Origin: Candidatus Latescibacterota bacterium
GTDB taxonomy: Bacteria; Latescibacterota; UBA2968; UBA8231
Assembly (NCBI GenBank): GCA_965205655.1
Contig: CBDBIJ010000091.1
Coordinates: 1 to 64,000, forward strand
Direction: 5' to 3'
DNA: 64,000 bases
This document shows positions 1 to 64,000 of the stretch, one piece after another; within the stretch, counting starts at the first letter, position 1, and each line of letters opens with the position of its first letter. A program made the position numbers and the translations under genes. Under the pieces are notes generated by a model, which made no database searches, was not told the origin of the DNA, and saw nothing but the letters and a program-made list of their open reading frames with translations.

Positions 1-884
1 CCGAACTGGCCGGCGCGCGAAACCGGCCCGTGCTCATCTCCATTGCGCCAGACGCTGAACCACGGATACTCAGAAGTCTTCCAGACGTACCCCAGCAGGA
101 GACTGTTGGAAGCGCTGGCGGCGGTCGTCCAGCCGTACTCGCCTTCTATGACATAGGAGGCACAGTTCGAATCGCGCCCGTCGACCAGACGACGCTCGTC
201 CACCAGCTGCCCGTTCTTCAAAGCATCAGGCCACAAGACCGCCTCCTGTTCAGGATCGGGGAGAGGAGGATACCGGTGCCCCAATCCTTTGCCGGCGTTG
301 GCGTCGACGACAGTCGCTTTGTCCAGGAAGGGCGCCGCGATGCTCGGATGCTGAACCATATTGTATACTCTGCCGAGTCCGTTCCGGTTGGTGACCGTCT
401 CCACGACGGTGAACAGGGGCTGCTCCTCCGCCAACTCGATTCGCCGCTCGATCTCGAGACCGGCGATCGGCAGCATGGCGCTCATCTGCGCGCGAATCAC
501 ACCGCCCTCCCTCGCCGGTTCCGCGTCGACACTCCAGACAACGCGTGCGGCCTCGCCGTGAAACGGCATGCCGTTGGCGGCTTCGCCCGCAGTGGGCGCA
601 CCCCAGCGATCCAGGCACAGATAGTGGCCCATCGGACGTGGATCGGGACCTTCACCCGCCGCCTTCCACGACAGGGGGTTGACCCCGTGGCCTTTGATGT
701 GAAAATCGACGAACGAGCCGGCGGCGATGTCGACGGTCAGCTCCGCAGACTCGCCTCCGAGGACGATGGAGCGGCGGCCGTCGATGAAGGTTTCCGACGC
801 TGCCGCCGCAGCCGCGAGGATAATGAGCAGGAATGCACGCATGCCGGCCTCCGCAATAATAGACAGGGTCGAGGGCACCTTCAT
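1..884 (-). CDS. Secreted galactose mutarotase/aldose-1-epimerase-like fold protein (3' end runs off the window)
   Basis: Not in the ORF track. Translated by hand from ATG at 884, which overlaps the TGA of the upstream permease (ATGA); alternative ATG at 842. Reads MRAFLLIILAAAAASETF...GHYLCLDRWG...GMPFHGEA...IERRIEL...ETVTNRNGLGRVYNMVQHP, open to position 1. Confidence 0.7.
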   Translation of the reverse strand, partial: MKVPSTLSIIAEAGMRAFLLIILAAAAAASETFIDGRRSIVLGGESAELTVDIAAGSFVDFHIKGHGVNPLSWKAAGEGPDPRPMGHYLCLDRWGAPTAGEAANGMPFHGEAARVVWSVDAEPAREGGVIRAQMSAMLPIAGLEIERRIELAEEQPLFTVVETVTNRNGLGRVYNMVQHPSIAAPFLDKATVVDANAGKGLGHRYPPLPDPEQEAVLWPDALKNGQLVDERRLVDGRDSNCASYVIEGEYGWTTAASASNSLLLGYVWKTSEYPWFSVWRNGDEHGPVSRAGQF

Positions 885-2890
885 TTCTCCTGCGGTACGA
901 CGATACCCCGGATGATGATGTTCTGGCATAGCACGAATACGAGAAAAGTCGGAATGGCGGCGATGACGATGGAGGCGAAGACGACGGAGGGATGGGAATG
1001 AGCCTGCAACTGATAGATCCAGACCATCATCGTCCACATTTTCTGATCGGGAATGATGATGAGCGCCATCATGAAGGCACTGTATGCGGCCGTGAAGGCG
1101 CCCAGCGCGATGACGGCGAGAATCGGCTTGGACAGGCTCATGGTGATGGTCCAGAACATGGTCCACTCGCCGGCGCCGTCGATCTCGGCTGTTTCGTAGA
1201 GCTCGCGCGGCAAGCTGTCGAAAAAGCCCTTGAGCAGAAAAATGAAGAAGCCGTTCGCCATTCCAGGCAGGATCAATGCCCAAAAGGTATTCAGCAGGCT
1301 GACATTGTGCGACTCCATCGCCGTGGGAATCATCCAGCAACCCGCTATCAGTCCAGCGCCGAGTGCCGTTGATATACGCCACGACTCCGACCACTGTGGC
1401 CGCAGTTTCGATAGCCCCCAGAGCACGGCGGCCAAAACGAGCGCGCCTCCGATCAACGGCCACAGAGGAAATCGCTTCAGCAACAGAAACGACGGGATCA
1501 TCGCCACCTCACCGGGGAACGCCATCGTCGCCATGCAGAACAGAATAATCTTGTAGGCGCTCGGAGGTTTGTAGCGGCTCAGAGCGTAGGCGGCAAGCGG
1601 GTTGACGAGAAGCGATGTGCCCACGGCCAGAAGACAATAGATGGCGGTGTTGGCGATGCCGCGGCCATGGAGGAGGAGGAATTCGAAAACTCGCCTGTAG
1701 TTGCGAACGGTGAATTCCCACCGCAGCGCCCAGGTGTCAGCCATGGCGTCGTGATAGTCGGCCTGGGCCAGGGGCATCGCCAGGGGAGCGATCTCGTCCA
1801 CCGCCACCCCGCGCCGGTCGGCGACAAACCTCTCGAATGCCTGGCGCGGGCCGAACAGCTCGATGGCCTCGGCGGGGCAGCCGGCGGGACCGGTGTCTTC
1901 GATGAATGCCTGCCAGTCGACCTTGGGGCGCGAACCGTCGGGTGCCACATGCGGGAACGGCACGTCATCGAACGACGGGAAGTCGGTGCCGTACGCGGCG
2001 TTCAGTTCGGAAATCGAACGGTACCTCGCCGCCAGGTGAAGCCGATAGCGGGAGGAAACCACGGGGTCGAGCCGAAGATATCGCAGCGGTACCTCGCCGC
2101 GAACATACTCCTCCCACTCCCTGCGCTCGACGGCGGTCTCGGGGAGGCGCCGCCGCAGGAAAACCTGGTCGTAGCTGTCGTGGTCCGTGCCGTGCGCCCG
2201 GTTGTAGGCGGCGATGTCATTGGTGTACGCAGGCGTCAGGACAGCGCGCCTGAAGCGCCCGTCGATATTGGGGATGATCCGGTCGGGTCTTGGCCGCGCC
2301 GCTTTGAACTGGTGCCAGACTTCCTCGATGCCGCGCATGACCTCATACTGACGTCCCCCTGTCTGCGCCGGGGTATTCACTTCGCTCCACGATCTTGCAC
2401 CGAGGCCGGTGGCGCGAGCATAGGCGGTGATGTCGCCATCGAAATGGTCGTACAGCACCTGGCGGAACAGCCGGTTGTTCTTGTGCGGTAGTCGCCACTG
2501 CCGGCCGTGGCCCAACTGGTACCAGGTAACCGGCATGTCGAATTGGTCGCGCCAATCGAGGTAGTCCTTCAGCACACGCTCATCCACCGGCTCCGGAATC
2601 TCGATCGTCCGCCAGTTCCTCAATTCCACAGACCAGGTCTCCTCGAACCACCGGCGGCTCATGACATACTTGGACTCGCAGTATTTCTGGAAGAGCACGA
2701 GGTCGTCGAACCAGTATTCGGGATAGGGTGATACGTAGTAGAAGTCGGTATCGCTCTTGACAGAGCCGGCCAGCATGAGCGTGAAGGGGTAGAGCATCGT
2801 CACCGACCCGCCGATCAGCACCGCGAAGATAAGCCCATAGATCTGGCGAACCTTCCAACTGCGCGCACCCACTTTACTGATGATGGGCAT
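881..2890 (-). CDS. Carbohydrate ABC transporter permease (MalG-like) with a large extracytoplasmic insertion
   Basis: N-terminal TM helix with LYPFTLMLAGSVK; C-terminal CUT1 permease with EAA loop (LPRELYETAEIDGAG) and terminal FVLCQNIIIRGI. Confidence 0.92.
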   Translation of the reverse strand: MPIISKVGARSWKVRQIYGLIFAVLIGGSVTMLYPFTLMLAGSVKSDTDFYYVSPYPEYWFDDLVLFQKYCESKYVMSRRWFEETWSVELRNWRTIEIPEPVDERVLKDYLDWRDQFDMPVTWYQLGHGRQWRLPHKNNRLFRQVLYDHFDGDITAYARATGLGARSWSEVNTPAQTGGRQYEVMRGIEEVWHQFKAARPRPDRIIPNIDGRFRRAVLTPAYTNDIAAYNRAHGTDHDSYDQVFLRRRLPETAVERREWEEYVRGEVPLRYLRLDPVVSSRYRLHLAARYRSISELNAAYGTDFPSFDDVPFPHVAPDGSRPKVDWQAFIEDTGPAGCPAEAIELFGPRQAFERFVADRRGVAVDEIAPLAMPLAQADYHDAMADTWALRWEFTVRNYRRVFEFLLLHGRGIANTAIYCLLAVGTSLLVNPLAAYALSRYKPPSAYKIILFCMATMAFPGEVAMIPSFLLLKRFPLWPLIGGALVLAAVLWGLSKLRPQWSESWRISTALGAGLIAGCWMIPTAMESHNVSLLNTFWALILPGMANGFFIFLLKGFFDSLPRELYETAEIDGAGEWTMFWTITMSLSKPILAVIALGAFTAAYSAFMMALIIIPDQKMWTMMVWIYQLQAHSHPSVVFASIVIAAIPTFLVFVLCQNIIIRGIVVPQEK

Positions 2891-2908
2891 GGCCCGACGT
2901 CAGCGCTG

Positions 2909-3922
2909 TTACTTGAACGCCGGCTTGACCGGGGTTGAGTGGCGCGCGGCGGAGATGGTGCACGCTTCCAGGACGCCGATGACCCGCGCTGCGGACTCGG
3001 GGGTGACGTGCAGCCTGGCACGGCCCATGAGATGGCGGTAGACGTTCTCGTAGTAAGCGTCCCAATTGCTCTCTTCGTACGGTACTTCCGTCGTCATCTG
3101 GCGGTCGTCAATCACCGTTCTCACCACATACTTGCCGTCCGCAGGCACGATCGAGCCCCGTTCGCCGAGGATGCGCCACTTGAGTCTTTCCGCCATCGAG
3201 AGCTGGGAGATGGTGATTGTCGCCAGACAGCCGCCCTTGAAACGCATGGTATATTCGCTGTGGTCTTCGTTCGTGTAGCCCTTCCAGGCCCTGCTCTTTA
3301 CCCCGTAACCGCTGACCCAATCGATCTCTTCGTTCACCAGCTCGAGGGTCCAGTCGGTGAAGTGGGCGCCCCAGTCGTAGATGTGTCCGCCCGAGATCCT
3401 GCGGTCGGAGCGCCACCAGTCCGGCTGCTTTCCCCACCGATACATGCCGCACTCGATGCGGAATAGACGGCCGATAATTTTCTCCTTACGAATCAGGTTG
3501 CGCAGCGCCACGAAGTCGCCGTCCCAGCGGCGGTTGTGGAAGACGGAGAGCATGCGCCTTTTGCGTTTCGCCGTGCGCATCATCTCTTTCACCTCGGCGC
3601 TGGTTATGGCGAGCGGTTTTTCGCACACGACGTTGACGCCGGCATTCAGGCACTGGAGCGCCAGCCGTGCGTGGGTGTTGTGGGGGGTGATGATGGTCAC
3701 CAGGTCCAGATTCCCCGCCCGCAGCATGTCGCCGAGCCGCGCGTAGGTCTCGATGCCGGGAAAATCCTTCTCGGCAAGTTTGCGGCGAGTCGGGTCCATG
3801 TCGCACATGGCGCCGGCCTCCATACGCGGATTGCGGATCATCGAGTTCAAGTGCCGTGGCCCCATACCGAAGGCGCCGCCGTAGCCGACGACTCCGCAAC
3901 GAAAAACCTTCTTGCTCGGCAT
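2909..3922 (-). CDS. Gfo/Idh/MocA family oxidoreductase
   Basis: GVVGYGGAFG Rossmann motif, TPHNTH, VVCEKPLA, HNRRWDGDF, GGHIYDWGAHFTD. Confidence 0.95.
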   Translation of the reverse strand: MPSKKVFRCGVVGYGGAFGMGPRHLNSMIRNPRMEAGAMCDMDPTRRKLAEKDFPGIETYARLGDMLRAGNLDLVTIITPHNTHARLALQCLNAGVNVVCEKPLAITSAEVKEMMRTAKRKRRMLSVFHNRRWDGDFVALRNLIRKEKIIGRLFRIECGMYRWGKQPDWWRSDRRISGGHIYDWGAHFTDWTLELVNEEIDWVSGYGVKSRAWKGYTNEDHSEYTMRFKGGCLATITISQLSMAERLKWRILGERGSIVPADGKYVVRTVIDDRQMTTEVPYEESNWDAYYENVYRHLMGRARLHVTPESAARVIGVLEACTISAARHSTPVKPAFK

Positions 3923-4006
3923 CGATCCCTCTCCTATCAGGGTTGAAAATTTTCCGCTTGTCTATCCGTTGCAGCTCGCAGCTCTCACAAAGAATGCGTT
4001 CTCGGT

Positions 4007-6613
4007 CTAGGCGTCAACGCTATCAGCGGTCTTGAATTCCATCCGACTCAGTCTCTGCAGCTGCAGCACGGTAAAACCCACCAGCAGTGATCCCACGATC
4101 CACGCCATGGCCGTGGCGGCTCCAAAGCGCAGGTAGGCGAAGGCTTCCATGAAGATGCGCAGGCCGACGACCTCGGTCTGTCCGTACGGGTTGTAGGGGC
4201 CTCCGCCCGTCATGGCGAGAATGAATTCGCTGCCGCTGCGGACCGCGCCGATGAGGGCGCCGATGAAATTGATGAAGATGAGGCCGCGGATGCCGGGAAT
4301 CGCCACGTGAATGGTCTTATGCCAGACACCGGCGCCGTCCACGTCGGCTGCTTCGTACTGCTCCTCGGGCACGGTCTTGAGCGCCGCCAGGTAGATGAGA
4401 CAACCGGGCCCCATGCCGGCCCAAATAGAGGGCAGCAGGCACGCCATCAGCGCGAATGTGGGAGAGGTCAGCCACAGTGTGTGCACGTGTTCGAGCGCCA
4501 CGCCGGGCAACGTATTGAGCAGATCGATGAAAAAATTGATGACGTGGTTGATCATGCCGAACTGGCCGTAAAAGCCCTTCCACAGGAAGATGACGATCAC
4601 GCCTGCGAGGACGGTGGGCAAGTAGTAGATGGTCCTGAAGAGAACCTTGCCACGGGGTACCTCGGTGAGCAAAACGGCCAGCACGATTGGCGCCACGAAG
4701 CCGAAGGCCATGAACAGAGCGGCGTACTTGACCGACACCCACATGCTGAACCAGAACTCGGGATCGAACAGCACGAAGGCGAAGTTCTCCATCCCCACCC
4801 AGCGGCTCATGCCGCGGACATTGTACTCCTGGAAGGCCATCACCGAGCCGCGGGCGAGCGGGTAGTAGGCCCACATGCCGATCGTCGCCAGAGCCGGCAG
4901 CATCAGCAGGTAGGCCCATCTGTAGCGGCCGAGCTGCCAGCGGCGGTTCTCCGAAGGGGAAGCATGTTCGAAGGTCTTGAATACCCTGCGAAAGACGAGC
5001 GCGAAAACGACGAGGATCGCCACCGCCACACCGACGGCTGTCCATCGCCGCGCGCCGTGCTGTCGGGACCCGAACACGCCGAGCATCTTTTCGTTGGCCT
5101 GAACGACCCGCTCCTGAAGAATCTGCCGGATGCGGTCCTTCGCCGTTTTTTCGTCTCGGCTTGCGATGGCCTCGACGACTCGGTCGTCGGTGCGGATCTG
5201 CTCGATCGCCTTGTGAACGTACTGGTAGACCATCTGAGAATTCTTGCCAAATGGTTCGGGAACGGCCGATTCTGCGGCGAGTCGCAGCGATTCATTCCAC
5301 TGCGGGGGAATGGCGTCCAGAAAGTGGCCATAGCCGGCGGCGCGCAGCAGCCGCGGTCTCACGCACTGAGCGTAGCCGCCCTCGACGTATTTTCGCGCGA
5401 TGGTGATCTCGGCCTCCGTTCCGCCGACGTACTCGATGAAAAGCCAGGCGGCCTCGAGCTTGGCAGCATCGTCGGCCAGTCCAGCGTAAATCCCCAGCAT
5501 GCCAGCGTTGAAAGGAGTGCCCCTCATTCCGGTCGGAGAGGCGGGTACCGAACCAAACCCCCACTGGCTCCAGTCGAGGTATCGGTAAATGGAGGTATCG
5601 TACATCTCGGTGAAATGCATGGCGGGCTGCGCCAACGCCACGGTGTAACGCTCCGCCTCGACCCCCACAACACCGTCGAAGCGGCCGTGCTCGTTTTCGA
5701 AAGGCTCGAGAAACAACCGGGCCACGAAGTGGTAGGCCTCGACCGCTTCGTCGCTGTCAAAAACACAGTGCCAATTGCCCTCAACATCCTGGTCCAGAAC
5801 GCGACCGCCGAAGCTGTAGAGAATGCTCAGGGTCCCGTAGCCGAGGTTGTCCATTCTCAACTGCAGCCCGTAGTGCTGTGGTCGCCCCCGCGGATTCGTC
5901 AACAGGCGTGCCCACTCGAGCATCTCATCCAGGTCGGCCGGCGCCCGGTCGGGTAGACCAGCCTCGGCAAACAGACCCCTGTCGTACCTGAGCACCTGCA
6001 CGTCCCTGGTAAGGGGGAAGCACCAGATGTGAAAGTGGACATCGGCGGGCGGCTCCGACCACCGGCGCAGGTGCGGGCAGTCGGACCGATAGGGACACCT
6101 GCGGCGCATGGCCTGCCAACTGGCACGCGGGACTCGCCATGACAGGAGCCGCTCGTAGTTTGGCGCCTCTTTCATGAGTTCCAGATAGGCGGACAGATCC
6201 AACAGATGGCCGTCCGGGATATTCAAGCCCGCATACGCCTCGACGAACCTGTCCAGCGGATACAGGAACTTGTTGCGGATGTAGGTGTCCGATTTGCGGA
6301 AGTCGACCGCCATCACCTCAGGGGGGATGTCGCCGGCGATCTGCATGAGGGGCGCGATGTCGTCAGTGCGGCCGGGAATCCTCAAACCCACGGACGGAGC
6401 CAGCGTGATGTGCGGATGAATCTGTTGAAAGCGCTGGTGGATTTCGCGCACCGCCCAGCCGGTCACATTATAGGCCTCTCCCGTCTCCACACCGGCGGCG
6501 CGCAGCGTCACTGGCCGCTGTGACGCGGTCTGGAGCGCCTCGTCCGCCATCGCCGCCGCCGGCAAGACCGTCACTGTCAGGAAGAGCAGTGCACTGCGAA
6601 GTGCCCGATCCAT
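4007..6613 (-). CDS. Fused extracellular solute-binding protein / sugar ABC permease (MalF-like)
   Basis: Signal peptide, SBP family 1-like region (LRYDRGLFAEAGL...LDEMLEWARLLT), then permease with WVGMENF, EAA loop YEAADVDGAG and MTGGGP. Confidence 0.9.
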   Translation of the reverse strand: MDRALRSALLFLTVTVLPAAAMADEALQTASQRPVTLRAAGVETGEAYNVTGWAVREIHQRFQQIHPHITLAPSVGLRIPGRTDDIAPLMQIAGDIPPEVMAVDFRKSDTYIRNKFLYPLDRFVEAYAGLNIPDGHLLDLSAYLELMKEAPNYERLLSWRVPRASWQAMRRRCPYRSDCPHLRRWSEPPADVHFHIWCFPLTRDVQVLRYDRGLFAEAGLPDRAPADLDEMLEWARLLTNPRGRPQHYGLQLRMDNLGYGTLSILYSFGGRVLDQDVEGNWHCVFDSDEAVEAYHFVARLFLEPFENEHGRFDGVVGVEAERYTVALAQPAMHFTEMYDTSIYRYLDWSQWGFGSVPASPTGMRGTPFNAGMLGIYAGLADDAAKLEAAWLFIEYVGGTEAEITIARKYVEGGYAQCVRPRLLRAAGYGHFLDAIPPQWNESLRLAAESAVPEPFGKNSQMVYQYVHKAIEQIRTDDRVVEAIASRDEKTAKDRIRQILQERVVQANEKMLGVFGSRQHGARRWTAVGVAVAILVVFALVFRRVFKTFEHASPSENRRWQLGRYRWAYLLMLPALATIGMWAYYPLARGSVMAFQEYNVRGMSRWVGMENFAFVLFDPEFWFSMWVSVKYAALFMAFGFVAPIVLAVLLTEVPRGKVLFRTIYYLPTVLAGVIVIFLWKGFYGQFGMINHVINFFIDLLNTLPGVALEHVHTLWLTSPTFALMACLLPSIWAGMGPGCLIYLAALKTVPEEQYEAADVDGAGVWHKTIHVAIPGIRGLIFINFIGALIGAVRSGSEFILAMTGGGPYNPYGQTEVVGLRIFMEAFAYLRFGAATAMAWIVGSLLVGFTVLQLQRLSRMEFKTADSVDA

Positions 6614-6616
6614 CGT

Positions 6617-7489
6617 CTATTCGGGTGGGAAGACGTATTCCAGGCCCGTGAGCTGGCGCAGGGCTTCTTTGGCGGCGTCGTGGTCGGGGCCGTCGCTTTC
6701 GGAGAACAGGCGCTCGAGATCGGACACTGCGGTGCTATCGCCGCACTGGCCCAGAGCCCGAGCGACCTCGGTGCGGACCCAGAGGCTGGTGTCCATCAGG
6801 GTGAGGCGCAGCCCGTCGAGGCCGCGGCGCGTCCGGTGTTGTCCCAGCATCTGGGCGGCGATGTAGCGCATGGTCTCGTCGCGGTCCCGTAGCGCCGCAA
6901 TGGTGTTGGTTTCGGCAGTGGGAGTCCACAGGTAGACGAGTGCGGCCAGGGCGTGCTGACGCACAAGGTCCACCGAGTCCTGCAGAGCGGCGATGAGGGG
7001 AGCCACCGCTGTCGTGTCGCGGAGATCGCCCAAGCTGCGCGCGGCAGCGGAGCGCACGGCAGGGGTCGTGTCCTCAGCCAGAACCCGCTCCAGAGCCCGA
7101 CCTAGCTGAGGGTCTCCCAACTGACCGAGAGCCTCGATGGCCTTTTCGCGCACATGGACGTGAGGGGCGTGAATGAGTTGCTGCAAAAAGGGGGCGGCGC
7201 GCCGGTCGCCGATCTGGCCCAGGATCTGGCAGGCGATGTAGCGGAGACTGTCCGAGCCGTCGGTGGCGCTCTGGATGAGAGGCATGACAGCGGGTTGACC
7301 GATCAGGATCAACTTGTACGTGGCGCCGAGGCGAACTTTCTGGCGGGGATCCGAGAGCTGGGCGATATAGGCTTCTGGCGTCTTCTCACACCCGGTGAGA
7401 AGACCCGCGAGCAGGGCGACCAGCACTCCTAGCGGCAGGAAGGATGTTGCAGGACCGAAGAGCGCCCGTGGCTGTGCGGCAGAGCTCAT
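6617..7489 (-). CDS. HEAT/PBS-lyase repeat lipoprotein
   Basis: Repeats such as VREKAIEALGQLGD and VRSAAARSLGDLRD; lipobox LLTGC. Start moved from 7708 to ATG 7489 to avoid overlap with the upstream gene. Confidence 0.88.
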   Translation of the reverse strand: MSSAAQPRALFGPATSFLPLGVLVALLAGLLTGCEKTPEAYIAQLSDPRQKVRLGATYKLILIGQPAVMPLIQSATDGSDSLRYIACQILGQIGDRRAAPFLQQLIHAPHVHVREKAIEALGQLGDPQLGRALERVLAEDTTPAVRSAAARSLGDLRDTTAVAPLIAALQDSVDLVRQHALAALVYLWTPTAETNTIAALRDRDETMRYIAAQMLGQHRTRRGLDGLRLTLMDTSLWVRTEVARALGQCGDSTAVSDLERLFSESDGPDHDAAKEALRQLTGLEYVFPPE

Positions 7490-7496
7490 TCGACCA

Positions 7497-9020
7497 TCAG
7501 GAAGCGTTGGCGTGACCAGGTGAGCATGAGCAGAAGAGCTTGACGATTTCAGGTTTGGTGACCTTCCCCATAGAGTTCCGCGGCAGCGCATCGACCAGGA
7601 GCAGGCGGGACGGCACTTTGTATGGAGCCATTCGTTCCTTACCCCAGGCGCGCAGCGACTCCAACTCCGGAGGGTGGCCGGCCGCGGGAACGACGGCAGC
7701 GGCGACACGCTGGCCCCATTCCGGATCTTCGATACCGACCACGGCGCACTCCTCTATTGAGGCGTGGGTGCGAAGCACGTCCTCAACCTCGAGGGCCGAT
7801 ACTTTGTAGCCGCCGGTCTTGATGATGTCCACCGAGCTGCGCCCGAGGATCCGGTAGGTCCCATCCTCACGAACCGCTACATCGCCGGTCTTGAACCATC
7901 GATCGTCGGTGAACGCTGACCCGGTCGCCTCCGGTCGCTCCCAGTAGCCTTGAAACACGGATGGTCCTCGCACCTGAATTTCACCAGGTGTCCCGTTCGG
8001 AACCGGCCGATCGTCGTCCCCCCGAAGCCGGATCTCCACAGCGGGAAGAGGCGTGCCGACGCAGCCGGGTTTGCGTTGCCCATGGAGCGGATTGGAAAGT
8101 CCCATGCCGATCTCGGTCATGCCATAGCGTTCCAGCAAGGTGTGGCCGCTGATCGAACGGAATTTCTCGAGCACTGTCACAGGCAGCGCCGCGGATCCGC
8201 AGACCATCAGTCGCAGCCATCCGCATCCCACTCGCATCGCTTCGCGTCTTTCGGGGGACGCAGACTCCCATTCTGCGATCAGGCGGGCATAGACCGTCGG
8301 GACCGCCATGAACAGGGTCAACCCGGCACCCTCGACGAACCGATCCCAAACCAGCGCCGCGTCGAACTTCGGCAGGATTTCGCAGGTGGCGCCGGACCAG
8401 AGGGCGCAGCAGAGCACGTTGACGATGCCGTGGATGTGATGCAGAGGCAGGACGTGCAGGATGTGATCTTCAGCAGTCCATCCCCAGGCTTGCACCAGTG
8501 ACTGAATCTGGGCGGCGATGATGGCATGTGTGGTGACGGCACCCTTTGGACGGCTGGTGGTTCCGCTCGTGTAGATGATCATAGCCCGGCGCGACGGTTC
8601 GATCTTCGGCAGAGGTCCGGGATTCCAGTCCGACAACTCCGCCGTCGTCAGAAATTTCAGTCCTCTCGCCACGGCGATCGAACGTAGACCTTCTTCGCAT
8701 TCGGGATGCGCCACGACGATGGAAGCACGAGCATCGTCTATCACGTAGGCGAGTTCAGGAGCAGGATGCTCGATGCAAAGCGGAACGGCAATTCCGCCTG
8801 CCCGCCAGACGCCCCACTGCACGGCAACGTAGGTCATTCCGGGCGGGGTGAGGAAGGCCACACGCGCTTCGGACAGATCCTCCTGCCGGTTCAACAGACC
8901 CGCGGCATAGCGGCCCGACAACTCCAGAAGGTCACGGTAGCTGAACGGCCCCTCGGAAGCGATAATTGCAGTTCGCTCCAGAAACGAGCTCGCCCGATCC
9001 ACCAGTGGTATTCCGCTCAT
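7497..9020 (-). CDS. Acyl-CoA synthetase, malonyl-CoA synthetase (MatB/ACSF3)-like
   Basis: AMP-binding motif YTSGTTSRPKG, LPLHHIHG, ERYGMTE (MatB/ACSF3 signature), FKTGD, LPRNSMGKV. Confidence 0.9.
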   Translation of the reverse strand: MSGIPLVDRASSFLERTAIIASEGPFSYRDLLELSGRYAAGLLNRQEDLSEARVAFLTPPGMTYVAVQWGVWRAGGIAVPLCIEHPAPELAYVIDDARASIVVAHPECEEGLRSIAVARGLKFLTTAELSDWNPGPLPKIEPSRRAMIIYTSGTTSRPKGAVTTHAIIAAQIQSLVQAWGWTAEDHILHVLPLHHIHGIVNVLCCALWSGATCEILPKFDAALVWDRFVEGAGLTLFMAVPTVYARLIAEWESASPERREAMRVGCGWLRLMVCGSAALPVTVLEKFRSISGHTLLERYGMTEIGMGLSNPLHGQRKPGCVGTPLPAVEIRLRGDDDRPVPNGTPGEIQVRGPSVFQGYWERPEATGSAFTDDRWFKTGDVAVREDGTYRILGRSSVDIIKTGGYKVSALEVEDVLRTHASIEECAVVGIEDPEWGQRVAAAVVPAAGHPPELESLRAWGKERMAPYKVPSRLLLVDALPRNSMGKVTKPEIVKLFCSCSPGHANAS

Positions 9021-9245
9021 TCGTTATCCCGAAGTAGGGCGCCGCCCCTCGATTCGACGTCTGTCTTCAGCTTGACACTCTCGATGACCGCCAGGAGATT
9101 GACATCCGCCGACCTTGCGACTCGAAGGCCGAAAGGTATGCACGGCATCTTCCCGTGCGCAACACCGGCTCATCCATCCTTTGAGAGGTGCCACCTCCGT
9201 GCAGTCGTCCAGTCGCCAGACGTGCGTGCCGAAGCTCGCACTGCC

Positions 9246-12200
9246 ATGATCCCGGCCCCTTTCTCTACAAGGCAGTTCCGGATCGCCATGGCCTGCGTCC
9301 TCGGAGCGTTCGGTTGCTCTCCCGAATTCGACGAGCCCCGAGGGCCGGGCCAGCTCGCCGACCCATCTGCGGCCGATCGAACCGGCCAGACGCGCCACGA
9401 GCATGAGATGCGGCCGCACTCCTCTGTTTCGGTGTGGTTCGAGGATGTCACCACCGCTGCCGGCATATCATTCGTGCACACGAGCGGCGCCAGCGGTCGC
9501 AAGTTCGGCGTGGAGACGATCGGCTCGGGAGCCGCCTTCGTCGACTACGACAACGACGGACATGTGGATCTCTACGTCGTCAACGGAGCAGATTTACCGG
9601 GGTACACGTCGGAATCGACGCCGCGCAACGCTCTGTATCACAACGCCGGCAACGGCGAGTTCGAGGAGATGGCTGCCGACGCAGGTGTTGCGGATGAGCG
9701 CTACGGCATGGGCGTCAGCGCCGGTGACTACGACAACGATGGCGACACCGACCTGTTCGTGAGCAACTTCGGGCCGAATCGCCTGTATCGAAACGAGGGA
9801 TTGGCCGGTGGGTGGAAATTCATCGATGTCGCCGGTGGCAACGCTCTCGGAGATGACGACAGCTGGTCGACGGGGTGCGCCTTTGCCGACTACGATCTGG
9901 ATGGGGACCTCGATCTCTACGTCGCCAACTATCTGGAATACGCATTCGAGGAGGATGCGCTGGCGCCAGGTGGGACACTCCCAACACTCCGACGCCACCT
10001 GGCTCCCACCGAGTATGCCGGGAGACGGGACTTTCTGTATCGCAACGATGGCGGCGATCGGTTCGCCGACGTCACGGAGGCGGCGGGATTACTCAGTCTC
10101 CGGTGTCGAGAGCTCGGTGTCCTGTTCTTCGATTTCGACGACGACGGCGACCCGGACATGTTTCAGGGCAACGACGCCACTCCGAATTTCCTCTACCGCA
10201 ATGACGGCGACGGCGCCTTCGCGGAGATCGGCCTGATGGCCGGCGTGGCCTATAACGAGGCCGGCAAGCCCGAGGGGACGATGGGAGTCGACGCGGCAGA
10301 CGTGGACGGGGACGGCCGTCTCGATCTCGTGATGACGAATTTTCAATGGGAAAGCAACACGCTCTACAGAAATTTGGGCGGTGGCCGATTCAAAGACGCC
10401 ACGAGGGAAGCGGGTATTGGAACCACAAGCTTCGATCGCCTCGCATTCGGGACGAACTTCCTCGACGTGGACAACGATGGCGATCAAGACCTGTACGTGG
10501 CGAACGGTCACATCGACGAGAATATCGCTGAGTTCGACCGCGCCGCGGCATATGGACAGCCGGACCAGTTATATCTCAACGACGGCGCGGGCCGCTTCAT
10601 CGACACGGCGGAGAGAGCCGGGCCGTTCTTCGCCAGGAGCATGGTCGGCCGGGGTTCGGCGGTCGCCGACTACGACAACGACGGCGACCGGGATCTGTTC
10701 ATCGTCAATACGGCTCAGCCCGCGGTGCTGTTGCGCAACGATACACCGACGGAAAATAGATGGCTCGCTCTGCGCTTGAAGGGAACGGTGAGCAATCGAG
10801 ACGGGTACGGCGCCCGTGTCGAGGTGCAATCGGGTGACCTCGTGCAGGTGGCAGAGGCGCGGAGCGCGAGCAGCTATCTCTCCCAGAGCGATCCGCGGTT
10901 GTTCTTCGGGCTCGGAAGCCGCGAGACCATCGACCGGGTCAGTATCCGCTGGCCGTCCGGGAGACATCAGCAAGTACTGGCAGTAGCGACGAATCAGATT
11001 CTCGAGGTGATCGAGCCGGCCGCTCCAGGGACGGTAGCATCGTCGAAGACGCCAGACGACAGCCCACTAGCAGAGACTGAATCCCGGAGTCCGGCAGATC
11101 TCGAACTGCTGTGGGAGAGGGCGCCGCTGGTGTTCCCCGCCTCGCTTCGGCGGCAACCGTCTCCTGAGCTAGCGGATACCGACAGTCTGGACGCACTCGT
11201 AGAAGCTTCGCCCGGGAGCGCGAGGGTTCACCTGGAGCTGGCCGACGCGCTACTGCGAGGCGGCAGGCACGCGGACGCCGAAGCTCACTATCGGACGGCG
11301 CTGGCGCTGGAGCCCGGTGACGCATCGTCCCACGTGGGTCTGGGCAAGATCCACAGCGCCCGGGGAACGTTCGCGCCGGCAGTACGGCACTTCGATCAGG
11401 CAATCCGGATCGACCCCGACAATGCGGAACCGCATTACCTGCTGGGCAACATCGCCGTCCGTAGCGAGCAGCTCAGACGCGCTATCGGGCACTATGAAGA
11501 AGCCCTGGCCCGCAACCCGCAGCACGCACTCGCCCACTACAACCTGGCGGGCACACACGCGCGCCAAACCGACTTTCGCCCCGCCATCGACGCTATCGAG
11601 CGAGGAATCGAGGCGCTGCCCAAAAGCGCAGAGCTGAGGTTGCGACTGGCGCATATTCTGTTCATCCAGGCGCGCTACGATGCGGCGCTGGAGCAGCTGC
11701 AGGAGGTCGCAGAACTCGAACCCGATCACGACGAGTTGCATGCACAGACGGCGCGGGTATTCCGCCAGATGGGGCAGGTCGATGCCGCCCGGAGTAGGCT
11801 ACAGAAGGGACTGGAAGCGGATTCGACCGATGCCGCTCTCAACGCGCAGCTGGGAACCTTGTTGCTCGAAGACGGAGAGCCGCAGGCGGCGGAGAGACAT
11901 TTGGTTCGGGCTATTCGCGAGAATCCGGATGACGCCGAGGCCTACTACGCCCTGGGACATGCGCACATCGGTCAAGGTGAAACGGCACGCGGTGAGCTCG
12001 TGCTCGATTTTTTCAGACGCCTGCAGGAAAGCGACGACGAGCTGTCTAAATACAAGACCGCCATTGCCCTCAACCCGAGCGACTCGGAGGCCCTGTACGA
12101 CCTCGGCGCGGTGTACTCTCGCATTGGGCGCTTCGAGGCGGCGCGGCAGGCCTACGGCGCCTGTCTGGCGATCAGGCCCGATCACGCGGACGCCCTCAAC

Positions 12201-12503
12201 AATCTGGGCAACATCTACCTGCGACGGCATCAGGTCGAGATGGCGGTGGAGATCTACGTACAGGCGCTCGAGCATGATCCGACAAACGCCCGGGCGCGCC
12301 GCAATCTCGGCAACGCCTATCTTCTCTCGGGAGACGAGGAGCGAGCCACAGAAGCCTTTGAGCAGGCGGTAAATTCGGATTCCACTCATGCCGCCACACA
12401 CTTGATCTTGTCTCGGCTCTACTCGAAGCGCGATCGGGCCGCAGATGCGGAAAGAGCGTTGGCCTCGTACCGTCGTTTGACTCAGTCTGCCGGCAGTCGT
12501 TGA
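9246..12503 (+). CDS. CRTAC1/ASPIC-UnbV family FG-GAP repeat protein fused to a C-terminal TPR array
   Basis: Many DYDNDGxxDL repeats, ASPIC/UnbV domain (SNRDGYGARV...YLSQSDPRLFFGLG...WPSG), then multiple TPRs. Start is probably ATG 9246 or 9288 (lipobox-like AFGC), not 8706. Confidence 0.92.
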   Translation: MIPAPFSTRQFRIAMACVLGAFGCSPEFDEPRGPGQLADPSAADRTGQTRHEHEMRPHSSVSVWFEDVTTAAGISFVHTSGASGRKFGVETIGSGAAFVDYDNDGHVDLYVVNGADLPGYTSESTPRNALYHNAGNGEFEEMAADAGVADERYGMGVSAGDYDNDGDTDLFVSNFGPNRLYRNEGLAGGWKFIDVAGGNALGDDDSWSTGCAFADYDLDGDLDLYVANYLEYAFEEDALAPGGTLPTLRRHLAPTEYAGRRDFLYRNDGGDRFADVTEAAGLLSLRCRELGVLFFDFDDDGDPDMFQGNDATPNFLYRNDGDGAFAEIGLMAGVAYNEAGKPEGTMGVDAADVDGDGRLDLVMTNFQWESNTLYRNLGGGRFKDATREAGIGTTSFDRLAFGTNFLDVDNDGDQDLYVANGHIDENIAEFDRAAAYGQPDQLYLNDGAGRFIDTAERAGPFFARSMVGRGSAVADYDNDGDRDLFIVNTAQPAVLLRNDTPTENRWLALRLKGTVSNRDGYGARVEVQSGDLVQVAEARSASSYLSQSDPRLFFGLGSRETIDRVSIRWPSGRHQQVLAVATNQILEVIEPAAPGTVASSKTPDDSPLAETESRSPADLELLWERAPLVFPASLRRQPSPELADTDSLDALVEASPGSARVHLELADALLRGGRHADAEAHYRTALALEPGDASSHVGLGKIHSARGTFAPAVRHFDQAIRIDPDNAEPHYLLGNIAVRSEQLRRAIGHYEEALARNPQHALAHYNLAGTHARQTDFRPAIDAIERGIEALPKSAELRLRLAHILFIQARYDAALEQLQEVAELEPDHDELHAQTARVFRQMGQVDAARSRLQKGLEADSTDAALNAQLGTLLLEDGEPQAAERHLVRAIRENPDDAEAYYALGHAHIGQGETARGELVLDFFRRLQESDDELSKYKTAIALNPSDSEALYDLGAVYSRIGRFEAARQAYGACLAIRPDHADALNNLGNIYLRRHQVEMAVEIYVQALEHDPTNARARRNLGNAYLLSGDEERATEAFEQAVNSDSTHAATHLILSRLYSKRDRAADAERALASYRRLTQSAGSR

Positions 12504-12504
12504 G

Positions 12505-13446
12505 TCAATCGGCCGAGTAGCGCTTCACTTGTCCCCAGCTGTGAGGTGCGATCGACGTGGCGGGGACGTCCCGCGCCATCGCAGCACAGCGGAAGCCGAT
12601 GATGACGGACGAGGGGGTCTGTGGAAAACCGCTGCGCTCGGTCGTGCGCAGCCGTCTCGGGGGGCTGCCATACGAGCCGCCGCGGAGGACGCGCTGAAGG
12701 CCGGTTTCCGGCCCCTGCGGGTCGTGCATCGGGCTCGTGGAGTAGTATTGTTCGGCGTACCAGTCCATGACGAACTCCCACACGTTGCCCGCCATGTCGT
12801 GTGCTCCATAGGGCGAGGCGCCTGCGGGGGAGCTGCCGACGGGCGCGGAACGAAGATAGCCGTCACTGTCATCAAGGCCGCAGGGCCTGGGCTGACTGCT
12901 TATCGGGCAATCGTCTTTTCCGTAGTTGGCATGAGACCTGGTTATGCCCTCTCCCCACGGGTAAGCAGCGCCGTCGGTCCCGCGGGCCGCCTTTTCCCAC
13001 ATCGCCTCCGTCGGTAGCCGCAGCCCGGCCCATTCACAGTAGGCCCTGGCCCCGTACCAGCTCACCTCCACCGCCGGTCGTTGAGCCATATCGGACGACT
13101 CCAGCTCAAAGGCATCTCCTGAATAGTGTATCTGGCGGTCCACATCGTTCAGATCGAGATACTCGTGACCCAGGCTGTCCCAGTTGCCGACGGCACCGAC
13201 AAAGGCGAGGTAGCTGGCGTTCGTGACCTCGAACTTGTCGATGTAGAAGGCGTCGAGATGGACTGTGTGAACCGGTCGCTCGTCGGGTTTGCCACTGTCC
13301 GAGCCCATGGTGAAGGATCCCTCTGGGACGAGGACCATCTCGTGCCGGGTGCCGGCGGGCGTTGGGACAACCGTCGACTGCTGTCCGAGAAGAGGGCTGG
13401 CGAGAAGGAGTAGAGTCACCCCGCACAGGGCGAGCAGCGGCCTCAT
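12505..13446 (-). CDS. Secreted formylglycine-generating-enzyme (SUMF1)-fold protein with SWGQVK tail
   Basis: FTMGS...DERPVH, FEVTN, RLPTEAMWEKAARG, DMAGNVWE, RVLRGGS, IGFRC; signal peptide. Confidence 0.93.
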   Translation of the reverse strand: MRPLLALCGVTLLLLASPLLGQQSTVVPTPAGTRHEMVLVPEGSFTMGSDSGKPDERPVHTVHLDAFYIDKFEVTNASYLAFVGAVGNWDSLGHEYLDLNDVDRQIHYSGDAFELESSDMAQRPAVEVSWYGARAYCEWAGLRLPTEAMWEKAARGTDGAAYPWGEGITRSHANYGKDDCPISSQPRPCGLDDSDGYLRSAPVGSSPAGASPYGAHDMAGNVWEFVMDWYAEQYYSTSPMHDPQGPETGLQRVLRGGSYGSPPRRLRTTERSGFPQTPSSVIIGFRCAAMARDVPATSIAPHSWGQVKRYSAD

Positions 13447-15032
13447 TCCACGATCTCGATGCGGTCGCCGGAGCTCAACACGACCTCCGTTTCCCGTCCG
13501 GAAGGCCAGAAGACCCGCACCGTCGCCGTGTCGGCGCCGGAGAGCGCGATCGGCAGCCAGTCGCTGTTCTGGCTCACAAACCCCTGGCCACTGCGGATCG
13601 TGTAGTAGTGAGTCCGGTTGCCCGTCACCTCGAGCCGGGCGCCAATTGCAGAGCGGTTCGAGGCGGTGCCCACCAGATGCACGACCGCCGTGGAGGGCGC
13701 GCCTTCCGGATATTGGACGTAGTACGCGGCGAGCTCGTCCTCGGCCTCGCCGCCGCCGCGGTGCCCGCCGAGGCTCCAGAAGATATCGGTGTCGCCGTCG
13801 TGGTCCGGGTCCCCGAGCGCCGCTCCGTGGTGCCAGGAGAATCCGTGCCCCGCCAGGAAGTCGTCGCTGCAGCGGTGGAAGCCGAGGGAATCGCCATCGC
13901 TACAGAAAGCGAGCGGCGCACGGGCGGCGAAGGGCGCGCCAGTTCCGATGAGCAGATCGGGCCAGCCGTCGTCGTCGAGGTCACCGACAGCGAGTCCCAT
14001 CGTGTTCTCGTCCTCCATTGGATGTACGGCCATGTCCAGCCCGATCTCAGCCCCGACCGGGGCGAAGGTGCCGTTGCGATTGTTCAAAAAGACGTAATCC
14101 TGATAGGACCAGCGTCCGAGATAGAGGTCGTCCCAACCATCCTGATTGAAATCGTCGACGGCCGCGCAGAACGCGTGAAAGACCTCGAACGAATCGTCGT
14201 CGGACGGTTCAGGATCGAGGTCGAAGGAAACCCGCGCAAACACAGTGCCGCCGTCGTTGCGAAACAGAGCGTGTTCCCCGTATTCGCCCATCGTGATGTA
14301 GAGATCCGGGTCGCCGTCCCGGTCGTAGTCGATCCAGACCGGATTCTTCAGCAGGCCGGCCGGAGGAATCAGTCCCACCGACTCCGACACCTCCTCGAAG
14401 GTGCCGTCGCCCCGGTTGCGGTAGAGCAGGAGCATCGGCGTAGGCATGGTGAGGCCGATTCTCGTGACTACCAGATCGAGAAACGAGTCGCGGTCATAGT
14501 CCGCGAAGCTCGCACCCCACCAGTCCCCGACGAAGGGCTCGATCTGCGCCTCCGTGGTAATGTCCACGAAGTTCCCGCCCTCGGGAACGTCGTTGCGGTA
14601 GAGGGCGCACGGCAGCTCGCCTTCGTATCCGCCGTTCACGAGGAAGAGATCCGGGTCGCCGTCGTTGTCTACGTCGCCCCAGACCCCCGTCCAGTTGGAA
14701 GCGAGAGCAGAGCGCGGAATCCCGGTGTCGAAGAGCTCGAAGGTCCCATCGCCGCGATTCCGGTAGAGGGCAGATGCTCCCACCGTATCGGATTGCCAGA
14801 GATCCTCCCACCCGTCCCCGTCCACATCGACGAAGGCGGCGCCACGCCCATGCAATGAGCCAGCGGCCTGCAACCCGGCGCGCTCCGCCTCCTGACATCG
14901 CGTTCGGCCACACGGCGAGACGCCGGGCGGACTGCCCGGGTCAGTGCAGCCGATTGGCATTCCGAGCAGAATCGAGCACAGCAACGAATGGGCGGCCAAC
15001 CGGCTGCGACTCCCCAATTCGACCCGTCCCAC
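13443..15032 (-). CDS. CRTAC1/ASPIC-UnbV family FG-GAP lipoprotein
   Basis: DxDxDGxxDL repeats, SNRSAIGARL...FVSQNS...WPSG; probable lipobox PIGC. Confidence 0.9.
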   Translation of the reverse strand: MGRVELGSRSRLAAHSLLCSILLGMPIGCTDPGSPPGVSPCGRTRCQEAERAGLQAAGSLHGRGAAFVDVDGDGWEDLWQSDTVGASALYRNRGDGTFELFDTGIPRSALASNWTGVWGDVDNDGDPDLFLVNGGYEGELPCALYRNDVPEGGNFVDITTEAQIEPFVGDWWGASFADYDRDSFLDLVVTRIGLTMPTPMLLLYRNRGDGTFEEVSESVGLIPPAGLLKNPVWIDYDRDGDPDLYITMGEYGEHALFRNDGGTVFARVSFDLDPEPSDDDSFEVFHAFCAAVDDFNQDGWDDLYLGRWSYQDYVFLNNRNGTFAPVGAEIGLDMAVHPMEDENTMGLAVGDLDDDGWPDLLIGTGAPFAARAPLAFCSDGDSLGFHRCSDDFLAGHGFSWHHGAALGDPDHDGDTDIFWSLGGHRGGGEAEDELAAYYVQYPEGAPSTAVVHLVGTASNRSAIGARLEVTGNRTHYYTIRSGQGFVSQNSDWLPIALSGADTATVRVFWPSGRETEVVLSSGDRIEIVE

Positions 15033-15034
15033 CG

Positions 15035-17299
15035 CTACAGGTCTCCCTTTTTAGGGCGCTGCTCTCCAAGCCGATAGCGGCGGAGCGTCAGAATGGTGAA
15101 TTCTTCCTGCCCTTCTACAATCTCGACGGCCGCATCCAGCGGCATATCGGTGTAGACCTGTCGTTGGGCCGTCGTCGGCCAGAAGACCTCCAGACGCTCT
15201 ATGTGCGAGGCAGCGCCCAGCCCAATGGTCTGGCGCAACGGATTGGCTCCGAAGGTGCCACCGCTGTTGACGTGCCTGTAGATGGAGCGCCGCCGGCCGC
15301 TTTCGTCCACGACATCGAGGCTAATTCGGGCCCCGATGGCGGAGCGGTTCGAGGTGACACCGACGATTTTAACGGTGATCCAATGCGTGCCGAATCCAGG
15401 ATTTTCGTAGAGGCTGTCGCCGAATCGGTCACCTGGATACGCACCGCCCATCTGTTCGAAGATGTCCTGGTCGCCGTCGTGGTCGAGGTCGGCAAAGACG
15501 ACGGCGTGGCCCTTCTGAAGGTGTCCGAACCCGCCCGCGGTGGTGACGTCGGCGAAGCGTTCCCCGCCCCGATTGTGGTAGAGCACATTCGGCATGAGGC
15601 TCTCGTAGGTGACGTCGCCGGTTCCGAGATAGAAGTCGAGGTAACCGTCGTTGTCGACGTCGCCGAAGTTCGAGCCCATGGGCGAGGCTGGGCGCGCCAG
15701 GCCGCGCTGAGTGGTCACATCCTCGAAGCCGCCATGGCCATCGCCGCGATACAGTCGCGCCAGCTCGCTCTCGAAGGGGAGATTCAGGTATGCGGCGGCC
15801 ATCTCACCGATATCGATGGCATAGGAGGATACGTACAGATCCAGGACCCCATCGTTGTCGAAGTCCCAGAACCAGGCGGGGAAACTCTTGAGCGGTGTCG
15901 CGACAGAAAGATCGCGGGCCACGTCAGAAAAGGTTCCGTCGCGATTGTTGCGGTAGAGGCGATTTTCCCCGTTCAGGTTCGACACGTACAGATCCGGAAA
16001 GCGGTCGTCGTCGTAATCGCCCCACACGACGGCCTTGGCGAGGTAGTAGTTCTCGACTCCGGCCTGCCCGGCGACGTCCAGAAAGGTTCCGTCGCCCTCG
16101 TTGCGGAACAGCTGGCACGGGGCGAGCAGTTCGTCGGTGGACTCGTTGCCCACGTACAGATCGAGGTCACCGTCGTTGTCGTAGTCGGCCCAGGACGCTG
16201 TCTGGGTCGGGTAGGACACCTCCGCCAGGCCGGCGGCGAAGGTCATGTCGATGAAGGTCCCGTCGCCGTTGTTGTGCAGCAGTGAGTTTGGGTGTCGTCC
16301 CGCTGTGCCGCACCAGGCGCCTCGCAGGACGAGGGCATCGACGTTGCCGTCGTTGTCGTAGTCGGCTTGCAACAGATTCAGGCCGCCGTAGAGACCCTCC
16401 AACCCGGCCTCCGTCGTACGCTCGGAAAATGTGCCGTCGCGCTCATTCAGGAAAAATCGGATCTGGCCGGACGTGTCCCAGGTGGAGACGAGGAGGTCGA
16501 GGTAGCCGTCGTTGTCGAAATCATCTGCAATGGCGCCACCCGATAGACTGAAGGTGTTAAGCCCCAACTGCGGCGCGATGTTCGTAAAACGGGGAAAGGG
16601 CTCGTCGGATTCGAACGCCTCTGGAGGAATGAGGTGGGATTCAGGCACCTCATGCGGGTACTGTCCAAGTGTCATGTAGGCGATGTTCAGCAGCCAGCGG
16701 GCGCGCAGATGCACGGGCTCCCCTTCAGCTGCGCCCTTCAGCACGTCACTGAAGTACTCAATCGCCCGCACCGATCCTTCTTGCACCGTGTGGATTCCAC
16801 CTCCCTGAATGGGCAGGATGCAGCTTTCCGGATTGTGGCGGAGGCAACAATTCTGCGTCTCTCCCAAACGCATATAGGCGAGACCGAGTCGAAAGTCGAG
16901 CTCGGCAGCACCGGCAGGCGTCGCTTGTGCGGAGGAAAATTGAGTGCGGGCACTCGAGAGCTGATCGATAGCCTGGCGTTCGTTGCCAAGAAAGAGCTCC
17001 GCCACCCCGAGCCGATACTGCAGATTCACGCGCGCCCGCTCGGGCGCATCGCCAGGCAGGGCCGCCAGCTGAGCTCGCAGTCGAAGTGCCGTGGCCTCGC
17101 CGAGAAACGGGTTTTCATCCGGAGTGCGCCGGCGGATCTCTTCGAGGACCCCAATCATCTTGGCATGGCTGGAGGTCGCGTCGGTCGCCGAGTGAAATTC
17201 CGCGTGGGCCCCAAGGGACCAATCCGCAACGAGGCTCAAACACGGAGATATGACGGCGACCAGCGCCGCAGCCCGAGTGAGACGGAGACGAAATCTCAT
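15035..17299 (-). CDS. CRTAC1/ASPIC-UnbV family protein with an N-terminal TPR-like helical domain
   Basis: FG-GAP repeats, N-terminal RLGETQNCC...CILPI, C-terminal SNRSAIGARI...GGTFGANPL. Likely start ATG 17299. Confidence 0.9.
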   Translation of the reverse strand: MRFRLRLTRAAALVAVISPCLSLVADWSLGAHAEFHSATDATSSHAKMIGVLEEIRRRTPDENPFLGEATALRLRAQLAALPGDAPERARVNLQYRLGVAELFLGNERQAIDQLSSARTQFSSAQATPAGAAELDFRLGLAYMRLGETQNCCLRHNPESCILPIQGGGIHTVQEGSVRAIEYFSDVLKGAAEGEPVHLRARWLLNIAYMTLGQYPHEVPESHLIPPEAFESDEPFPRFTNIAPQLGLNTFSLSGGAIADDFDNDGYLDLLVSTWDTSGQIRFFLNERDGTFSERTTEAGLEGLYGGLNLLQADYDNDGNVDALVLRGAWCGTAGRHPNSLLHNNGDGTFIDMTFAAGLAEVSYPTQTASWADYDNDGDLDLYVGNESTDELLAPCQLFRNEGDGTFLDVAGQAGVENYYLAKAVVWGDYDDDRFPDLYVSNLNGENRLYRNNRDGTFSDVARDLSVATPLKSFPAWFWDFDNDGVLDLYVSSYAIDIGEMAAAYLNLPFESELARLYRGDGHGGFEDVTTQRGLARPASPMGSNFGDVDNDGYLDFYLGTGDVTYESLMPNVLYHNRGGERFADVTTAGGFGHLQKGHAVVFADLDHDGDQDIFEQMGGAYPGDRFGDSLYENPGFGTHWITVKIVGVTSNRSAIGARISLDVVDESGRRRSIYRHVNSGGTFGANPLRQTIGLGAASHIERLEVFWPTTAQRQVYTDMPLDAAVEIVEGQEEFTILTLRRYRLGEQRPKKGDL

Positions 17300-17325
17300 A
17301 CCGCGCGGCTGTGCAGAAAACAGTG

Positions 17326-18726
17326 CTAGGTCGGCTCTTTCAGAAGGCGGTGCCAACCCATGCGGTTGTGGCGCCACCCCAATTCGTCCATGTGGCGGGC
17401 GCGGACCTCTTCGATGTGGCGGCCGTGGAGCTCCGCCTTTTCGGGCGTCAGCTTGTGTTCCTCAAGCAGGTCGGGGTCCAGCTCGACACCGAGACCCGGG
17501 CCGCTGGGGACTTCGAGCATGCCCTGACGGTATTTCATATGGCCGCCGCGAATGACGTCTCCCCCGAACTGATCGTAGTGGGAGTCGAGGGCGTGGAGCG
17601 CAAAAGGAGCGTTGGCCGCGCCCCAGTTGATGTGATGGTTGAGAGAGTAGGGAAACGCGAAGGCGGCGAAGTGGAGACGAATGGCGGTGTCGGGCCCCAG
17701 CTCATAGCCGCTGTGCATGCCGATGTCCATGCCCATGAACCGTGCCGTATCGTAGAAACGCTTGAGCGCCAGAGGACCGCAACTGGCGTCGGGCGCGGAC
17801 ACGTCTGCCGGTTGGTAGCGCCGCATCGCCTCCAGGTTCAACGGGACGTCGAGCCCGCCGTCGGAATAGCGGCCAGCAGTGGTCGGTTGATGGGCGAGCG
17901 GCGGCAGCCAGGCATGTGAAGAGATAGGGACGGTGGTCATCTGGCGCAGTCGATGACCGGCGCGAAATATGTTCTCGAAGCGGCCGCCAACCGGTTCCTC
18001 GATCCACTCGAGGTTACAGTCCTCCACTCCTTTCATGAACTTGAGAGCCTGCGACTCGCTCCACGAAGCGTGAGGATCGACGCGAAGCTCCACGTCCGGT
18101 CCGAGAGCGGCACGAATGTTGTGGACCAGTTCGATGTAGCGCGAGGGCTCGAAGTCGCAGGTGGACAGTTTGATGACCTGAAAGCCGTGCTTGCGGATCG
18201 ACTCCTGCAGGTACTGCGGGTAGTTGTCGAAGGTGACTTCGTTGGCGCCGTTCACGTCGGGGAATCGAGCCCAGGTGTAGGATGCCACGGGGATGTGATC
18301 GTAGCCGACGGGTACGCCCTGAACGACGGGTTCCTCGAGCTCGAAGAGATCGCGCAGATAGCGAAACAGGGGTTTGCCGGCGATCTTGCCCGCCAGATCC
18401 CAGTAGGCCGAGCCCAGATCGGCCCGAATGGCCGGATCGAATGGGTTCTTGCCAACGGTCCGCGCCTTCAGCGCCTCGAGATCGGCCGGGGCTCTGTCGC
18501 ACAGACCAACCAGGCCCCGGTCGGTTTCGAACTCGCCAAAGTTGAAATGGACGGCCGATTCGTCCCATCGCTTCGTGCCGGTCCAGGCCATGATGACGGG
18601 CCAGGTACGGACCTCGCGGATGACATGATTGGCGGTGAGCCCCTCTCCCTGAATGCGCGCCTGGCCTACCTTCAGCCCTGCTACGAGCTGGCGATCGAAA
18701 GCCTCTACTTCATCGACATAATCCAC
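17326..18726 (-). CDS. Mandelate racemase/muconate lactonizing enzyme superfamily protein (glucarate dehydratase-related)
   Basis: AYWDLAGKIAGKPLFRYL, LRVDPHASWS, LEWIEEP, GMHS, ALDSHY, VPSGPGLGVELD. Confidence 0.88.
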   Translation of the reverse strand: MDYVDEVEAFDRQLVAGLKVGQARIQGEGLTANHVIREVRTWPVIMAWTGTKRWDESAVHFNFGEFETDRGLVGLCDRAPADLEALKARTVGKNPFDPAIRADLGSAYWDLAGKIAGKPLFRYLRDLFELEEPVVQGVPVGYDHIPVASYTWARFPDVNGANEVTFDNYPQYLQESIRKHGFQVIKLSTCDFEPSRYIELVHNIRAALGPDVELRVDPHASWSESQALKFMKGVEDCNLEWIEEPVGGRFENIFRAGHRLRQMTTVPISSHAWLPPLAHQPTTAGRYSDGGLDVPLNLEAMRRYQPADVSAPDASCGPLALKRFYDTARFMGMDIGMHSGYELGPDTAIRLHFAAFAFPYSLNHHINWGAANAPFALHALDSHYDQFGGDVIRGGHMKYRQGMLEVPSGPGLGVELDPDLLEEHKLTPEKAELHGRHIEEVRARHMDELGWRHNRMGWHRLLKEPT

Positions 18727-18771
18727 GGGTGGGTGCCCTTCAGGCCGCTTTTGAGCGAGGGGAAGAGTGAG

Positions 18772-19551
18772 CTATTTCTCGGAAGCCAGTTCGTCGTAGG
18801 ACTTCACTTTGCGCACATCCCGTTCGAAGCGAAAGCGCAGATCGAGGGATTCGAGGGGCTCGTCGCGGAAGTCGTACCTCGTGCCCACGCCTGGAAGACG
18901 AAAGGTGATCACCCTGACGTCATTATGTATCTGGGGGAAGAGTATGAAGCCCTCCACGAGCTGGCCGGAAAAAACGAACTCCTCGGCAGGGTAGGATGTA
19001 CGCGTGACGATGTCTCGGCGTTCGGTGAAGCGCTGATAGGCCAGGCCGGTGTAGCCGACTGCGAAGCGACGGAAATACTCCACAATATCGAAATCTCCCC
19101 ACGGATAATAGGTGCGGCCGTTGTCAGACTCGATGGTCGCCTGCAGTGGGTCGAGTTTCACCTTCGGATATTCGTAGTTCTTGACGCTGACCTTGAACAC
19201 GGAGAACCGCAGCGGCGGACCACCGGTCTGCGGGTCCTCCCAGTCGCCGAAGGTCATGGGGATCGTGGGCAGCTCGCCCCCCGGCCCGCCGCCGTCTTTG
19301 GAGAAGGATATGAACTGACGATTGAGCTCATCGTCGGTCATAGGCCGGACCGAGACCTCGAGGCGGCCTCGGATGTAGGCCGCGGTGCCGTCATCGTACA
19401 CCTGGATCGCAGCTGCGGCACCCGGCTCAGGCTGCTGCTTGGCGTTGAAAGGCTTGAAGTGGCCGGGCACCAGGTAGTAGCCGCAACCCCATATCAGGGC
19501 CAGGGTAACCGGAGCCACAAGAAACCGCTCAATATGGATCCGCATAGTCAT
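18772..19551 (-). CDS. Hypothetical lipoprotein
   Basis: Lipobox LIWGC; RBS aggag upstream; protein-like composition; co-oriented in the operon. Confidence 0.8.
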   Translation of the reverse strand: MTMRIHIERFLVAPVTLALIWGCGYYLVPGHFKPFNAKQQPEPGAAAAIQVYDDGTAAYIRGRLEVSVRPMTDDELNRQFISFSKDGGGPGGELPTIPMTFGDWEDPQTGGPPLRFSVFKVSVKNYEYPKVKLDPLQATIESDNGRTYYPWGDFDIVEYFRRFAVGYTGLAYQRFTERRDIVTRTSYPAEEFVFSGQLVEGFILFPQIHNDVRVITFRLPGVGTRYDFRDEPLESLDLRFRFERDVRKVKSYDELASEK

Positions 19552-19579
19552 GATCGTTTCTCCTGCCAGTGCCGCGCCG

Positions 19580-20977
19580 TTAGCGATCGACGCCGTCCGG
19601 CGCGATGGGGTCTGCCTCTCTTCTCTTGCGCGCCACGAAGGTGTGAAAACGGTCCTCCTCCACCGACACCAGCTGTTGATGCCTGGCTCGCAACTCCTCC
19701 AGGTAGGTCTCGAACAGAGGGGCGGCTCGCTCTTCCCGGAGGTCGCGGAGCACCCTGGATTGGACCAGCGCTGCTCCCCTGGAGTCGAACAGCTCCCCGG
19801 CGTAGCGCTCCCTGTTGCGCTCGAAGTAATCCTGTATCTCCGCTCCGGTGACAGGGATCTGACTCAGCCCGTCGCGGGACCACAGGGCATCGATCGCCTT
19901 CTGTTCCCTCACCGCCTGCCGCTGCTCGGCCAGGCGGCTGTGCAGACCCTTTTCCCTGGCCTCTTTGTCGAGGAGCTGATCCAGCACATACGTGCGTCGG
20001 ATGCGTAGAGCGAGGGACGTGGCCTGGTCGGAAACGGTCAGTTCCTCAACAGGGTGGCGGAGATAGTCGCCAACCGTCCACTCACCGAGGGCGCTGCGCA
20101 CCAGCGGGAGCGCGGGATCCACTTCCGCGGGGTCGGAGGCCACCAGCAATCGGTGGACCGCGGAGCTGTCGAGATCCACGTCGTATTTGCTCATGAGCGA
20201 TTCCAGATACGCCAGGCTTGCATCAAAGTGTGTCTGCCGCTCGATCGCCAGCTCAGCGAGGCCGCGGCGCTCCTGCAGCGAAACGGTGCGCTCTTCCAGA
20301 GCCACGATCAGGACGTAGCGCCCCTCCGTCTCGACGAGTTCAGCCGCACCGGTCCCCTGCTGGAAAAGGGGAAGAAGGCGCGGCTCTCTCACCGTCAGTG
20401 GATTGAGCCAGCGCATATCGCCGCCGCCCGCATCCGCTCGCGGGGACCGTGAGGAAGGAAGGGCGTGGAGCTTTGCAAAGCTCATCCCGTCTCTGGCCCG
20501 CTCGAGAGCGTCCAGGGCCTCGGCGCGGTCCGCAAAGACCAAGCGACCGATACGCAGCTCGCGACCGGCACCCGACTTCGAAAAGAATTCCCTGAGCTCC
20601 TCTTCACCCCACTGGAGCGCGGCGCCCATCTCCAATTCGATGAGACTGTCGATGAGGCGGTTGGTCTCCCACGCCTCGGCCTCGCGCACCACCTCCGGGC
20701 CGTCGTACAGGCCCCGCTCCCGCGCTTCCAGGAGCAACAGCTGCCTGTCGACGAGCAGCTGAAACCGTGCTCGCCATTCCTCCAGAGTCGAAGCCGGGGA
20801 GCCGCCGCCCTCCAGCTTCTGCAGGGCGGCGGCAAAATCGGCATCGGTGATTTCCACCGTGTCCACGTGGGCGAGGATGATTGGCTCCCGCGGGCGATCC
20901 GTCGTGCTCGCGCCACACCCCGCCCACTGCAGCGCGGCGACGCCTACGAGCGTCCCGAGGATCCCACCACCGGCCAT
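19580..20977 (-). CDS. SurA/PrsA-like foldase lipoprotein (degenerate parvulin PPIase)
   Basis: Lipobox WAGC; LLVDRQLLLLEARERGL; GMSFAKL...GGGDMRW; VTGAEIQDYFERNRERY. Confidence 0.8.
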   Translation of the reverse strand: MAGGGILGTLVGVAALQWAGCGASTTDRPREPIILAHVDTVEITDADFAAALQKLEGGGSPASTLEEWRARFQLLVDRQLLLLEARERGLYDGPEVVREAEAWETNRLIDSLIELEMGAALQWGEEELREFFSKSGAGRELRIGRLVFADRAEALDALERARDGMSFAKLHALPSSRSPRADAGGGDMRWLNPLTVREPRLLPLFQQGTGAAELVETEGRYVLIVALEERTVSLQERRGLAELAIERQTHFDASLAYLESLMSKYDVDLDSSAVHRLLVASDPAEVDPALPLVRSALGEWTVGDYLRHPVEELTVSDQATSLALRIRRTYVLDQLLDKEAREKGLHSRLAEQRQAVREQKAIDALWSRDGLSQIPVTGAEIQDYFERNRERYAGELFDSRGAALVQSRVLRDLREERAAPLFETYLEELRARHQQLVSVEEDRFHTFVARKRREADPIAPDGVDR

Positions 20978-21000
20978 TCGCCTATGAAGGCGCGAATTAC

Positions 21001-23621
21001 TCAGTACAGATAACCTCGGCGCTGGGTCGGTCTGCCGCCCTGTCTCTCCTGCTCGAGCCCGGCAAAGACCTCCACAAAGGCGATGGTATTGCTCACGTCA
21101 AAATCCGTCAGATTGTCGAAATTGATGTCGTTTACCTGGAATCCGACGTTGGCGATGATATCGTATCCCAGGTACTCCACCCTGTTGGAATGCTGAGCAG
21201 TGAAGACCTTGCCGACGAAGTCGTCTACGTACTCCGGCGACACGGGGTCGGGGATGGGTTCGGAGTTCCAGAACAGCACGCCTTCGACGCCCACCTCGAT
21301 GCTGCTGTGGCTGAGCAGGGGGAACATGCCGCTCAACGACAGGATCTGGCTCAGCTCATTTATATCAAGCTGCGACGCGTGGGACGGGGTCCGCTTGCGC
21401 CACATGCTCTTCCATCTCGGAGTCACGATGATGCCATCCCCAACTTCGAACGGGCGATCCGCCTTGTTGATCAGACCGAGAAAGAAGCTGTTGTCGAGCC
21501 TGTCAGCTTCGTCACCTCGCTGACGGAAGTGATCGAGGCGCAGCTTGTTCCTCACTGTCAGGTTGCCCGCGACGTAGGTGTGGCCGACAAAGCCCTCGTT
21601 GACGACGGTGTCCCTGCTGATCGAGGGATCGCTGAAGGGCCTGAGACCTCCGGACGAGCCGGGCCGCTGAGCCCACAGGACGACATCGTCGTCGATGTCA
21701 TCCGAGACAGACTTGAGCATGTGAAACAGCTCGATCAGACCAAGGCGCGGGTGATCCCTGGAGAGGGAGACGAGGGAATACCACATCTTGCTGCGAGCCT
21801 CACCGGCGGGGATCCACTCGCGAGAGCGGCCAACCGTCACATTGACACCGGGGTAGATTTCGCTCCCTCCGTACACGTTGTAGCCGCGGTGGCCTTTCTT
21901 GTACGGGTAATCGGCGTCCAAGTCGTTTTCGAACCGATCCACGACCGAGTTGTTGTTCATGTCCACGCCGAAGAGAAAGTCGGGCGGGTCTACATAATGT
22001 CGTAGGAACGGCTCGTCGTAATCCGGAGTGAGGTTCTGGTTCTCATTGAAGTCCGAGATCAAGTCGTTGTTTTCGTCGAATCCGGGGAAGATGCTGATGT
22101 CGGCGGTGCCGCCGCCGGCGCGGGCCCAGTCCACTTCGCGATCCTGGTCGTCGTTGTCGTCGACGTACTCATACCAGTTCCGTCGCGAGTCCGAGTAGTC
22201 CACGGAGTTGTTCAAAGCGTTCGTGATATACCCGCGGGTAGTATAGTCGTGCTCCATCCCGAAGACTTCCCCGTACCCGAAGAGACGACCGCTGCGCTTG
22301 GTGACGTTGAGGAAGAAGGCGTCAGCGGTACGCTCGCTCTTATGCAGATCGCTCAACTTCGCAAAATTGATGTTCGGATACCGATAGTACTGGGTGTTTC
22401 TGGCGAACTCGCCGCGAAGTTGAAACCCGAGCACGTCCTCCACTTCGAGGGTTACGCTGCCGATCTGATTGGCCGATGGTACGCCGTAGTGGAAGCTGAC
22501 CAGTCGCTGATTCGTGTTGTCCCGCACGTTGCCGCTGGCACGGGTCACCGGCAGGAAGATGGGGCTGATCACCTGCGTTCACCTGAAGGTTGGAGGTGAC
22601 ATCAACCCGATAGTCGTTGGACAGCACGAGGTCGAAGCGGACCTTTTCGACACCCAGAGGATCGGGGACCGGGAACCTCAGCTCGATCGGGGCTTCCGAA
22701 ACCGCTTCCAGGAATCCCTCTCTGAGGCGGCCGCCCGAGACGAATGGCTCCACGGCCGAGAGTTCCCCATCGACAATCATCTCTGAGAAGAAATAGAGCG
22801 CCCCGGAACCGTCCCCGGGCGAATCGTCCGTAATTCGGATAATGACTTCGTTGACGTTGCCCGAGTTCATCTTGGCGGGCAACAAGCCGGCCAGCGATGT
22901 CTCGGAGAAGTCGCTGCGGCTGGAGCCGAAGTGGGTGTTCACGAAAGCGACGCCGAGCTCGACGAAGTCCCCGAGCTGGGCCGTGCTCCGCAACCCGATC
23001 AGGTTTGTGTAATCCTGGCGCGGGTCGAGCCTCGTCTCACTCGAAGCCAGGAATAGGCTCGCTGACGCGCGAGAGCAGCACCGTGCCATTGTACTTGTCG
23101 GAGGCGACATCCCACTGGATGCCGTTGAACCGGGCGCGACTGAAGGTCAATGGCGTGAGTGTAGTCCGGATCTCATCTCCGATAGTAAGAGCCGTGTGGT
23201 ACTGGCCTTTCGAATCGGAGGCCACTATCACCTTGCTGAACCAGTTGTTGTACCGCGCCTCCTTCAGCACCGTGCTGCCGAAGGACCGCGGCTGCTGCTG
23301 GCGCCAATCGTAGATCTGCCAACCCCGGGTAAGCCAGTTCCCGAAGATGTCGTACTTCCCGCGGCCCTCCAGCTCCGTGCTCACATATCGCTCGAAGGTA
23401 TCCCGGCCGTAGTTGGTGTAGTTGTAGCCACCCCACTGGTAGTAATTGTAGAGATCGTGGGGCACATACCATTTGCGCAACGTGGGAATGAGCGGGTCAT
23501 ACCCCTCGATCCGCACCTGCGAGGTGGCTCCCCTCTCCCTGCCGGGCGTAGCCGCCAAAAGGCCGGAGGCCCAGCAGCTGATGCAGATCAAAACCATCCA
23601 GCAGATCGTTCGGTGGCGCAT
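21001..23621 (-). pseudogene. Large secreted/probable outer-membrane protein (~872 aa if corrected) split by two +1 frameshifts; pseudogene or assembly error
   Basis: ORFs 23037-23621, 22340-23110 and 21001-22572 read as one protein if one base is removed at ~23040 and one at the G4 run 22561-22564. (2621-2)/3 = 873 codons. Only the first piece has a signal peptide. Confidence 0.8.
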
Positions 23622-23635
23622 GATTTCTCTCTTTC

Positions 23636-25444
23636 TCAGTAGGCCACGGCCACGAGGCGGACAAGAGTCTCGTCGCCTTCATCGGTCTCGACCTCGACCC
23701 GAAGCAGGTACAACCCCGGAGGGACGAGATCTTGCGCATCGTCTCTTCCGTCCCAGGTCAGCGTCATTGGTCCAGATAGACCCAAGTCATTGTGTATCTC
23801 GCTGACCTGCAGTCCCGCCAAATCGTGTACGACAGCCCTCGTCCTGACGTGATTCGTGGCCTTCAGCAGAATGTACTCCAGGCTCACCGCATCGTTGGCG
23901 CCATCGCCATTCGGAGTCAGGACCGGAGAGGATAGCCGGACGCGGGCGATGAGGGGGTCCTCGACGCCCGCCTTCACTACGAGGGCATCGCCGTCAAGAG
24001 CCTCATTGGCGTCACCGGCGACGACGTACTGTGGGAACCCATCGTACTGGCTGTCGACTACCTGGCCTCGAAACTCGGTGCCAGCCACGGTAAGCAGCGC
24101 TTCGAAGTCCACTTCTACCATCTGGCCCGAGGCTTCCACCCGGTCGCCCTCAAACGCGACTGCAAGCTGATTCGATGCGGCAATCCAGGTCGGATCGAAT
24201 TGGACGGAAGCTCCGTCGACGCGCACAGCGGTTGCTCGAGCCTCAAAAGGGGTTGTGATGAAAACGGTGTCAAAGCCCGGTTGGCCAGATGAAAGCACGG
24301 ATCGAAGGTGGTAGGTGAAGGCGGTCGTGTCACCGAGCACGGCCTCGGCGGGCGAGATTTCACCGACAACGGAATCTGCGATAGCCGGGACCGAGTACAG
24401 AATGGTCAATGAATCGACGACGGCCCTGTCGCGAACCCCGTTCGAGCTGAAGTCGAGATCGAACTGCACCCACTGCCTCGCGTCCGGCGAGTCGAACGGC
24501 CCCTCGAGGTAGGGGTACGAAGGGCTCCAGGGGCTCCAGTCGCGGTTGTTTACCACACTGAAACTCCGGAACGAGCGAAGCTGGCCGGACGGGACCTCAT
24601 CCCTGGTGATTTCCCTCACCTGGCCGGCAATACCGGTTGGCATGAAAAAGAGGGAGTCGTCGGCTGCGGACCCGGATTTGGTGCGCAACGTGACACGCGC
24701 CGCGGGATCGATACGGGAGTGGACCTGCATCGGTCCGAAATTCGCCGGCTCCTGCAGGTCGAGGACTTCGCTCACATAGCTCGCGGTGCGCGTTACGCCG
24801 ATGCCGTACACCTCCATATCCCCCATGAGAAAGAAGCCCTGATCAGTGGTGCTGCGTAACCTGAGGAAACGGATTCGCTCGACGGGGAACTGAAGATCCA
24901 GCTCTATGTCCGAGTGGTTGGGGTCAGCAGCAAACAGGGTATACACAGGGTCCGAACCTCTGAAATTGCTGCCGTTGCTGACGTACAACTCGTAACCCCG
25001 GAGGGACAGAGAGCCGAGGTCTATGAAGCGTTCGAAGGATTGCCAATTCGGGTCATTGGGGTCGCTGCCGCGCAGGAGACGTATGCGATGCAGAAAGTAG
25101 GTTCCCTTCAGGTCGATTTCGAGCTCCGCCCCCTTGGTGTGGACCCACACCCGCCATCCGGTTCCGTAGTCACCGTCGGTGAGGTCGGCCATGATAGATC
25201 CCTCGTCCACCGCCGCGGTCACCGAGGTCACGGCCTTTCCGCCGGTTCCCGGCAACAGGTTCTTCGTGCTGTCCAACTCCACGGGAGACAGGCGGTTGCC
25301 GGCTGTTGATAGGCCCTTCAAAACGAGATCGTGATCTGTCCAGGTCCGACCGGACCCGCCGAATTTGAGGGTCGAGACTCTAGCCGCCACTCCGCCAGAG
25401 GATATCGCCAAGGCAGCCAGAATCAGGATCAAGATTCGCGTCAT
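23636..25444 (-). CDS. Secreted discoidin-like/Ig protein with FlgD-Ig/CHU_C-type C-terminal domain
   Basis: Signal peptide; DGDYGTGW...IDL...EVYG; WSPWS; GEISP; LTPNGDGAND...WDGRDD...VPPGLYLL...VAVAY. Confidence 0.85.
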   Translation of the reverse strand: MTRILILILAALAISSGGVAARVSTLKFGGSGRTWTDHDLVLKGLSTAGNRLSPVELDSTKNLLPGTGGKAVTSVTAAVDEGSIMADLTDGDYGTGWRVWVHTKGAELEIDLKGTYFLHRIRLLRGSDPNDPNWQSFERFIDLGSLSLRGYELYVSNGSNFRGSDPVYTLFAADPNHSDIELDLQFPVERIRFLRLRSTTDQGFFLMGDMEVYGIGVTRTASYVSEVLDLQEPANFGPMQVHSRIDPAARVTLRTKSGSAADDSLFFMPTGIAGQVREITRDEVPSGQLRSFRSFSVVNNRDWSPWSPSYPYLEGPFDSPDARQWVQFDLDFSSNGVRDRAVVDSLTILYSVPAIADSVVGEISPAEAVLGDTTAFTYHLRSVLSSGQPGFDTVFITTPFEARATAVRVDGASVQFDPTWIAASNQLAVAFEGDRVEASGQMVEVDFEALLTVAGTEFRGQVVDSQYDGFPQYVVAGDANEALDGDALVVKAGVEDPLIARVRLSSPVLTPNGDGANDAVSLEYILLKATNHVRTRAVVHDLAGLQVSEIHNDLGLSGPMTLTWDGRDDAQDLVPPGLYLLRVEVETDEGDETLVRLVAVAY

Positions 25445-27522
25445 CAGTAGGCCAGGCGCACGAGCCGAGTCTGTGTTTCGGAGCCGGTATCTGTCGAAAC
25501 CGAGAGCCGAAGCAGGTAGAGCCCGGGAGGCACGAGCCGCTCATGGTCATCGCGGCCGTCCCAGGAGTCGAGCGAGGTTGACGCGGGACCGTTGGGCTGA
25601 TCGGCCTGCAATTGGCGCACCCGCCGGCCGGTTAGATTGTGAAGTGTCAGCTCCACGGGTACGGCGGCCAACGCCTTCATGAGGACGTAGGTGATCGTCA
25701 GCTCGTCGTTGATTCCATCTCCGTTCGGGGTGAATACGGCAGGCTCGACCTGAAGATCCTTCAGCAAGGTCCGCAGCAATTCTCCGTGGATGGAGAGTCT
25801 ATCCGCGTCGGAGTCCGCTGTGGCGTCGCCGGGCAGCACCTCCTGGCCGAACTCTCCCCTTCCAAAGTCGAAAATCCGACCGGAGAACCTGGTTCCGAAA
25901 ACGGTGACGAGACCGCGGAAGCGGACCTTCAGGACCTGGTCCGAACTCTGGATGCGGCGCTCCATGAGCCGCACGGTCAAGCTGTTGGGATCGTCGAGGC
26001 CGATTTCCTCGAATTGATCCGGCGGTACCGTCTCTCCGTCCAGCTCGACGGATTCGAGAATTGCCGGGAATGGAGTCGTGATGCGAATGGCGTCCAGTCC
26101 CGGAACGCCTCCCGGCTCCACCAGAATCTGATACTCATACGACACCGCGGACTCTCTTTCCGGGTCAGTGAAAGAGGCATCGCTGACGTCTTCTATCCGC
26201 GCGATCACCTCGAACCGGCCGTCGTCGACGGGCCGTCGCTCGACTCGATACGCCCCGAAACTGGCGCCCGAGAATGGACTCCACCGCAAGTTAGCCGAGG
26301 TACCCTGAGCCCCGATCTGGACGGCGAGCAATGGCGCTTCGATGGCGAACTCCGGACGGATGAAGTAGTCGAAAGTCTGCTCCTGTCCCAGGACGACGGT
26401 GGCGGGGATGATCTCACCCACCACGCCCCCCCCGGCCAGCGACGGGGTGGAGAATTCGATCTCGAAGGACTCGACGGCCGCGGTCTGGCGAACGTGACCG
26501 GAAGTGAAGAGGAGACGAAACTGGACAAATTGCCTGTTGCCAGCAGATCGGAACTGGTCCGACAGGTCGCCGGAGGGAGCCGACCAGCGACTCCAGTCCT
26601 CCAGGTTGTCCCGCTCCACACGGTCATCGGAATTGAGCGTGGCGAATATCGCGGCGGCTTGCGGAAAACCCACAGGTTGGATCGGCTCTTCCGTTATTCC
26701 GCCTGCCCGGAGGTCTTCGACCTTCCGGTAATAGATGTGCGGGTCGAGCACCGAACCAGTACGGGTCTGTAGCACGACGTCGGTCTCGGGATCCCGCAGC
26801 ACCGACGCAAACATGTCGCCGAAGTTCGCCGGTTCCTTCAGATCTCTGATCTGCGAGGTGAACTGACCGGTTGGCGCGAAGCCGTCTCCAAAGACCTCCA
26901 ACTCAGTGATGGTGAAGATCTTCTCAGCGCGGTTTTCCAGTTTGATGAACCTCACGTACTGCAAAGGGAAGGCCATATCGATGACGGGGGAGTCCTCATC
27001 GGCACTTGAGAGCTTCGGATCCCCGAAGTCGATCGGGAGATCATGGCGCAGCCTTTCCGGATCGCCGTCGTGCAGGAACAGTTCCCACGCACGCATGAAG
27101 CTCTCCTCTTTGCCGCTGACAATGATCCGTTCGATCGGCAGAATCGCTCCCAGGTCGATGCGCACGGAAAACCCGGTAAAGTCCGTCCGCTTTGCCGGGG
27201 GCTGCCAGGAGGTGGCGTGGTTGTCATCGGTCAGCGGAAGGATGAGATTGGCGTGTTTGTCCTGCGCTGCGAAAATATGTCCGCCGCGCTCTTTGATGTC
27301 AGATAGAGCGTCCCTGGCAGGATCCACTCGCGACAGTCTCAGGACGCCGTTCACAGTAGAGACCCCCTCAAGCTCGCCGATATCCTCCCAATCGATACCG
27401 CCAACACCGATGCGCAAGATGTCGGCAGCCGCCACCGGGCCAACGCCAAGGGGGAGGCAGACCGCAGCCGACGAGATCAATACGATCAGGATCGACATGA
27501 CTGGATCGCGGTTGCGAGTCAT
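25444..27522 (-). CDS. Secreted discoidin-like/Ig protein with an extra FN3-like insert and FlgD-Ig/CHU_C-type C-terminal domain
   Basis: Same architecture as its neighbour plus LRWSP...YRVER...FTD...YEYQI; ends FTPNGDGINDE...WDGRDD...VRLAY. Confidence 0.85.
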   Translation of the reverse strand: MTRNRDPVMSILIVLISSAAVCLPLGVGPVAAADILRIGVGGIDWEDIGELEGVSTVNGVLRLSRVDPARDALSDIKERGGHIFAAQDKHANLILPLTDDNHATSWQPPAKRTDFTGFSVRIDLGAILPIERIIVSGKEESFMRAWELFLHDGDPERLRHDLPIDFGDPKLSSADEDSPVIDMAFPLQYVRFIKLENRAEKIFTITELEVFGDGFAPTGQFTSQIRDLKEPANFGDMFASVLRDPETDVVLQTRTGSVLDPHIYYRKVEDLRAGGITEEPIQPVGFPQAAAIFATLNSDDRVERDNLEDWSRWSAPSGDLSDQFRSAGNRQFVQFRLLFTSGHVRQTAAVESFEIEFSTPSLAGGGVVGEIIPATVVLGQEQTFDYFIRPEFAIEAPLLAVQIGAQGTSANLRWSPFSGASFGAYRVERRPVDDGRFEVIARIEDVSDASFTDPERESAVSYEYQILVEPGGVPGLDAIRITTPFPAILESVELDGETVPPDQFEEIGLDDPNSLTVRLMERRIQSSDQVLKVRFRGLVTVFGTRFSGRIFDFGRGEFGQEVLPGDATADSDADRLSIHGELLRTLLKDLQVEPAVFTPNGDGINDELTITYVLMKALAAVPVELTLHNLTGRRVRQLQADQPNGPASTSLDSWDGRDDHERLVPPGLYLLRLSVSTDTGSETQTRLVRLAY

Positions 27523-27548
27523 CTCTTCATCTTTGCACCAAAGCCAAG

Positions 27549-27582
27549 AAAAAAAGGGGAGGGGAATGGCTCCCCTCCCCTT
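27549..27582 (-). terminator. Rho-independent terminator after the CBM9-like gene
   Basis: Perfect 12-bp inverted repeat aaggggagggga/tcccctcccctt (27554-27565 / 27571-27582), followed by a U-tract on the minus strand (A run 27549-27555). Confidence 0.85.
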
Positions 27583-27623
27583 CGGGACTGAATGGAACTG
27601 CCGCCAGGTGGCGACGGGTTTCT

Positions 27624-28526
27624 CTACAGGCCTTGACCGGACAGGGCCTTGATCTGGCCCCAGGAGGTCGCCTGGACCGCCGTGGCTCCCGCTGGAACAG
27701 GAGTCAAGTAGACGTCCGGGATGCCGCCGTCATTGACGAAGGCCTCGGCCGTGGAAACGGCGAGCTGCCAGTAATTCTGGCCTTCCACTCCGCCTTCCCC
27801 GCCGCCCTGGTTGATGCCGGGATCGGCGTCAGAGATGAACTGCGCCAAGCCGGTGGTAAAATCGGGCGTCAGCGTAAAGACGGTGCTGGCGTCCGGGCCG
27901 TCGGTGGCATGCCAGGGGTCGAACAGACGGGCGTCCCACTCATAGGTGGTTTCCTCGCCAATTCGAGTGATTGCCCGGCGAAAGAATCCCGACGATGCCC
28001 ACCAGTGGTCCGGGCAATTCCCACTGCACTCACCGCGAAAGCTGGTGATCAGGGGAAAGAAAGCCGGATCCTGGCGGTTGCCAAAGCTGACCTGCATGGT
28101 GACGCGGTCGAGCTCCTCAGCGGCCTGGCCGTGGGGTCCACTGCCCTGATTGTCCGGATCGAAGATCAACTCCATGGAGTCTTCGAAGAAAGGACAGATG
28201 TTCAGGCCGAAGTCGACGATCTCAACATCGTCGTGGACTTCGCAGATGCCAGCCAGCTTGTTGGTGGCACCATCCCAGCCGTAGAGTATCTGGGCGAAGA
28301 AGTCGTCCGCATCGGTCGCCTCTCCCTTGACGACGAACATGTCATCGGAGGTGATCTCGAAGCCTGACCTGTTGGCCCAGCCCCAATCACCACTGCGGCC
28401 GTCGATGGTGGGAGTGCCACCCGGCGGGATTCCTATAGCAGAGTACAGGGGCACCTCTGCCGGCTCCTGGGCCACGGCGATCGTGGCAACCAGGGCTACT
28501 AACACAGCTGAAAAAAGCGTGCGCAT
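27624..28526 (-). CDS. Secreted CBM9/DOMON-like sugar-binding protein with SWGQIK tail
   Basis: Signal peptide; PTIDGRSGDW, YGWD...L...VHDD, EDSMELIFDPDN; strong RBS ggagga; ends TAVQATSWGQIKALSGQGL. Confidence 0.8.
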   Translation of the reverse strand: MRTLFSAVLVALVATIAVAQEPAEVPLYSAIGIPPGGTPTIDGRSGDWGWANRSGFEITSDDMFVVKGEATDADDFFAQILYGWDGATNKLAGICEVHDDVEIVDFGLNICPFFEDSMELIFDPDNQGSGPHGQAAEELDRVTMQVSFGNRQDPAFFPLITSFRGECSGNCPDHWWASSGFFRRAITRIGEETTYEWDARLFDPWHATDGPDASTVFTLTPDFTTGLAQFISDADPGINQGGGEGGVEGQNYWQLAVSTAEAFVNDGGIPDVYLTPVPAGATAVQATSWGQIKALSGQGL

Positions 28527-28552
28527 ACGCTTCCTCCTTCAGAAGGATGAAA

Positions 28553-28687
28553 CTTTGACGCGAGCCCGCGTCAAAGGTGGATTAAAAACAGCACCTATTT
28601 ATTAAAAACAGCACCTTAGGTACACCGAAATGATCGCACCGCTAACACCTAAGATGTCTAAAGTAACTCGTGTAACTTCGAAGTCAA
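28553..28687 (-). promoter_or_regulatory. Putative sigma70 promoter and structured 5' leader of the CBM9-like gene
   Basis: AT-rich island. Minus-strand TTGACT (28687-28682), 16 nt spacer, TACTTT (28665-28660). 16-bp direct repeat attaaaaacagcacct at 28581 and 28601. 10-bp hairpin ctttgacgcg/cgcgtcaaag at 28553-28576. Confidence 0.55.
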
Positions 28688-28701
28688 GCGATTTGTGCGC
28701 C

Positions 28702-30393
28702 TCAGCCGCCTCTCCCGGCCGGATCGCCATCGGAAAGGAAGGCTTGCAGGTGGTCCTCGTAGATGGTGACCCGATCTTCGTATCTCTCGGTGAGCTGTCC
28801 GAGAAACTCGTCGAACCTTTGCCTGGAGAGCTCCTGGCGCAGTTCCTTCGCCGCCCGGAACCTCGCCTTCTCAAAGGGCAGATGATAGCCCGGCCTCCTG
28901 CCGAGAACCCGAAAAACGGAGTAGCCTCGATAGGTCTTGACCGGCCCGACGAGCTCACCCACTTCGGCGTCTGCCGCTTCGTAGCCGAGTCGTTCGTAGG
29001 TGTGGCGCTTCACCAGGCGCACACGCCCACCGGCGCGGCGAACGTTGGGGCTGCGGATGGAATGCCGCCTCGCCAGGTCGTCGAAATCCGCGCCGCCTTC
29101 GAGCAGGCTCCGGAGGGAATCGGACTCTGCCCGGGACTTCACCAACACCTCCTGGATGCTGACGTGGTCATCGATGACGTACTCGTCCCGGTTTTCCTCG
29201 AAATATCGCCGAATCTCGTCCTCGGACAGATTGATCCTCTCCTCGACCTCTACCTCCACGATGCGGTCCACGAGGGCTGCGCGCAGGGTCCTTTTCACTC
29301 CCTTTTCGACGTACTCCGTTTCGCGCAGACCGAGCTCATCGGCCCATCCCGTCAGCAGGCTCTTGTGAGCGAACAGGCGGCGGGCGTAGAGACGCAGATC
29401 CTCGACCGTCCTGATCTCCACCTGTTGGCCGCGTTCGCTGCGAATGGCCGACATGAACTGACCGATGGTCCAGCTCTCTCCCTCGGCACTCAGCAGAGGT
29501 TTGCGCCCCTCGTTTTTTCCGAGTTTCGGCTGCTCATCCCCGGCCTCGGTGAAGCGGGCGAAAAGCAGTTGCAGCGCCTCATTTCGTTCCCGCACCCCGG
29601 CGCGCTCGGCCAGATCCTCGAGAAACCTGGCCGTCGTCACAGCCCGATTCTGCTCACGCACCACCTGCTCGACCTCAACGGCGACGGAATCGAAGGGGAC
29701 GTGGCGCAGGTCGGTCACCATGAGCCAGGTGAACTCGCCTTTTCCCTCGGGGATCGGTCCGATAAGCTCTCCCACGACGGCTTTGAAAACCGCGCTCACC
29801 AATTTCGGCGACGAGAGGGACAGGCGGCTCATCCAGCCCATGTCTCCCCCTATCTGAGCCGTTTCACCGTCGTCGGACAGCTCCCGCGCGAGCTCGGCGA
29901 ACTCCTCGCCTGAGTCGACGCGAGCCTTCACTTCACGGGCGGTATCGGGATCACCCACGAGGATGCGGCGGAGGCGGCGCTGTTCACCAATGTGATAGCG
30001 GTCGTAAAAATACCGGGCCTCTTCTTTCGTCACCTCCGTCGACTCCTCGAGAATGCCGCGGCGATAGAGCTCCTCCACGAGCAGCTGACGCTCATGATCA
30101 TCCACTCTGGACGTCACCCTCCAATCGTGCTGGAGACCCCGCGCCCTGGCCGCGATGACGAACAGCTCGGTTTCGATCAAACGCTGAAGGGCGCGACGCT
30201 CCACGTCATCGGCGCGGGGGACGCCCTCGACGTAGAGCGTTTCCAACGCTTCTTCGACGCTTTCGACGGTCAACTCCCTCTCTCCGACTCTGGCGAGGAC
30301 CCGATTGTCGACGGGCTCGTCAAGCGGCGAATCGCAGCCCAGGAGAGCAGTTGCGAGTACGGGAATGCAGGCGAAAACGCGCGGAAGGTGCAC
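28702..30393 (-). CDS. Peptidyl-prolyl cis-trans isomerase lipoprotein with two parvulin domains
   Basis: Lipobox LLGC; GEEFAELARELSDD...GGDMGW; GADFDDLARRHS...GG; GPVKTYRGYSVFRV. Confidence 0.9.
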   Translation of the reverse strand: MHLPRVFACIPVLATALLGCDSPLDEPVDNRVLARVGERELTVESVEEALETLYVEGVPRADDVERRALQRLIETELFVIAARARGLQHDWRVTSRVDDHERQLLVEELYRRGILEESTEVTKEEARYFYDRYHIGEQRRLRRILVGDPDTAREVKARVDSGEEFAELARELSDDGETAQIGGDMGWMSRLSLSSPKLVSAVFKAVVGELIGPIPEGKGEFTWLMVTDLRHVPFDSVAVEVEQVVREQNRAVTTARFLEDLAERAGVRERNEALQLLFARFTEAGDEQPKLGKNEGRKPLLSAEGESWTIGQFMSAIRSERGQQVEIRTVEDLRLYARRLFAHKSLLTGWADELGLRETEYVEKGVKRTLRAALVDRIVEVEVEERINLSEDEIRRYFEENRDEYVIDDHVSIQEVLVKSRAESDSLRSLLEGGADFDDLARRHSIRSPNVRRAGGRVRLVKRHTYERLGYEAADAEVGELVGPVKTYRGYSVFRVLGRRPGYHLPFEKARFRAAKELRQELSRQRFDEFLGQLTERYEDRVTIYEDHLQAFLSDGDPAGRGG

Positions 30394-30589
30394 GGAAAAT
30401 GCTCCGAAAAGAGGTTTGCAGAAGTATAACGCGGCGAAACGGAGCGGACCACAGCCGTGGCTCGCAATGTCTCAATCGGGGGTTTCTCTGTAGATTTTTG
30501 AAGGTGCGTAGACGTCGTGTGCGCCAGCTGCTGCGCACAAGAACGTCGCCGAGGGGCGCTCGAGGAGAGGAAAAGGGAAAGGTGAGAGA

Positions 30590-32245
30590 ATGAAGCTCGA
30601 GGCGCGGTTACTCCCGCTGGCCGTCGTCGCCTCCGTGGCCGGTTCTGCGGGAGCGGTGCCGCATTTCACCGATGTCACCGAAGACGCCGGAATCGATTTC
30701 CTGCACGCAAACGGGGCGAGCGGTCGAAAGTACGTGATCGAGACCGTCGGCCCCGGCGTCGGCTTCCTCGATGTCGACGGCGACGGCAACCTCGACATCT
30801 ACTTGATCAACGGTGCCGAGGTACCCGGTACGGTGCTGGCCGAAAAGCCGACGAACGTCATTTACCTAAATGAGGATGGCGTTCGCTTTCGCGACGTGAC
30901 CGCGGCCACGGGCGCCGGCGACACAGGGTACGGCCTGGGATGCGCGGCCGCCGACATCGACAACGACGGCGATGAAGATCTCTACGTGACCAATTTCGGA
31001 CCGAACGTCCTCTATCGAAACGACGGCGACTGGCCGGGCGGTCGCTTCACCGACATCACGGCCACGGCCGGCGTGGCGGCCGGGCTGTTCAGCAGCAGCA
31101 GCGCCTTTGCGGACGTCGACGGCGACGGATCGGTCGACCTGTTCGTCGCCAACTACAACGACTTTTCCTACGAGAACCACGTGATTTGCCGCGCCGCCGG
31201 CAGCGATCTGCAGCTCTACTGCGGACCGGAGGCCTATGTGGGCGTTCGCGACATCCTCTACCACAACAGCGGAGACGGCAGTTTCGAAGACGTGACCGAG
31301 TCGGCGGGGCTCATCAATGCGACGGGCAAGGAGCTTGGGGTCGTCTTCGGGGATGTAGATGGCGACGGAGATCCGGATCTGTACCTGGCGAACGATAAGA
31401 TGCTGAATTTCCTCTACCTCAACGACGGCAGCGGCCGATTCGAGGAGGTCGGCTATTTCGCCGGTGTCGCTCTCAACGAAGACGGCGAATTCGAGGCGGG
31501 AATGGGTGTGGATATGGGGGATGTGGACAACGACGGCAGGCCAGATTTGTTCGTTACAAACTTCCAATGGGAGACGAATACCCTCTATCGAAATATGGGA
31601 GACGGCACCTTCGTCGACGACACGTTCAGTTCTGGTCTGGGTCTGGGCAGCATTCCATATTTGAGCTGGGGAACCCGTTTCGTCGATTTCGACAACGACG
31701 GGGATCGCGATATCTTCATCGCCAACGGCCACCTCGAAAGCGATGTGGCGTTGATCCAGAGCACGACATTCCCGCAACGCAATCAGCTGTTCCTCAACGA
31801 CGGTACGGGCAGCTTCCGGGAACATAAGGACGTGGCGGGCAGCGCTCTGGCAATCAAAAAGGTGAGCCGCGGCGCCGCCTTTGGCGACTATGACAACGAC
31901 GGCGATATGGACATTTTGGTGGGCAACTGCGGGGGCACGACGACGCTGATGCGAAACGATGGGGGCAACGAAAACAACTGGCTCCGGCTTCGCCTGGAGG
32001 GGACGGTCAGCAATCGCGCCGCCATCGGCACTCGAGTAGAGCTCGTCAGCGGCGATCTCGTTCAGGTAGACGAGGTGCGCAGCGGTGCGAGCTACCTGTC
32101 CCAGAGTGACCTGCGGCTGTTTTTCGGTCTGGGCTCCCGGGACCGGGTCGACCGGCTCACGGTGATGTGGCCCGGCGGTGCGTCGGATGTCCACGAGGGT
32201 CTGTCGGTCAACAGGGAAATCATCTTGACCGAGGCGAATCCGTGA
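30590..32245 (+). CDS. CRTAC1/ASPIC-UnbV family FG-GAP protein
   Basis: Signal peptide, FTDVTEDAGI, DxDxDGxxDL repeats, SNRAAIGTRV...YLSQSDLRLFFGLG. Confidence 0.93.
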   Translation: MKLEARLLPLAVVASVAGSAGAVPHFTDVTEDAGIDFLHANGASGRKYVIETVGPGVGFLDVDGDGNLDIYLINGAEVPGTVLAEKPTNVIYLNEDGVRFRDVTAATGAGDTGYGLGCAAADIDNDGDEDLYVTNFGPNVLYRNDGDWPGGRFTDITATAGVAAGLFSSSSAFADVDGDGSVDLFVANYNDFSYENHVICRAAGSDLQLYCGPEAYVGVRDILYHNSGDGSFEDVTESAGLINATGKELGVVFGDVDGDGDPDLYLANDKMLNFLYLNDGSGRFEEVGYFAGVALNEDGEFEAGMGVDMGDVDNDGRPDLFVTNFQWETNTLYRNMGDGTFVDDTFSSGLGLGSIPYLSWGTRFVDFDNDGDRDIFIANGHLESDVALIQSTTFPQRNQLFLNDGTGSFREHKDVAGSALAIKKVSRGAAFGDYDNDGDMDILVGNCGGTTTLMRNDGGNENNWLRLRLEGTVSNRAAIGTRVELVSGDLVQVDEVRSGASYLSQSDLRLFFGLGSRDRVDRLTVMWPGGASDVHEGLSVNREIILTEANP

Positions 32246-33696
32246 GCGGGACTTCAGCCTTCCTCATCGCCCTCGCCTGCTGGAGCGTATGGTCGTGCGG
32301 GGGTAGTGCAGACCGTGCGGAGCGAACGGCGAGGAGAGAATCCGATGCAGCACTGGTGGAGGAGGCATCACCATCGGCTGCCGAGGCCTCTTTCGAGCTC
32401 GGGGTGAGGCTGGCTCGGGAAGGACGCTACAAGGAGGCGGCCGAAGCCTATCTCAAAGCCCTCGAGGCGGCTCCCGACGACACGAGTACGCTCTACAATC
32501 TCGGCAACGCCTACGTGAATCTGTCCGAGTACCCGAAGGCCATCGAGGTCTACCAGAAGGTACTCGAGCTGGATTCCACCCACGTCTCAGCTCGTCACAA
32601 TCTGGCGGGCACCTACTGGAAGCAGCTCAACGCAGCTATGGCGATCGCCGAGTTCGAGAAAGTCCTGGTTCTCGACCCGGACCACGTAACGGCTCACTAC
32701 GATCTGGCCTATCTCTACTCGCACCGAGGAGACCACGAACGGGCAGGCACCTATATCGAGACCGGCCTCGAACGCGGGCCCGAGGACCCCGCGTTCTATC
32801 GACTCATCGGCCAGATGCGAACCAAGGAGCTCAAATACGACGAGGCTCGCGCTGCCTTTGAGCGAGCGCTGGAGCTCGACGGCACCCACGCGGCTACCTT
32901 TGCGGACATGGCGAAAGTTGAGCTCAAATCGAAACGCTACGAAGAGGCAATAGTGGCATGTGAGCGGAGCATCGAGCTGGATCCTTTCGCCAAGGAGCCG
33001 CATCTGATGCTCGTGAACGCCCTACGGCGGCTCGGCCGCACCGAGGAGAGCCAGAAAGCGTTCGAGGAGTTCCGCAGGGTGGAGGAGGACTTCAGAGTCA
33101 TACGGTCGAACTTGCGAGTCATCCAGAATGACCCCTACCATCACGCCGCGCGCGCCAACCTCGGGCTGCTCTATGGCCGCCACGGGCGGTTGAAGGAGGC
33201 CGCGGAGGCCTATCGCCTGGCGGCGCGCGCCGCGCCAGACAGCGCGCGCTACTTCAACGGTCTGGGCAGTGCCTATTTACGCCTCGAAGAGCACGGGTCA
33301 GCACTGGCTGCGTTTGACGAAGCGCTGCAGATCGATCCGGAGTTCGCCGACGCCTACTACAATACCGGATTGGTCCATCAGCGATTGCGCCAGTTCCCCG
33401 AGGCCAAAAAGGCCTTTCTGGCGGCGAAAAAGAGGGAGGACGGCGATCCGGACGTGAACTTCGCCCTGGGGCTGATCTACGGCAGGGAGGGCGACTACGA
33501 AAACGCCGCCCTGGCTCTCGAGCAGGTCGTTCGCAGCAGGCCGGAATTCCTCGACGCGCGTCACAAGCTGGCGGTTTCCTATCTGAAACTCCGTCGGGTC
33601 GAGGACAGCAAGCGACACCTCCGGATCTTCAAAGAGATGACGGAGCGGGGCGTGGCCGAGAAGGCCGAGGAAACAGAAAGCAGAAAGGCCACATGA
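32242..33696 (+). CDS. TPR repeat lipoprotein
   Basis: Continuous TPRs (YNLGNAY...AIEVYQKVLELD); lipobox-like VWSC. GTG start at 32242 overlaps the upstream TGA. Confidence 0.9.
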   Translation: MSGTSAFLIALACWSVWSCGGSADRAERTARRESDAALVEEASPSAAEASFELGVRLAREGRYKEAAEAYLKALEAAPDDTSTLYNLGNAYVNLSEYPKAIEVYQKVLELDSTHVSARHNLAGTYWKQLNAAMAIAEFEKVLVLDPDHVTAHYDLAYLYSHRGDHERAGTYIETGLERGPEDPAFYRLIGQMRTKELKYDEARAAFERALELDGTHAATFADMAKVELKSKRYEEAIVACERSIELDPFAKEPHLMLVNALRRLGRTEESQKAFEEFRRVEEDFRVIRSNLRVIQNDPYHHAARANLGLLYGRHGRLKEAAEAYRLAARAAPDSARYFNGLGSAYLRLEEHGSALAAFDEALQIDPEFADAYYNTGLVHQRLRQFPEAKKAFLAAKKREDGDPDVNFALGLIYGREGDYENAALALEQVVRSRPEFLDARHKLAVSYLKLRRVEDSKRHLRIFKEMTERGVAEKAEETESRKAT

Positions 33697-35234
33697 CGAG
33701 ACGGGTTCTTAGCCTCGCCGGCCTCGTGCTGACAGTTGTCGCCGGCTGCAGCACGGGCGAAGTGGAGGCGCCGCCAGCTAGCGGAGCGGTCCCGGCCAGC
33801 GAAGCCCGCAAGGAAGAGAGCCAGGTCGTGGCGCAGGTGAATGACGCCGTCATTACGCTCTCCGATTTCCGACGATCCTTGGCGCGAGCGCCCGGAGGAC
33901 GCGCAGAGCTCTCCCCGCAGCGGTACCTGCAGGCCCTCATCGACGAGGAATTGCTCGTCCAGGAAGCCGAGCGCCGCCGCCTGGGCCAAGCCACCGATCT
34001 CGAGCAGTCGCTTCACAGGGAGACGCGGCTGCTGGCTCTGCGGGAGTTGTATAGCCGTGAAGGCATCTCGCTGGACCCGCCCACGGATGAGGAAATGCGG
34101 GCGTATTTCGAGTCGAGTCCATACAGGCAGCGGGTCCGCTTCAGCGCCCTGATGGTCAGCAGCGCCGAGCAGATTCCGGCGATTCTGGAAGAGCTCGAGA
34201 GCGGAGCCGAATTCGAGGCTGTGTCGATGAAGTTTTCACAGGACAGTCGAATCCTCGCCCGAAATGCCGATATGGGGTTCCACCGGTGGGCAACGACGAG
34301 CCCGGCGTACCGACCAGTGGCGGACATGGCCTTCTCCACTGCCCCCGGCGAGATCGGCGGACCGCTCGAGGCGGCTGATGGGCATTTCCTCATCAAGGTT
34401 ACGGAGGTGCGGCCCGTCAGTTTCGAGGTCGAGCGCGACGCCATCGAAAGGCTGATGGTCGAGGAGCGACTGGCCCGCCCCCTGGCGGACTACTACGACA
34501 GGCTGCGACAGGAATACGACCTGCAGATCGATGAAGACGGGCTGGCCGCCCTGGCGGCAGAGCTCGTGGACCCGTCAGCGTCGAGTCAGCACCACGGGCA
34601 CCACGGGGGCGGGCATAGCAGCGGTCATCACGAGGGACATGTGCAGATGTCGATGACGGCTTCAGACGACGACGACCCCTCCGCAATCGTGGTGACATTT
34701 CGCGGCGACAGTCTGAGCTTGGCCCAGTGCCGCACTCTGCTCAGAAAATCCCGAAAAGGGGCCTATCCGACAATCGAGGCACTTCGGAATCATCTGACGC
34801 AGGTCGCTAGTCGCGAGGCGCTCGCCGTTCACGAGATTCTGCGCCTGGAGCTGCTCCAAACGGCGAATGTGCAGGACGGCCTCGCCCGAGCGCGCAGGAG
34901 ACTCCTGTTGCGTCGAATGCGAGAGAAGTTGACGGCCGATGCCGCCCCCGCCGACGAAAACAAGGAGCAGCTCTATTACGAGATCCACCGGGAGCGATAT
35001 CTCGTGTCTGGAGAGGAGCCGGGTCTCGAGGCGGTCCTTGAGCGGGTGAGGGCGGACTACCTGCGAGACATGCGGGAGAAGCTGTTTCAGCTGGCCCTGG
35101 GCCGCCTGAGGAAACGTTACGAAAACGGCATCGTCGTGTACGACGACCTCCTTCAACAGGGGGCTGATCTCTGGCGCCAGGAGACCGACGATGAGCGTGG
35201 TGTTCCCTTTGACCAGCTGGGGTCAGATAAGTAG
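33693..35234 (+). CDS. Parvulin-type PPIase/foldase lipoprotein with a His-rich insert
   Basis: Lipobox VAGC; LQALIDEELLVQEAERR; GAEFEAVSMKFSQD...DMGF; GPLEAADGHFLIKV. Confidence 0.88.
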   Translation: MTRRVLSLAGLVLTVVAGCSTGEVEAPPASGAVPASEARKEESQVVAQVNDAVITLSDFRRSLARAPGGRAELSPQRYLQALIDEELLVQEAERRRLGQATDLEQSLHRETRLLALRELYSREGISLDPPTDEEMRAYFESSPYRQRVRFSALMVSSAEQIPAILEELESGAEFEAVSMKFSQDSRILARNADMGFHRWATTSPAYRPVADMAFSTAPGEIGGPLEAADGHFLIKVTEVRPVSFEVERDAIERLMVEERLARPLADYYDRLRQEYDLQIDEDGLAALAAELVDPSASSQHHGHHGGGHSSGHHEGHVQMSMTASDDDDPSAIVVTFRGDSLSLAQCRTLLRKSRKGAYPTIEALRNHLTQVASREALAVHEILRLELLQTANVQDGLARARRRLLLRRMREKLTADAAPADENKEQLYYEIHRERYLVSGEEPGLEAVLERVRADYLRDMREKLFQLALGRLRKRYENGIVVYDDLLQQGADLWRQETDDERGVPFDQLGSDK

Positions 35235-35283
35235 GTTGCGGAGCAGGGGAAGTAGACCTCAGTCCACGGCAAAGGAGCGGCTT

Positions 35284-37737
35284 GTGAAAGCTCTGATGAA
35301 ATGTTGGATTCTCGTCGGTTTTGCCGCCACCGTCGGGGCGGACGAGTTGCGCTTTGATGCAAAGCGTGACTGGGAGAAGTGGCGGCTTCCCCTCGGCGCG
35401 GTGGAACTGGAGCTGAACGGGACCATACGGCCGGTTTCGGTGCAAAAGAACATCAATGCCGTGCTGAATGCCCCGGCTTTCGAGGGGGGCATTCGCGAGG
35501 CCGGCTCCAACGAGAGCGCCGCTCGATTCGTCATGGACGGGAGGGAGGACACCGGATGGGCGCCGGACCCCGAGGATTCACCCCAGGACTGGTATATCGA
35601 GGTCGACCTGGGCCGCGTCGTCAGCGCCACGGCGATAACATTCGTGTTCGATGAGGCGGCGGAGCCCTTCGAGCTATTCAACGTGCTGCTGTCGGGCGGC
35701 GAGCCCCTGCAGGCGAGCGGCAATATTGCGATCGAGGGCACCCTCGTCTACAAGATCAAGGATATCATCAGGCAGAACAAGCAACACCGAGTGACCTACG
35801 CTCCCGGCGAGGTGCTCGAGTACACGGCGATCCAGGCGGTGCGCATCGAGGTTCTCGACTTCGAGCCCGGTGGCAGGCTGATGGAGGTGGAAGTCAACGC
35901 CATCGGGCACAATGTGGCTCTGCACATGGTGCCGAACAACGGCAGCGCCCAGATGATCCTCGATCCCGATGTGACAAAGGAGGAAATAGCGGTTGCCAAC
36001 GTGCTGCCGCTGGTGGATGGGGCGGTGTTCACCCGCTTTCTCGACAAGCGCGAAGCGAAATATTCGTATGACACGTGGTGGGATTTTACGGTCGATCTGG
36101 GCGCGACTTACTGGCTGGACCAGGTGAGGATGTACGGCTGGACGGCGCTGCGGCCGAACCACACCGGTAGATATTCGGTCAGAGATAGAGAGGGGAACCT
36201 CATTCTCGTAGGCGACGGCACCACGACCCAGGTCACCAGGGCATTCAACATCGGGTCACAGGAGCTCCGCAACACCATCGATGCCCTGGGGCGTCGCGAT
36301 TTTACCCTGAAATTCTATGAAGTGCTCACCTCCGACGGGTCCCTGGCTCCGGATGGCAGTTTCTTATGGACGAAGCACTTCTCCGGTCGAACGACCCTTC
36401 GAGACCAGCGATTGGGAGTCGCCGACCATCACTTCGATCTGACGCAGGCGCGCCTGTTCCGGATCCGCTGGCTCGCTTGGGACGCGGCTTGCAGCGATAG
36501 ATTCAGATTCCTGGCAGCGGGGGCTCAGGGCAATGCGCAGGGCGGCCCAGAGTGCTACGGGCACGGCACGGCGGATGAGTACCAGGTTTTCGGGGAGGGT
36601 CTTCCCGCGGATGTGGAGATCACGTCCGGACCGATCGAGCTGGGCGGAGACAAGAATCTTATGAGCGTGAGCTGGGAGGCGGAGACACCGCCGGGCACGC
36701 GAGTGGAGATCAGGAGCCGCACCGGGAATCAGATCCGCGTTGACACGAGCGGGTGGTTCGACAACAAGGGAGGCCCGGTCAGCGAGAGGAGATGGAACAG
36801 TCTGAGGAAGCAGAATCGGGCAGGTGACGTGACGGAGATACGCAACGCCGGCGACGACTGGAGCCCGTGGAGCAACATCTACGCCTCTTCCGGCCAGCCC
36901 TTCCAGTCACCCTCGCCGCGCCGAAAGATGGAGCTCAGCGCCCGTCTGGTGAGTGAATCGCCGCAGACTGCGGCCAGTCTGGACTGGATCGCGGTGGAGT
37001 TCTCGGCGCCCATCGCCGACAGCGCCTTCGGGGAGATCGTCCCGACTCAGGTGGAACCGGGCGAGCTGACCGAGTTTTCGTACTACGTCCGCCCCATGGG
37101 ACAGACTCGAGACCTCGACCAGGTAACTGTAGCCGCGCCGGTGCCGATTAAATTCATGGGCGCGTCTATCGGCGGTGAAGCAATGGAGGTGGGGGAACCG
37201 GAAAGTCTCGCCGACGGTTTCCAGATCACTTTTCCCCAGACGGTCCGACGGAATCAGGTCGTCGAGGTGCGTTTCGAATCCTCTGTGTTCGTCCAGGGTA
37301 CGCGGTTCGAGGCGTTTCTGGGCGACAGCAGTCGCGAGACGGTCAGACAGCGGGTGGATCCCGGTGACGCCAACAGAGTAGTCGATAGCAGCACGAATGT
37401 CGTCAGACTGCCAGTCACTGGCGACCTCATTTCGGACTTGCTCGTCGAGCCGCAGGTCCTCACTCCGAACGGCGACGGAATCAACGACGAGCTCGAGCTC
37501 ACCTTCTTCGTGGCGAATGTGCTGAGTCCGCGCTCGATGCGCTTGCGGGTGTTCGACCTGTCCGGGCGCCTCGTTCACGAAGAGGACAGAGACGCGCTAG
37601 CCGGCCAGCAGACATTCGTCTGGGACGGCAGCGGCGGCGGCGCGGTGGTGGCGCCCGGTGTGTACCTGCTGGAGCTCCGCATGGCCGGCGATGCCCGCGA
37701 CGACGAGTTGCACCGACTCATCCCAGTGGCGTACTGA
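35284..37737 (+). CDS. Secreted double-discoidin-like/Ig protein with FlgD-Ig/CHU_C-type C-terminal domain (copy 1)
   Basis: GTG 35284 after RBS aaggag; MDGREDTGW...EVDLG; WSPWSNIY; GEIVP; LTPNGDGINDE...WDG...PGVYLL...IPVAY. Confidence 0.87.
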   Translation: MKALMKCWILVGFAATVGADELRFDAKRDWEKWRLPLGAVELELNGTIRPVSVQKNINAVLNAPAFEGGIREAGSNESAARFVMDGREDTGWAPDPEDSPQDWYIEVDLGRVVSATAITFVFDEAAEPFELFNVLLSGGEPLQASGNIAIEGTLVYKIKDIIRQNKQHRVTYAPGEVLEYTAIQAVRIEVLDFEPGGRLMEVEVNAIGHNVALHMVPNNGSAQMILDPDVTKEEIAVANVLPLVDGAVFTRFLDKREAKYSYDTWWDFTVDLGATYWLDQVRMYGWTALRPNHTGRYSVRDREGNLILVGDGTTTQVTRAFNIGSQELRNTIDALGRRDFTLKFYEVLTSDGSLAPDGSFLWTKHFSGRTTLRDQRLGVADHHFDLTQARLFRIRWLAWDAACSDRFRFLAAGAQGNAQGGPECYGHGTADEYQVFGEGLPADVEITSGPIELGGDKNLMSVSWEAETPPGTRVEIRSRTGNQIRVDTSGWFDNKGGPVSERRWNSLRKQNRAGDVTEIRNAGDDWSPWSNIYASSGQPFQSPSPRRKMELSARLVSESPQTAASLDWIAVEFSAPIADSAFGEIVPTQVEPGELTEFSYYVRPMGQTRDLDQVTVAAPVPIKFMGASIGGEAMEVGEPESLADGFQITFPQTVRRNQVVEVRFESSVFVQGTRFEAFLGDSSRETVRQRVDPGDANRVVDSSTNVVRLPVTGDLISDLLVEPQVLTPNGDGINDELELTFFVANVLSPRSMRLRVFDLSGRLVHEEDRDALAGQQTFVWDGSGGGAVVAPGVYLLELRMAGDARDDELHRLIPVAY

Positions 37738-37852
37738 TCAGATCTCGCAACCCTCGATGCTCCGCCAGCGGGGCTGGTTCATCCCCCTTCCTCGTTCATC
37801 GTCAAATCAGCTCGACCGCAACTCTGACGGGTAATCGGGGTCGCAGTGTGAC

Positions 37853-38067
37853 ATGAGCGCCAAGCCGTCCTGGTCGGGGCCATCAGCATTCATTGTCTGC
37901 CCGTGGGCCATACTCGCGGTCAAAGGGCCCCTCGGTCGCCTGAGGAAACGTTACGAGAGCGGATCGTCGTGTACGACAACCGCCTACAACAGGCGGCAGA
38001 TTTAAGGCGCCAGGAGACCGCTGATGAGCCGGGTGCTCTCTTTGACCAGCTGGGGTCAAATAAGTAG
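37853..38067 (+). pseudogene. Chimeric duplication-junction remnant: decayed 5' end of the DUF6785-like gene joined to the decayed 3' end of the PPIase gene
   Basis: 37853-37929 matches 40680-40790 with a 40-bp deletion. 37931-38067 matches ~35097-35234 with a 1-bp deletion. Confidence 0.88.
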
Positions 38068-38117
38068 GTTGCAGAAAGGGGAAGTAGACCGGGCCCACTA
38101 TGCCGGAGGAGCGGACA

Positions 38118-40571
38118 GTGAAAGCTCTGAAGAAATACTGGATTCTCGTTTGTCTTCCCGCCCTCGCCGGGGCGGACGAGTTGCGCTTTGATGCAAAGCG
38201 TGACTGGGAGAAGTGGCGGCTTCCCCTCGGCGCGGTGGAACTGGAGCTGAACGGGACCATACGGCCGGTTTCGGTGCAAAAGAACATCAATGCCGTGCTG
38301 AATGCCCCGGCTTTCGAGGGGGGCATTCGCGAGGCCGGCTCTAACGAGAGCGCCGCCCGCTTCGTAATGGACGGGAGGGAGGATACGGGATGGGCACCGG
38401 ACCCCGAGGATCCACCTCGGGACTGGTATATCGAGGTCGACATGGGCCGCGTCGTGAGCGCCACGGCGATAACCTTCGTGTTCGATGAAGAAGCAGAGCC
38501 GTTCGAGCTGTTCAACGTGCTGCTGTCTGGCGGCGAGCCCCTGCAGGCGAGCGGCAATATTGCGATCGAGGGCACCCTCGTCTACAAGATCAAGGATATC
38601 ATCAGGCAGAACAAACAGCACCGCGTGACCTACGCTCCCGGCGAGGTGCTCGAGTACACGGCAATCAGGGCAGTGCGCATCGAGGTTCTCGACTTCGAGC
38701 CCGGTGGCAGGCTGATGGAGGTGGAAGTCAACGCCATCGGGCACAATGTGGCTCTGCACATGAAGCCGAACAACGGCAGCGCCCAGATGATCCTCGATCC
38801 CGATGTGTCAAATGAAGAAATAGCGGTTGCCAACGTGCTGCCGCTGGTGGATGGGGCGGTGTTCACCCGCTTTCTCGACAAGCGCGAAGCGAGGTACTCG
38901 TATGACACGTGGTGGGATTTTACGGTCGATCTGGGCGCGACTTACTGGCTGGACCAGGTGAGGATGTACGGCTGGACAGCGCTGCGGCCGAACCACACCG
39001 GTAGATATTCGGTCAGAGATAGAGAGGGGAACCTCATTCTCGTAGGCGACGGCTCCACGACCCAGGTCACCAGGGCATTCAACATCGGGTCGCAGGAGCT
39101 CCGCAACACCATCGATGCCCTGGGGCGTCGCGATTTTACCCTGAAATTCTATGAAGTGCTCACCTCCGACGGGTCCCTGGCTCCGGATGGCAGTTTCTTA
39201 TGGACGAAGCACTTCTCCGGTCGAAGGACCCTCCGAGACCAGCGATTGGGAGTCGTCGACCATCACTTCGATCTGACGCAGGCGCGCCTGTTCCGGATCC
39301 GCTGGCTCGCTTGGGACGCGGCTTGCAACGACAGATTCAGATTCGGGGCAGCGGGGTCGCAGGGCCTTACACAGGGGTTCGGAACGTGCTACGGGCATGG
39401 CACGGCGGATGAATACCAGGTTTTCGGGGAGGGCCTCCCCGCGGATGTGGAGCTCACATCCGGACCGATCGAGCTGGGTGGAGACAAGAATCTCATGAGC
39501 GTGAGCTGGGAGGCGGAAACGCCGCCGGGCACGCGGGTGGAGATCAGGAGCCGCACCGGGAATCATATGCGCGTGGACACGACCGCGTGGTTCGACAACA
39601 AGGGAGAACCGGTCAGTCAGAGGAGATGGAACAGTCTGAGGAAGCAAAATCGGGCGGGTGACGTGACGGAGATACGCAACGCCGGCGATGACTGGAGCCC
39701 GTGGAGCAACATCTACACCGCTTCCGGCCAGGCCTTCCAGTCACCCTCGCCGCGTGAGGCCATGGAGTTGAGCGCCCGTCTGGTGAGCGAATCGCCCCTG
39801 ACCGCGGCCAGTCTGGACTGGATCGCGGTGGAGTTCTCGGCACCCATCGCCAGGAGCGTCTTTGGGGAGATCGTCCCGACTCAGGTGCAACCGGGCGAGC
39901 TGACCGAATTTTCGTACTACGTCCGCCCCATGGGATCAACGCAACAGCTCGACCAGGTAACGGTTGCCGCGCCAGTGCCGGTTCGATTCATGGGGGCGTC
40001 CATCGGCGGTGAAGCTGTTGAGGTAGGGGAACCTGACAGTCTCGACGACGGCTTCCGGATAACGTTTCCGCGGACGGTGCTAGAGAATCAACTCGTGGAG
40101 GTGCGATTCGAATCGTCCGTGTTCGTGCAGGGTACGCGCTTCGAGGCGTTTCTGGGCGATAGCAAGCGCGAGGCGGTCAGACAGCGGGTGGATCCCGGTG
40201 ACGCCAATAGGCAGGTCGAGAGCAGCACGAATGTCGTGAGGCTTCCCGTCAGCGACGACCTCATTTCAGATCTGCGCGTCGAGCCACAAGTCCTCACCCC
40301 GAACGGAGACGGGATCAACGACGAGCTCGAGCTCACGTTCTTCGTGGCAAATGTGTTGAGCCCGCGCCCGATGCGATTGCGGGTGTTCGATTTGTCCGGA
40401 CGCCTCGTTCACGAGGAGGACAGAGATGCGATCGCCGGCGAGCAGACGTTCGTCTGGGACGGCAGCACCGGCGGCACAGCGGTGGCGCCCGGAGTCTACC
40501 TGCTGGAGCTCAGCCTGGCCGGCGATGCTCGCGACGACGTGTCGCACCGACTCCTGCCCGTGGCTTACTGA
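38118..40571 (+). CDS. Secreted double-discoidin-like/Ig protein with FlgD-Ig/CHU_C-type C-terminal domain (copy 2)
   Basis: Close paralog of 35284-37737; GTG 38118 after RBS ggagga; ends LPVAY. Confidence 0.87.
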   Translation: MKALKKYWILVCLPALAGADELRFDAKRDWEKWRLPLGAVELELNGTIRPVSVQKNINAVLNAPAFEGGIREAGSNESAARFVMDGREDTGWAPDPEDPPRDWYIEVDMGRVVSATAITFVFDEEAEPFELFNVLLSGGEPLQASGNIAIEGTLVYKIKDIIRQNKQHRVTYAPGEVLEYTAIRAVRIEVLDFEPGGRLMEVEVNAIGHNVALHMKPNNGSAQMILDPDVSNEEIAVANVLPLVDGAVFTRFLDKREARYSYDTWWDFTVDLGATYWLDQVRMYGWTALRPNHTGRYSVRDREGNLILVGDGSTTQVTRAFNIGSQELRNTIDALGRRDFTLKFYEVLTSDGSLAPDGSFLWTKHFSGRRTLRDQRLGVVDHHFDLTQARLFRIRWLAWDAACNDRFRFGAAGSQGLTQGFGTCYGHGTADEYQVFGEGLPADVELTSGPIELGGDKNLMSVSWEAETPPGTRVEIRSRTGNHMRVDTTAWFDNKGEPVSQRRWNSLRKQNRAGDVTEIRNAGDDWSPWSNIYTASGQAFQSPSPREAMELSARLVSESPLTAASLDWIAVEFSAPIARSVFGEIVPTQVQPGELTEFSYYVRPMGSTQQLDQVTVAAPVPVRFMGASIGGEAVEVGEPDSLDDGFRITFPRTVLENQLVEVRFESSVFVQGTRFEAFLGDSKREAVRQRVDPGDANRQVESSTNVVRLPVSDDLISDLRVEPQVLTPNGDGINDELELTFFVANVLSPRPMRLRVFDLSGRLVHEEDRDAIAGEQTFVWDGSTGGTAVAPGVYLLELSLAGDARDDVSHRLLPVAY

Positions 40572-40679
40572 CCGGATCAGCCTGCCCTCGATTTCCAGCC
40601 CGGCGGGCTGGTTCATCCCCTTCGTCATCCATCGTCGTCTCAACCGCAGCTCTGATGGCAGCTCGGGTCGCGGTGTGAC

Positions 40680-42617
40680 ATGAGCGCCAAGCCGTCCTCC
40701 GGGGTGTCCTGGCCGGCAGTCCTGACAGGAGCCGTCCTCGTCGGGGCCATCAGCATTATCTGCCCTTGGGCCATCCTCGTGGTCAAGGGCTCGCAGTTCG
40801 CCGGCAACGCCCTGCCCGTCATCGCCGTCATCCTGCTCTTTCTGCTCGTCGCTCTCGTCGTTCCAGCTCTCAAGCTCCTGCGCTCCCGGCTCGCTTTCTC
40901 AAGGGCCGAAATAATCACCATCTACATCATGATGCTCGTGGGAGCGGTGGTGGTCACTGACGGATTCAGCGGCAGCTTTCTCACCGTCATAACAGGGGCC
41001 GTTTACTACGCCACCCCCGAAAACAGGTGGCTGGAACTCTTCGCTCCCAACATCCACCCCTGGTTGGCGCCCACCGATCGCGATGCGGTGCGCTGGTTCT
41101 ACGAGGGACTTCCGGCTGGAATGGCAATCCCGTGGTCGGCGTGGGCGCGACCGCTGGCGGCGTGGCTTCCCTTCATGCTCGTCTTCTACTGGGTTTTGTT
41201 CTGCGTCGGCGTGTTGCTGCGGGGGCAGTGGGTGGAAAACGACAGGCTCGTGTTTCCCCTCACCCGCCTGCCACTGGCCATGACCGAGGATGCTGACGAT
41301 GGCGGCAGGCTCGTGGAGCGGCTGTTGAAACACCCGCTGCTGTGGCTGGGATTCTCAGTCCCTTTCCTGTTTCACTCGTGGAATGGGCTCACCTTCTACT
41401 ACGACGGTCTTCAGAAACTATCCGTGGGCGGTGCTCTGCAGCTGCTGAACGGTGAGGTACTCGTACAGTATCGGCTGAATCTCCCCGTCATCGGATTGGC
41501 GTGGCTGATGCCCCTGGGCATCTCCTTCAGCATCTGGTTTTTCCACTCTCTCGGCGTCTTTCAGGATTGGATACTGAAGCGCCTCGGCATCGTGGTCGGC
41601 AGCCTCGACGTGTGGGATTCGGGCGGCTCGCCGATCAGCATTCTGCACGAACAGGCCGGGGCGCTCACGGTGCTGTGCTTTTTCGTGCTGTGGACGGCGC
41701 GCCGGCATCTGAAGGAATTCTGCTGGGCCGCCCTGCGCGGAGAAAGGAGAGAGCGGGAGCCACTATCCCCCAGACTTGCCCTGATCGGGCTGCCGGTGGG
41801 GCTGGTCCTGATGGTGAGCTGGCTGACGATCACCGGCCTCTCGCTCTACGTGGCCGTCCTGCTCGTGGCCGGGTCTCTCGTCGTCTTTATCGCCCTGTCC
41901 CGCATCGTCTGCGAGGTGGGTCTGCCCAGCATCCAATCGCCGATGGTGCCCCAGACCTTCATTACCCGCGGTTTCGGACCGGGTGTGCTGCAGCTGAAGA
42001 ACATGACGGGACTGGGCCTGAGCACGGTGTGGATGGGCGACACGGTCACCAACATGATGAACGCGGTGATGCACAGCATGAAGCTCACCTCTACGAGGGC
42101 AGCGGCTGACCGCCGGTTGCCGCTGGCCATGCTGCTCGCCATCGTCATCGGACTGGCGGGGTCGCTGTGGTGCATCATGACGCTGGCCCATACCCACGGC
42201 GGCATCAACCTGCAGCCCTGGTGGTTCAGCGCGGCGCCGAGGTGGCCCTTCCGATTCATGGCTTCGGTCTACAACTCACCCGAACCGAGCTTTGCCCCGC
42301 GAGCGCTGTTTACCGCCATCGGGGCGGGAATCATGTCGGCGCTCCTGTTCCTGCGGGCACGCTTCCCCTGGTGGCCCCTCAACCCGATAGGCTTTCCGAT
42401 CGCCAAGACGGTGACCATCGTCTACTGGAACTGGCTCGCCATATTCACCGCATGGGTGTTGAAGTTCCTCGTTCTGCGCTACGGCGGCGTCCGCGTATTT
42501 CGCACCCTGACGCCATTTTTCCTTGGTTTGATCCTCGGCGAATTCTCGACAGCCGGTCTGTGGCTCGTCATAGACGGTGTCAACGGCGTCGAGGGAAATA
42601 TCATCTTCAGGCAATGA
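40680..42617 (+). CDS. Polytopic membrane protein, DUF6785/DUF6784-like (putative peptide/oligomer transporter), copy 1
   Basis: Many TM segments; YYATPENRW, IPWSAW, QWVENDRLVFPL, WWPLNPIGF, LRYGG...PFFLGLILGE. Confidence 0.82.
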   Translation: MSAKPSSGVSWPAVLTGAVLVGAISIICPWAILVVKGSQFAGNALPVIAVILLFLLVALVVPALKLLRSRLAFSRAEIITIYIMMLVGAVVVTDGFSGSFLTVITGAVYYATPENRWLELFAPNIHPWLAPTDRDAVRWFYEGLPAGMAIPWSAWARPLAAWLPFMLVFYWVLFCVGVLLRGQWVENDRLVFPLTRLPLAMTEDADDGGRLVERLLKHPLLWLGFSVPFLFHSWNGLTFYYDGLQKLSVGGALQLLNGEVLVQYRLNLPVIGLAWLMPLGISFSIWFFHSLGVFQDWILKRLGIVVGSLDVWDSGGSPISILHEQAGALTVLCFFVLWTARRHLKEFCWAALRGERREREPLSPRLALIGLPVGLVLMVSWLTITGLSLYVAVLLVAGSLVVFIALSRIVCEVGLPSIQSPMVPQTFITRGFGPGVLQLKNMTGLGLSTVWMGDTVTNMMNAVMHSMKLTSTRAAADRRLPLAMLLAIVIGLAGSLWCIMTLAHTHGGINLQPWWFSAAPRWPFRFMASVYNSPEPSFAPRALFTAIGAGIMSALLFLRARFPWWPLNPIGFPIAKTVTIVYWNWLAIFTAWVLKFLVLRYGGVRVFRTLTPFFLGLILGEFSTAGLWLVIDGVNGVEGNIIFRQ

Positions 42618-42655
42618 TCTCGCGGGGATAGAGTGTTGGAGATCCACGGAGCAAG

Positions 42656-44599
42656 ATGAGCGACAGATCCACCTCCGGCGTGAGCGGCCGAGCCATTCTG
42701 ACCGGCGCTGTCCTGGTAGGCGCCATCAGCATCATCAGCCCCTGGGCCATCCTCATCGTCAAGGGCTCGCAGCTGGCCGGCAACGCCGTGCCCATCATCG
42801 CCGTCTTCTTCCTGTTCGGCCTCGTCGCCGTCTTCGTACCGGCACTCAAACTGCTCGGAGCCCGGCTCGCTTTTTCCAGAGCCGAGCTTATCACCGTCTA
42901 CACCATGATGCTGGTGGGCTCGGTGATCGTCACCGTGGGGTTCAGCGGCAGCTTTCTCACCGTCACGACGGGCGCCATCTACTACGCCACGCCGGAAAAC
43001 CGGTGGCACGAGCTCTTTGTCTCCAACCTCCACAAATGGCTGGCGCCCACTGATCACGAGGCCGTGCGATGGTTCTACGAAGGCCTCCCCGAGGGCGTGC
43101 CGATTCCGTGGTCGGCATGGGTGCGTCCACTGGCGGCGTGGATACCCTTCATCCTCGCCTTCTACTGGGTGCTCTTCTGCATCGGGGTACTGTTGCGGGG
43201 ACAGTGGGTGGAGAACGAACGGCTCGCCTTTCCGCTCACCCGCCTGCCGCTGGCAATGATCGAAGACGTCGACGATCGCGGCAGGCTCGTAGGACGACTG
43301 TTCAAGAGGCCGCTGTTGTGGGTGGGTTTTCTGATTCCCTTTCTCTTCCACTCGTGGAACTCGCTCAGCGGCTACTTCGACGGCATCCCGAGAATGGCCG
43401 TGGGTGGTGCCTATCCGCTGCTGAACGGGGAGGTGATGATCCAGTATCGACTCAATCTTCCCGTCATCGGACTGGCTTACCTCATGCCGCTCGACGTCTC
43501 ATTCAGCATCTGGTTTTTCCACGTCCTCGGGCTCGCTCAGGAGTGGGTATTGAAGCGCCTGGGGATCGGCACAGGTCTCGGTCTCGACATCTGGGACTCG
43601 GGCGGCTCCCCGGTGAGCATGCTGCACGAGCAGGCCGGCGCCCTGGCAGTGCTCTGCATTTTCGTGTTGTGGACGGCGCGCGGGCATCTGAAGGAATTCT
43701 GCCGGGCAGCCATCCGAGGAGACCGGAGAGAGCAAGAGCCGGTCTCTCCTCGCGTGGCAATCGTCGGACTGCCGCTGGGCCTGGTGATCATGGTGGGGTG
43801 GCTGACAACGACAGGCCTCCTCTCGCTTGGAGTGGCCGTCCTTCTAGTGGGAGGGGCGCTCGTCGTCTTCATCGGCCTTTCGCGCATCGTCTGCGAAGCG
43901 GGTCTGCCCAGCGTTCAATCGCCGATGGTGCCCCAGGCGTTCATCACGCGGGGCTTCGGGCCGGACACGCTCCAGTTGCACAACATGACCGGACTGGGCC
44001 TGGCCACGGTGTGGATCGGGGATACGATCACGAACATGATGAACGCCGTGATGCACAGCCTCAAGCTCACGTCGACACAGAGCAGGGCTGACCGCCGGCT
44101 GCCGCTCGCCATGCTGCTGGCTGTCGCCATCGGTATGACGGGATCGGTGTGGTGCATCATGACGGTGGCCTACGCCCACGGCGGCATCAATCTCCAGGGC
44201 TACTGGTTCGAGCTGTTGCCCAAGTGGCCCTTCAGCTACATGGACTCGGCCTACAACTCGCCGGAGTCGAGCTTCACTCCGCGGGTGCTCTTTACCGCCA
44301 TCGGAGCGGGTGTCATGTGGGTGCTCCTCTTCTTGAAGAGTCGCTACATGTGGTGGCCTCTCAACCCGATCGGGTTTCCGATCGCCAAGACGGTGACTAT
44401 CGCCTATTGGAACGGGCTCGCCATTTTCACGGCGTGGATATTGAAGGCTTTCATTCTGCGCTACGGTGGCGTACGCCTGTATCGCAATCTGACACCGTTT
44501 TTTCTCGGATTGATTTTGGGAGAGTTCTCGACCGCCTGCATGTGGGCGTTCATCGACGGGCTGAACGGCGTCGAGGGGAACATCATATTCAGGAACTGA
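42656..44599 (+). CDS. Polytopic membrane protein, DUF6785/DUF6784-like, copy 2
   Basis: Collinear paralog of 40680-42617 with the same motifs. Confidence 0.82.
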   Translation: MSDRSTSGVSGRAILTGAVLVGAISIISPWAILIVKGSQLAGNAVPIIAVFFLFGLVAVFVPALKLLGARLAFSRAELITVYTMMLVGSVIVTVGFSGSFLTVTTGAIYYATPENRWHELFVSNLHKWLAPTDHEAVRWFYEGLPEGVPIPWSAWVRPLAAWIPFILAFYWVLFCIGVLLRGQWVENERLAFPLTRLPLAMIEDVDDRGRLVGRLFKRPLLWVGFLIPFLFHSWNSLSGYFDGIPRMAVGGAYPLLNGEVMIQYRLNLPVIGLAYLMPLDVSFSIWFFHVLGLAQEWVLKRLGIGTGLGLDIWDSGGSPVSMLHEQAGALAVLCIFVLWTARGHLKEFCRAAIRGDRREQEPVSPRVAIVGLPLGLVIMVGWLTTTGLLSLGVAVLLVGGALVVFIGLSRIVCEAGLPSVQSPMVPQAFITRGFGPDTLQLHNMTGLGLATVWIGDTITNMMNAVMHSLKLTSTQSRADRRLPLAMLLAVAIGMTGSVWCIMTVAYAHGGINLQGYWFELLPKWPFSYMDSAYNSPESSFTPRVLFTAIGAGVMWVLLFLKSRYMWWPLNPIGFPIAKTVTIAYWNGLAIFTAWILKAFILRYGGVRLYRNLTPFFLGLILGEFSTACMWAFIDGLNGVEGNIIFRN

Positions 44600-44641
44600 G
44601 CTCACATGAACAATTGAGCGCGGCCGTGGGAAGGACGCTGT

Positions 44642-45706
44642 TCAGGACGGGTCGACGTGGCGGCGGACGATATCTATGAGCAGAGCCACATCGTCGCGGG
44701 CGGCATCGACGGGCGTTCTACAGGTCTCGCCGTCGACGATGCAGGCGTGAAAGTGACGCAGCTCGCGCATGAAGGCGCCCTCCCACTCGATGGCTGGCTC
44801 TGACGTATAAGCCCGGTCATCGGCGTCGACCCCGTGAATGGTCACCGTCGAGAGGATCCCCCGCGCATACCCGGTGGGATAAGACAACGTGATCCTGCGG
44901 TCGTCGGCGTAAACTTCCACCGTTTCCTTGAAGGCGCGAACGTCCGGGGATTCCACCCAGGTGAGCGCGCATCGAGCGCCCATCCCATACTCCAGGATCG
45001 TCGTAATTCCCTGGCCACCGTTCCAGATTTCCGTGCTCACAACGCGCTCGGGCAGACCGAAAAGGAGTCGCAGGCCGTAGATATCGTGGATCATGCTGCC
45101 GGTGGCGACGAAGAAAGCCCGCTCCACGTGAGGTGGGATCTCCCCCAACGGGGTACGCGGCCCAGGTGGAGTTCGCTGCTTCGGTCGCTCGGGAAGATCG
45201 TCAGCCTGCCTGAGTCGGAACTGCCGCAGGTAGTGGGCGTTGGCCGTGTGCATGTGGTTGGCCTGGATGAAGCGGATGGAATCGAGGGCTGAGACCTCGC
45301 GCTGAGCCAGTTCGAAGGCCGGGTCGTACACCTTCATGTAGCCCATCTGGGCAATGCGATTGCTCGTACGGGCGGCGTCGATGATGGCGTCGGCGTCGGC
45401 AAGGGTGTAGCACATCGGCTTCTCGATGAAGGTGTGGACACCCGCCTCGAGGGACGCCACGGCGATCTCCGTCTTCGGATCGCCATGGCATAGCAGGACA
45501 GCGTCTACGTCGGCGGCCAGCAGATCGCGGTAATCGGTGACGTGGCGGGAGACGTGGAAATCTTCGGCTACGGAGCTGGCGAGGCGGGCCGAACGGTCGC
45601 AGAGCACGGCGATCTCGAAATCGTCAGGGCGCGCGGCGAGATTGGGCAGGTGTTGCACCTGAGCGATGCCTCCGCAGCCGACGACGCCTATTCGAATGCG
45701 AGCCAC
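44642..45706 (-). CDS. Gfo/Idh/MocA family oxidoreductase
   Basis: RIGVVGCGGIAQVQHLP, FIEKPMC, GYMKVYDPA, SMIHDI. Likely GTG start at 45706. Confidence 0.92.
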   Translation of the reverse strand: MARIRIGVVGCGGIAQVQHLPNLAARPDDFEIAVLCDRSARLASSVAEDFHVSRHVTDYRDLLAADVDAVLLCHGDPKTEIAVASLEAGVHTFIEKPMCYTLADADAIIDAARTSNRIAQMGYMKVYDPAFELAQREVSALDSIRFIQANHMHTANAHYLRQFRLRQADDLPERPKQRTPPGPRTPLGEIPPHVERAFFVATGSMIHDIYGLRLLFGLPERVVSTEIWNGGQGITTILEYGMGARCALTWVESPDVRAFKETVEVYADDRRITLSYPTGYARGILSTVTIHGVDADDRAYTSEPAIEWEGAFMRELRHFHACIVDGETCRTPVDAARDDVALLIDIVRRHVDPS

Positions 45707-45713
45707 GAGCGCC

Positions 45714-46361
45714 TCAGTCGCCGGACTTTCTCTGAGGAGCTCGAGGAGCCACCTCGTTCCAAATTTCGGACAGCGAGTACAGCTGCGTGAAGGTTTCGCA
45801 GACGCCGTTCCACATAGAATTGCGGAGCTCGGCCGCAGTTTCCCCATCTCCGGCGGACAGTGCCTCTTTTATACGCTCGCTCGACTGGCGATGGACATCG
45901 GCGCTGCGCCCGGCAATCTCCGCGAGTTTCGCCGACGCAGCTGTGAGGCGATCCAGCAGTTCGTCCTCTGAGATGTCCATGTCGGCCTCGACCTGGTAGT
46001 TCGCTGACGGCTGAAAATCGTGCGGGAGGTGTGCGCCATCCTCGGTCCGATTGGTGTGGGTTGGCTGGACATGGGGCGTCACGGAGAGGTACATGATCAC
46101 CGGCTCGTCGCCCACGGCCTCCACCGTGTGCGGTTCGTCGGCCAGGGCGATGCACAGCTGGCCCGGCCCGACTACTGCCTCCTCGCCGGAGATCACGAAG
46201 CGGGCCCTGCCCTGCAACATGAGAAAGATCTCATGCCCCAGATCGTGACTGTGAAGATTCGCTTTGTCGCCCGGCTTCATGGGCATGAAGCGGCAGCGGA
46301 TGTGGGGCGTGACGAGGAGGTGACGAATGTCCTCGCGGAAGTCGTAGACCTGCAGCGCCAT
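45714..46361 (-). CDS. Cupin domain protein with a C-terminal helical extension
   Basis: LHSHDLGHEIFLMLQG...GPGQLCIALADEPHTV cupin motifs. Confidence 0.88.
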   Translation of the reverse strand: MALQVYDFREDIRHLLVTPHIRCRFMPMKPGDKANLHSHDLGHEIFLMLQGRARFVISGEEAVVGPGQLCIALADEPHTVEAVGDEPVIMYLSVTPHVQPTHTNRTEDGAHLPHDFQPSANYQVEADMDISEDELLDRLTAASAKLAEIAGRSADVHRQSSERIKEALSAGDGETAAELRNSMWNGVCETFTQLYSLSEIWNEVAPRAPQRKSGD

Positions 46362-46450
46362 GTCGATGCTCCTGTTCAGTCACGATGGGGAGGTCACCGG
46401 GTAGTACCGCACCAGCGACGTCGGGAAGGTCAGGCACCGAAGCGATCAGA

Positions 46451-48016
46451 TCAAGGTGTACCCTCCTCGAAGCAGTCGTGCTTCCAGAGCGAAATTCTCT
46501 CAGGAGCCCGGATCCCACTCCCGGGAAGAGTGATCTCCTTCATGAAGACGATCTCGAAAGTGCGCAGCCTCTGCGGGCCGGTATGCGCGGAATTCCACTC
46601 GCGGCAGAGATAGCTGCCGTAGTATGGACGGTGCGGTGCATTGCGCTTCAGCCACAGGTTCGTCATGTATTTGCGCCACCTGAGATCGGTGAAGGACGCC
46701 GCGACAGAGGAAGGCTTTGAGTAGAAAAACTGTGTCTGCACCTGCGGTCTGCCAGTCTCGGCGCGAAACAAATCTACCTGGGAGCCATCGGCGAGCTTGC
46801 CGGGAATGACGAACCACCCATCCTCCTTCGTCGGAGAGGGCGCGAACATGTTCCAGATCTGATCCACGCGCAGAAGGAATCCGAAAGAGTCGATATCGGT
46901 GGGGAAATAGCGGGCGTATTGGTCATGGTCGAGGGTTCTGACATTCCAGGCGGTGACGTAGACGAGGACGAGAGCTGCAAAAAGCTGCGAGGCAAGGCCG
47001 GACCTGCCAGGACGTCGCCCGAAGCGGAGGGGAGCGAGGAAGGGCGGCATCGCAGCGCCACGCGAGGACAGCTGTCTGTACAGAAAATCGCTGGCGCCGG
47101 CGATGGGAGGCGAACTCAATACCGGCGCGCATGTTCGCTGGAGATAATTCCACACACCTGTCGGAATGACCGCCAACCAAGCCACCGAGCATATGGCGGG
47201 AAACAGGCCGAGCTCCATGGTCAACGCCAGCCCGACATGAAAGCAGACGAAGCAGGCGATGAGGGCCGCTCTGATGTAACAGAGAAAAAATGGAAAGAGC
47301 AGGAACAGGGGGAGAATCCACTCCAGGATAAAGGTGGCCCTCGTCATCAACTGCAGGAGTTCGGTGTGGTCGAGAAGCCGCTGCCCGAGTGGCGTCGCAA
47401 CCCAGTCGATGCTCAGGGCGTAATACACCGCATCGGCTCGGTGCCACCAGTAGTCGGGAGACTTCAGCGCCGCCGAAAACAGATAGATGCAAGCGATTTG
47501 CACCAGGAGGGCCACCGAACCTGCAGAGACGATGCGATCCGGTGCTTTCGTCGAATCATTGTCCATCGCCGCATCGACGGAGTATCGCGCTCCCAGGGGC
47601 AGAAAGAGGGCCCAGAACAGGATGAGTCTGAGGACGACGTCGCCGCCGTGAATGAGCATCGGGTTGCGGGTGTGGATGGAGATGAGCAGAAGCCACGAGG
47701 CGATGGCCGAAAAGCGGGTGCCGAAACCGAGCGCGAGCGACAGCGCGAAACCGGCGGCCAGCGTCATCAATGCCGCCTGGAAGAATGGCTCGCCGCTGAT
47801 TGAATGGAGTGACACAAGCCAGCCAGCCTGAAATTCCAGGAGGGCGTCCCTGGGCAGCACCCCGTCGTCGCTATAGTGACTGACGAGTCCGGGCAGGCGA
47901 CCGGCGAGATCGAGGAGCAGGATGAAGCCGAGTCCGATGCGGAGCAGGGCCAGCGATCTGAGGTCGAGGCCGAACATCTCGCCGAGCAGATGTCGAGCTC
48001 GAACCATACTTCTCAC
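46451..48016 (-). CDS. HTTM domain membrane protein (vitamin-K-dependent carboxylase-like TM domain)
   Basis: DLRSLALLRI, HYSDDGVLPR, RNPMLIHGGD, LPLGARYSVD, QIACIYLFSAALK, DQIWNMFAP. Confidence 0.88.
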   Translation of the reverse strand: MRSMVRARHLLGEMFGLDLRSLALLRIGLGFILLLDLAGRLPGLVSHYSDDGVLPRDALLEFQAGWLVSLHSISGEPFFQAALMTLAAGFALSLALGFGTRFSAIASWLLLISIHTRNPMLIHGGDVVLRLILFWALFLPLGARYSVDAAMDNDSTKAPDRIVSAGSVALLVQIACIYLFSAALKSPDYWWHRADAVYYALSIDWVATPLGQRLLDHTELLQLMTRATFILEWILPLFLLFPFFLCYIRAALIACFVCFHVGLALTMELGLFPAICSVAWLAVIPTGVWNYLQRTCAPVLSSPPIAGASDFLYRQLSSRGAAMPPFLAPLRFGRRPGRSGLASQLFAALVLVYVTAWNVRTLDHDQYARYFPTDIDSFGFLLRVDQIWNMFAPSPTKEDGWFVIPGKLADGSQVDLFRAETGRPQVQTQFFYSKPSSVAASFTDLRWRKYMTNLWLKRNAPHRPYYGSYLCREWNSAHTGPQRLRTFEIVFMKEITLPGSGIRAPERISLWKHDCFEEGTP

Positions 48017-49749
48017 CGACGGCGACGACCTGACGCCAGCGCCAACAGGCGTCGTCGGTGCCGATCAAAGGTGACGGGGTTCTGAACGTAGGAGGTGCCG
48101 CTGCGGATTACCTGGTCGACAATCTCGTCGGCTCGAGCAGCGCGCTTCGGGTCCTCGCGGAGCATGGCCATCAGCTCGTAGTCCTCGATGCCGTTGCGCA
48201 TGGCGGTGAATCGCAGGGAGCCGTAGACCCGCTTGCCACCCGGCCAGATGATGTGGGTGTCGCCAGGCGGCAGCTTCAACTTTCCGTCGGGTGTCTGCTC
48301 AGCCTCGGCGGGGACGGTCCATTTCCACGGGTCCTGCCCCGGGCGGTAGAAATTGAGCCCCCAGTGCAAATATCCGGTCGTCCCCGTGATGTAGTTGTAC
48401 CAGTGGAGCAGGCGGGTGCGGATCAGCGGAAAATCGAGCAGCCGGTTCAGCCATTTCCCCCGAGGCCCACAGCAGGTGTAATACCACGTCTCGACACCGC
48501 AACGTCGGTTCTGTTCGGCAAATGTCCTCTCGCGTCTCGGACCGCCAAGGTAGGACGGCACGATGACATCGGAGGCGCCATTGAGACCTTCGATGTGCAC
48601 GGCATCGATGGTTTTCACCCCCGGCAGGAGCTGGCGCACGATGAGGCTGAGGTGGCGGTAGTGCTCGCCCTGTTCGGGCAACGGCTCGTCGAACAGGTGC
48701 TGGTAGTAGATGTCCTGCCAGCCGTGCCGGCCGAGGAATTCCCAGAAGGGGACGAGCCACTCACGCAGCAGGGCATGGCCTTCCAGTGTCGTCGGCACCG
48801 GTCCGAGCACGCTCGCCTTCTGCTCGTTTTTGCCGCGCGGCCGCTGGGCGCTTCTCGTTTCATCCCCGAAAGCACCGCCGGGAGCCGCCCAGTTCATGAA
48901 GGTGACACTGTCCTTCAGCGCGTGGCGGTGACTGATGTGCGGGCCCTCGATCTGCGTAAAGCCCTGAGCCAGGAACAGGCGGATGTAGCGCGCCAGGCGC
49001 TCGAGATTCATGTGGACCTCGCCGTCCACCAGTCTGAGATCGAAGACCTCCGGTTTCACCCAGAACATGGTCTGGCGGTGGGCGGCCATCAGCTTGGCGC
49101 TCTCGCGTAGCACCCTCCAGAACGGTTCGCTCCACATCTCGACGCCGTGGACCTGAGCCATGCGGGTGATGTTGAACCAGTTCGTGACCTTCAGCTTCTG
49201 CTCTTCGGGCAGGGTGGCGGCGTACACCTCCAGCTCGACGGGCACCTCGACGCTGTGGCTATCAGAGAGAATCTCCACCTGTCCGCTGTAGAGGCCGGGT
49301 TTGGCATCGGCAGGGATGGCGTAGTCCACGAACAGCACGACCGGACGACCCGGCCGCTCACGAATGCCGCGTCTGGCCGGCACGAGCGGCTCGGCCAGTT
49401 CAAAGGGGGCCTCACGCACGACCTGGCGACGCGCCTTGGCCGTCAGATCCGTGGTGGTCATGTGGTAGAGAAACCCCTTCGGCGCTGGTTCGTCACCGAA
49501 GGTCGAGTTCTCCTCGCACGGCACGAAGACAACGTGATAGGTCGCGGGGGCCGGCAGCGTCCCTCCGCCCCTGCGGCGCAGGTCCCCCGCTCGCACTTCG
49601 ACCGCCCCCTCGGACCCCACTACCAACTGGCAACCGCTGTGCCCCCGGCGCGGACCGAACAGCTCGACCGCCGGAGCGGTGCGGCGTCGCCTCGGCCAGC
49701 TATCGTGAAAGGCCCGGTCCAGTTCGTGCAATACTTCGACTGTCAACAT
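48013..49749 (-). CDS. DUF4091 / GH123-like glycoside hydrolase domain protein
   Basis: LFDEP, WYYTCCGP, GYLHWGLN, PGDTHIIWPG, SLRFTAMRNGIEDYEL. Confidence 0.82.
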   Translation of the reverse strand: MLTVEVLHELDRAFHDSWPRRRRTAPAVELFGPRRGHSGCQLVVGSEGAVEVRAGDLRRRGGGTLPAPATYHVVFVPCEENSTFGDEPAPKGFLYHMTTTDLTAKARRQVVREAPFELAEPLVPARRGIRERPGRPVVLFVDYAIPADAKPGLYSGQVEILSDSHSVEVPVELEVYAATLPEEQKLKVTNWFNITRMAQVHGVEMWSEPFWRVLRESAKLMAAHRQTMFWVKPEVFDLRLVDGEVHMNLERLARYIRLFLAQGFTQIEGPHISHRHALKDSVTFMNWAAPGGAFGDETRSAQRPRGKNEQKASVLGPVPTTLEGHALLREWLVPFWEFLGRHGWQDIYYQHLFDEPLPEQGEHYRHLSLIVRQLLPGVKTIDAVHIEGLNGASDVIVPSYLGGPRRERTFAEQNRRCGVETWYYTCCGPRGKWLNRLLDFPLIRTRLLHWYNYITGTTGYLHWGLNFYRPGQDPWKWTVPAEAEQTPDGKLKLPPGDTHIIWPGGKRVYGSLRFTAMRNGIEDYELMAMLREDPKRAARADEIVDQVIRSGTSYVQNPVTFDRHRRRLLALASGRRRR

Positions 49750-49783
49750 GTATGGAAGGGCAACTCCCCGCCGGCTTGTCCGG

Positions 49784-50644
49784 TCAAATGATGGCCAGTG
49801 GATTCACCGGACTCGCCGTGGCGCCGGCGATTCGCAGCGGTGCCGCCACAAAGAGGAATTCGTACACCTGATCCGCAGCAAGTTCCTCGAGGTTGAGGTA
49901 CTCCATGAGGTGCACCCCGAGGTCGCGCAGCATGTAGTGGTGGAGCGACTTGCCCTGCGGCGGCCACGCCTCCACGGCGCCGTTGTCGGCGCCCAGGACG
50001 CCGATGTCGCGCTGCGCCAGCCACTCCCAGCACACCGAGGCGAGTCCTGGAAAGCAAGCGCGCACGCGGTCTCCCTCGCGGCAGAATCGGCCGTACCAGC
50101 CGGTGCGCACGAGGAGGATGTCGGCAGCGCGAATCTCGACACTCTGCCGTCGGATGGCCTCGTCCAGGTCCGACGCTGAAATGGCATGGCCGTCATCCAG
50201 AAAGTCGACGTCAAAAAGTGGGGGGATGTCCAGCAGAATGCCGCGGCCGACGATGGCGCCAGCCTTCGAGATGTCGCATCTGGCAGCGCCATCGCTCGAG
50301 ACGACGTCGCAGTGATGACGATTGTAGAGCTGGCCGTCGTACCAGGTGTGGGCGAAGGCGTCGAGGTGACTGGACGTGTGGAGGTTCATGGTGAGCACAT
50401 CTTCAGCGCCCCCACCTCCGCCCGGCGACGGGTCGTTGTGGTAGCTGGTGCTGATCCCGGGCTTGGCCCGGCTCGGTCCGGCTGCTGATTCTTCGCCGAC
50501 GGTGGTTCCGAGGCAGTAGACCCTCCCCTCTTTCACCAGGTCAGCAGCCCGCTTTACGATCTCCGGCGTCAGGAGATTGAGAGCGCCACGCTCGTCGTGT
50601 TCACCCCAGCGTCCCCAATTCGATTGACGACCGGGATTACTCAT
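49784..50644 (-). CDS. Cyclase family (kynurenine formamidase-like) metal-dependent hydrolase
   Basis: NWGRWG..DERGALN, HTSSHLDAFAH, LLVRTGW, APLRIAGATASPVNPLAI. Confidence 0.92.
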   Translation of the reverse strand: MSNPGRQSNWGRWGEHDERGALNLLTPEIVKRAADLVKEGRVYCLGTTVGEESAAGPSRAKPGISTSYHNDPSPGGGGGAEDVLTMNLHTSSHLDAFAHTWYDGQLYNRHHCDVVSSDGAARCDISKAGAIVGRGILLDIPPLFDVDFLDDGHAISASDLDEAIRRQSVEIRAADILLVRTGWYGRFCREGDRVRACFPGLASVCWEWLAQRDIGVLGADNGAVEAWPPQGKSLHHYMLRDLGVHLMEYLNLEELAADQVYEFLFVAAPLRIAGATASPVNPLAII

Positions 50645-52881
50645 TTTTTCATGACGACGCGAAAGATACGCGCGTCGTATGGCTGGTAATGGACGACAAA
50701 AGACGTCGTTTCGGTAAAAGACCTCGCGCTGCCAGCTTCTTCTTCATCGGGAACGAGGTTGTCCGGATCGTTCTCGAACATGATATGGACGCTCGCCAGC
50801 TCTCCGGGAAAGGTCCACTCCGCGTTCAGGACCGCCTCGTCGATGTTGACTGTGAGAAGCACGAAGCCGCCGTCGGGATGGGGCTTGAGCATGGCTCGGA
50901 TGTCGGCAGGGGTCCGCATGGTGCCCTTGGTTATGCTCACGGAGTAGTCGACCTCCGGCCCCACCGTCGGGGAGAGGATGACCGGTTTCAGTTCTGCGAA
51001 CTCGGCATTGAACTGAGCCGCCGTCTCCCAGACCGCTTTCGATTGCTGCAGCTTGAGCGGCGACGCAGAGCCCTTCGTGTCGGAGTGGGGTTGGGGGTCC
51101 GCGTGCAAGCCGATGATACGCGTGGCGCGCCAGGCCCTGTGATCCCAGGTCCAGTAGATGATTCCAGTGGCGCCGTGTATGACGGAGGACCAGGCGGCGG
51201 CGCGCAATTCCTCAGGGCTTGGGAAGCGGAAATACCAGGGTGCGTCCGGATTGGCCTGCTCGAATCCGGGAAGGATCATCCAGACCGGTTTGGCCTCGTC
51301 CGTGGCTGTGGCGGCGGCCCAGACCATACGCGGGATACCGATTGTATCCGATGAGAGCTCACTGACTCGCACGCCGCGATGCTTGAACGGGTAGTTGTCC
51401 AGGCAGACGATGTCGATGTGGCGCAGCCAATCGCCCCAGCCGTACTGCGGCGCGTCGAGCTCCGGCGACATGTTGACGTAGGTGGGCATATCGGGGAAAA
51501 CGCGATGGAGCGCTTCCCGATTGCTGTCGTAGACATCGCGCCAGCCACGTTGGATCTCATCCACCGGATCGTCGCTCGAACGCCCGGAGCCGCCGGTGAA
51601 GACGTAGGGTTCGTCGATCGTGTACTGGGCCAGCACGTGGGAGCGATCGACAAATTCGCCGTGACTGACCCAGTGATCGCCCCGGCCCCGTCCGGTGATG
51701 AGCACCTGGAGATCGTGCTCCTGCGCCAGCGGATAGAGCTCCTTCGGCGAGATCCAGATGTGAGTGATGGTGTTGAAATGGGCCGCCTTCAGACTCTCGA
51801 AGTCGGAATCGAGGCCGACGCCGTAAATGCCGATGGGGAGGAACGATCTCTCAGGGTCGTACTCGGTCATGACATGACCCTGGCTGTCGGTATGAGGCAC
51901 GCCGTTGCGGTACAGAGTCTGAATCGCCGTCTGCGGGGCTGGCTGTCGCCACCGCGGGACCTCGGTGAACGTCCACTCCGGCGGCACCCGTCCCCACTGC
52001 ACAATGGAGCCGTCCTTCCGCAGGCCCAGGTTGTGCCATCCGCCGGCGTCGATGGCGACGAGGTCATCGGCAGGCGCCGGATCGCACTGACCCCAAAGGC
52101 TGTGCCCCCAGCAGTCGACGTTGCCGTCAGCGCGCAGGGCGAGGCTGTGAAACTTGCCGGCGGCGACGGCCGTGAACCCCCTACCACCGGGAGCCTGGCT
52201 CTGTCCGTGCTCGTCGCTTCCCCAGGCGGCGATCGATCCATCCTCTTTGAGCGCCAGGGTGTGATAGTTGCCGGAGGAGAGAGCGACGAAGTCGTCTCCG
52301 GCAGGCGTGCCTTCGGCATTGCTCTCCTGCCCCCAGGAGCGCAGGGACCCGTCGCGCCGCCGCACCACGCTGTGTCGACCACCGGCAGAGATTGCGACCG
52401 CGTCCGCCACATCGGCGGGCACGTCGATCTGGCCGTTGCGATTCATGCCCCAGGCGGCGACCGTTCCGTCCGAACGGAGGGCGAGGCTGTGATACACGTA
52501 GCGGTTCGAGTTGGAGGCGGCGACGGCGATGAAGTCACTGCCGGAGGGTGCCTGAAGACGCGCATCTGGATCGAGGAATTGACCGATCGGGTTGTGGCCC
52601 CAGACGACGAGCGAGCCGTCCGCACGCAGGGCGATGCTGTGAAAGTGGCCGACGGCAATGGTGGTGAAGTCGTCACCCTCCGGCACGTCGGTTTGGCCGT
52701 AGTCGTTCCAGCCCCAGGCCACCAGAGATCCGTCATCGCGCAGGGCGAGACTGTGATAGGCGCCGGCGGCGATGGCTGCGAATCCCGTACCCTCCGGGGC
52801 TTCAGCGGGCGATGACGCGGAGGACTGCGCCACTGGCGGAATAAAGGCGATGAATGTGATCAGCAAGCGTAGCGTTCGCAT
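50641..52881 (-). CDS. Secreted RCC1/BLIP-II repeat protein fused to a glycoside hydrolase-like TIM barrel
   Basis: About 7 repeats of AIAAGxYHSLALRxDGSxxAWG; C-terminal half FLPIGIY...IDEP...DNYPF...PVWMIL...GATGIIYW. Confidence 0.8.
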   Translation of the reverse strand: MRTLRLLITFIAFIPPVAQSSASSPAEAPEGTGFAAIAAGAYHSLALRDDGSLVAWGWNDYGQTDVPEGDDFTTIAVGHFHSIALRADGSLVVWGHNPIGQFLDPDARLQAPSGSDFIAVAASNSNRYVYHSLALRSDGTVAAWGMNRNGQIDVPADVADAVAISAGGRHSVVRRRDGSLRSWGQESNAEGTPAGDDFVALSSGNYHTLALKEDGSIAAWGSDEHGQSQAPGGRGFTAVAAGKFHSLALRADGNVDCWGHSLWGQCDPAPADDLVAIDAGGWHNLGLRKDGSIVQWGRVPPEWTFTEVPRWRQPAPQTAIQTLYRNGVPHTDSQGHVMTEYDPERSFLPIGIYGVGLDSDFESLKAAHFNTITHIWISPKELYPLAQEHDLQVLITGRGRGDHWVSHGEFVDRSHVLAQYTIDEPYVFTGGSGRSSDDPVDEIQRGWRDVYDSNREALHRVFPDMPTYVNMSPELDAPQYGWGDWLRHIDIVCLDNYPFKHRGVRVSELSSDTIGIPRMVWAAATATDEAKPVWMILPGFEQANPDAPWYFRFPSPEELRAAAWSSVIHGATGIIYWTWDHRAWRATRIIGLHADPQPHSDTKGSASPLKLQQSKAVWETAAQFNAEFAELKPVILSPTVGPEVDYSVSITKGTMRTPADIRAMLKPHPDGGFVLLTVNIDEAVLNAEWTFPGELASVHIMFENDPDNLVPDEEEAGSARSFTETTSFVVHYQPYDARIFRVVMKK

Positions 52882-52903
52882 GACGTCGTCTCACAGGGAG
52901 GGG

Positions 52904-53917
52904 TCAAAGGGGCCTTATCACCACGTCCTTCAGATACTGGTTTCCGAAGTCGCTCCGGTCCCCGATCCTGGCCCTTCCGTCCGATACGAAGCGGGCCGAC
53001 AGTGGTTTGTCGTAGCGTCGGGACAATCTCTGCAAAACGTTCAGGATCTCCAACACTCTGTTCGGGGATTCATCGATCCCGATCGGGTAGGTGTCGACGC
53101 CCAGCCCGCTGTGCAAGGACAGAAAGATGTTTCGCTCTATCGAAAAACGCCCCGCTTCGTACTCCCGAGCAAGCTCGAAATCCTCGAGGCAGGGAAACAT
53201 GAGCCTGCAGAACCCAACCGGTCTGGGGTTGTGTTTCACGATGAATTCGGAGATGCGCAGGTACAGGTCCGTGCTCGCTGAAGCGGCAAAATCGCCGCTC
53301 ACTCTGTTGACGAAATTGACAAAGCTGCTCCTCCCTTCGAAAAGCGACGCAATGGACGAATCGATTCCCAGAAATTCCGTCTCATCGCGGAAGAGGGAAA
53401 GGATCTCATCCCACACAGCTCGCATGCGGTCGAACCACTCCTCGAGTGACCGGCAGTCAGCGGCCAGGTCCGTCGGCTGAAGGCCAACGGCAAAACCATC
53501 TGAGCCGTACGAGGCGGAGGGGAAGTAGGGACTCGATTCCACGTTTCGAAAGGTGTGAGTGAAGTTGAAGGTCTTGCTCGGTTGGCGGCGAATGATCGCG
53601 AACAGCAGAGCGGTGTCGTCGATGCCCACCCCGTCGCTGAGGTCGACATTGAAAGCCACGTTGCCAGCGCTGAGGAAGTCGTCCAGCTGGGCGCGGGCCG
53701 AGGATCTGTTGAGTGTGCCGACGCTCAAATAGAGCGTTTCGTCAGGGAAGGCCGCATCGATCTCGGCAACCGACATGCCGCCGGCGCAGATCCGCTTCGT
53801 CTGAATGTCGAAGCCCCGATTCTCCATCATCAGCGACAACCGCTCGATCTCCTCCACGACGGTAGGGCCCGGCCGGCGGGAGAAGAAACAGATGGTTCTG
53901 ACGGTTTTGTCCGGCAT
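52904..53917 (-). CDS. DUF711 (UPF0210)-like protein
   Basis: VRTICFF...QTKRI, PYFPSA, GIDSS, GFCRLMFPCLED..LA, GLGVDTYPIG, KPLSARF. Confidence 0.75.
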   Translation of the reverse strand: MPDKTVRTICFFSRRPGPTVVEEIERLSLMMENRGFDIQTKRICAGGMSVAEIDAAFPDETLYLSVGTLNRSSARAQLDDFLSAGNVAFNVDLSDGVGIDDTALLFAIIRRQPSKTFNFTHTFRNVESSPYFPSASYGSDGFAVGLQPTDLAADCRSLEEWFDRMRAVWDEILSLFRDETEFLGIDSSIASLFEGRSSFVNFVNRVSGDFAASASTDLYLRISEFIVKHNPRPVGFCRLMFPCLEDFELAREYEAGRFSIERNIFLSLHSGLGVDTYPIGIDESPNRVLEILNVLQRLSRRYDKPLSARFVSDGRARIGDRSDFGNQYLKDVVIRPL

Positions 53918-55626
53918 CAGGGGCTGCGTCGGTCAGCGAGCCGGGCAGCGATCTCGTGGATTTCCGCCGCTCGCCCCGGCCGCAAACGAGCCGCGGTGTC
54001 GAAGTGACTGAGGGCGCTGTCGATCTCGCCTCGCTGGCCGAAGACCATGGCGAGATTGTAGTGCGCCTCGGCCAGGTCCGGGCGCAGCTCGAGCGCGCGG
54101 CGCAGGTGCTTCTGGGCAACCGCGAACTGCCGCCGAGTCGCCTGGACAATCGCGACGCTGAGGTGGGCGTCGGTGTAATCGGGCTCGATCCGCAGGGCTG
54201 CCTCGAGCCGCGGCAAGGCGCTGTCCGCGTCGCCGGCTGCCAGGTGGAGCGACCCCAAGCCGAACTGATAGCCGGCGTTGTCGGGATCGACCTCCAGCAT
54301 GGTCTCGTAGCCGGCGATTTCCTGTTGCAGCCACTTGCGGGAAAAATCCCGCTTGAGGGTGTCGAGATCGGCCTCGCTGGAGGGCAACACCTGCAGCACG
54401 AGGTCCCCCATTTCGTCACTCGACCGGACCCCGAACAGAACGCGCCGCGGTGGGTCGCTGGGGTTGCGCACGTTGGCGCTCGAGTTGTCGTAGGTGTGGC
54501 GCATGACCAGGGTGGTGCCACCGGGCAGGAAGACCGGCCGGGCATAGCGGTAGTAGTCCTGCCAATCGAAATCCCAGTCGTCGATGCGGATGAGCCATTT
54601 TCTGTCGCCTCCCGGCAGCAGCGCCAGGGCCTCGATTGTCTTGCCGAGGTAGTGAGCGTGCGGAAACACGCTGAGAACCTGGACGTCGACGGGCAACTCA
54701 TACGTGTCTTCATACTCGACGCTCGGCGCTCCGGCCGGAAGGTCGATATCCTTGCGGCTGAGCCGCAGCAGGGTGGGGGTTCGGGTCGGCGGTTCGTCGC
54801 TGAAGAAGAAGCCGGCCTTTGCCTTTATAGGCTCGGGCTTGCCGCTGGGAAGCAGGTGCAGCATCAGCACGAGGTCGGTGCCCGGATGTGCTGTCCAGGC
54901 GAGGCTGTCCGGGACGGCGAAAGGCATCGTGCCTGGCGCCCAGCCGAGAAAGTGTCCGTCAGGCTTGAAGGCCTCACCAAAGTCCATGCCCTCGAACCCC
55001 GGCCCGGGGTCTCGAACGTCGCGCTTTCTGGCCGCCCCCGATCGATCGAACATGATGACGCCATGATGGACGATGCGGGGGTTACCGGGCCGCAGCTCCA
55101 CCGCCACCACGTGCCGTGGCTCGCTCAACGGGAGGGGGATCACGAAGTTGCGGAACACATCGCCGCCGCCCGCCTGCAGCGAGTAGGCCTCCGTCATTTC
55201 AACCACCAGATCGGGCTGGCCCAGCTGCCACCCTTTTGGCCACTCCGGTTGAGGCGGCAGGTCTGCAGGCTCACCTTCCAGTGCCCCCTCGTCGACCCAC
55301 CTCTGAATGCGCCCGATCTGAGCCTCGCCCAACCGACGCACACCGACAAAATCACCGTAGCCGGGCTCCGGCTTCCACGGCGGCATGTAGCGCTTCTGAG
55401 TCACGTCGGCGACAAGGCGGGCCCGCCTTTTGACGTCGGTGTAGGTCAGGAGACTGAACGGCGCTGATTCGCCCGGCCGGTGGCAGCCGGAGCAGTGCTG
55501 GAAGATGATGGGAGCGATGTCTCTGTTGAAGGAAAGCGCCTCAGCGCCCGATTCGGGTCGGTCGGCGCCACACCCCAGCCACATCGCGACTCCGGCGAAT
55601 GCGAGGGCGCTTTGGAATCGACTCAT
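53917..55626 (-). CDS. Lipoprotein with a CxxCH heme motif, PHM-type copper monooxygenase domains and TPRs
   Basis: Lipobox WLGC; CSGCH; MPPW; IVHH; LMLH; FPHAHYLG; WDFDWQ; SSDEM; C-terminal TPRs. Confidence 0.85.
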   Translation of the reverse strand: MSRFQSALAFAGVAMWLGCGADRPESGAEALSFNRDIAPIIFQHCSGCHRPGESAPFSLLTYTDVKRRARLVADVTQKRYMPPWKPEPGYGDFVGVRRLGEAQIGRIQRWVDEGALEGEPADLPPQPEWPKGWQLGQPDLVVEMTEAYSLQAGGGDVFRNFVIPLPLSEPRHVVAVELRPGNPRIVHHGVIMFDRSGAARKRDVRDPGPGFEGMDFGEAFKPDGHFLGWAPGTMPFAVPDSLAWTAHPGTDLVLMLHLLPSGKPEPIKAKAGFFFSDEPPTRTPTLLRLSRKDIDLPAGAPSVEYEDTYELPVDVQVLSVFPHAHYLGKTIEALALLPGGDRKWLIRIDDWDFDWQDYYRYARPVFLPGGTTLVMRHTYDNSSANVRNPSDPPRRVLFGVRSSDEMGDLVLQVLPSSEADLDTLKRDFSRKWLQQEIAGYETMLEVDPDNAGYQFGLGSLHLAAGDADSALPRLEAALRIEPDYTDAHLSVAIVQATRRQFAVAQKHLRRALELRPDLAEAHYNLAMVFGQRGEIDSALSHFDTAARLRPGRAAEIHEIAARLADRRSP

Positions 55627-56222
55627 TTCAGGTCAGCGATGTAGCAGCCCACGGCGCGGGTCGTCTCGACTCTGGCCGGGCGTCCGGCGATGACGGCGTC
55701 GAGAGCATCCTCGAGGTCGCGCCTGGTGGGGGTGTCGCGTCTGCGGTCGAAATCAACGTAGCGATTGTCGATGCGGCCGCGGTAGGCCATCTCACCGGCA
55801 GCGTCGAAAACGGCGACCTCCGGCGTGACCTCGGCCCCGGTCAGTCTCACGAGTTCGTGCTTGGTGTCGCGCAGTGCCGCGAGGGGGTAGTCGTACTCGG
55901 TGAGGTGCCGGCGAATCGCACCGGGCGTCTCGTCCGGATCGACATAGACCAGGACAAATTGCACACCTCTGGATGCGAACCTGTCGTGGATGCGGCGGAC
56001 TTCCGGAGCGTAGCGATTAGAAATAGGACAGTCGGAACGTGTGAAGATCAGGACAGACGTCTGATCGTCCACCATGCTAAGCGGGTCGACGATGCGGCCA
56101 TCCAGGTCGACGACCGCCGAGAATCGCGGTGCAGGCCAGGTGAAAAACACCACCACCACCGCCGTCAAAGCCAATCCGATGATGACCGCTCTGCGATTCA
56201 CGATGCTTCGTCTTTCATTCAA
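55623..56222 (-). CDS. Redoxin/thioredoxin-fold (AhpC/TSA-like) membrane-anchored protein
   Basis: FTRSDCPISNRY, GAEVTPEV, YRGRIDN, TRAVGCYI. ATGA overlap with the downstream gene. Start may be GTG 56201. Confidence 0.87.
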   Translation of the reverse strand: MNERRSIVNRRAVIIGLALTAVVVVFFTWPAPRFSAVVDLDGRIVDPLSMVDDQTSVLIFTRSDCPISNRYAPEVRRIHDRFASRGVQFVLVYVDPDETPGAIRRHLTEYDYPLAALRDTKHELVRLTGAEVTPEVAVFDAAGEMAYRGRIDNRYVDFDRRRDTPTRRDLEDALDAVIAGRPARVETTRAVGCYIADLK

Positions 56223-56237
56223 GAGATGTCCGAGCGC

Positions 56238-57237
56238 TCAGCGCCGATCCTTTGCGGCACCCCAAGAGATTCTGGACACCGCGGTTGGATCACCTCCGAT
56301 CCAACGGGGATACAGAAGAATCCGCCATCGGCTCATTCGTCAGATTGACAAGCCCTGTTCCATCGATTCGCATGGCAAAAATGTCGTGATTCGGCACCCC
56401 GGAAAGCCCGCCGGACTCACCCCTGTCAAAAGTGGCGTCGGAGGCGAATGCGATCCAGGCTCCATCCGGTGACCAGGCCGGACTGAATTCCGTTGCACGA
56501 CTGCTCGTGAGGTTCGTCACCTCCCCGCCGTGCAGACCTACGAGGTAAATGTCGAAATTGCCATCTCTAACACTGGCAAAGGCGAGTTGAGAGCCATCCG
56601 GGGACCATGAGATATCGACGGAATCGCCCGGAAGTTCCGCCACGAGCTCTTTTTTCATGGTCCGAAGGGTGACCGAAGAGACCTGACTGCCGGCGCCACC
56701 TCGATCGGCGACATATGCGATCCGCTCGCCGCCGGGCGCCCAGGCGGGGAAAAGCTCGGGGAGGAGTCGCGTCCCGGTAATGTTGATGAGCCTGGAGCCA
56801 TCCAGATTCATGGTGTAGACATCGAGGTTGCGAAATCCCTGGCCATCCAGATCGGAGCAGAAGACGATGCACTCCCCATCCGGCGACCACGACGGATACA
56901 GATCGACGGCAGCGCTGTTCGTGAGGTTGACCGGATCGGGCCAATCCACTCTCTGGAGGAAGATATCGCTGCCGCTGAGTGCCCCGTCAAACCAAAACGC
57001 GGCAAACAGGGCGGCCCTGCCGTCAGGCGACCAGGAGAGCGAACCGAAATCACCGTGGAGAGCACCGGCCAACAACCCGGTATTGGTCAGTTCGCGTGCT
57101 GTCGAAGCCTCAGCGCTAAACAGATGATATTCGCGGGGCTCTCTATCGGAGGGGTCCGTTCCGGCATACATCAAGCGCAGATCGGCCTGCGCCATTTGAG
57201 AGCACATTCCGATGAGCAGCAGATGGCGGAGCAGCAT
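56238..57237 (-). CDS. TolB-like PD40 beta-propeller protein; +1 frameshift near the 3' end, corrected C-terminus carries SWGAAK tail
   Basis: WSPDG repeats. The track ORF stops at 56290, but removing one base at ~56320 gives ...LYPRWIGGDPTAVSRISWGAAKDRR* ending at 56238. Confidence 0.82.
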
Positions 57238-57326
57238 CGACGAGAGAGCGCCAAACGCGACCTGGGCGCTGACTGGGGGGCCGAGGTCTGTTGTCCTAAG
57301 ATCGCGTATGGATAGAGGTACAGCTG

Positions 57327-60300
57327 CTACTTGAGAAGCAACAGTCTGCGTTTGACTTCGTGCATATCGGTCGCCAACGAGTATAGGTACACGCCGCTGC
57401 CGACCGGCCTTCCAGTATTGTCCCTTCCATCCCAGCCGACACTGTAATGTCCCGCCCCCTGCGTGTCGCGCACAAGGTGTCTGACCGGCTGGCCGAGAAT
57501 GTCGTACACCGTCAGCGTGACGGGCGTTTCGCCGTCGAGCACGTAGGAGATGGTGGTCTCGGCATTGAAAGGATTCGGAGAGTTGGACAGAGAAGGAACC
57601 TGAACTGAAGCCTTCAGCGACGGCGCGATTTGGGGTGCCGGTTGCTCGAGCAGGTACCCGATGCTGGATCCGAGCAGTGGACGAACGATGTCTTCCTCCT
57701 GAAGACCTATGTCAAAGGGCAGATAGACGAGCCGGTAGGTGCCGGTATCCAGACGCATTCCCGCTACTTCGCGCCTGCTGTTGAGCAGGATCGGCTCCGC
57801 CGGAGCTATCAGTGCGAGCGGAGCGTGATGCATGGTGAAATCCAGCGGCTCGCTGAGCCCCACGCTCTCGATCGGCAGGAGTCGCTGCCCCCACCTTCGC
57901 ACACTACTCACATGCAGAATCTCGCGGTAGAAGGGTCCCATGCCGCCGCCCCGGACCCGGCTCGTCATGTTCCGCGAACGATTGAGCCAGAGTGTAGCCA
58001 GCATGAGGCGGCCATCGTCCTCGAGGAAATCTCGAAAGGTTTCCCGCGTCCTCTCATCCATCGTGCGCCCCATCCAGATGACGAGCCCATTCTGTGCAGC
58101 ATAGTGAGGCAGGATCGTTCGATAGAGTGCTCCCCTATCGGGCGCCACATCGAAGATACGGACGCTCAACCCCTGGGCGGCCGTCTCCCTGGTTATGATC
58201 CGCCTCAGACTCTCTACCTCACTGGCTTCATACTGGTCCCCGACAAAGACCACGATGTCCGGCAGTGTGGTCGTCTCATTGGCCCAGAGAAAGAGGTCCT
58301 GTTCGCTCAGCACGACGGAACCGTCGCGGGCGTGCATTCGCACCTGGGCTTGGTACTGATCCGACGCAGTCGGCCAATAGGCCGCAGAGAATACGGACTC
58401 CCCGGGCAAGCTCCGACTCCGGGTCATCGGAATCTCATCGAACGAGGTGGGATTCGATAAGGAACGGACGATCATGTAAGCCTTCTCTATTTCGCCTTGA
58501 GCAGAGGCGCGGAAATAGCTGTGCCGGCCTACCAATGCCGACTCCGAGCGGACGTCTCCGTAGACCTCGATCTCGCTCCCCCGCACCGGAGATCTGCCTT
58601 CTATCTCGAACTCGAGCGTGTCTCGGAAGGCCTCCAGCTGGTAGCCGGTCGCTTCGAATACAAACCGCAGGGGCTCGCCGGAGTCGGCATCGGGGCTCAC
58701 AGTAAGACTGGGCAACCGCGGCGTCGTGCGAGACCCAGGCGAGAGAGTGAATGGTTCGCTCCGCACGATCAGGTCGTCTCCAGTGACGTCTGTCGACCAG
58801 CTGGGATAGACGGCAGACGTATTCCAGCTGAGTCTCAAATGGATATCGCGGTATCCGGTCAATGTCCAGTTGCCGATTTCGACATCGAACCGGAAGGATT
58901 CGCCCGGGCTGAGCCGGCCGTCGTCGTTGCCGGCAGTCTCTCCGCGCGCCGAGTCGATCAGATCAATCCTTCTGGTTATCTGTCCGCTCGAGTCTGCCGG
59001 AGCGTCCAGCAGGACAACGCTATTGGCCGCGTTGCGTATCGAATAGCTGTCATCCGGCGCCTCGATGACGCTGGAACTCGTGGGCGAGAACAGAATGCCA
59101 TACCAGGGCCGCTCCGGGTCCAACGCATCAAAAACGACGGAGGCTGCATCGGAGTCGGTCAGGATTCTGAAGTCTCCCTCGATCTTGAACTCGATGAGGC
59201 CGCTGTCCCGGCCACTGCGCAAGCGATCGGAGCCCGCGAACCGCACCTGCGTGTGGTCGTGAATAACGAGGGCGCCCTCCGGGCCGACTCGGAAATCGCC
59301 GTCAACGAGCACGTTCCCACCCCAGTGTATCTCCTCGTCGATGGTCCCGGCCCAGCGAGGCTGGAGCAGATCCACCGACATGGCGGACCCCAGCCGTGAG
59401 AACGTCATATCGAGGCCGGTGTACGCAGACGAACCCATCCTCAGCAAATTGCTGGATGGATTGGAGCGAACCCTCAGCTGCCTGAAGCGGACGCCGTCAA
59501 AAGGGTCGGTGGCGTCGCCAAGGTTGCCGTCACGCGCCGAGGCGTATCCTCCGTCGTGAGCCCAGTAGTCGAGATTGTCCAATCCCTCCTCGCCATCTGC
59601 CTGGCGCCCCGACGGATACCCCGCGTCGCGAAAGAGGCCATCGGCACAGACGAGATCAACGAGTTTCGACCGCTCTTCATTGTTCGAGGTGGCCTGTGGA
59701 CGGATGTGCCAGACGAGCAATCCCTCAGCGGCGACGTTGCGGTTATAGCGCGTTCGCGTTCGTTGCTCCAGCAGCAGATACTCTTCCTCGAAATCGTTTC
59801 CCGGATCGGAGGCCAACCCCAGGGGGATCTTGTAAACGTATCCATCATTCCGAAGGTCTTCGACCACGAGTCCGGTCGTGTCCTGGAAGATCTCTACCAG
59901 GCGATCGTTTCCAGGCCCGATCCAGCCCAATTGCTCCAGGCTCCAGGCAGAAAAGGCGACCGGACCGTCGCCACCATTCCAACCGTGTGCGCCCCACCCC
60001 ATCAATCCCCAGAAGCCGATCCCGGCACTGTCTTCGGACGGTGCGCCGTAAGCGAAATCGTACAAGTCGGGCAGGAGCAGTGCGTGGCCGAACTCGTGTG
60101 CCATCGATCCAACTGTTTGCGAAAAACTTCCTTCGCGCAGAACCGCGCCGCGGTCGCTGGCGCCTGAAACGACTATCGATAGTCCGCTCAGTCCCACATC
60201 AGCTGTCGCCAGACTCGAGTCGAAGCCCAGCCCGGCTCGCCCAGTCGCACCACCGCCCAGGAAACCCCGCGGTGTGGAAAGCATGTTGATGAAGACGTAG

Positions 60301-60815
60301 TCGACGATGCCGTCGTCGTCGCCGGAGTTCGGCAGGCCGTCTGGTCCGTCGTTGTCATACTGGCGCCAGTCGACATCATCGTCCGCCTGGCGAAGAATTT
60401 CCTCGACAAGATCCACGTAGCCGCCAGCTTCACCGTCGGACAGATAACTGGCAGCCGGCCGACTCGAGACATATCGTTCGGGAAGCACAGTGCCCCGAAT
60501 CTCCATCTGGCCGAATGACATGGTATCGTAGAAATGGGACAAGCTGCCAGGCAGCCTGAGATCGAAAATGGCGTTCGCGTAGTCCGGGACGGGTTGCCGT
60601 CCTTCGCTTGCGAACTGGGCGTATACGACTACGACGTCAACGCGGTTGGAGATGGCGGCAAGATCGGAAGGGGCAGTGGGCTGCGTGGTCTTGGCGGCGA
60701 TACGGGGCGAGGCGGCCGGCACGTGCCCGGCGCAAAGAAAGCCCTCGGCCGCAACTTCGCTGTGCACGAAGAAACCCACGAGCGCTGCAAGTATCAGGTG
60801 CGAGACTTTGGCCAT
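57327..60815 (-). CDS. M6 family (immune inhibitor A-like) zinc metalloprotease with T9SS type-A/FlgD-Ig C-terminal domain
   Basis: YDNDGPDG..NSGDDDG, AHEFGHALLLPDLYD, WGLMGWG, NSPNPFNAETTISY...WDGRDNTG...SGVYLY...RRLLLLK. Likely ATG 60815. Confidence 0.9.
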   Translation of the reverse strand: MAKVSHLILAALVGFFVHSEVAAEGFLCAGHVPAASPRIAAKTTQPTAPSDLAAISNRVDVVVVYAQFASEGRQPVPDYANAIFDLRLPGSLSHFYDTMSFGQMEIRGTVLPERYVSSRPAASYLSDGEAGGYVDLVEEILRQADDDVDWRQYDNDGPDGLPNSGDDDGIVDYVFINMLSTPRGFLGGGATGRAGLGFDSSLATADVGLSGLSIVVSGASDRGAVLREGSFSQTVGSMAHEFGHALLLPDLYDFAYGAPSEDSAGIGFWGLMGWGAHGWNGGDGPVAFSAWSLEQLGWIGPGNDRLVEIFQDTTGLVVEDLRNDGYVYKIPLGLASDPGNDFEEEYLLLEQRTRTRYNRNVAAEGLLVWHIRPQATSNNEERSKLVDLVCADGLFRDAGYPSGRQADGEEGLDNLDYWAHDGGYASARDGNLGDATDPFDGVRFRQLRVRSNPSSNLLRMGSSAYTGLDMTFSRLGSAMSVDLLQPRWAGTIDEEIHWGGNVLVDGDFRVGPEGALVIHDHTQVRFAGSDRLRSGRDSGLIEFKIEGDFRILTDSDAASVVFDALDPERPWYGILFSPTSSSVIEAPDDSYSIRNAANSVVLLDAPADSSGQITRRIDLIDSARGETAGNDDGRLSPGESFRFDVEIGNWTLTGYRDIHLRLSWNTSAVYPSWSTDVTGDDLIVRSEPFTLSPGSRTTPRLPSLTVSPDADSGEPLRFVFEATGYQLEAFRDTLEFEIEGRSPVRGSEIEVYGDVRSESALVGRHSYFRASAQGEIEKAYMIVRSLSNPTSFDEIPMTRSRSLPGESVFSAAYWPTASDQYQAQVRMHARDGSVVLSEQDLFLWANETTTLPDIVVFVGDQYEASEVESLRRIITRETAAQGLSVRIFDVAPDRGALYRTILPHYAAQNGLVIWMGRTMDERTRETFRDFLEDDGRLMLATLWLNRSRNMTSRVRGGGMGPFYREILHVSSVRRWGQRLLPIESVGLSEPLDFTMHHAPLALIAPAEPILLNSRREVAGMRLDTGTYRLVYLPFDIGLQEEDIVRPLLGSSIGYLLEQPAPQIAPSLKASVQVPSLSNSPNPFNAETTISYVLDGETPVTLTVYDILGQPVRHLVRDTQGAGHYSVGWDGRDNTGRPVGSGVYLYSLATDMHEVKRRLLLLK

Positions 60816-61005
60816 GGCTACCTTCAAAGTTAACATCTCCAAGATCACGCTCAAGCGCGGATCACCTGATGCCACCTTTAGACAGCTGTGCACGGCAATC
60901 GTTCAGTGCGAAGAGGACTCCCGTATCGACGTCATTCTCAACATGTGGGCCATTGATTCAGTGAGAGCACGACAATCGCGAAAGCTTTTCAGGTTCGCGG
61001 TCCAC

Positions 61006-63240
61006 GTGCAGGTTCGCCGTGTCGCTCTCGTGGCCATCTCAATCGCGACATTCGAGCCGGGGACCGCACAAGCTCAGGCGGACTGGGCCACTTTCACGAG
61101 CATGCGGGAGATCAACGGCGTCCAGGCCACTCCAACCTCAATCTGGGCCGCCACGTCCGGCGGCGTGCTGCGCTATAACAGTCGCTCCCGGCGCTATGAC
61201 AGGTTCACAACCCTCGACGGGCTCGCCGGAAATGAGGTCCTCAGCGTGGCGCACGACGACCGAGGGGATCTGTGGTTCGGAACAAGGGGCGCCGGCCTCT
61301 GCCGGTTCCGGATCGACTCGGAGACGTTCGACGCGCCGTTTCTCGAATTCAGGGGGCTCAGCATCAACGCGTTACTCGTCATGGGGAACCAGCTCCTAGT
61401 GGGAACCGATGAGGGCGTGAGCGTCTTCGACATCGACCGGGAGGAGGTCAGGGAGACCTACAGCCGGTTCGGGACCCTTCTCGACAAGAACACGCCAGTA
61501 ACAGCCCTGACCATCAGCGAGGGGGTTCTGTGCGTCGCCACCGGCCTCGGCATCGCCTGGGCAGACCTGGCGCAGCCCAACCTGAAGGATCCCAACAGCT
61601 GGGATAGCGCTACGTTTACCGGGGAGGTGAGTGACGTCTTAGCTGTGAACGGTAGAGTATACTTGGCCGCCGAGCGCGGCATCTTCTCCTTCGCCCCCAC
61701 GATCGGAACGGTACGCGACGAGAATCGCGATATACGGCCGACGAGTCTTTCAGCACTGGAAGGACGACCCGTCGCCGCGGCTGCTGAGGGCTACCTTCTC
61801 CGTCGGGAAGAAGACGGCCAATGGGCGCGGTTACCGGGCGGCAGCATCGCCGATGTGAGAGGCATGTCGAGCAGTGGCGCGTCCCTGTGGCTCGGCACCG
61901 GCTCCGGCTTGAGAGTGATCGGGGAGAGGGCGCCGTCACGGTCGCGGGAGCCGGCGGCCAACAGGTTCTTCGACATGGAAGTTCTCGACACCGGTGAACT
62001 GTGGGTCGCCACCGTGCCCAACGACCACTTCGATTCGTTCGGTCTCTACCAGCTTGCCCCGGCCGGATGGACTGTCTGGGACAGAGCAGCCGGCATGCCG
62101 ACCGATGACATTGTCAGCCTCGCCACCGACGCTCGCGGTCGGCTGTGGGCGGGCACCTGGGGAGCGGGAGTCTCCATCCGCAGTGCAACCGGGGCCCTGT
62201 TCCGGCTCCACCATCAGAATTCGGACCTCCAGGGTCTCGGCTCCGGAGGTGATTTCGTCGTCATCAGCGATATCGCGCGCGACACTGCCGGCAACATGTG
62301 GCTTGTGAACGTGAAGTTTGGAATCGTCGTCATCGACGGCTTTCCGGTCAGGCGGAGCCACGTATTCGACCAGGTCGCCCTCGGCTTTCCCCCCGGAGAA
62401 GACTTGAACAAGATCACAGTCGGGCCGGATGGGCTGAAGTGGCTCACCAGCCCGACTCACGGCTTCGGGATCCTCGATGACGGTGGCACCCCGTTCGACG
62501 GCACCGACGACCAGGCTCTGTTCATCGACGTGATTGAAGAAGACCGACTGTCCAGCAACAGGGTGTCCGATATCGAAATCACGCCTGATGGAACGCTCTG
62601 GGTCGCCACGGACAACGGCATCAATCGCGTCCGCGGCAGCTATTCCCGAGCATCGAATTCATACGTCGTCGAGCAGTGGACGGTGCTGTCCGATAGAGAC
62701 GGCCTGCCAGCCAGTCAGATCAACGATCTCGAACTGGATGCCTGCGGCAACCTCTGGGTGGCAACCGAAGGCGGGCTGACCCATATATCGCCGGGCGGTG
62801 AGATCGCCCTTCCCCTGACCAGCAGGAACAGCCCTCTGATCAACAATCGAGTGAACTCCCTCTTGTTTGACGCCTCACGCGGACAGCTGTGGATCGGCAC
62901 CTTCGACGGGCTCAGCCGCACCCGTCTTCCGGACTGCGATCGGGAAGTGAGTGGCGACAGCGGGGAGGGCGGTCTGCAAATCTATCCCAATCCATTCACT
63001 CTCTCTGACGGCGAGAGCTCGCTGATTCTCGACGGTATCGCCGCCGGCATGACGGTGCAGATTTTTACCATCTCCGGCGAACTCGTCCGGCGACTCGAGG
63101 GCACTTCGGGTCAACGAATGCTGACCTGGGATGGTCGAAACGACTCCGGCTTCCCGGTCAGCTCCGGCATCTACGTGCTTGTCGCCGATGACGGAGCAGG
63201 CAAGCGCATCCGCGGCAGGTTCGCAGTAGTGCGCCCGTGA
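61006..63240 (+). CDS. PorZ-like double beta-propeller protein with C-terminal sorting domain
   Basis: IWAATSGG, TTLDGL, GxLWxGT propeller repeats, DDGGTPFDGTDD, IYPNPF...IFTISGELVR...WDGRN...SGIY. Start uncertain (GTG 60961 or 61006). Confidence 0.78.
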   Translation: MQVRRVALVAISIATFEPGTAQAQADWATFTSMREINGVQATPTSIWAATSGGVLRYNSRSRRYDRFTTLDGLAGNEVLSVAHDDRGDLWFGTRGAGLCRFRIDSETFDAPFLEFRGLSINALLVMGNQLLVGTDEGVSVFDIDREEVRETYSRFGTLLDKNTPVTALTISEGVLCVATGLGIAWADLAQPNLKDPNSWDSATFTGEVSDVLAVNGRVYLAAERGIFSFAPTIGTVRDENRDIRPTSLSALEGRPVAAAAEGYLLRREEDGQWARLPGGSIADVRGMSSSGASLWLGTGSGLRVIGERAPSRSREPAANRFFDMEVLDTGELWVATVPNDHFDSFGLYQLAPAGWTVWDRAAGMPTDDIVSLATDARGRLWAGTWGAGVSIRSATGALFRLHHQNSDLQGLGSGGDFVVISDIARDTAGNMWLVNVKFGIVVIDGFPVRRSHVFDQVALGFPPGEDLNKITVGPDGLKWLTSPTHGFGILDDGGTPFDGTDDQALFIDVIEEDRLSSNRVSDIEITPDGTLWVATDNGINRVRGSYSRASNSYVVEQWTVLSDRDGLPASQINDLELDACGNLWVATEGGLTHISPGGEIALPLTSRNSPLINNRVNSLLFDASRGQLWIGTFDGLSRTRLPDCDREVSGDSGEGGLQIYPNPFTLSDGESSLILDGIAAGMTVQIFTISGELVRRLEGTSGQRMLTWDGRNDSGFPVSSGIYVLVADDGAGKRIRGRFAVVRP

Positions 63241-63298
63241 TCGTTGCGAGCGCACAGCAGGTTGACCGTTAGCCAAAATCTGGCGGTATTCTGCTGGC

Positions 63299-64000
63299 AT
63301 GCGACAAGATGTGGAAACCATCGAGACGCGGGAGTGGCTCGACTCCCTCGACTACGTGTTGAGCCACGGCGGACCGGAGCGAGTGCGCCAGCTCCTGGAC
63401 CGGCTGCAGAGCTACGCTCGCGAGCAGGGCGTGGCGATCCCTTCCGCCTCGAATACGCCCTACGTCAACACCATCCCTCCCGACAGGCAGCCACCCTACC
63501 CGGGTAGTCACGGGCTGGAGCGCCGAATCCGCAATATTCTGCGCTGGAACGCCACCATCCTGGTGGTGCGGGCCAACCTGGAGGACCCCAGCATCGGCGG
63601 TCACATCGCCACATACGCATCGGTGGCCACCCTCTACGAGGTCGGCTTCAATCACTTCTTCCGCGGAAAAAGTGACGACTTCGAGGGGGACCAGATCCTT
63701 TTCCAGGCCCACACTTCGCCGGGCATCTACGCGCGGGCCTACCTTGAGGGTCGGCTCAGCGAGGAGCAGCTGATCAACTTCCGGCGCGAACTGCGGAAGG
63801 GAGGCGGCCTGCCTAGCTATCCCCACCCGAGATTGATGCCGGAGTTCTGGCAGTTCCCCACCGCCTCCATGGGCCTGTGCCCGATCACGGCGATCTACCA
63901 CGCGCGCTACAACCGTTACCTGGAAGACCGGGGCCTGAAGCAGCCATCTGACGCCAAGGTCTGGGCCTTCATCGGCGACGGGGAGACGGACGAACCCGAA
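63299..64000 (+). CDS. aceE: Pyruvate dehydrogenase E1 component, homodimeric type (5' part, truncated by the window)
   Basis: Hand translation from ATG 63299: ETREWLDSL...YVNTIP...RWNA...GGHIATYAS...[21 protein letters not shown]...[11 protein letters not shown]. Confidence 0.96.

Follow-up and report, generated by a model that had tools for sequence, protein, structure and literature searches.

A repeated gene module of uncultured Latescibacterota combines a predicted new outer-membrane barrel with Tyr-terminal proteins of type IX secretion type

Introduction

The described envelope systems closest to the locus presented here include the SusC/SusD PULs and TBDTs of Bacteroidota, with which it shares large paralog families, a barrel combined with putative surface binders, catabolic enzymes adjoining some barrels, putative inner-membrane carriers, and a probable ExbB/ExbD motor that is shared and encoded elsewhere. 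Its predicted barrel, however, has about 24 strands and no plug, whereas a TBDT has 22 strands and a PF07715 plug. SusD is absent, and the candidate binders are not lipoproteins but proteins with a type IX secretion system (T9SS) C-terminal domain (CTD), several per barrel. The module also has private chaperones, and there is no sequence likeness. T9SS type B cargo (SprB-SprF; PG1035-PorP-PorE) is alike in having the cargo gene directly upstream of the barrel, a TPNxDG-type CTD, a lipoprotein partner, and SprA, PorV, and PorU in the genome. Unlike the type B arrangement, the module has a barrel nearly three times longer than PorP and unrelated to it, a CTD of type A-like fold with an invariant terminal Tyr, many cargo-free barrels, and a motor link that appears to be to ExbB/ExbD rather than GldLM.

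The SlpA/OmpM tethers (Deinococcus SlpA, PDB 8ae1/7zgx) likewise have a very large barrel with acidic insertions, metal-binding in SlpA and probably so in the module, and SlpA is the best structural match, with SlpA_C matching weakly over a short stretch; the module, in contrast, has neither SLH domain nor coiled coil, its barrel has fewer strands, and it is multi-copy and patchily distributed. The Agl-Glt core of Myxococcus (AglRQS-GltG, GltA/B/H) shares ExbB with two ExbD proteins, TPR proteins, and a GltG-like C-terminal domain with the module's master loci, but in the module a lipoprotein carries the TonB-C-like domain, DUF4159 terminates the TM arm, and barrels and cargo are unrelated. 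Fimbrial ushers (FimD/PapC) share a 24-strand barrel, an inserted beta-sandwich, co-encoded chaperones, and Ig-rich surface proteins. They differ in that the module's insert is on the long-loop side and periplasmic NTD and CTD are absent; no sequence match was found, and superposition is poor (Z 12.8, rmsd 7.3).

Latescibacterota are widespread, uncultured polymer degraders. A first-pass annotation of the present locus had named no described system of its composition, and we found no match to a characterised pathway. The literature searched, mostly open-access, yielded no description of such a module, and nothing on DUF6785, on Latescibacterota with type IX secretion, or on DUF4159 with ExbB. 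Excerpts on the Latescibacter outer membrane and polysaccharide utilization name generic porins and TonB receptors. Searches on Latescibacterota beta-barrels returned unrelated material only, those on Handelsmanbacteria nothing relevant by title, and the T9SS/SprA matches listed included no occurrence in Latescibacteria.

Results

Genes of the cassette

The window is a 64,000-nucleotide stretch of a Candidatus Latescibacterota bacterium (contig CBDBIJ010000091.1, positions 1 to 64,000). Every gene listed in the first-pass annotation was recovered at its position, and related genes extend to the left of 18772 (12505..17377).

8706..12503, plus strand: CRTAC1-TPR fusion, a fused form of the 30590/32167 pair (Pfam, BLAST)
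12505..17377, minus strand: a further pair of FG-GAP/ASPIC proteins, plus one of FGE fold that has a SWGxVK tail
17326..18726, minus strand: enolase-superfamily enzyme, co-oriented passenger (MR_MLE_C)
18772..19551, minus strand: lipoprotein of an unnamed family tied to barrels (lipobox)
19580..20977, minus strand: degenerate parvulin/SurA-like chaperone lipoprotein (BLAST E 1.6e-16 to 28702)
21001..23621, minus strand: predicted outer-membrane beta-barrel, new family, in three frames (AF2 of ortholog; fold searches)
23636..25444, minus strand: Tyr-tailed protein 1, with CBM32/discoidin, beta domain, Ig, and T9SS-type CTD (AF2 pLDDT 88)
25444..27522, minus strand: Tyr-tailed protein 2, with an extra Fn3 insert (CHU_C, FlgD_ig, fn3; TIGR04183/TIGR04131 weak)
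27624..28526, minus strand: CBM9-like, secreted, its short TAV...SWGxIK tail being conserved (family profile)
28702..30393, minus strand: PPIase/foldase lipoprotein, two parvulin domains (rotamase over cut-off, lipobox)
30590..32245, plus strand: secreted CRTAC1-like FG-GAP/ASPIC beta-propeller (Pfam FG-GAP and ASPIC)
32167..33696, plus strand: TPR lipoprotein, start probably ~75 nt inside the ORF (Pfam TPR, lipobox)
33693..35234, plus strand: PPIase/foldase lipoprotein, one parvulin domain (rotamase over cut-off, lipobox)
35296..37737, plus strand: Tyr-tailed protein 3 (F5/8, CHU_C, TIGR04131 weak)
37738..37928, plus strand: tandem-duplication scar, made up of a copied spacer and a nonfunctional 5' remnant of a DUF6785 gene (blastn)
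38100..40571, plus strand: Tyr-tailed protein 4, 91% identical to protein 3 through recent duplication
40680..42617, plus strand: DUF6785/DUF6784 polytopic inner-membrane protein, putative carrier (Pfam)
42656..44599, plus strand: another DUF6785/DUF6784 protein, sharing 76% identity with that at 40680 (Pfam)

Hydropathy and pattern matching bore out that every cassette gene carries a predicted signal peptide, lipobox, or TM segments. Lipoboxes were found in 18772, 19580, 28702, 32167 (from the later start), and 33693; the barrel, 27624, 30590, and all four Tyr-tailed proteins have a hydrophobic stretch at the N-terminus. Strong TM segments number 10-11 per DUF6785 gene and are absent from the enolase. 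The proposed CRTAC1/TPR pair was recognized by FG-GAP and ASPIC in 30590 and TPR in 32167, and Pfam found no TonB-dependent receptor, SusD, or ABC ATPase among the cassette genes, as had been reported. Of three proposed foldase lipoproteins, all have a lipobox and two (28702, 33693) a rotamase domain, but 19580 has no Pfam match (TIGR02925 weak). A 19580-type gene directly follows the barrel in 12/12 orthologous loci (L070-L080, L082). The CBM9-like assignment of 27624 holds at the family level, where the profile matches PDB 1i82 (E 5.9e-5) and 4/19 members match CBM9_1, but not for the window protein alone; a family member is present in 34/55 barrel loci. The enolase gene is indeed co-oriented with and adjoining the cassette, but it occurs at this place in 0/11 orthologous loci and is ruled out as a conserved part.

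The core gene encodes a predicted barrel

In the window sequence, the reading of 21001-23621 is spread over three frames. Extra bases at 22561 and 23050 are both missing from contigs X2 and X3, of two independent assemblies, and 21001-23621 is therefore one ORF of ~870 aa. Orthologs are intact (858-871 aa), a pseudogene is ruled out, and the apparent break in the core gene of the cassette is an assembly error. The secreted protein of about 870 aa described earlier is thus a single ORF after correction, with a hydrophobic N-terminal stretch.

Modeling predicts that this protein is a new outer-membrane barrel architecture, in agreement with its earlier assignment as the outer-membrane component. 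The AF2 model, built on an intact ortholog (pLDDT 78.5, pTM 0.80), has ~24 strands, ~70 residues ahead of strand 1, a beta-sandwich insert between strands 7 and 8 (manual count) on the long-loop side, and an Asp-rich loop that is probably Ca-binding. No PF07715 plug was matched in the window barrel pieces or 62 family members or seen in the model, and no clear TonB box was found by eye, the N-terminal consensus varying among three barrel groups. Of the usher hallmarks, the model shows none: it has no NTD in the periplasm, no plug inserted after strand 6, and no pair of C-terminal domains; PorP_SprF and TIGR03519 gave no match on the 870-aa barrel.

Deinococcus SlpA was the top fold match (Foldseek E 1.3e-9; Z 14.3, 410 aligned, rmsd 8.2), with a Z-score tied with those of unrelated porins. 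No TBDT, usher, LptD, or MtrB match stood above generic barrels, though absence from these listings is not proof. SlpA_C (PF21620) matched one 70-100 aa stretch in 14/62 barrel-family members, one of them over cut-off, covering ~90 of 656 profile positions; none of three clade I barrels tested matched. Family profiles run against PDB sequences found no solved-structure relative and no SlpA chain. The 62 members gave no SLH match, and the model has no long helix. In the ESM Atlas, barrel and lipoprotein matched unnamed clusters only, the nearest named ones (DUF6029, DUF4352) scoring <0.9.

Tyr-tailed proteins carry a T9SS-type sorting domain

The four proteins first described as paralogous discoidin/Ig proteins with an AY tail are, on modeling, putative CBM32-fold binders ending in a T9SS sorting domain. 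AF2 and Pfam support the CBM32 fold and Ig. The model of protein 1 (23636..25444), in which no catalytic domain was seen, matches CBM32 with Z 13.7 and rmsd 2.2, and its CTD matches that of PorU with Z 11.5 and rmsd 2.7 over 99 aligned residues. Across the four proteins, F5/8 is weak in 3/4, CHU_C over cut-off in 3/4, and FlgD_ig weak. The tail is conserved, but its constant part is the terminal Tyr of a T9SS-type sorting domain: this residue is invariant in 94 sequences, and the 231 tail matches end in VY (107) or AY (105) in most cases, with the TPNxDG motif in 190. TIGR04131 reached 14-18 bits, against a curated cut-off of 35, in two of three proteins scanned and gave no match in the third. 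Proteins 3 and 4 (35296, 38100) arose by tandem duplication not long ago (blastn of 35001-38100 vs 38101-44700, 90.6% over 2.6 kb).

The Tyr-tailed proteins have the two marks of T9SS cargo, a signal peptide and a C-terminal Ig-like sorting domain, and the genome holds SprA (565 bits), five single PorV-family matches over cut-off, and two PorU matches over cut-off. If the binders are T9SS cargo, the system would rely on a known secretion machine that the first-pass annotation did not name. A PorZ-like gene also lies in the window (E 1e-57, below cut-off). The GldM profile had no match in five genomes and the TIGR03519 (PorP) genome search was blank here, with the control equally silent in both cases.

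Lipoprotein, motor, and carrier neighbors

The 18772 lipoprotein has no Pfam, NCBIfam, or PDB match, and 18/21 of its homologs lie <=10 kb from a barrel. NF033768 (TonB-C-like, AgmX/PglI) matches over cut-off at the C-terminus of two paralogs, a C-terminal TonB-C-like extension occurs in 3/11 aligned family members, and some paralogs adjoin ExbB/ExbD elsewhere. ExbB was found <=10 kb from a barrel in 6/16 cases (expected 1.3) and <=5.3 kb from a lipoprotein-family gene in 7/16. Master loci place barrels and cargo next to ExbB, two ExbD, TPR, an AgmX/PglI (GltG-like) domain, and a TM-DUF4159 arm; the present cassette lacks motor genes and is poor in catabolic ones. Given the ties of the lipoprotein family to ExbB/ExbD and to a TonB-C-like domain, the module is probably not energy-independent.

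Both polytopic proteins contain DUF6785 and DUF6784 with 10-11 TM segments each, as proposed. DUF6785 genes are frequent barrel neighbors (30/91 at <=10 kb, expected 9.4, a threefold enrichment), but a dedicated role is ruled out, as barrel-free genome G013 has 25 matches. None of 14 DUF6785 proteins matched OPT (PF03169). DUF6785 matches its 663-aa neighbor family (HH probability 88%), and weak OPT matches (E 2e-4 to 3e-3) lie immediately next to DUF6785 genes, a possible distant, two-step link to OPT carriers. Neither DUF6785 nor the lipoprotein family has a solved-structure sequence relative among those searched.

The module is repeated across the phylum

Modules of this kind recur many times in uncultured Latescibacterota, and the cassette is one such copy. 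Of 151 genomes of the phylum, 91 have both barrel and Tyr-tailed genes; all 91 barrel-bearing genomes have Tyr-tailed cargo, and 60 genomes have no barrel. Synteny is conserved, with a Tyr-tailed gene directly upstream of the barrel in 45/55 loci and for 18/29 clade I barrels. Four near-complete genomes have 4-41 barrels each and this genome ~14-16; genome G083 has 86 Tyr-tailed genes and 34 barrels (~2.5:1). A monophyletic solo-barrel clade (18 rows, SH-aLRT 100) has no Tyr-tailed neighbor in 17/18, which argues that the barrel has a job independent of cargo. Around solo barrels of genome G002, 25/81 genes were of catabolic classes (PhyH, GFO, enolase-type, sulfatase, glycosidase/deacetylase, amidohydrolase) versus 7/84 at control sites (Fisher p 3e-4), in a single-genome comparison whose classes were picked after the data were seen and whose counted genes cluster. 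SusD (PF07980) was found in 0/13 genomes of the family, the control being positive in B. thetaiotaomicron. TonB plug domains are present in 21/21 genomes (11 matches here, 4-27 in the family); the barrels are therefore no simple replacement for TonB-dependent receptors, and outright replacement is ruled out.

Discussion

We give a probability of roughly 50% to the module being a SusCD-analogous, proton-driven importer with T9SS-delivered lectins. Closure of the pore would fall to the barrel itself, through the Asp-rich loop and/or a conserved N-terminal segment of 50 residues. The CBM32-fold proteins, which carry the sorting domain, would exit via the SprA translocon with the CTD retained, and the CTD would attach to the barrel in the way that type B cargo binds PorP/SprF, to form substrate-binding lids. 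A shared ExbB/ExbD motor from a few master loci may open the barrel in Ton fashion, with possible partners in the TM-DUF4159 arm, a TPR protein of giant size, and the lipoprotein family to which 18772 belongs. Parvulin lipoproteins may chaperone barrel or cargo in the periplasm, and the putative DUF6785 carriers, often though not always in the same locus, could pass the product over the inner membrane to catabolic enzymes. Glycans or acid/sulfated sugars would be the most likely substrate.

Import is favored by a modeled barrel large enough for a solute, unlike a 14-strand anchor, by TBDT-like paralog expansion, DUF6785 enrichment, ExbB proximity, and the TonB-C-like domain on lipoprotein paralogs, by partner lectin folds without catalytic domains in genomes without SusD (0/13), and by solo barrels amid catabolic genes (G002). 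Against it stand the missing canonical plug and clear TonB box, the persistence of ordinary TonB-dependent receptors, abundant DUF6785 without barrels (G013), a Tyr-tailed:barrel ratio in G083 unlike the 1:1 of SusC/SusD, the absence of a motor gene and sparsity of catabolic genes in the cassette, and a weak resemblance, in sequence as well as fold, to SlpA, a proposed scaffold. The PUL-like, SusCD-independent machine first proposed survives in its synteny, predicted barrel, lectin folds, and lack of SusD, but it appears T9SS-dependent and its DUF6785 pair is not dedicated. More tentatively, and with some doubt, ExbB/ExbD-gated plug-less 24-strand barrels with exchangeable T9SS lectin lids may form a phylum-scale TonB/SusCD alternative, including the DUF4159 arm, the TonB-C lipoprotein, the Tyr-terminal signal as a new sorting signal, and SWGxIK as a second, short sorting tail for these modules.

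The cargo gene directly upstream of the barrel, a gene order described for type B cargo with sprF-like genes (PMC12618676), would also suit a barrel that only displays: a giant PorP/SprF analogue anchoring SprA-delivered cargo as an adhesin or lectin coat, with the lipoprotein acting like PorE and no flux through the pore. The TPNxDG tails, the CHU_C/TIGR04131 matches, the blank TIGR03519 search (control silent), and cargo in every barrel-bearing genome point the same way. We nevertheless judge this unlikely: a whole barrel clade sits amid catabolic genes without a cargo neighbor, an anchor would hardly seem to need 24 strands and two large inserts, the CTD fold resembles the type A CTD of PorU, and the DUF6785 linkage is left unexplained.

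That dozens of divergent paralogs lie in metabolic contexts, and that 60/151 genomes lack them, makes it improbable that the barrel is a distant SlpA/OmpM-like scaffold with a metal-bound insert plug, holding a paracrystalline or fibrous layer of Tyr-tailed and CBM9-like proteins. In favor, SlpA heads the fold search and its C-terminal profile recurs in 14/62 members (one over cut-off); SlpA has metal-bound pore insertions, and a scaffold role has been proposed for it (PMC9388160). Yet the Z-score is tied with unrelated porins, SlpA_C is missing from the three clade I barrels tested, and there is neither SLH domain nor coiled coil, with ~24 strands against 30. The master loci, with their motor genes beside barrels and cargo, recall the proposal that GltG/J work on outer-membrane barrels via TonB_C domains (bioRxiv 2020.07.22.216333), and the GldM search was blank in five genomes (control silent). 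An Agl-Glt-like export or motility platform, possibly bypassing SprA, in which ExbB/ExbD/ExbD pulls, by way of TonB-C-like domains, on barrels that expose or move Tyr-tailed adhesins, is nonetheless very improbable: most barrels are distant from motor genes, for solo barrels there is no cargo to export, the catabolic and DUF6785 surroundings suggest an inward direction, and SprA, PorV, and PorU are available for CTD export.

Whichever reading holds, the module offers a predicted T9SS sorting class, new and found outside Bacteroidota, and a pairing of cargo with barrel that can be put to the test, and Latescibacterota genomes hold up to dozens of such barrels, none of them annotated. The broader ExbB/ExbD-gated reading, if true, would make this the first importer with T9SS cargo as binding subunits. 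If the module is an importer, it would solve selective uptake across the outer membrane a second time, independently of TonB-dependent receptors, and barrel neighborhoods would predict substrates in the manner of PULs.

Gene content and integrity of the cassette

The genome bearing the window (contig C91) is 84% complete, and the named matches of the window's proteins are mostly from Candidatus Latescibacterota. Every gene listed in the first-pass annotation was found, arranged as two divergent arms, and the export signal ascribed to each cassette gene holds as judged by hydropathy and lipobox pattern only. Pfam and NCBIfam identified two rotamase lipoproteins, a CRTAC1-like propeller, a TPR protein, and two DUF6785/DUF6784 proteins; as had been claimed, neither database gave a match to a TonB-dependent receptor, SusD, or ATPase in the cassette. 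Three foldases had been proposed. Rotamase domains were confirmed in two, while the third, 19580 (genes are named by start coordinate), is degenerate, with no match in a Pfam search and a BLAST E of 1.6e-16 to foldase 28702. Foldase 33693-35234 carries a His-rich insert (~residues 295–320), perhaps metal binding.

The large gene at 21001-23621 is spread over three frames, and its orthologs span the full length at 54–77% identity. A 9.3-kb contig from run X2 and a 2-kb contig from run X3, which belong to different studies, are each one base shorter at 22561 and at 23050. As both contigs lack both extra bases, the gene is intact, and either misassembly or a minor allele accounts for the frameshifts. 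More one-base differences, relative to runs X2 and X4, lie at 33671 and 37741, one of them close to the TPR gene's end; assembly errors may likewise account for other genes that are split here (e.g., a barrel gene on C144). A tandem duplication produced genes 35296 and 38100, which are 90.6% alike over 2.6 kb; the stump of a DUF6785 gene start lies between them. Outside the cassette, at 881-2890 and 4007-6613, are ABC sugar-transport genes with unusual fusions: a solute-binding domain joined to a permease, and a permease whose periplasmic insert is GH42-like.

A predicted 24-stranded barrel

The first-pass annotation had called 21001-23621 a large outer-membrane protein. A model built from an intact 871-aa ortholog and 137 aligned sequences (pLDDT 78.5, pTM 0.80) agrees, predicting a beta-barrel of 24 strands, counted by eye from the secondary structure, where tight turns and long loops alternate, rather than from coordinates. 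Hydropathy alternates in most of these strands. Since strand 1 is preceded by only ~70 residues, modeled at low confidence, the predicted barrel has no TonB plug. The long-loop side bears a beta-sandwich insert (234–379) and an Asp-rich loop (456–575); conservation is highest in the Asp-rich loop and the N-terminal segment (0.72 and 0.70, versus 0.50 in the C-terminal strands). A sequence search against solved chains found no relative, and the barrel family comprises 1,205 representatives (50% clustering, E ≤ 0.001). The barrel lacks features that define TBDT/SusC, PorP/SprF, usher, and SlpA proteins. In genomes G083 and G010, and on contig C5 of the window's genome (G000), barrels are often tandem pairs of two different subclades, which may be heterodimers.

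Tyr-tailed proteins and sorting signals

In the model of 23636 (pLDDT 88), fold comparison identifies one CBM32/discoidin domain (Z 13.7, rmsd 2.2) together with an Ig domain and, in last place, one resembling the C-terminal sorting domain (CTD) of PorU (Z 11.5, rmsd 2.7); no catalytic domain was found in the model. Among 231 profile matches to the tail, which include some duplicates from overlapping loci, TPNxDG is present in 190 and a terminal Tyr in 227, so the earlier term "AY-tailed" is right about the tyrosine but not about AY as the rule (VY 107, AY 105). The Tyr tail scores weakly against type A and type B CTD models alike. Of the type IX secretion (T9SS) machinery, SprA, PorU, and several PorV-family barrels are encoded in the window's genome, and 29 candidate proteins there bear type A-like tails; searches for PorP and GldM gave no match, and their positive controls were equally silent.

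The CBM9-like family of 27624 has another short C-terminal tail, TAV..SWGxIK. Genome-wide, a TAV..(S/T)WGx(I/V/L)K tail is common to ~12 unrelated secreted proteins (CBM9-like, FGE-fold, and others), borne in the window by 27624-28526 and 12505-13446, and appears to be a third sorting signal besides the type A and Tyr-tailed CTDs. Also in the window, a PorZ-like gene (NF052228, E 1e-57, below cut-off) and the gene of an M6-family metalloprotease, which bears a type A CTD, are divergently oriented at 57327-63240; a second PorZ-like gene seems present on C84.

Synteny and distribution

As the first-pass annotation had proposed, synteny is conserved: the order CBM9-like gene, two or three Tyr-tailed genes, barrel, foldase, and lipoprotein is kept in three other genera, and G010 likewise keeps the divergent CRTAC1/TPR/PPIase arm. 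The enolase-superfamily gene, previously noted as following the cassette co-oriented, is not conserved beside it: it is absent after the lipoprotein in 11/11 orthologous loci. Orthologous GTDB loci with sufficient flank number 11 (L070–L080, L070 matching the query exactly), and in all of them the gene next after the lipoprotein encodes >1,200 aa; in G010 this gene encodes an M28/MacB/FtsX fusion and DUF6785 comes next. These two genes and a distantly related 660–700 aa membrane protein form a conserved trio, which comes after the lipoprotein in orthologous loci, where the enolase stands in the window.

Loci of the conserved M28/MacB/FtsX fusion, DUF6785, and membrane protein trio
L022:7378-15950
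L027:6163-14799
L008:5631-14871

The barrel is present in 91 of 151 genomes of the phylum and in 66/66 of the window's family; none was found in four families of the phylum (60 genomes). Every barrel genome (91/91) has a Tyr-tailed match of E 3e-29 or better, and 13 other genomes have a single one near 1e-16. The window's genome has ~14–16 barrel genes. Eighty barrel loci, of which 56 had full flanks and 55 also gene calls, are closely related and weighted toward the window's clade; within these 55, a Tyr-tailed gene occurs in all and directly upstream of the barrel in 45, alongside PPIase (39), SWGxIK (34), lipoprotein (22), DUF6785 (18), TPR (14), and CRTAC1 (12) genes.

A tree of 49 barrels separates the window's clade (clade I), in which Tyr-tailed genes are always near, the motor-locus barrels, and an 18-row solo clade (support 100); for 17/18 of the last, the available sequence shows no Tyr-tailed gene at ≤5 kb. 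Counted over four near-complete genomes, after merging split matches and excluding G026 and four short fragments, a Tyr-tailed gene lies ≤5 kb from 29/29 clade I barrels (directly upstream in 18) versus 14/65 others (directly upstream in 6). In G083, 17/34 barrels have a Tyr-tailed gene close by, against 0.14 at random placement.

At the motor loci, ExbB, ExbD, a giant TPR protein, a TM-DUF4159 protein, and the cassette lipoprotein family are joined with barrels and cargo.

Motor loci in the window's genome
C146, L001:1-7428: ExbB, two ExbD, TPR, TM-DUF4159, TonB-C-like lipoprotein, then three barrels
C143, L006: ExbB/ExbD-like genes, TPR, PorV/PorP-like barrel, lipoprotein, foldase

Within 10 kb of a barrel lie 18/21 lipoprotein homologs (2.4 expected), 6/16 ExbB genes (1.3 expected), and, with fragments dropped, 30/91 DUF6785 genes (9.4 expected); 7/16 ExbB genes are ≤5.3 kb from a lipoprotein family gene. 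Two lipoprotein paralogs match an AgmX/PglI TonB-C-like domain above cut-off. G013, a genome without the barrel, has 25 DUF6785 matches. TonB plug domains occur in 21/21 genomes searched, and SusD in 0/13 genomes of the family.

A candidate gated import module

We put at about one in two the probability that the cassette is a gated import module. The barrel would be closed by its own parts, and the lectin-like Tyr-tailed proteins, delivered by T9SS and held by their own CTD, would dock on it as lids. A shared ExbB/ExbD motor would serve the barrels, the chaperone lipoproteins would belong to the module, and the DUF6785 carriers would be an optional part. What the analysis establishes is the predicted folds, the gene linkage, and the distribution; docking on the barrel, gating, transport, and the substrate we infer.

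The barrel might instead serve purely as an anchor for the Tyr-tailed proteins. According to two accounts, the cognate PorP/SprF barrel gene in Bacteroidota usually comes directly downstream of its type B cargo gene (PMC12618676), and the cargo remains bound to that barrel (PMC9143113). We consider pure anchoring unlikely and prefer import chiefly on account of the solo clade and the catabolic setting in which it occurs. At ten G002 barrel loci, genes of catabolic classes (PhyH, GFO, enolase-type, sulfatase, glycosidase/deacetylase, amidohydrolase, isomerase) number 25/81, of which 61 genes were scanned and the remainder entered as misses, versus 7/84 at twelve control sites (p 3e-4). The classes were picked afterwards, thresholds were unequal (24/81 at the stricter), and the genes are clustered, so this enrichment is moderate support for import. 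A family of 470–520 aa proteins with no Pfam match recurs beside the solo barrels in G002, possibly hydrolases of the imported substrate.

Loci of the 470–520 aa family
L038:11891
L040:3502
L040:11162
L045:6882
L045:17986
L033:8361

A scaffold resembling SlpA appears less probable again. Deinococcus SlpA is the best fold match of the barrel (Z 14.3, 410 aligned, rmsd 8.2), level with ordinary porins, and Pfam SlpA_C matches one short stretch in 14/62 barrel family members, one above cut-off, and in 0/3 tested members of the window's clade. SlpA is described as having 30 strands and metal-bound insertions within its pore, as well as an SLH domain and a coiled coil (PMC9388160); neither of the last two is present in the barrel here. 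An export or motility platform like Agl-Glt (bioRxiv 2020.07.22.216333) is the least probable of these readings.

In the mostly open-access literature searched, we found no account of the module. The proposed import module would most closely resemble a polysaccharide utilization locus (PUL) combined with the anchoring of type B cargo.
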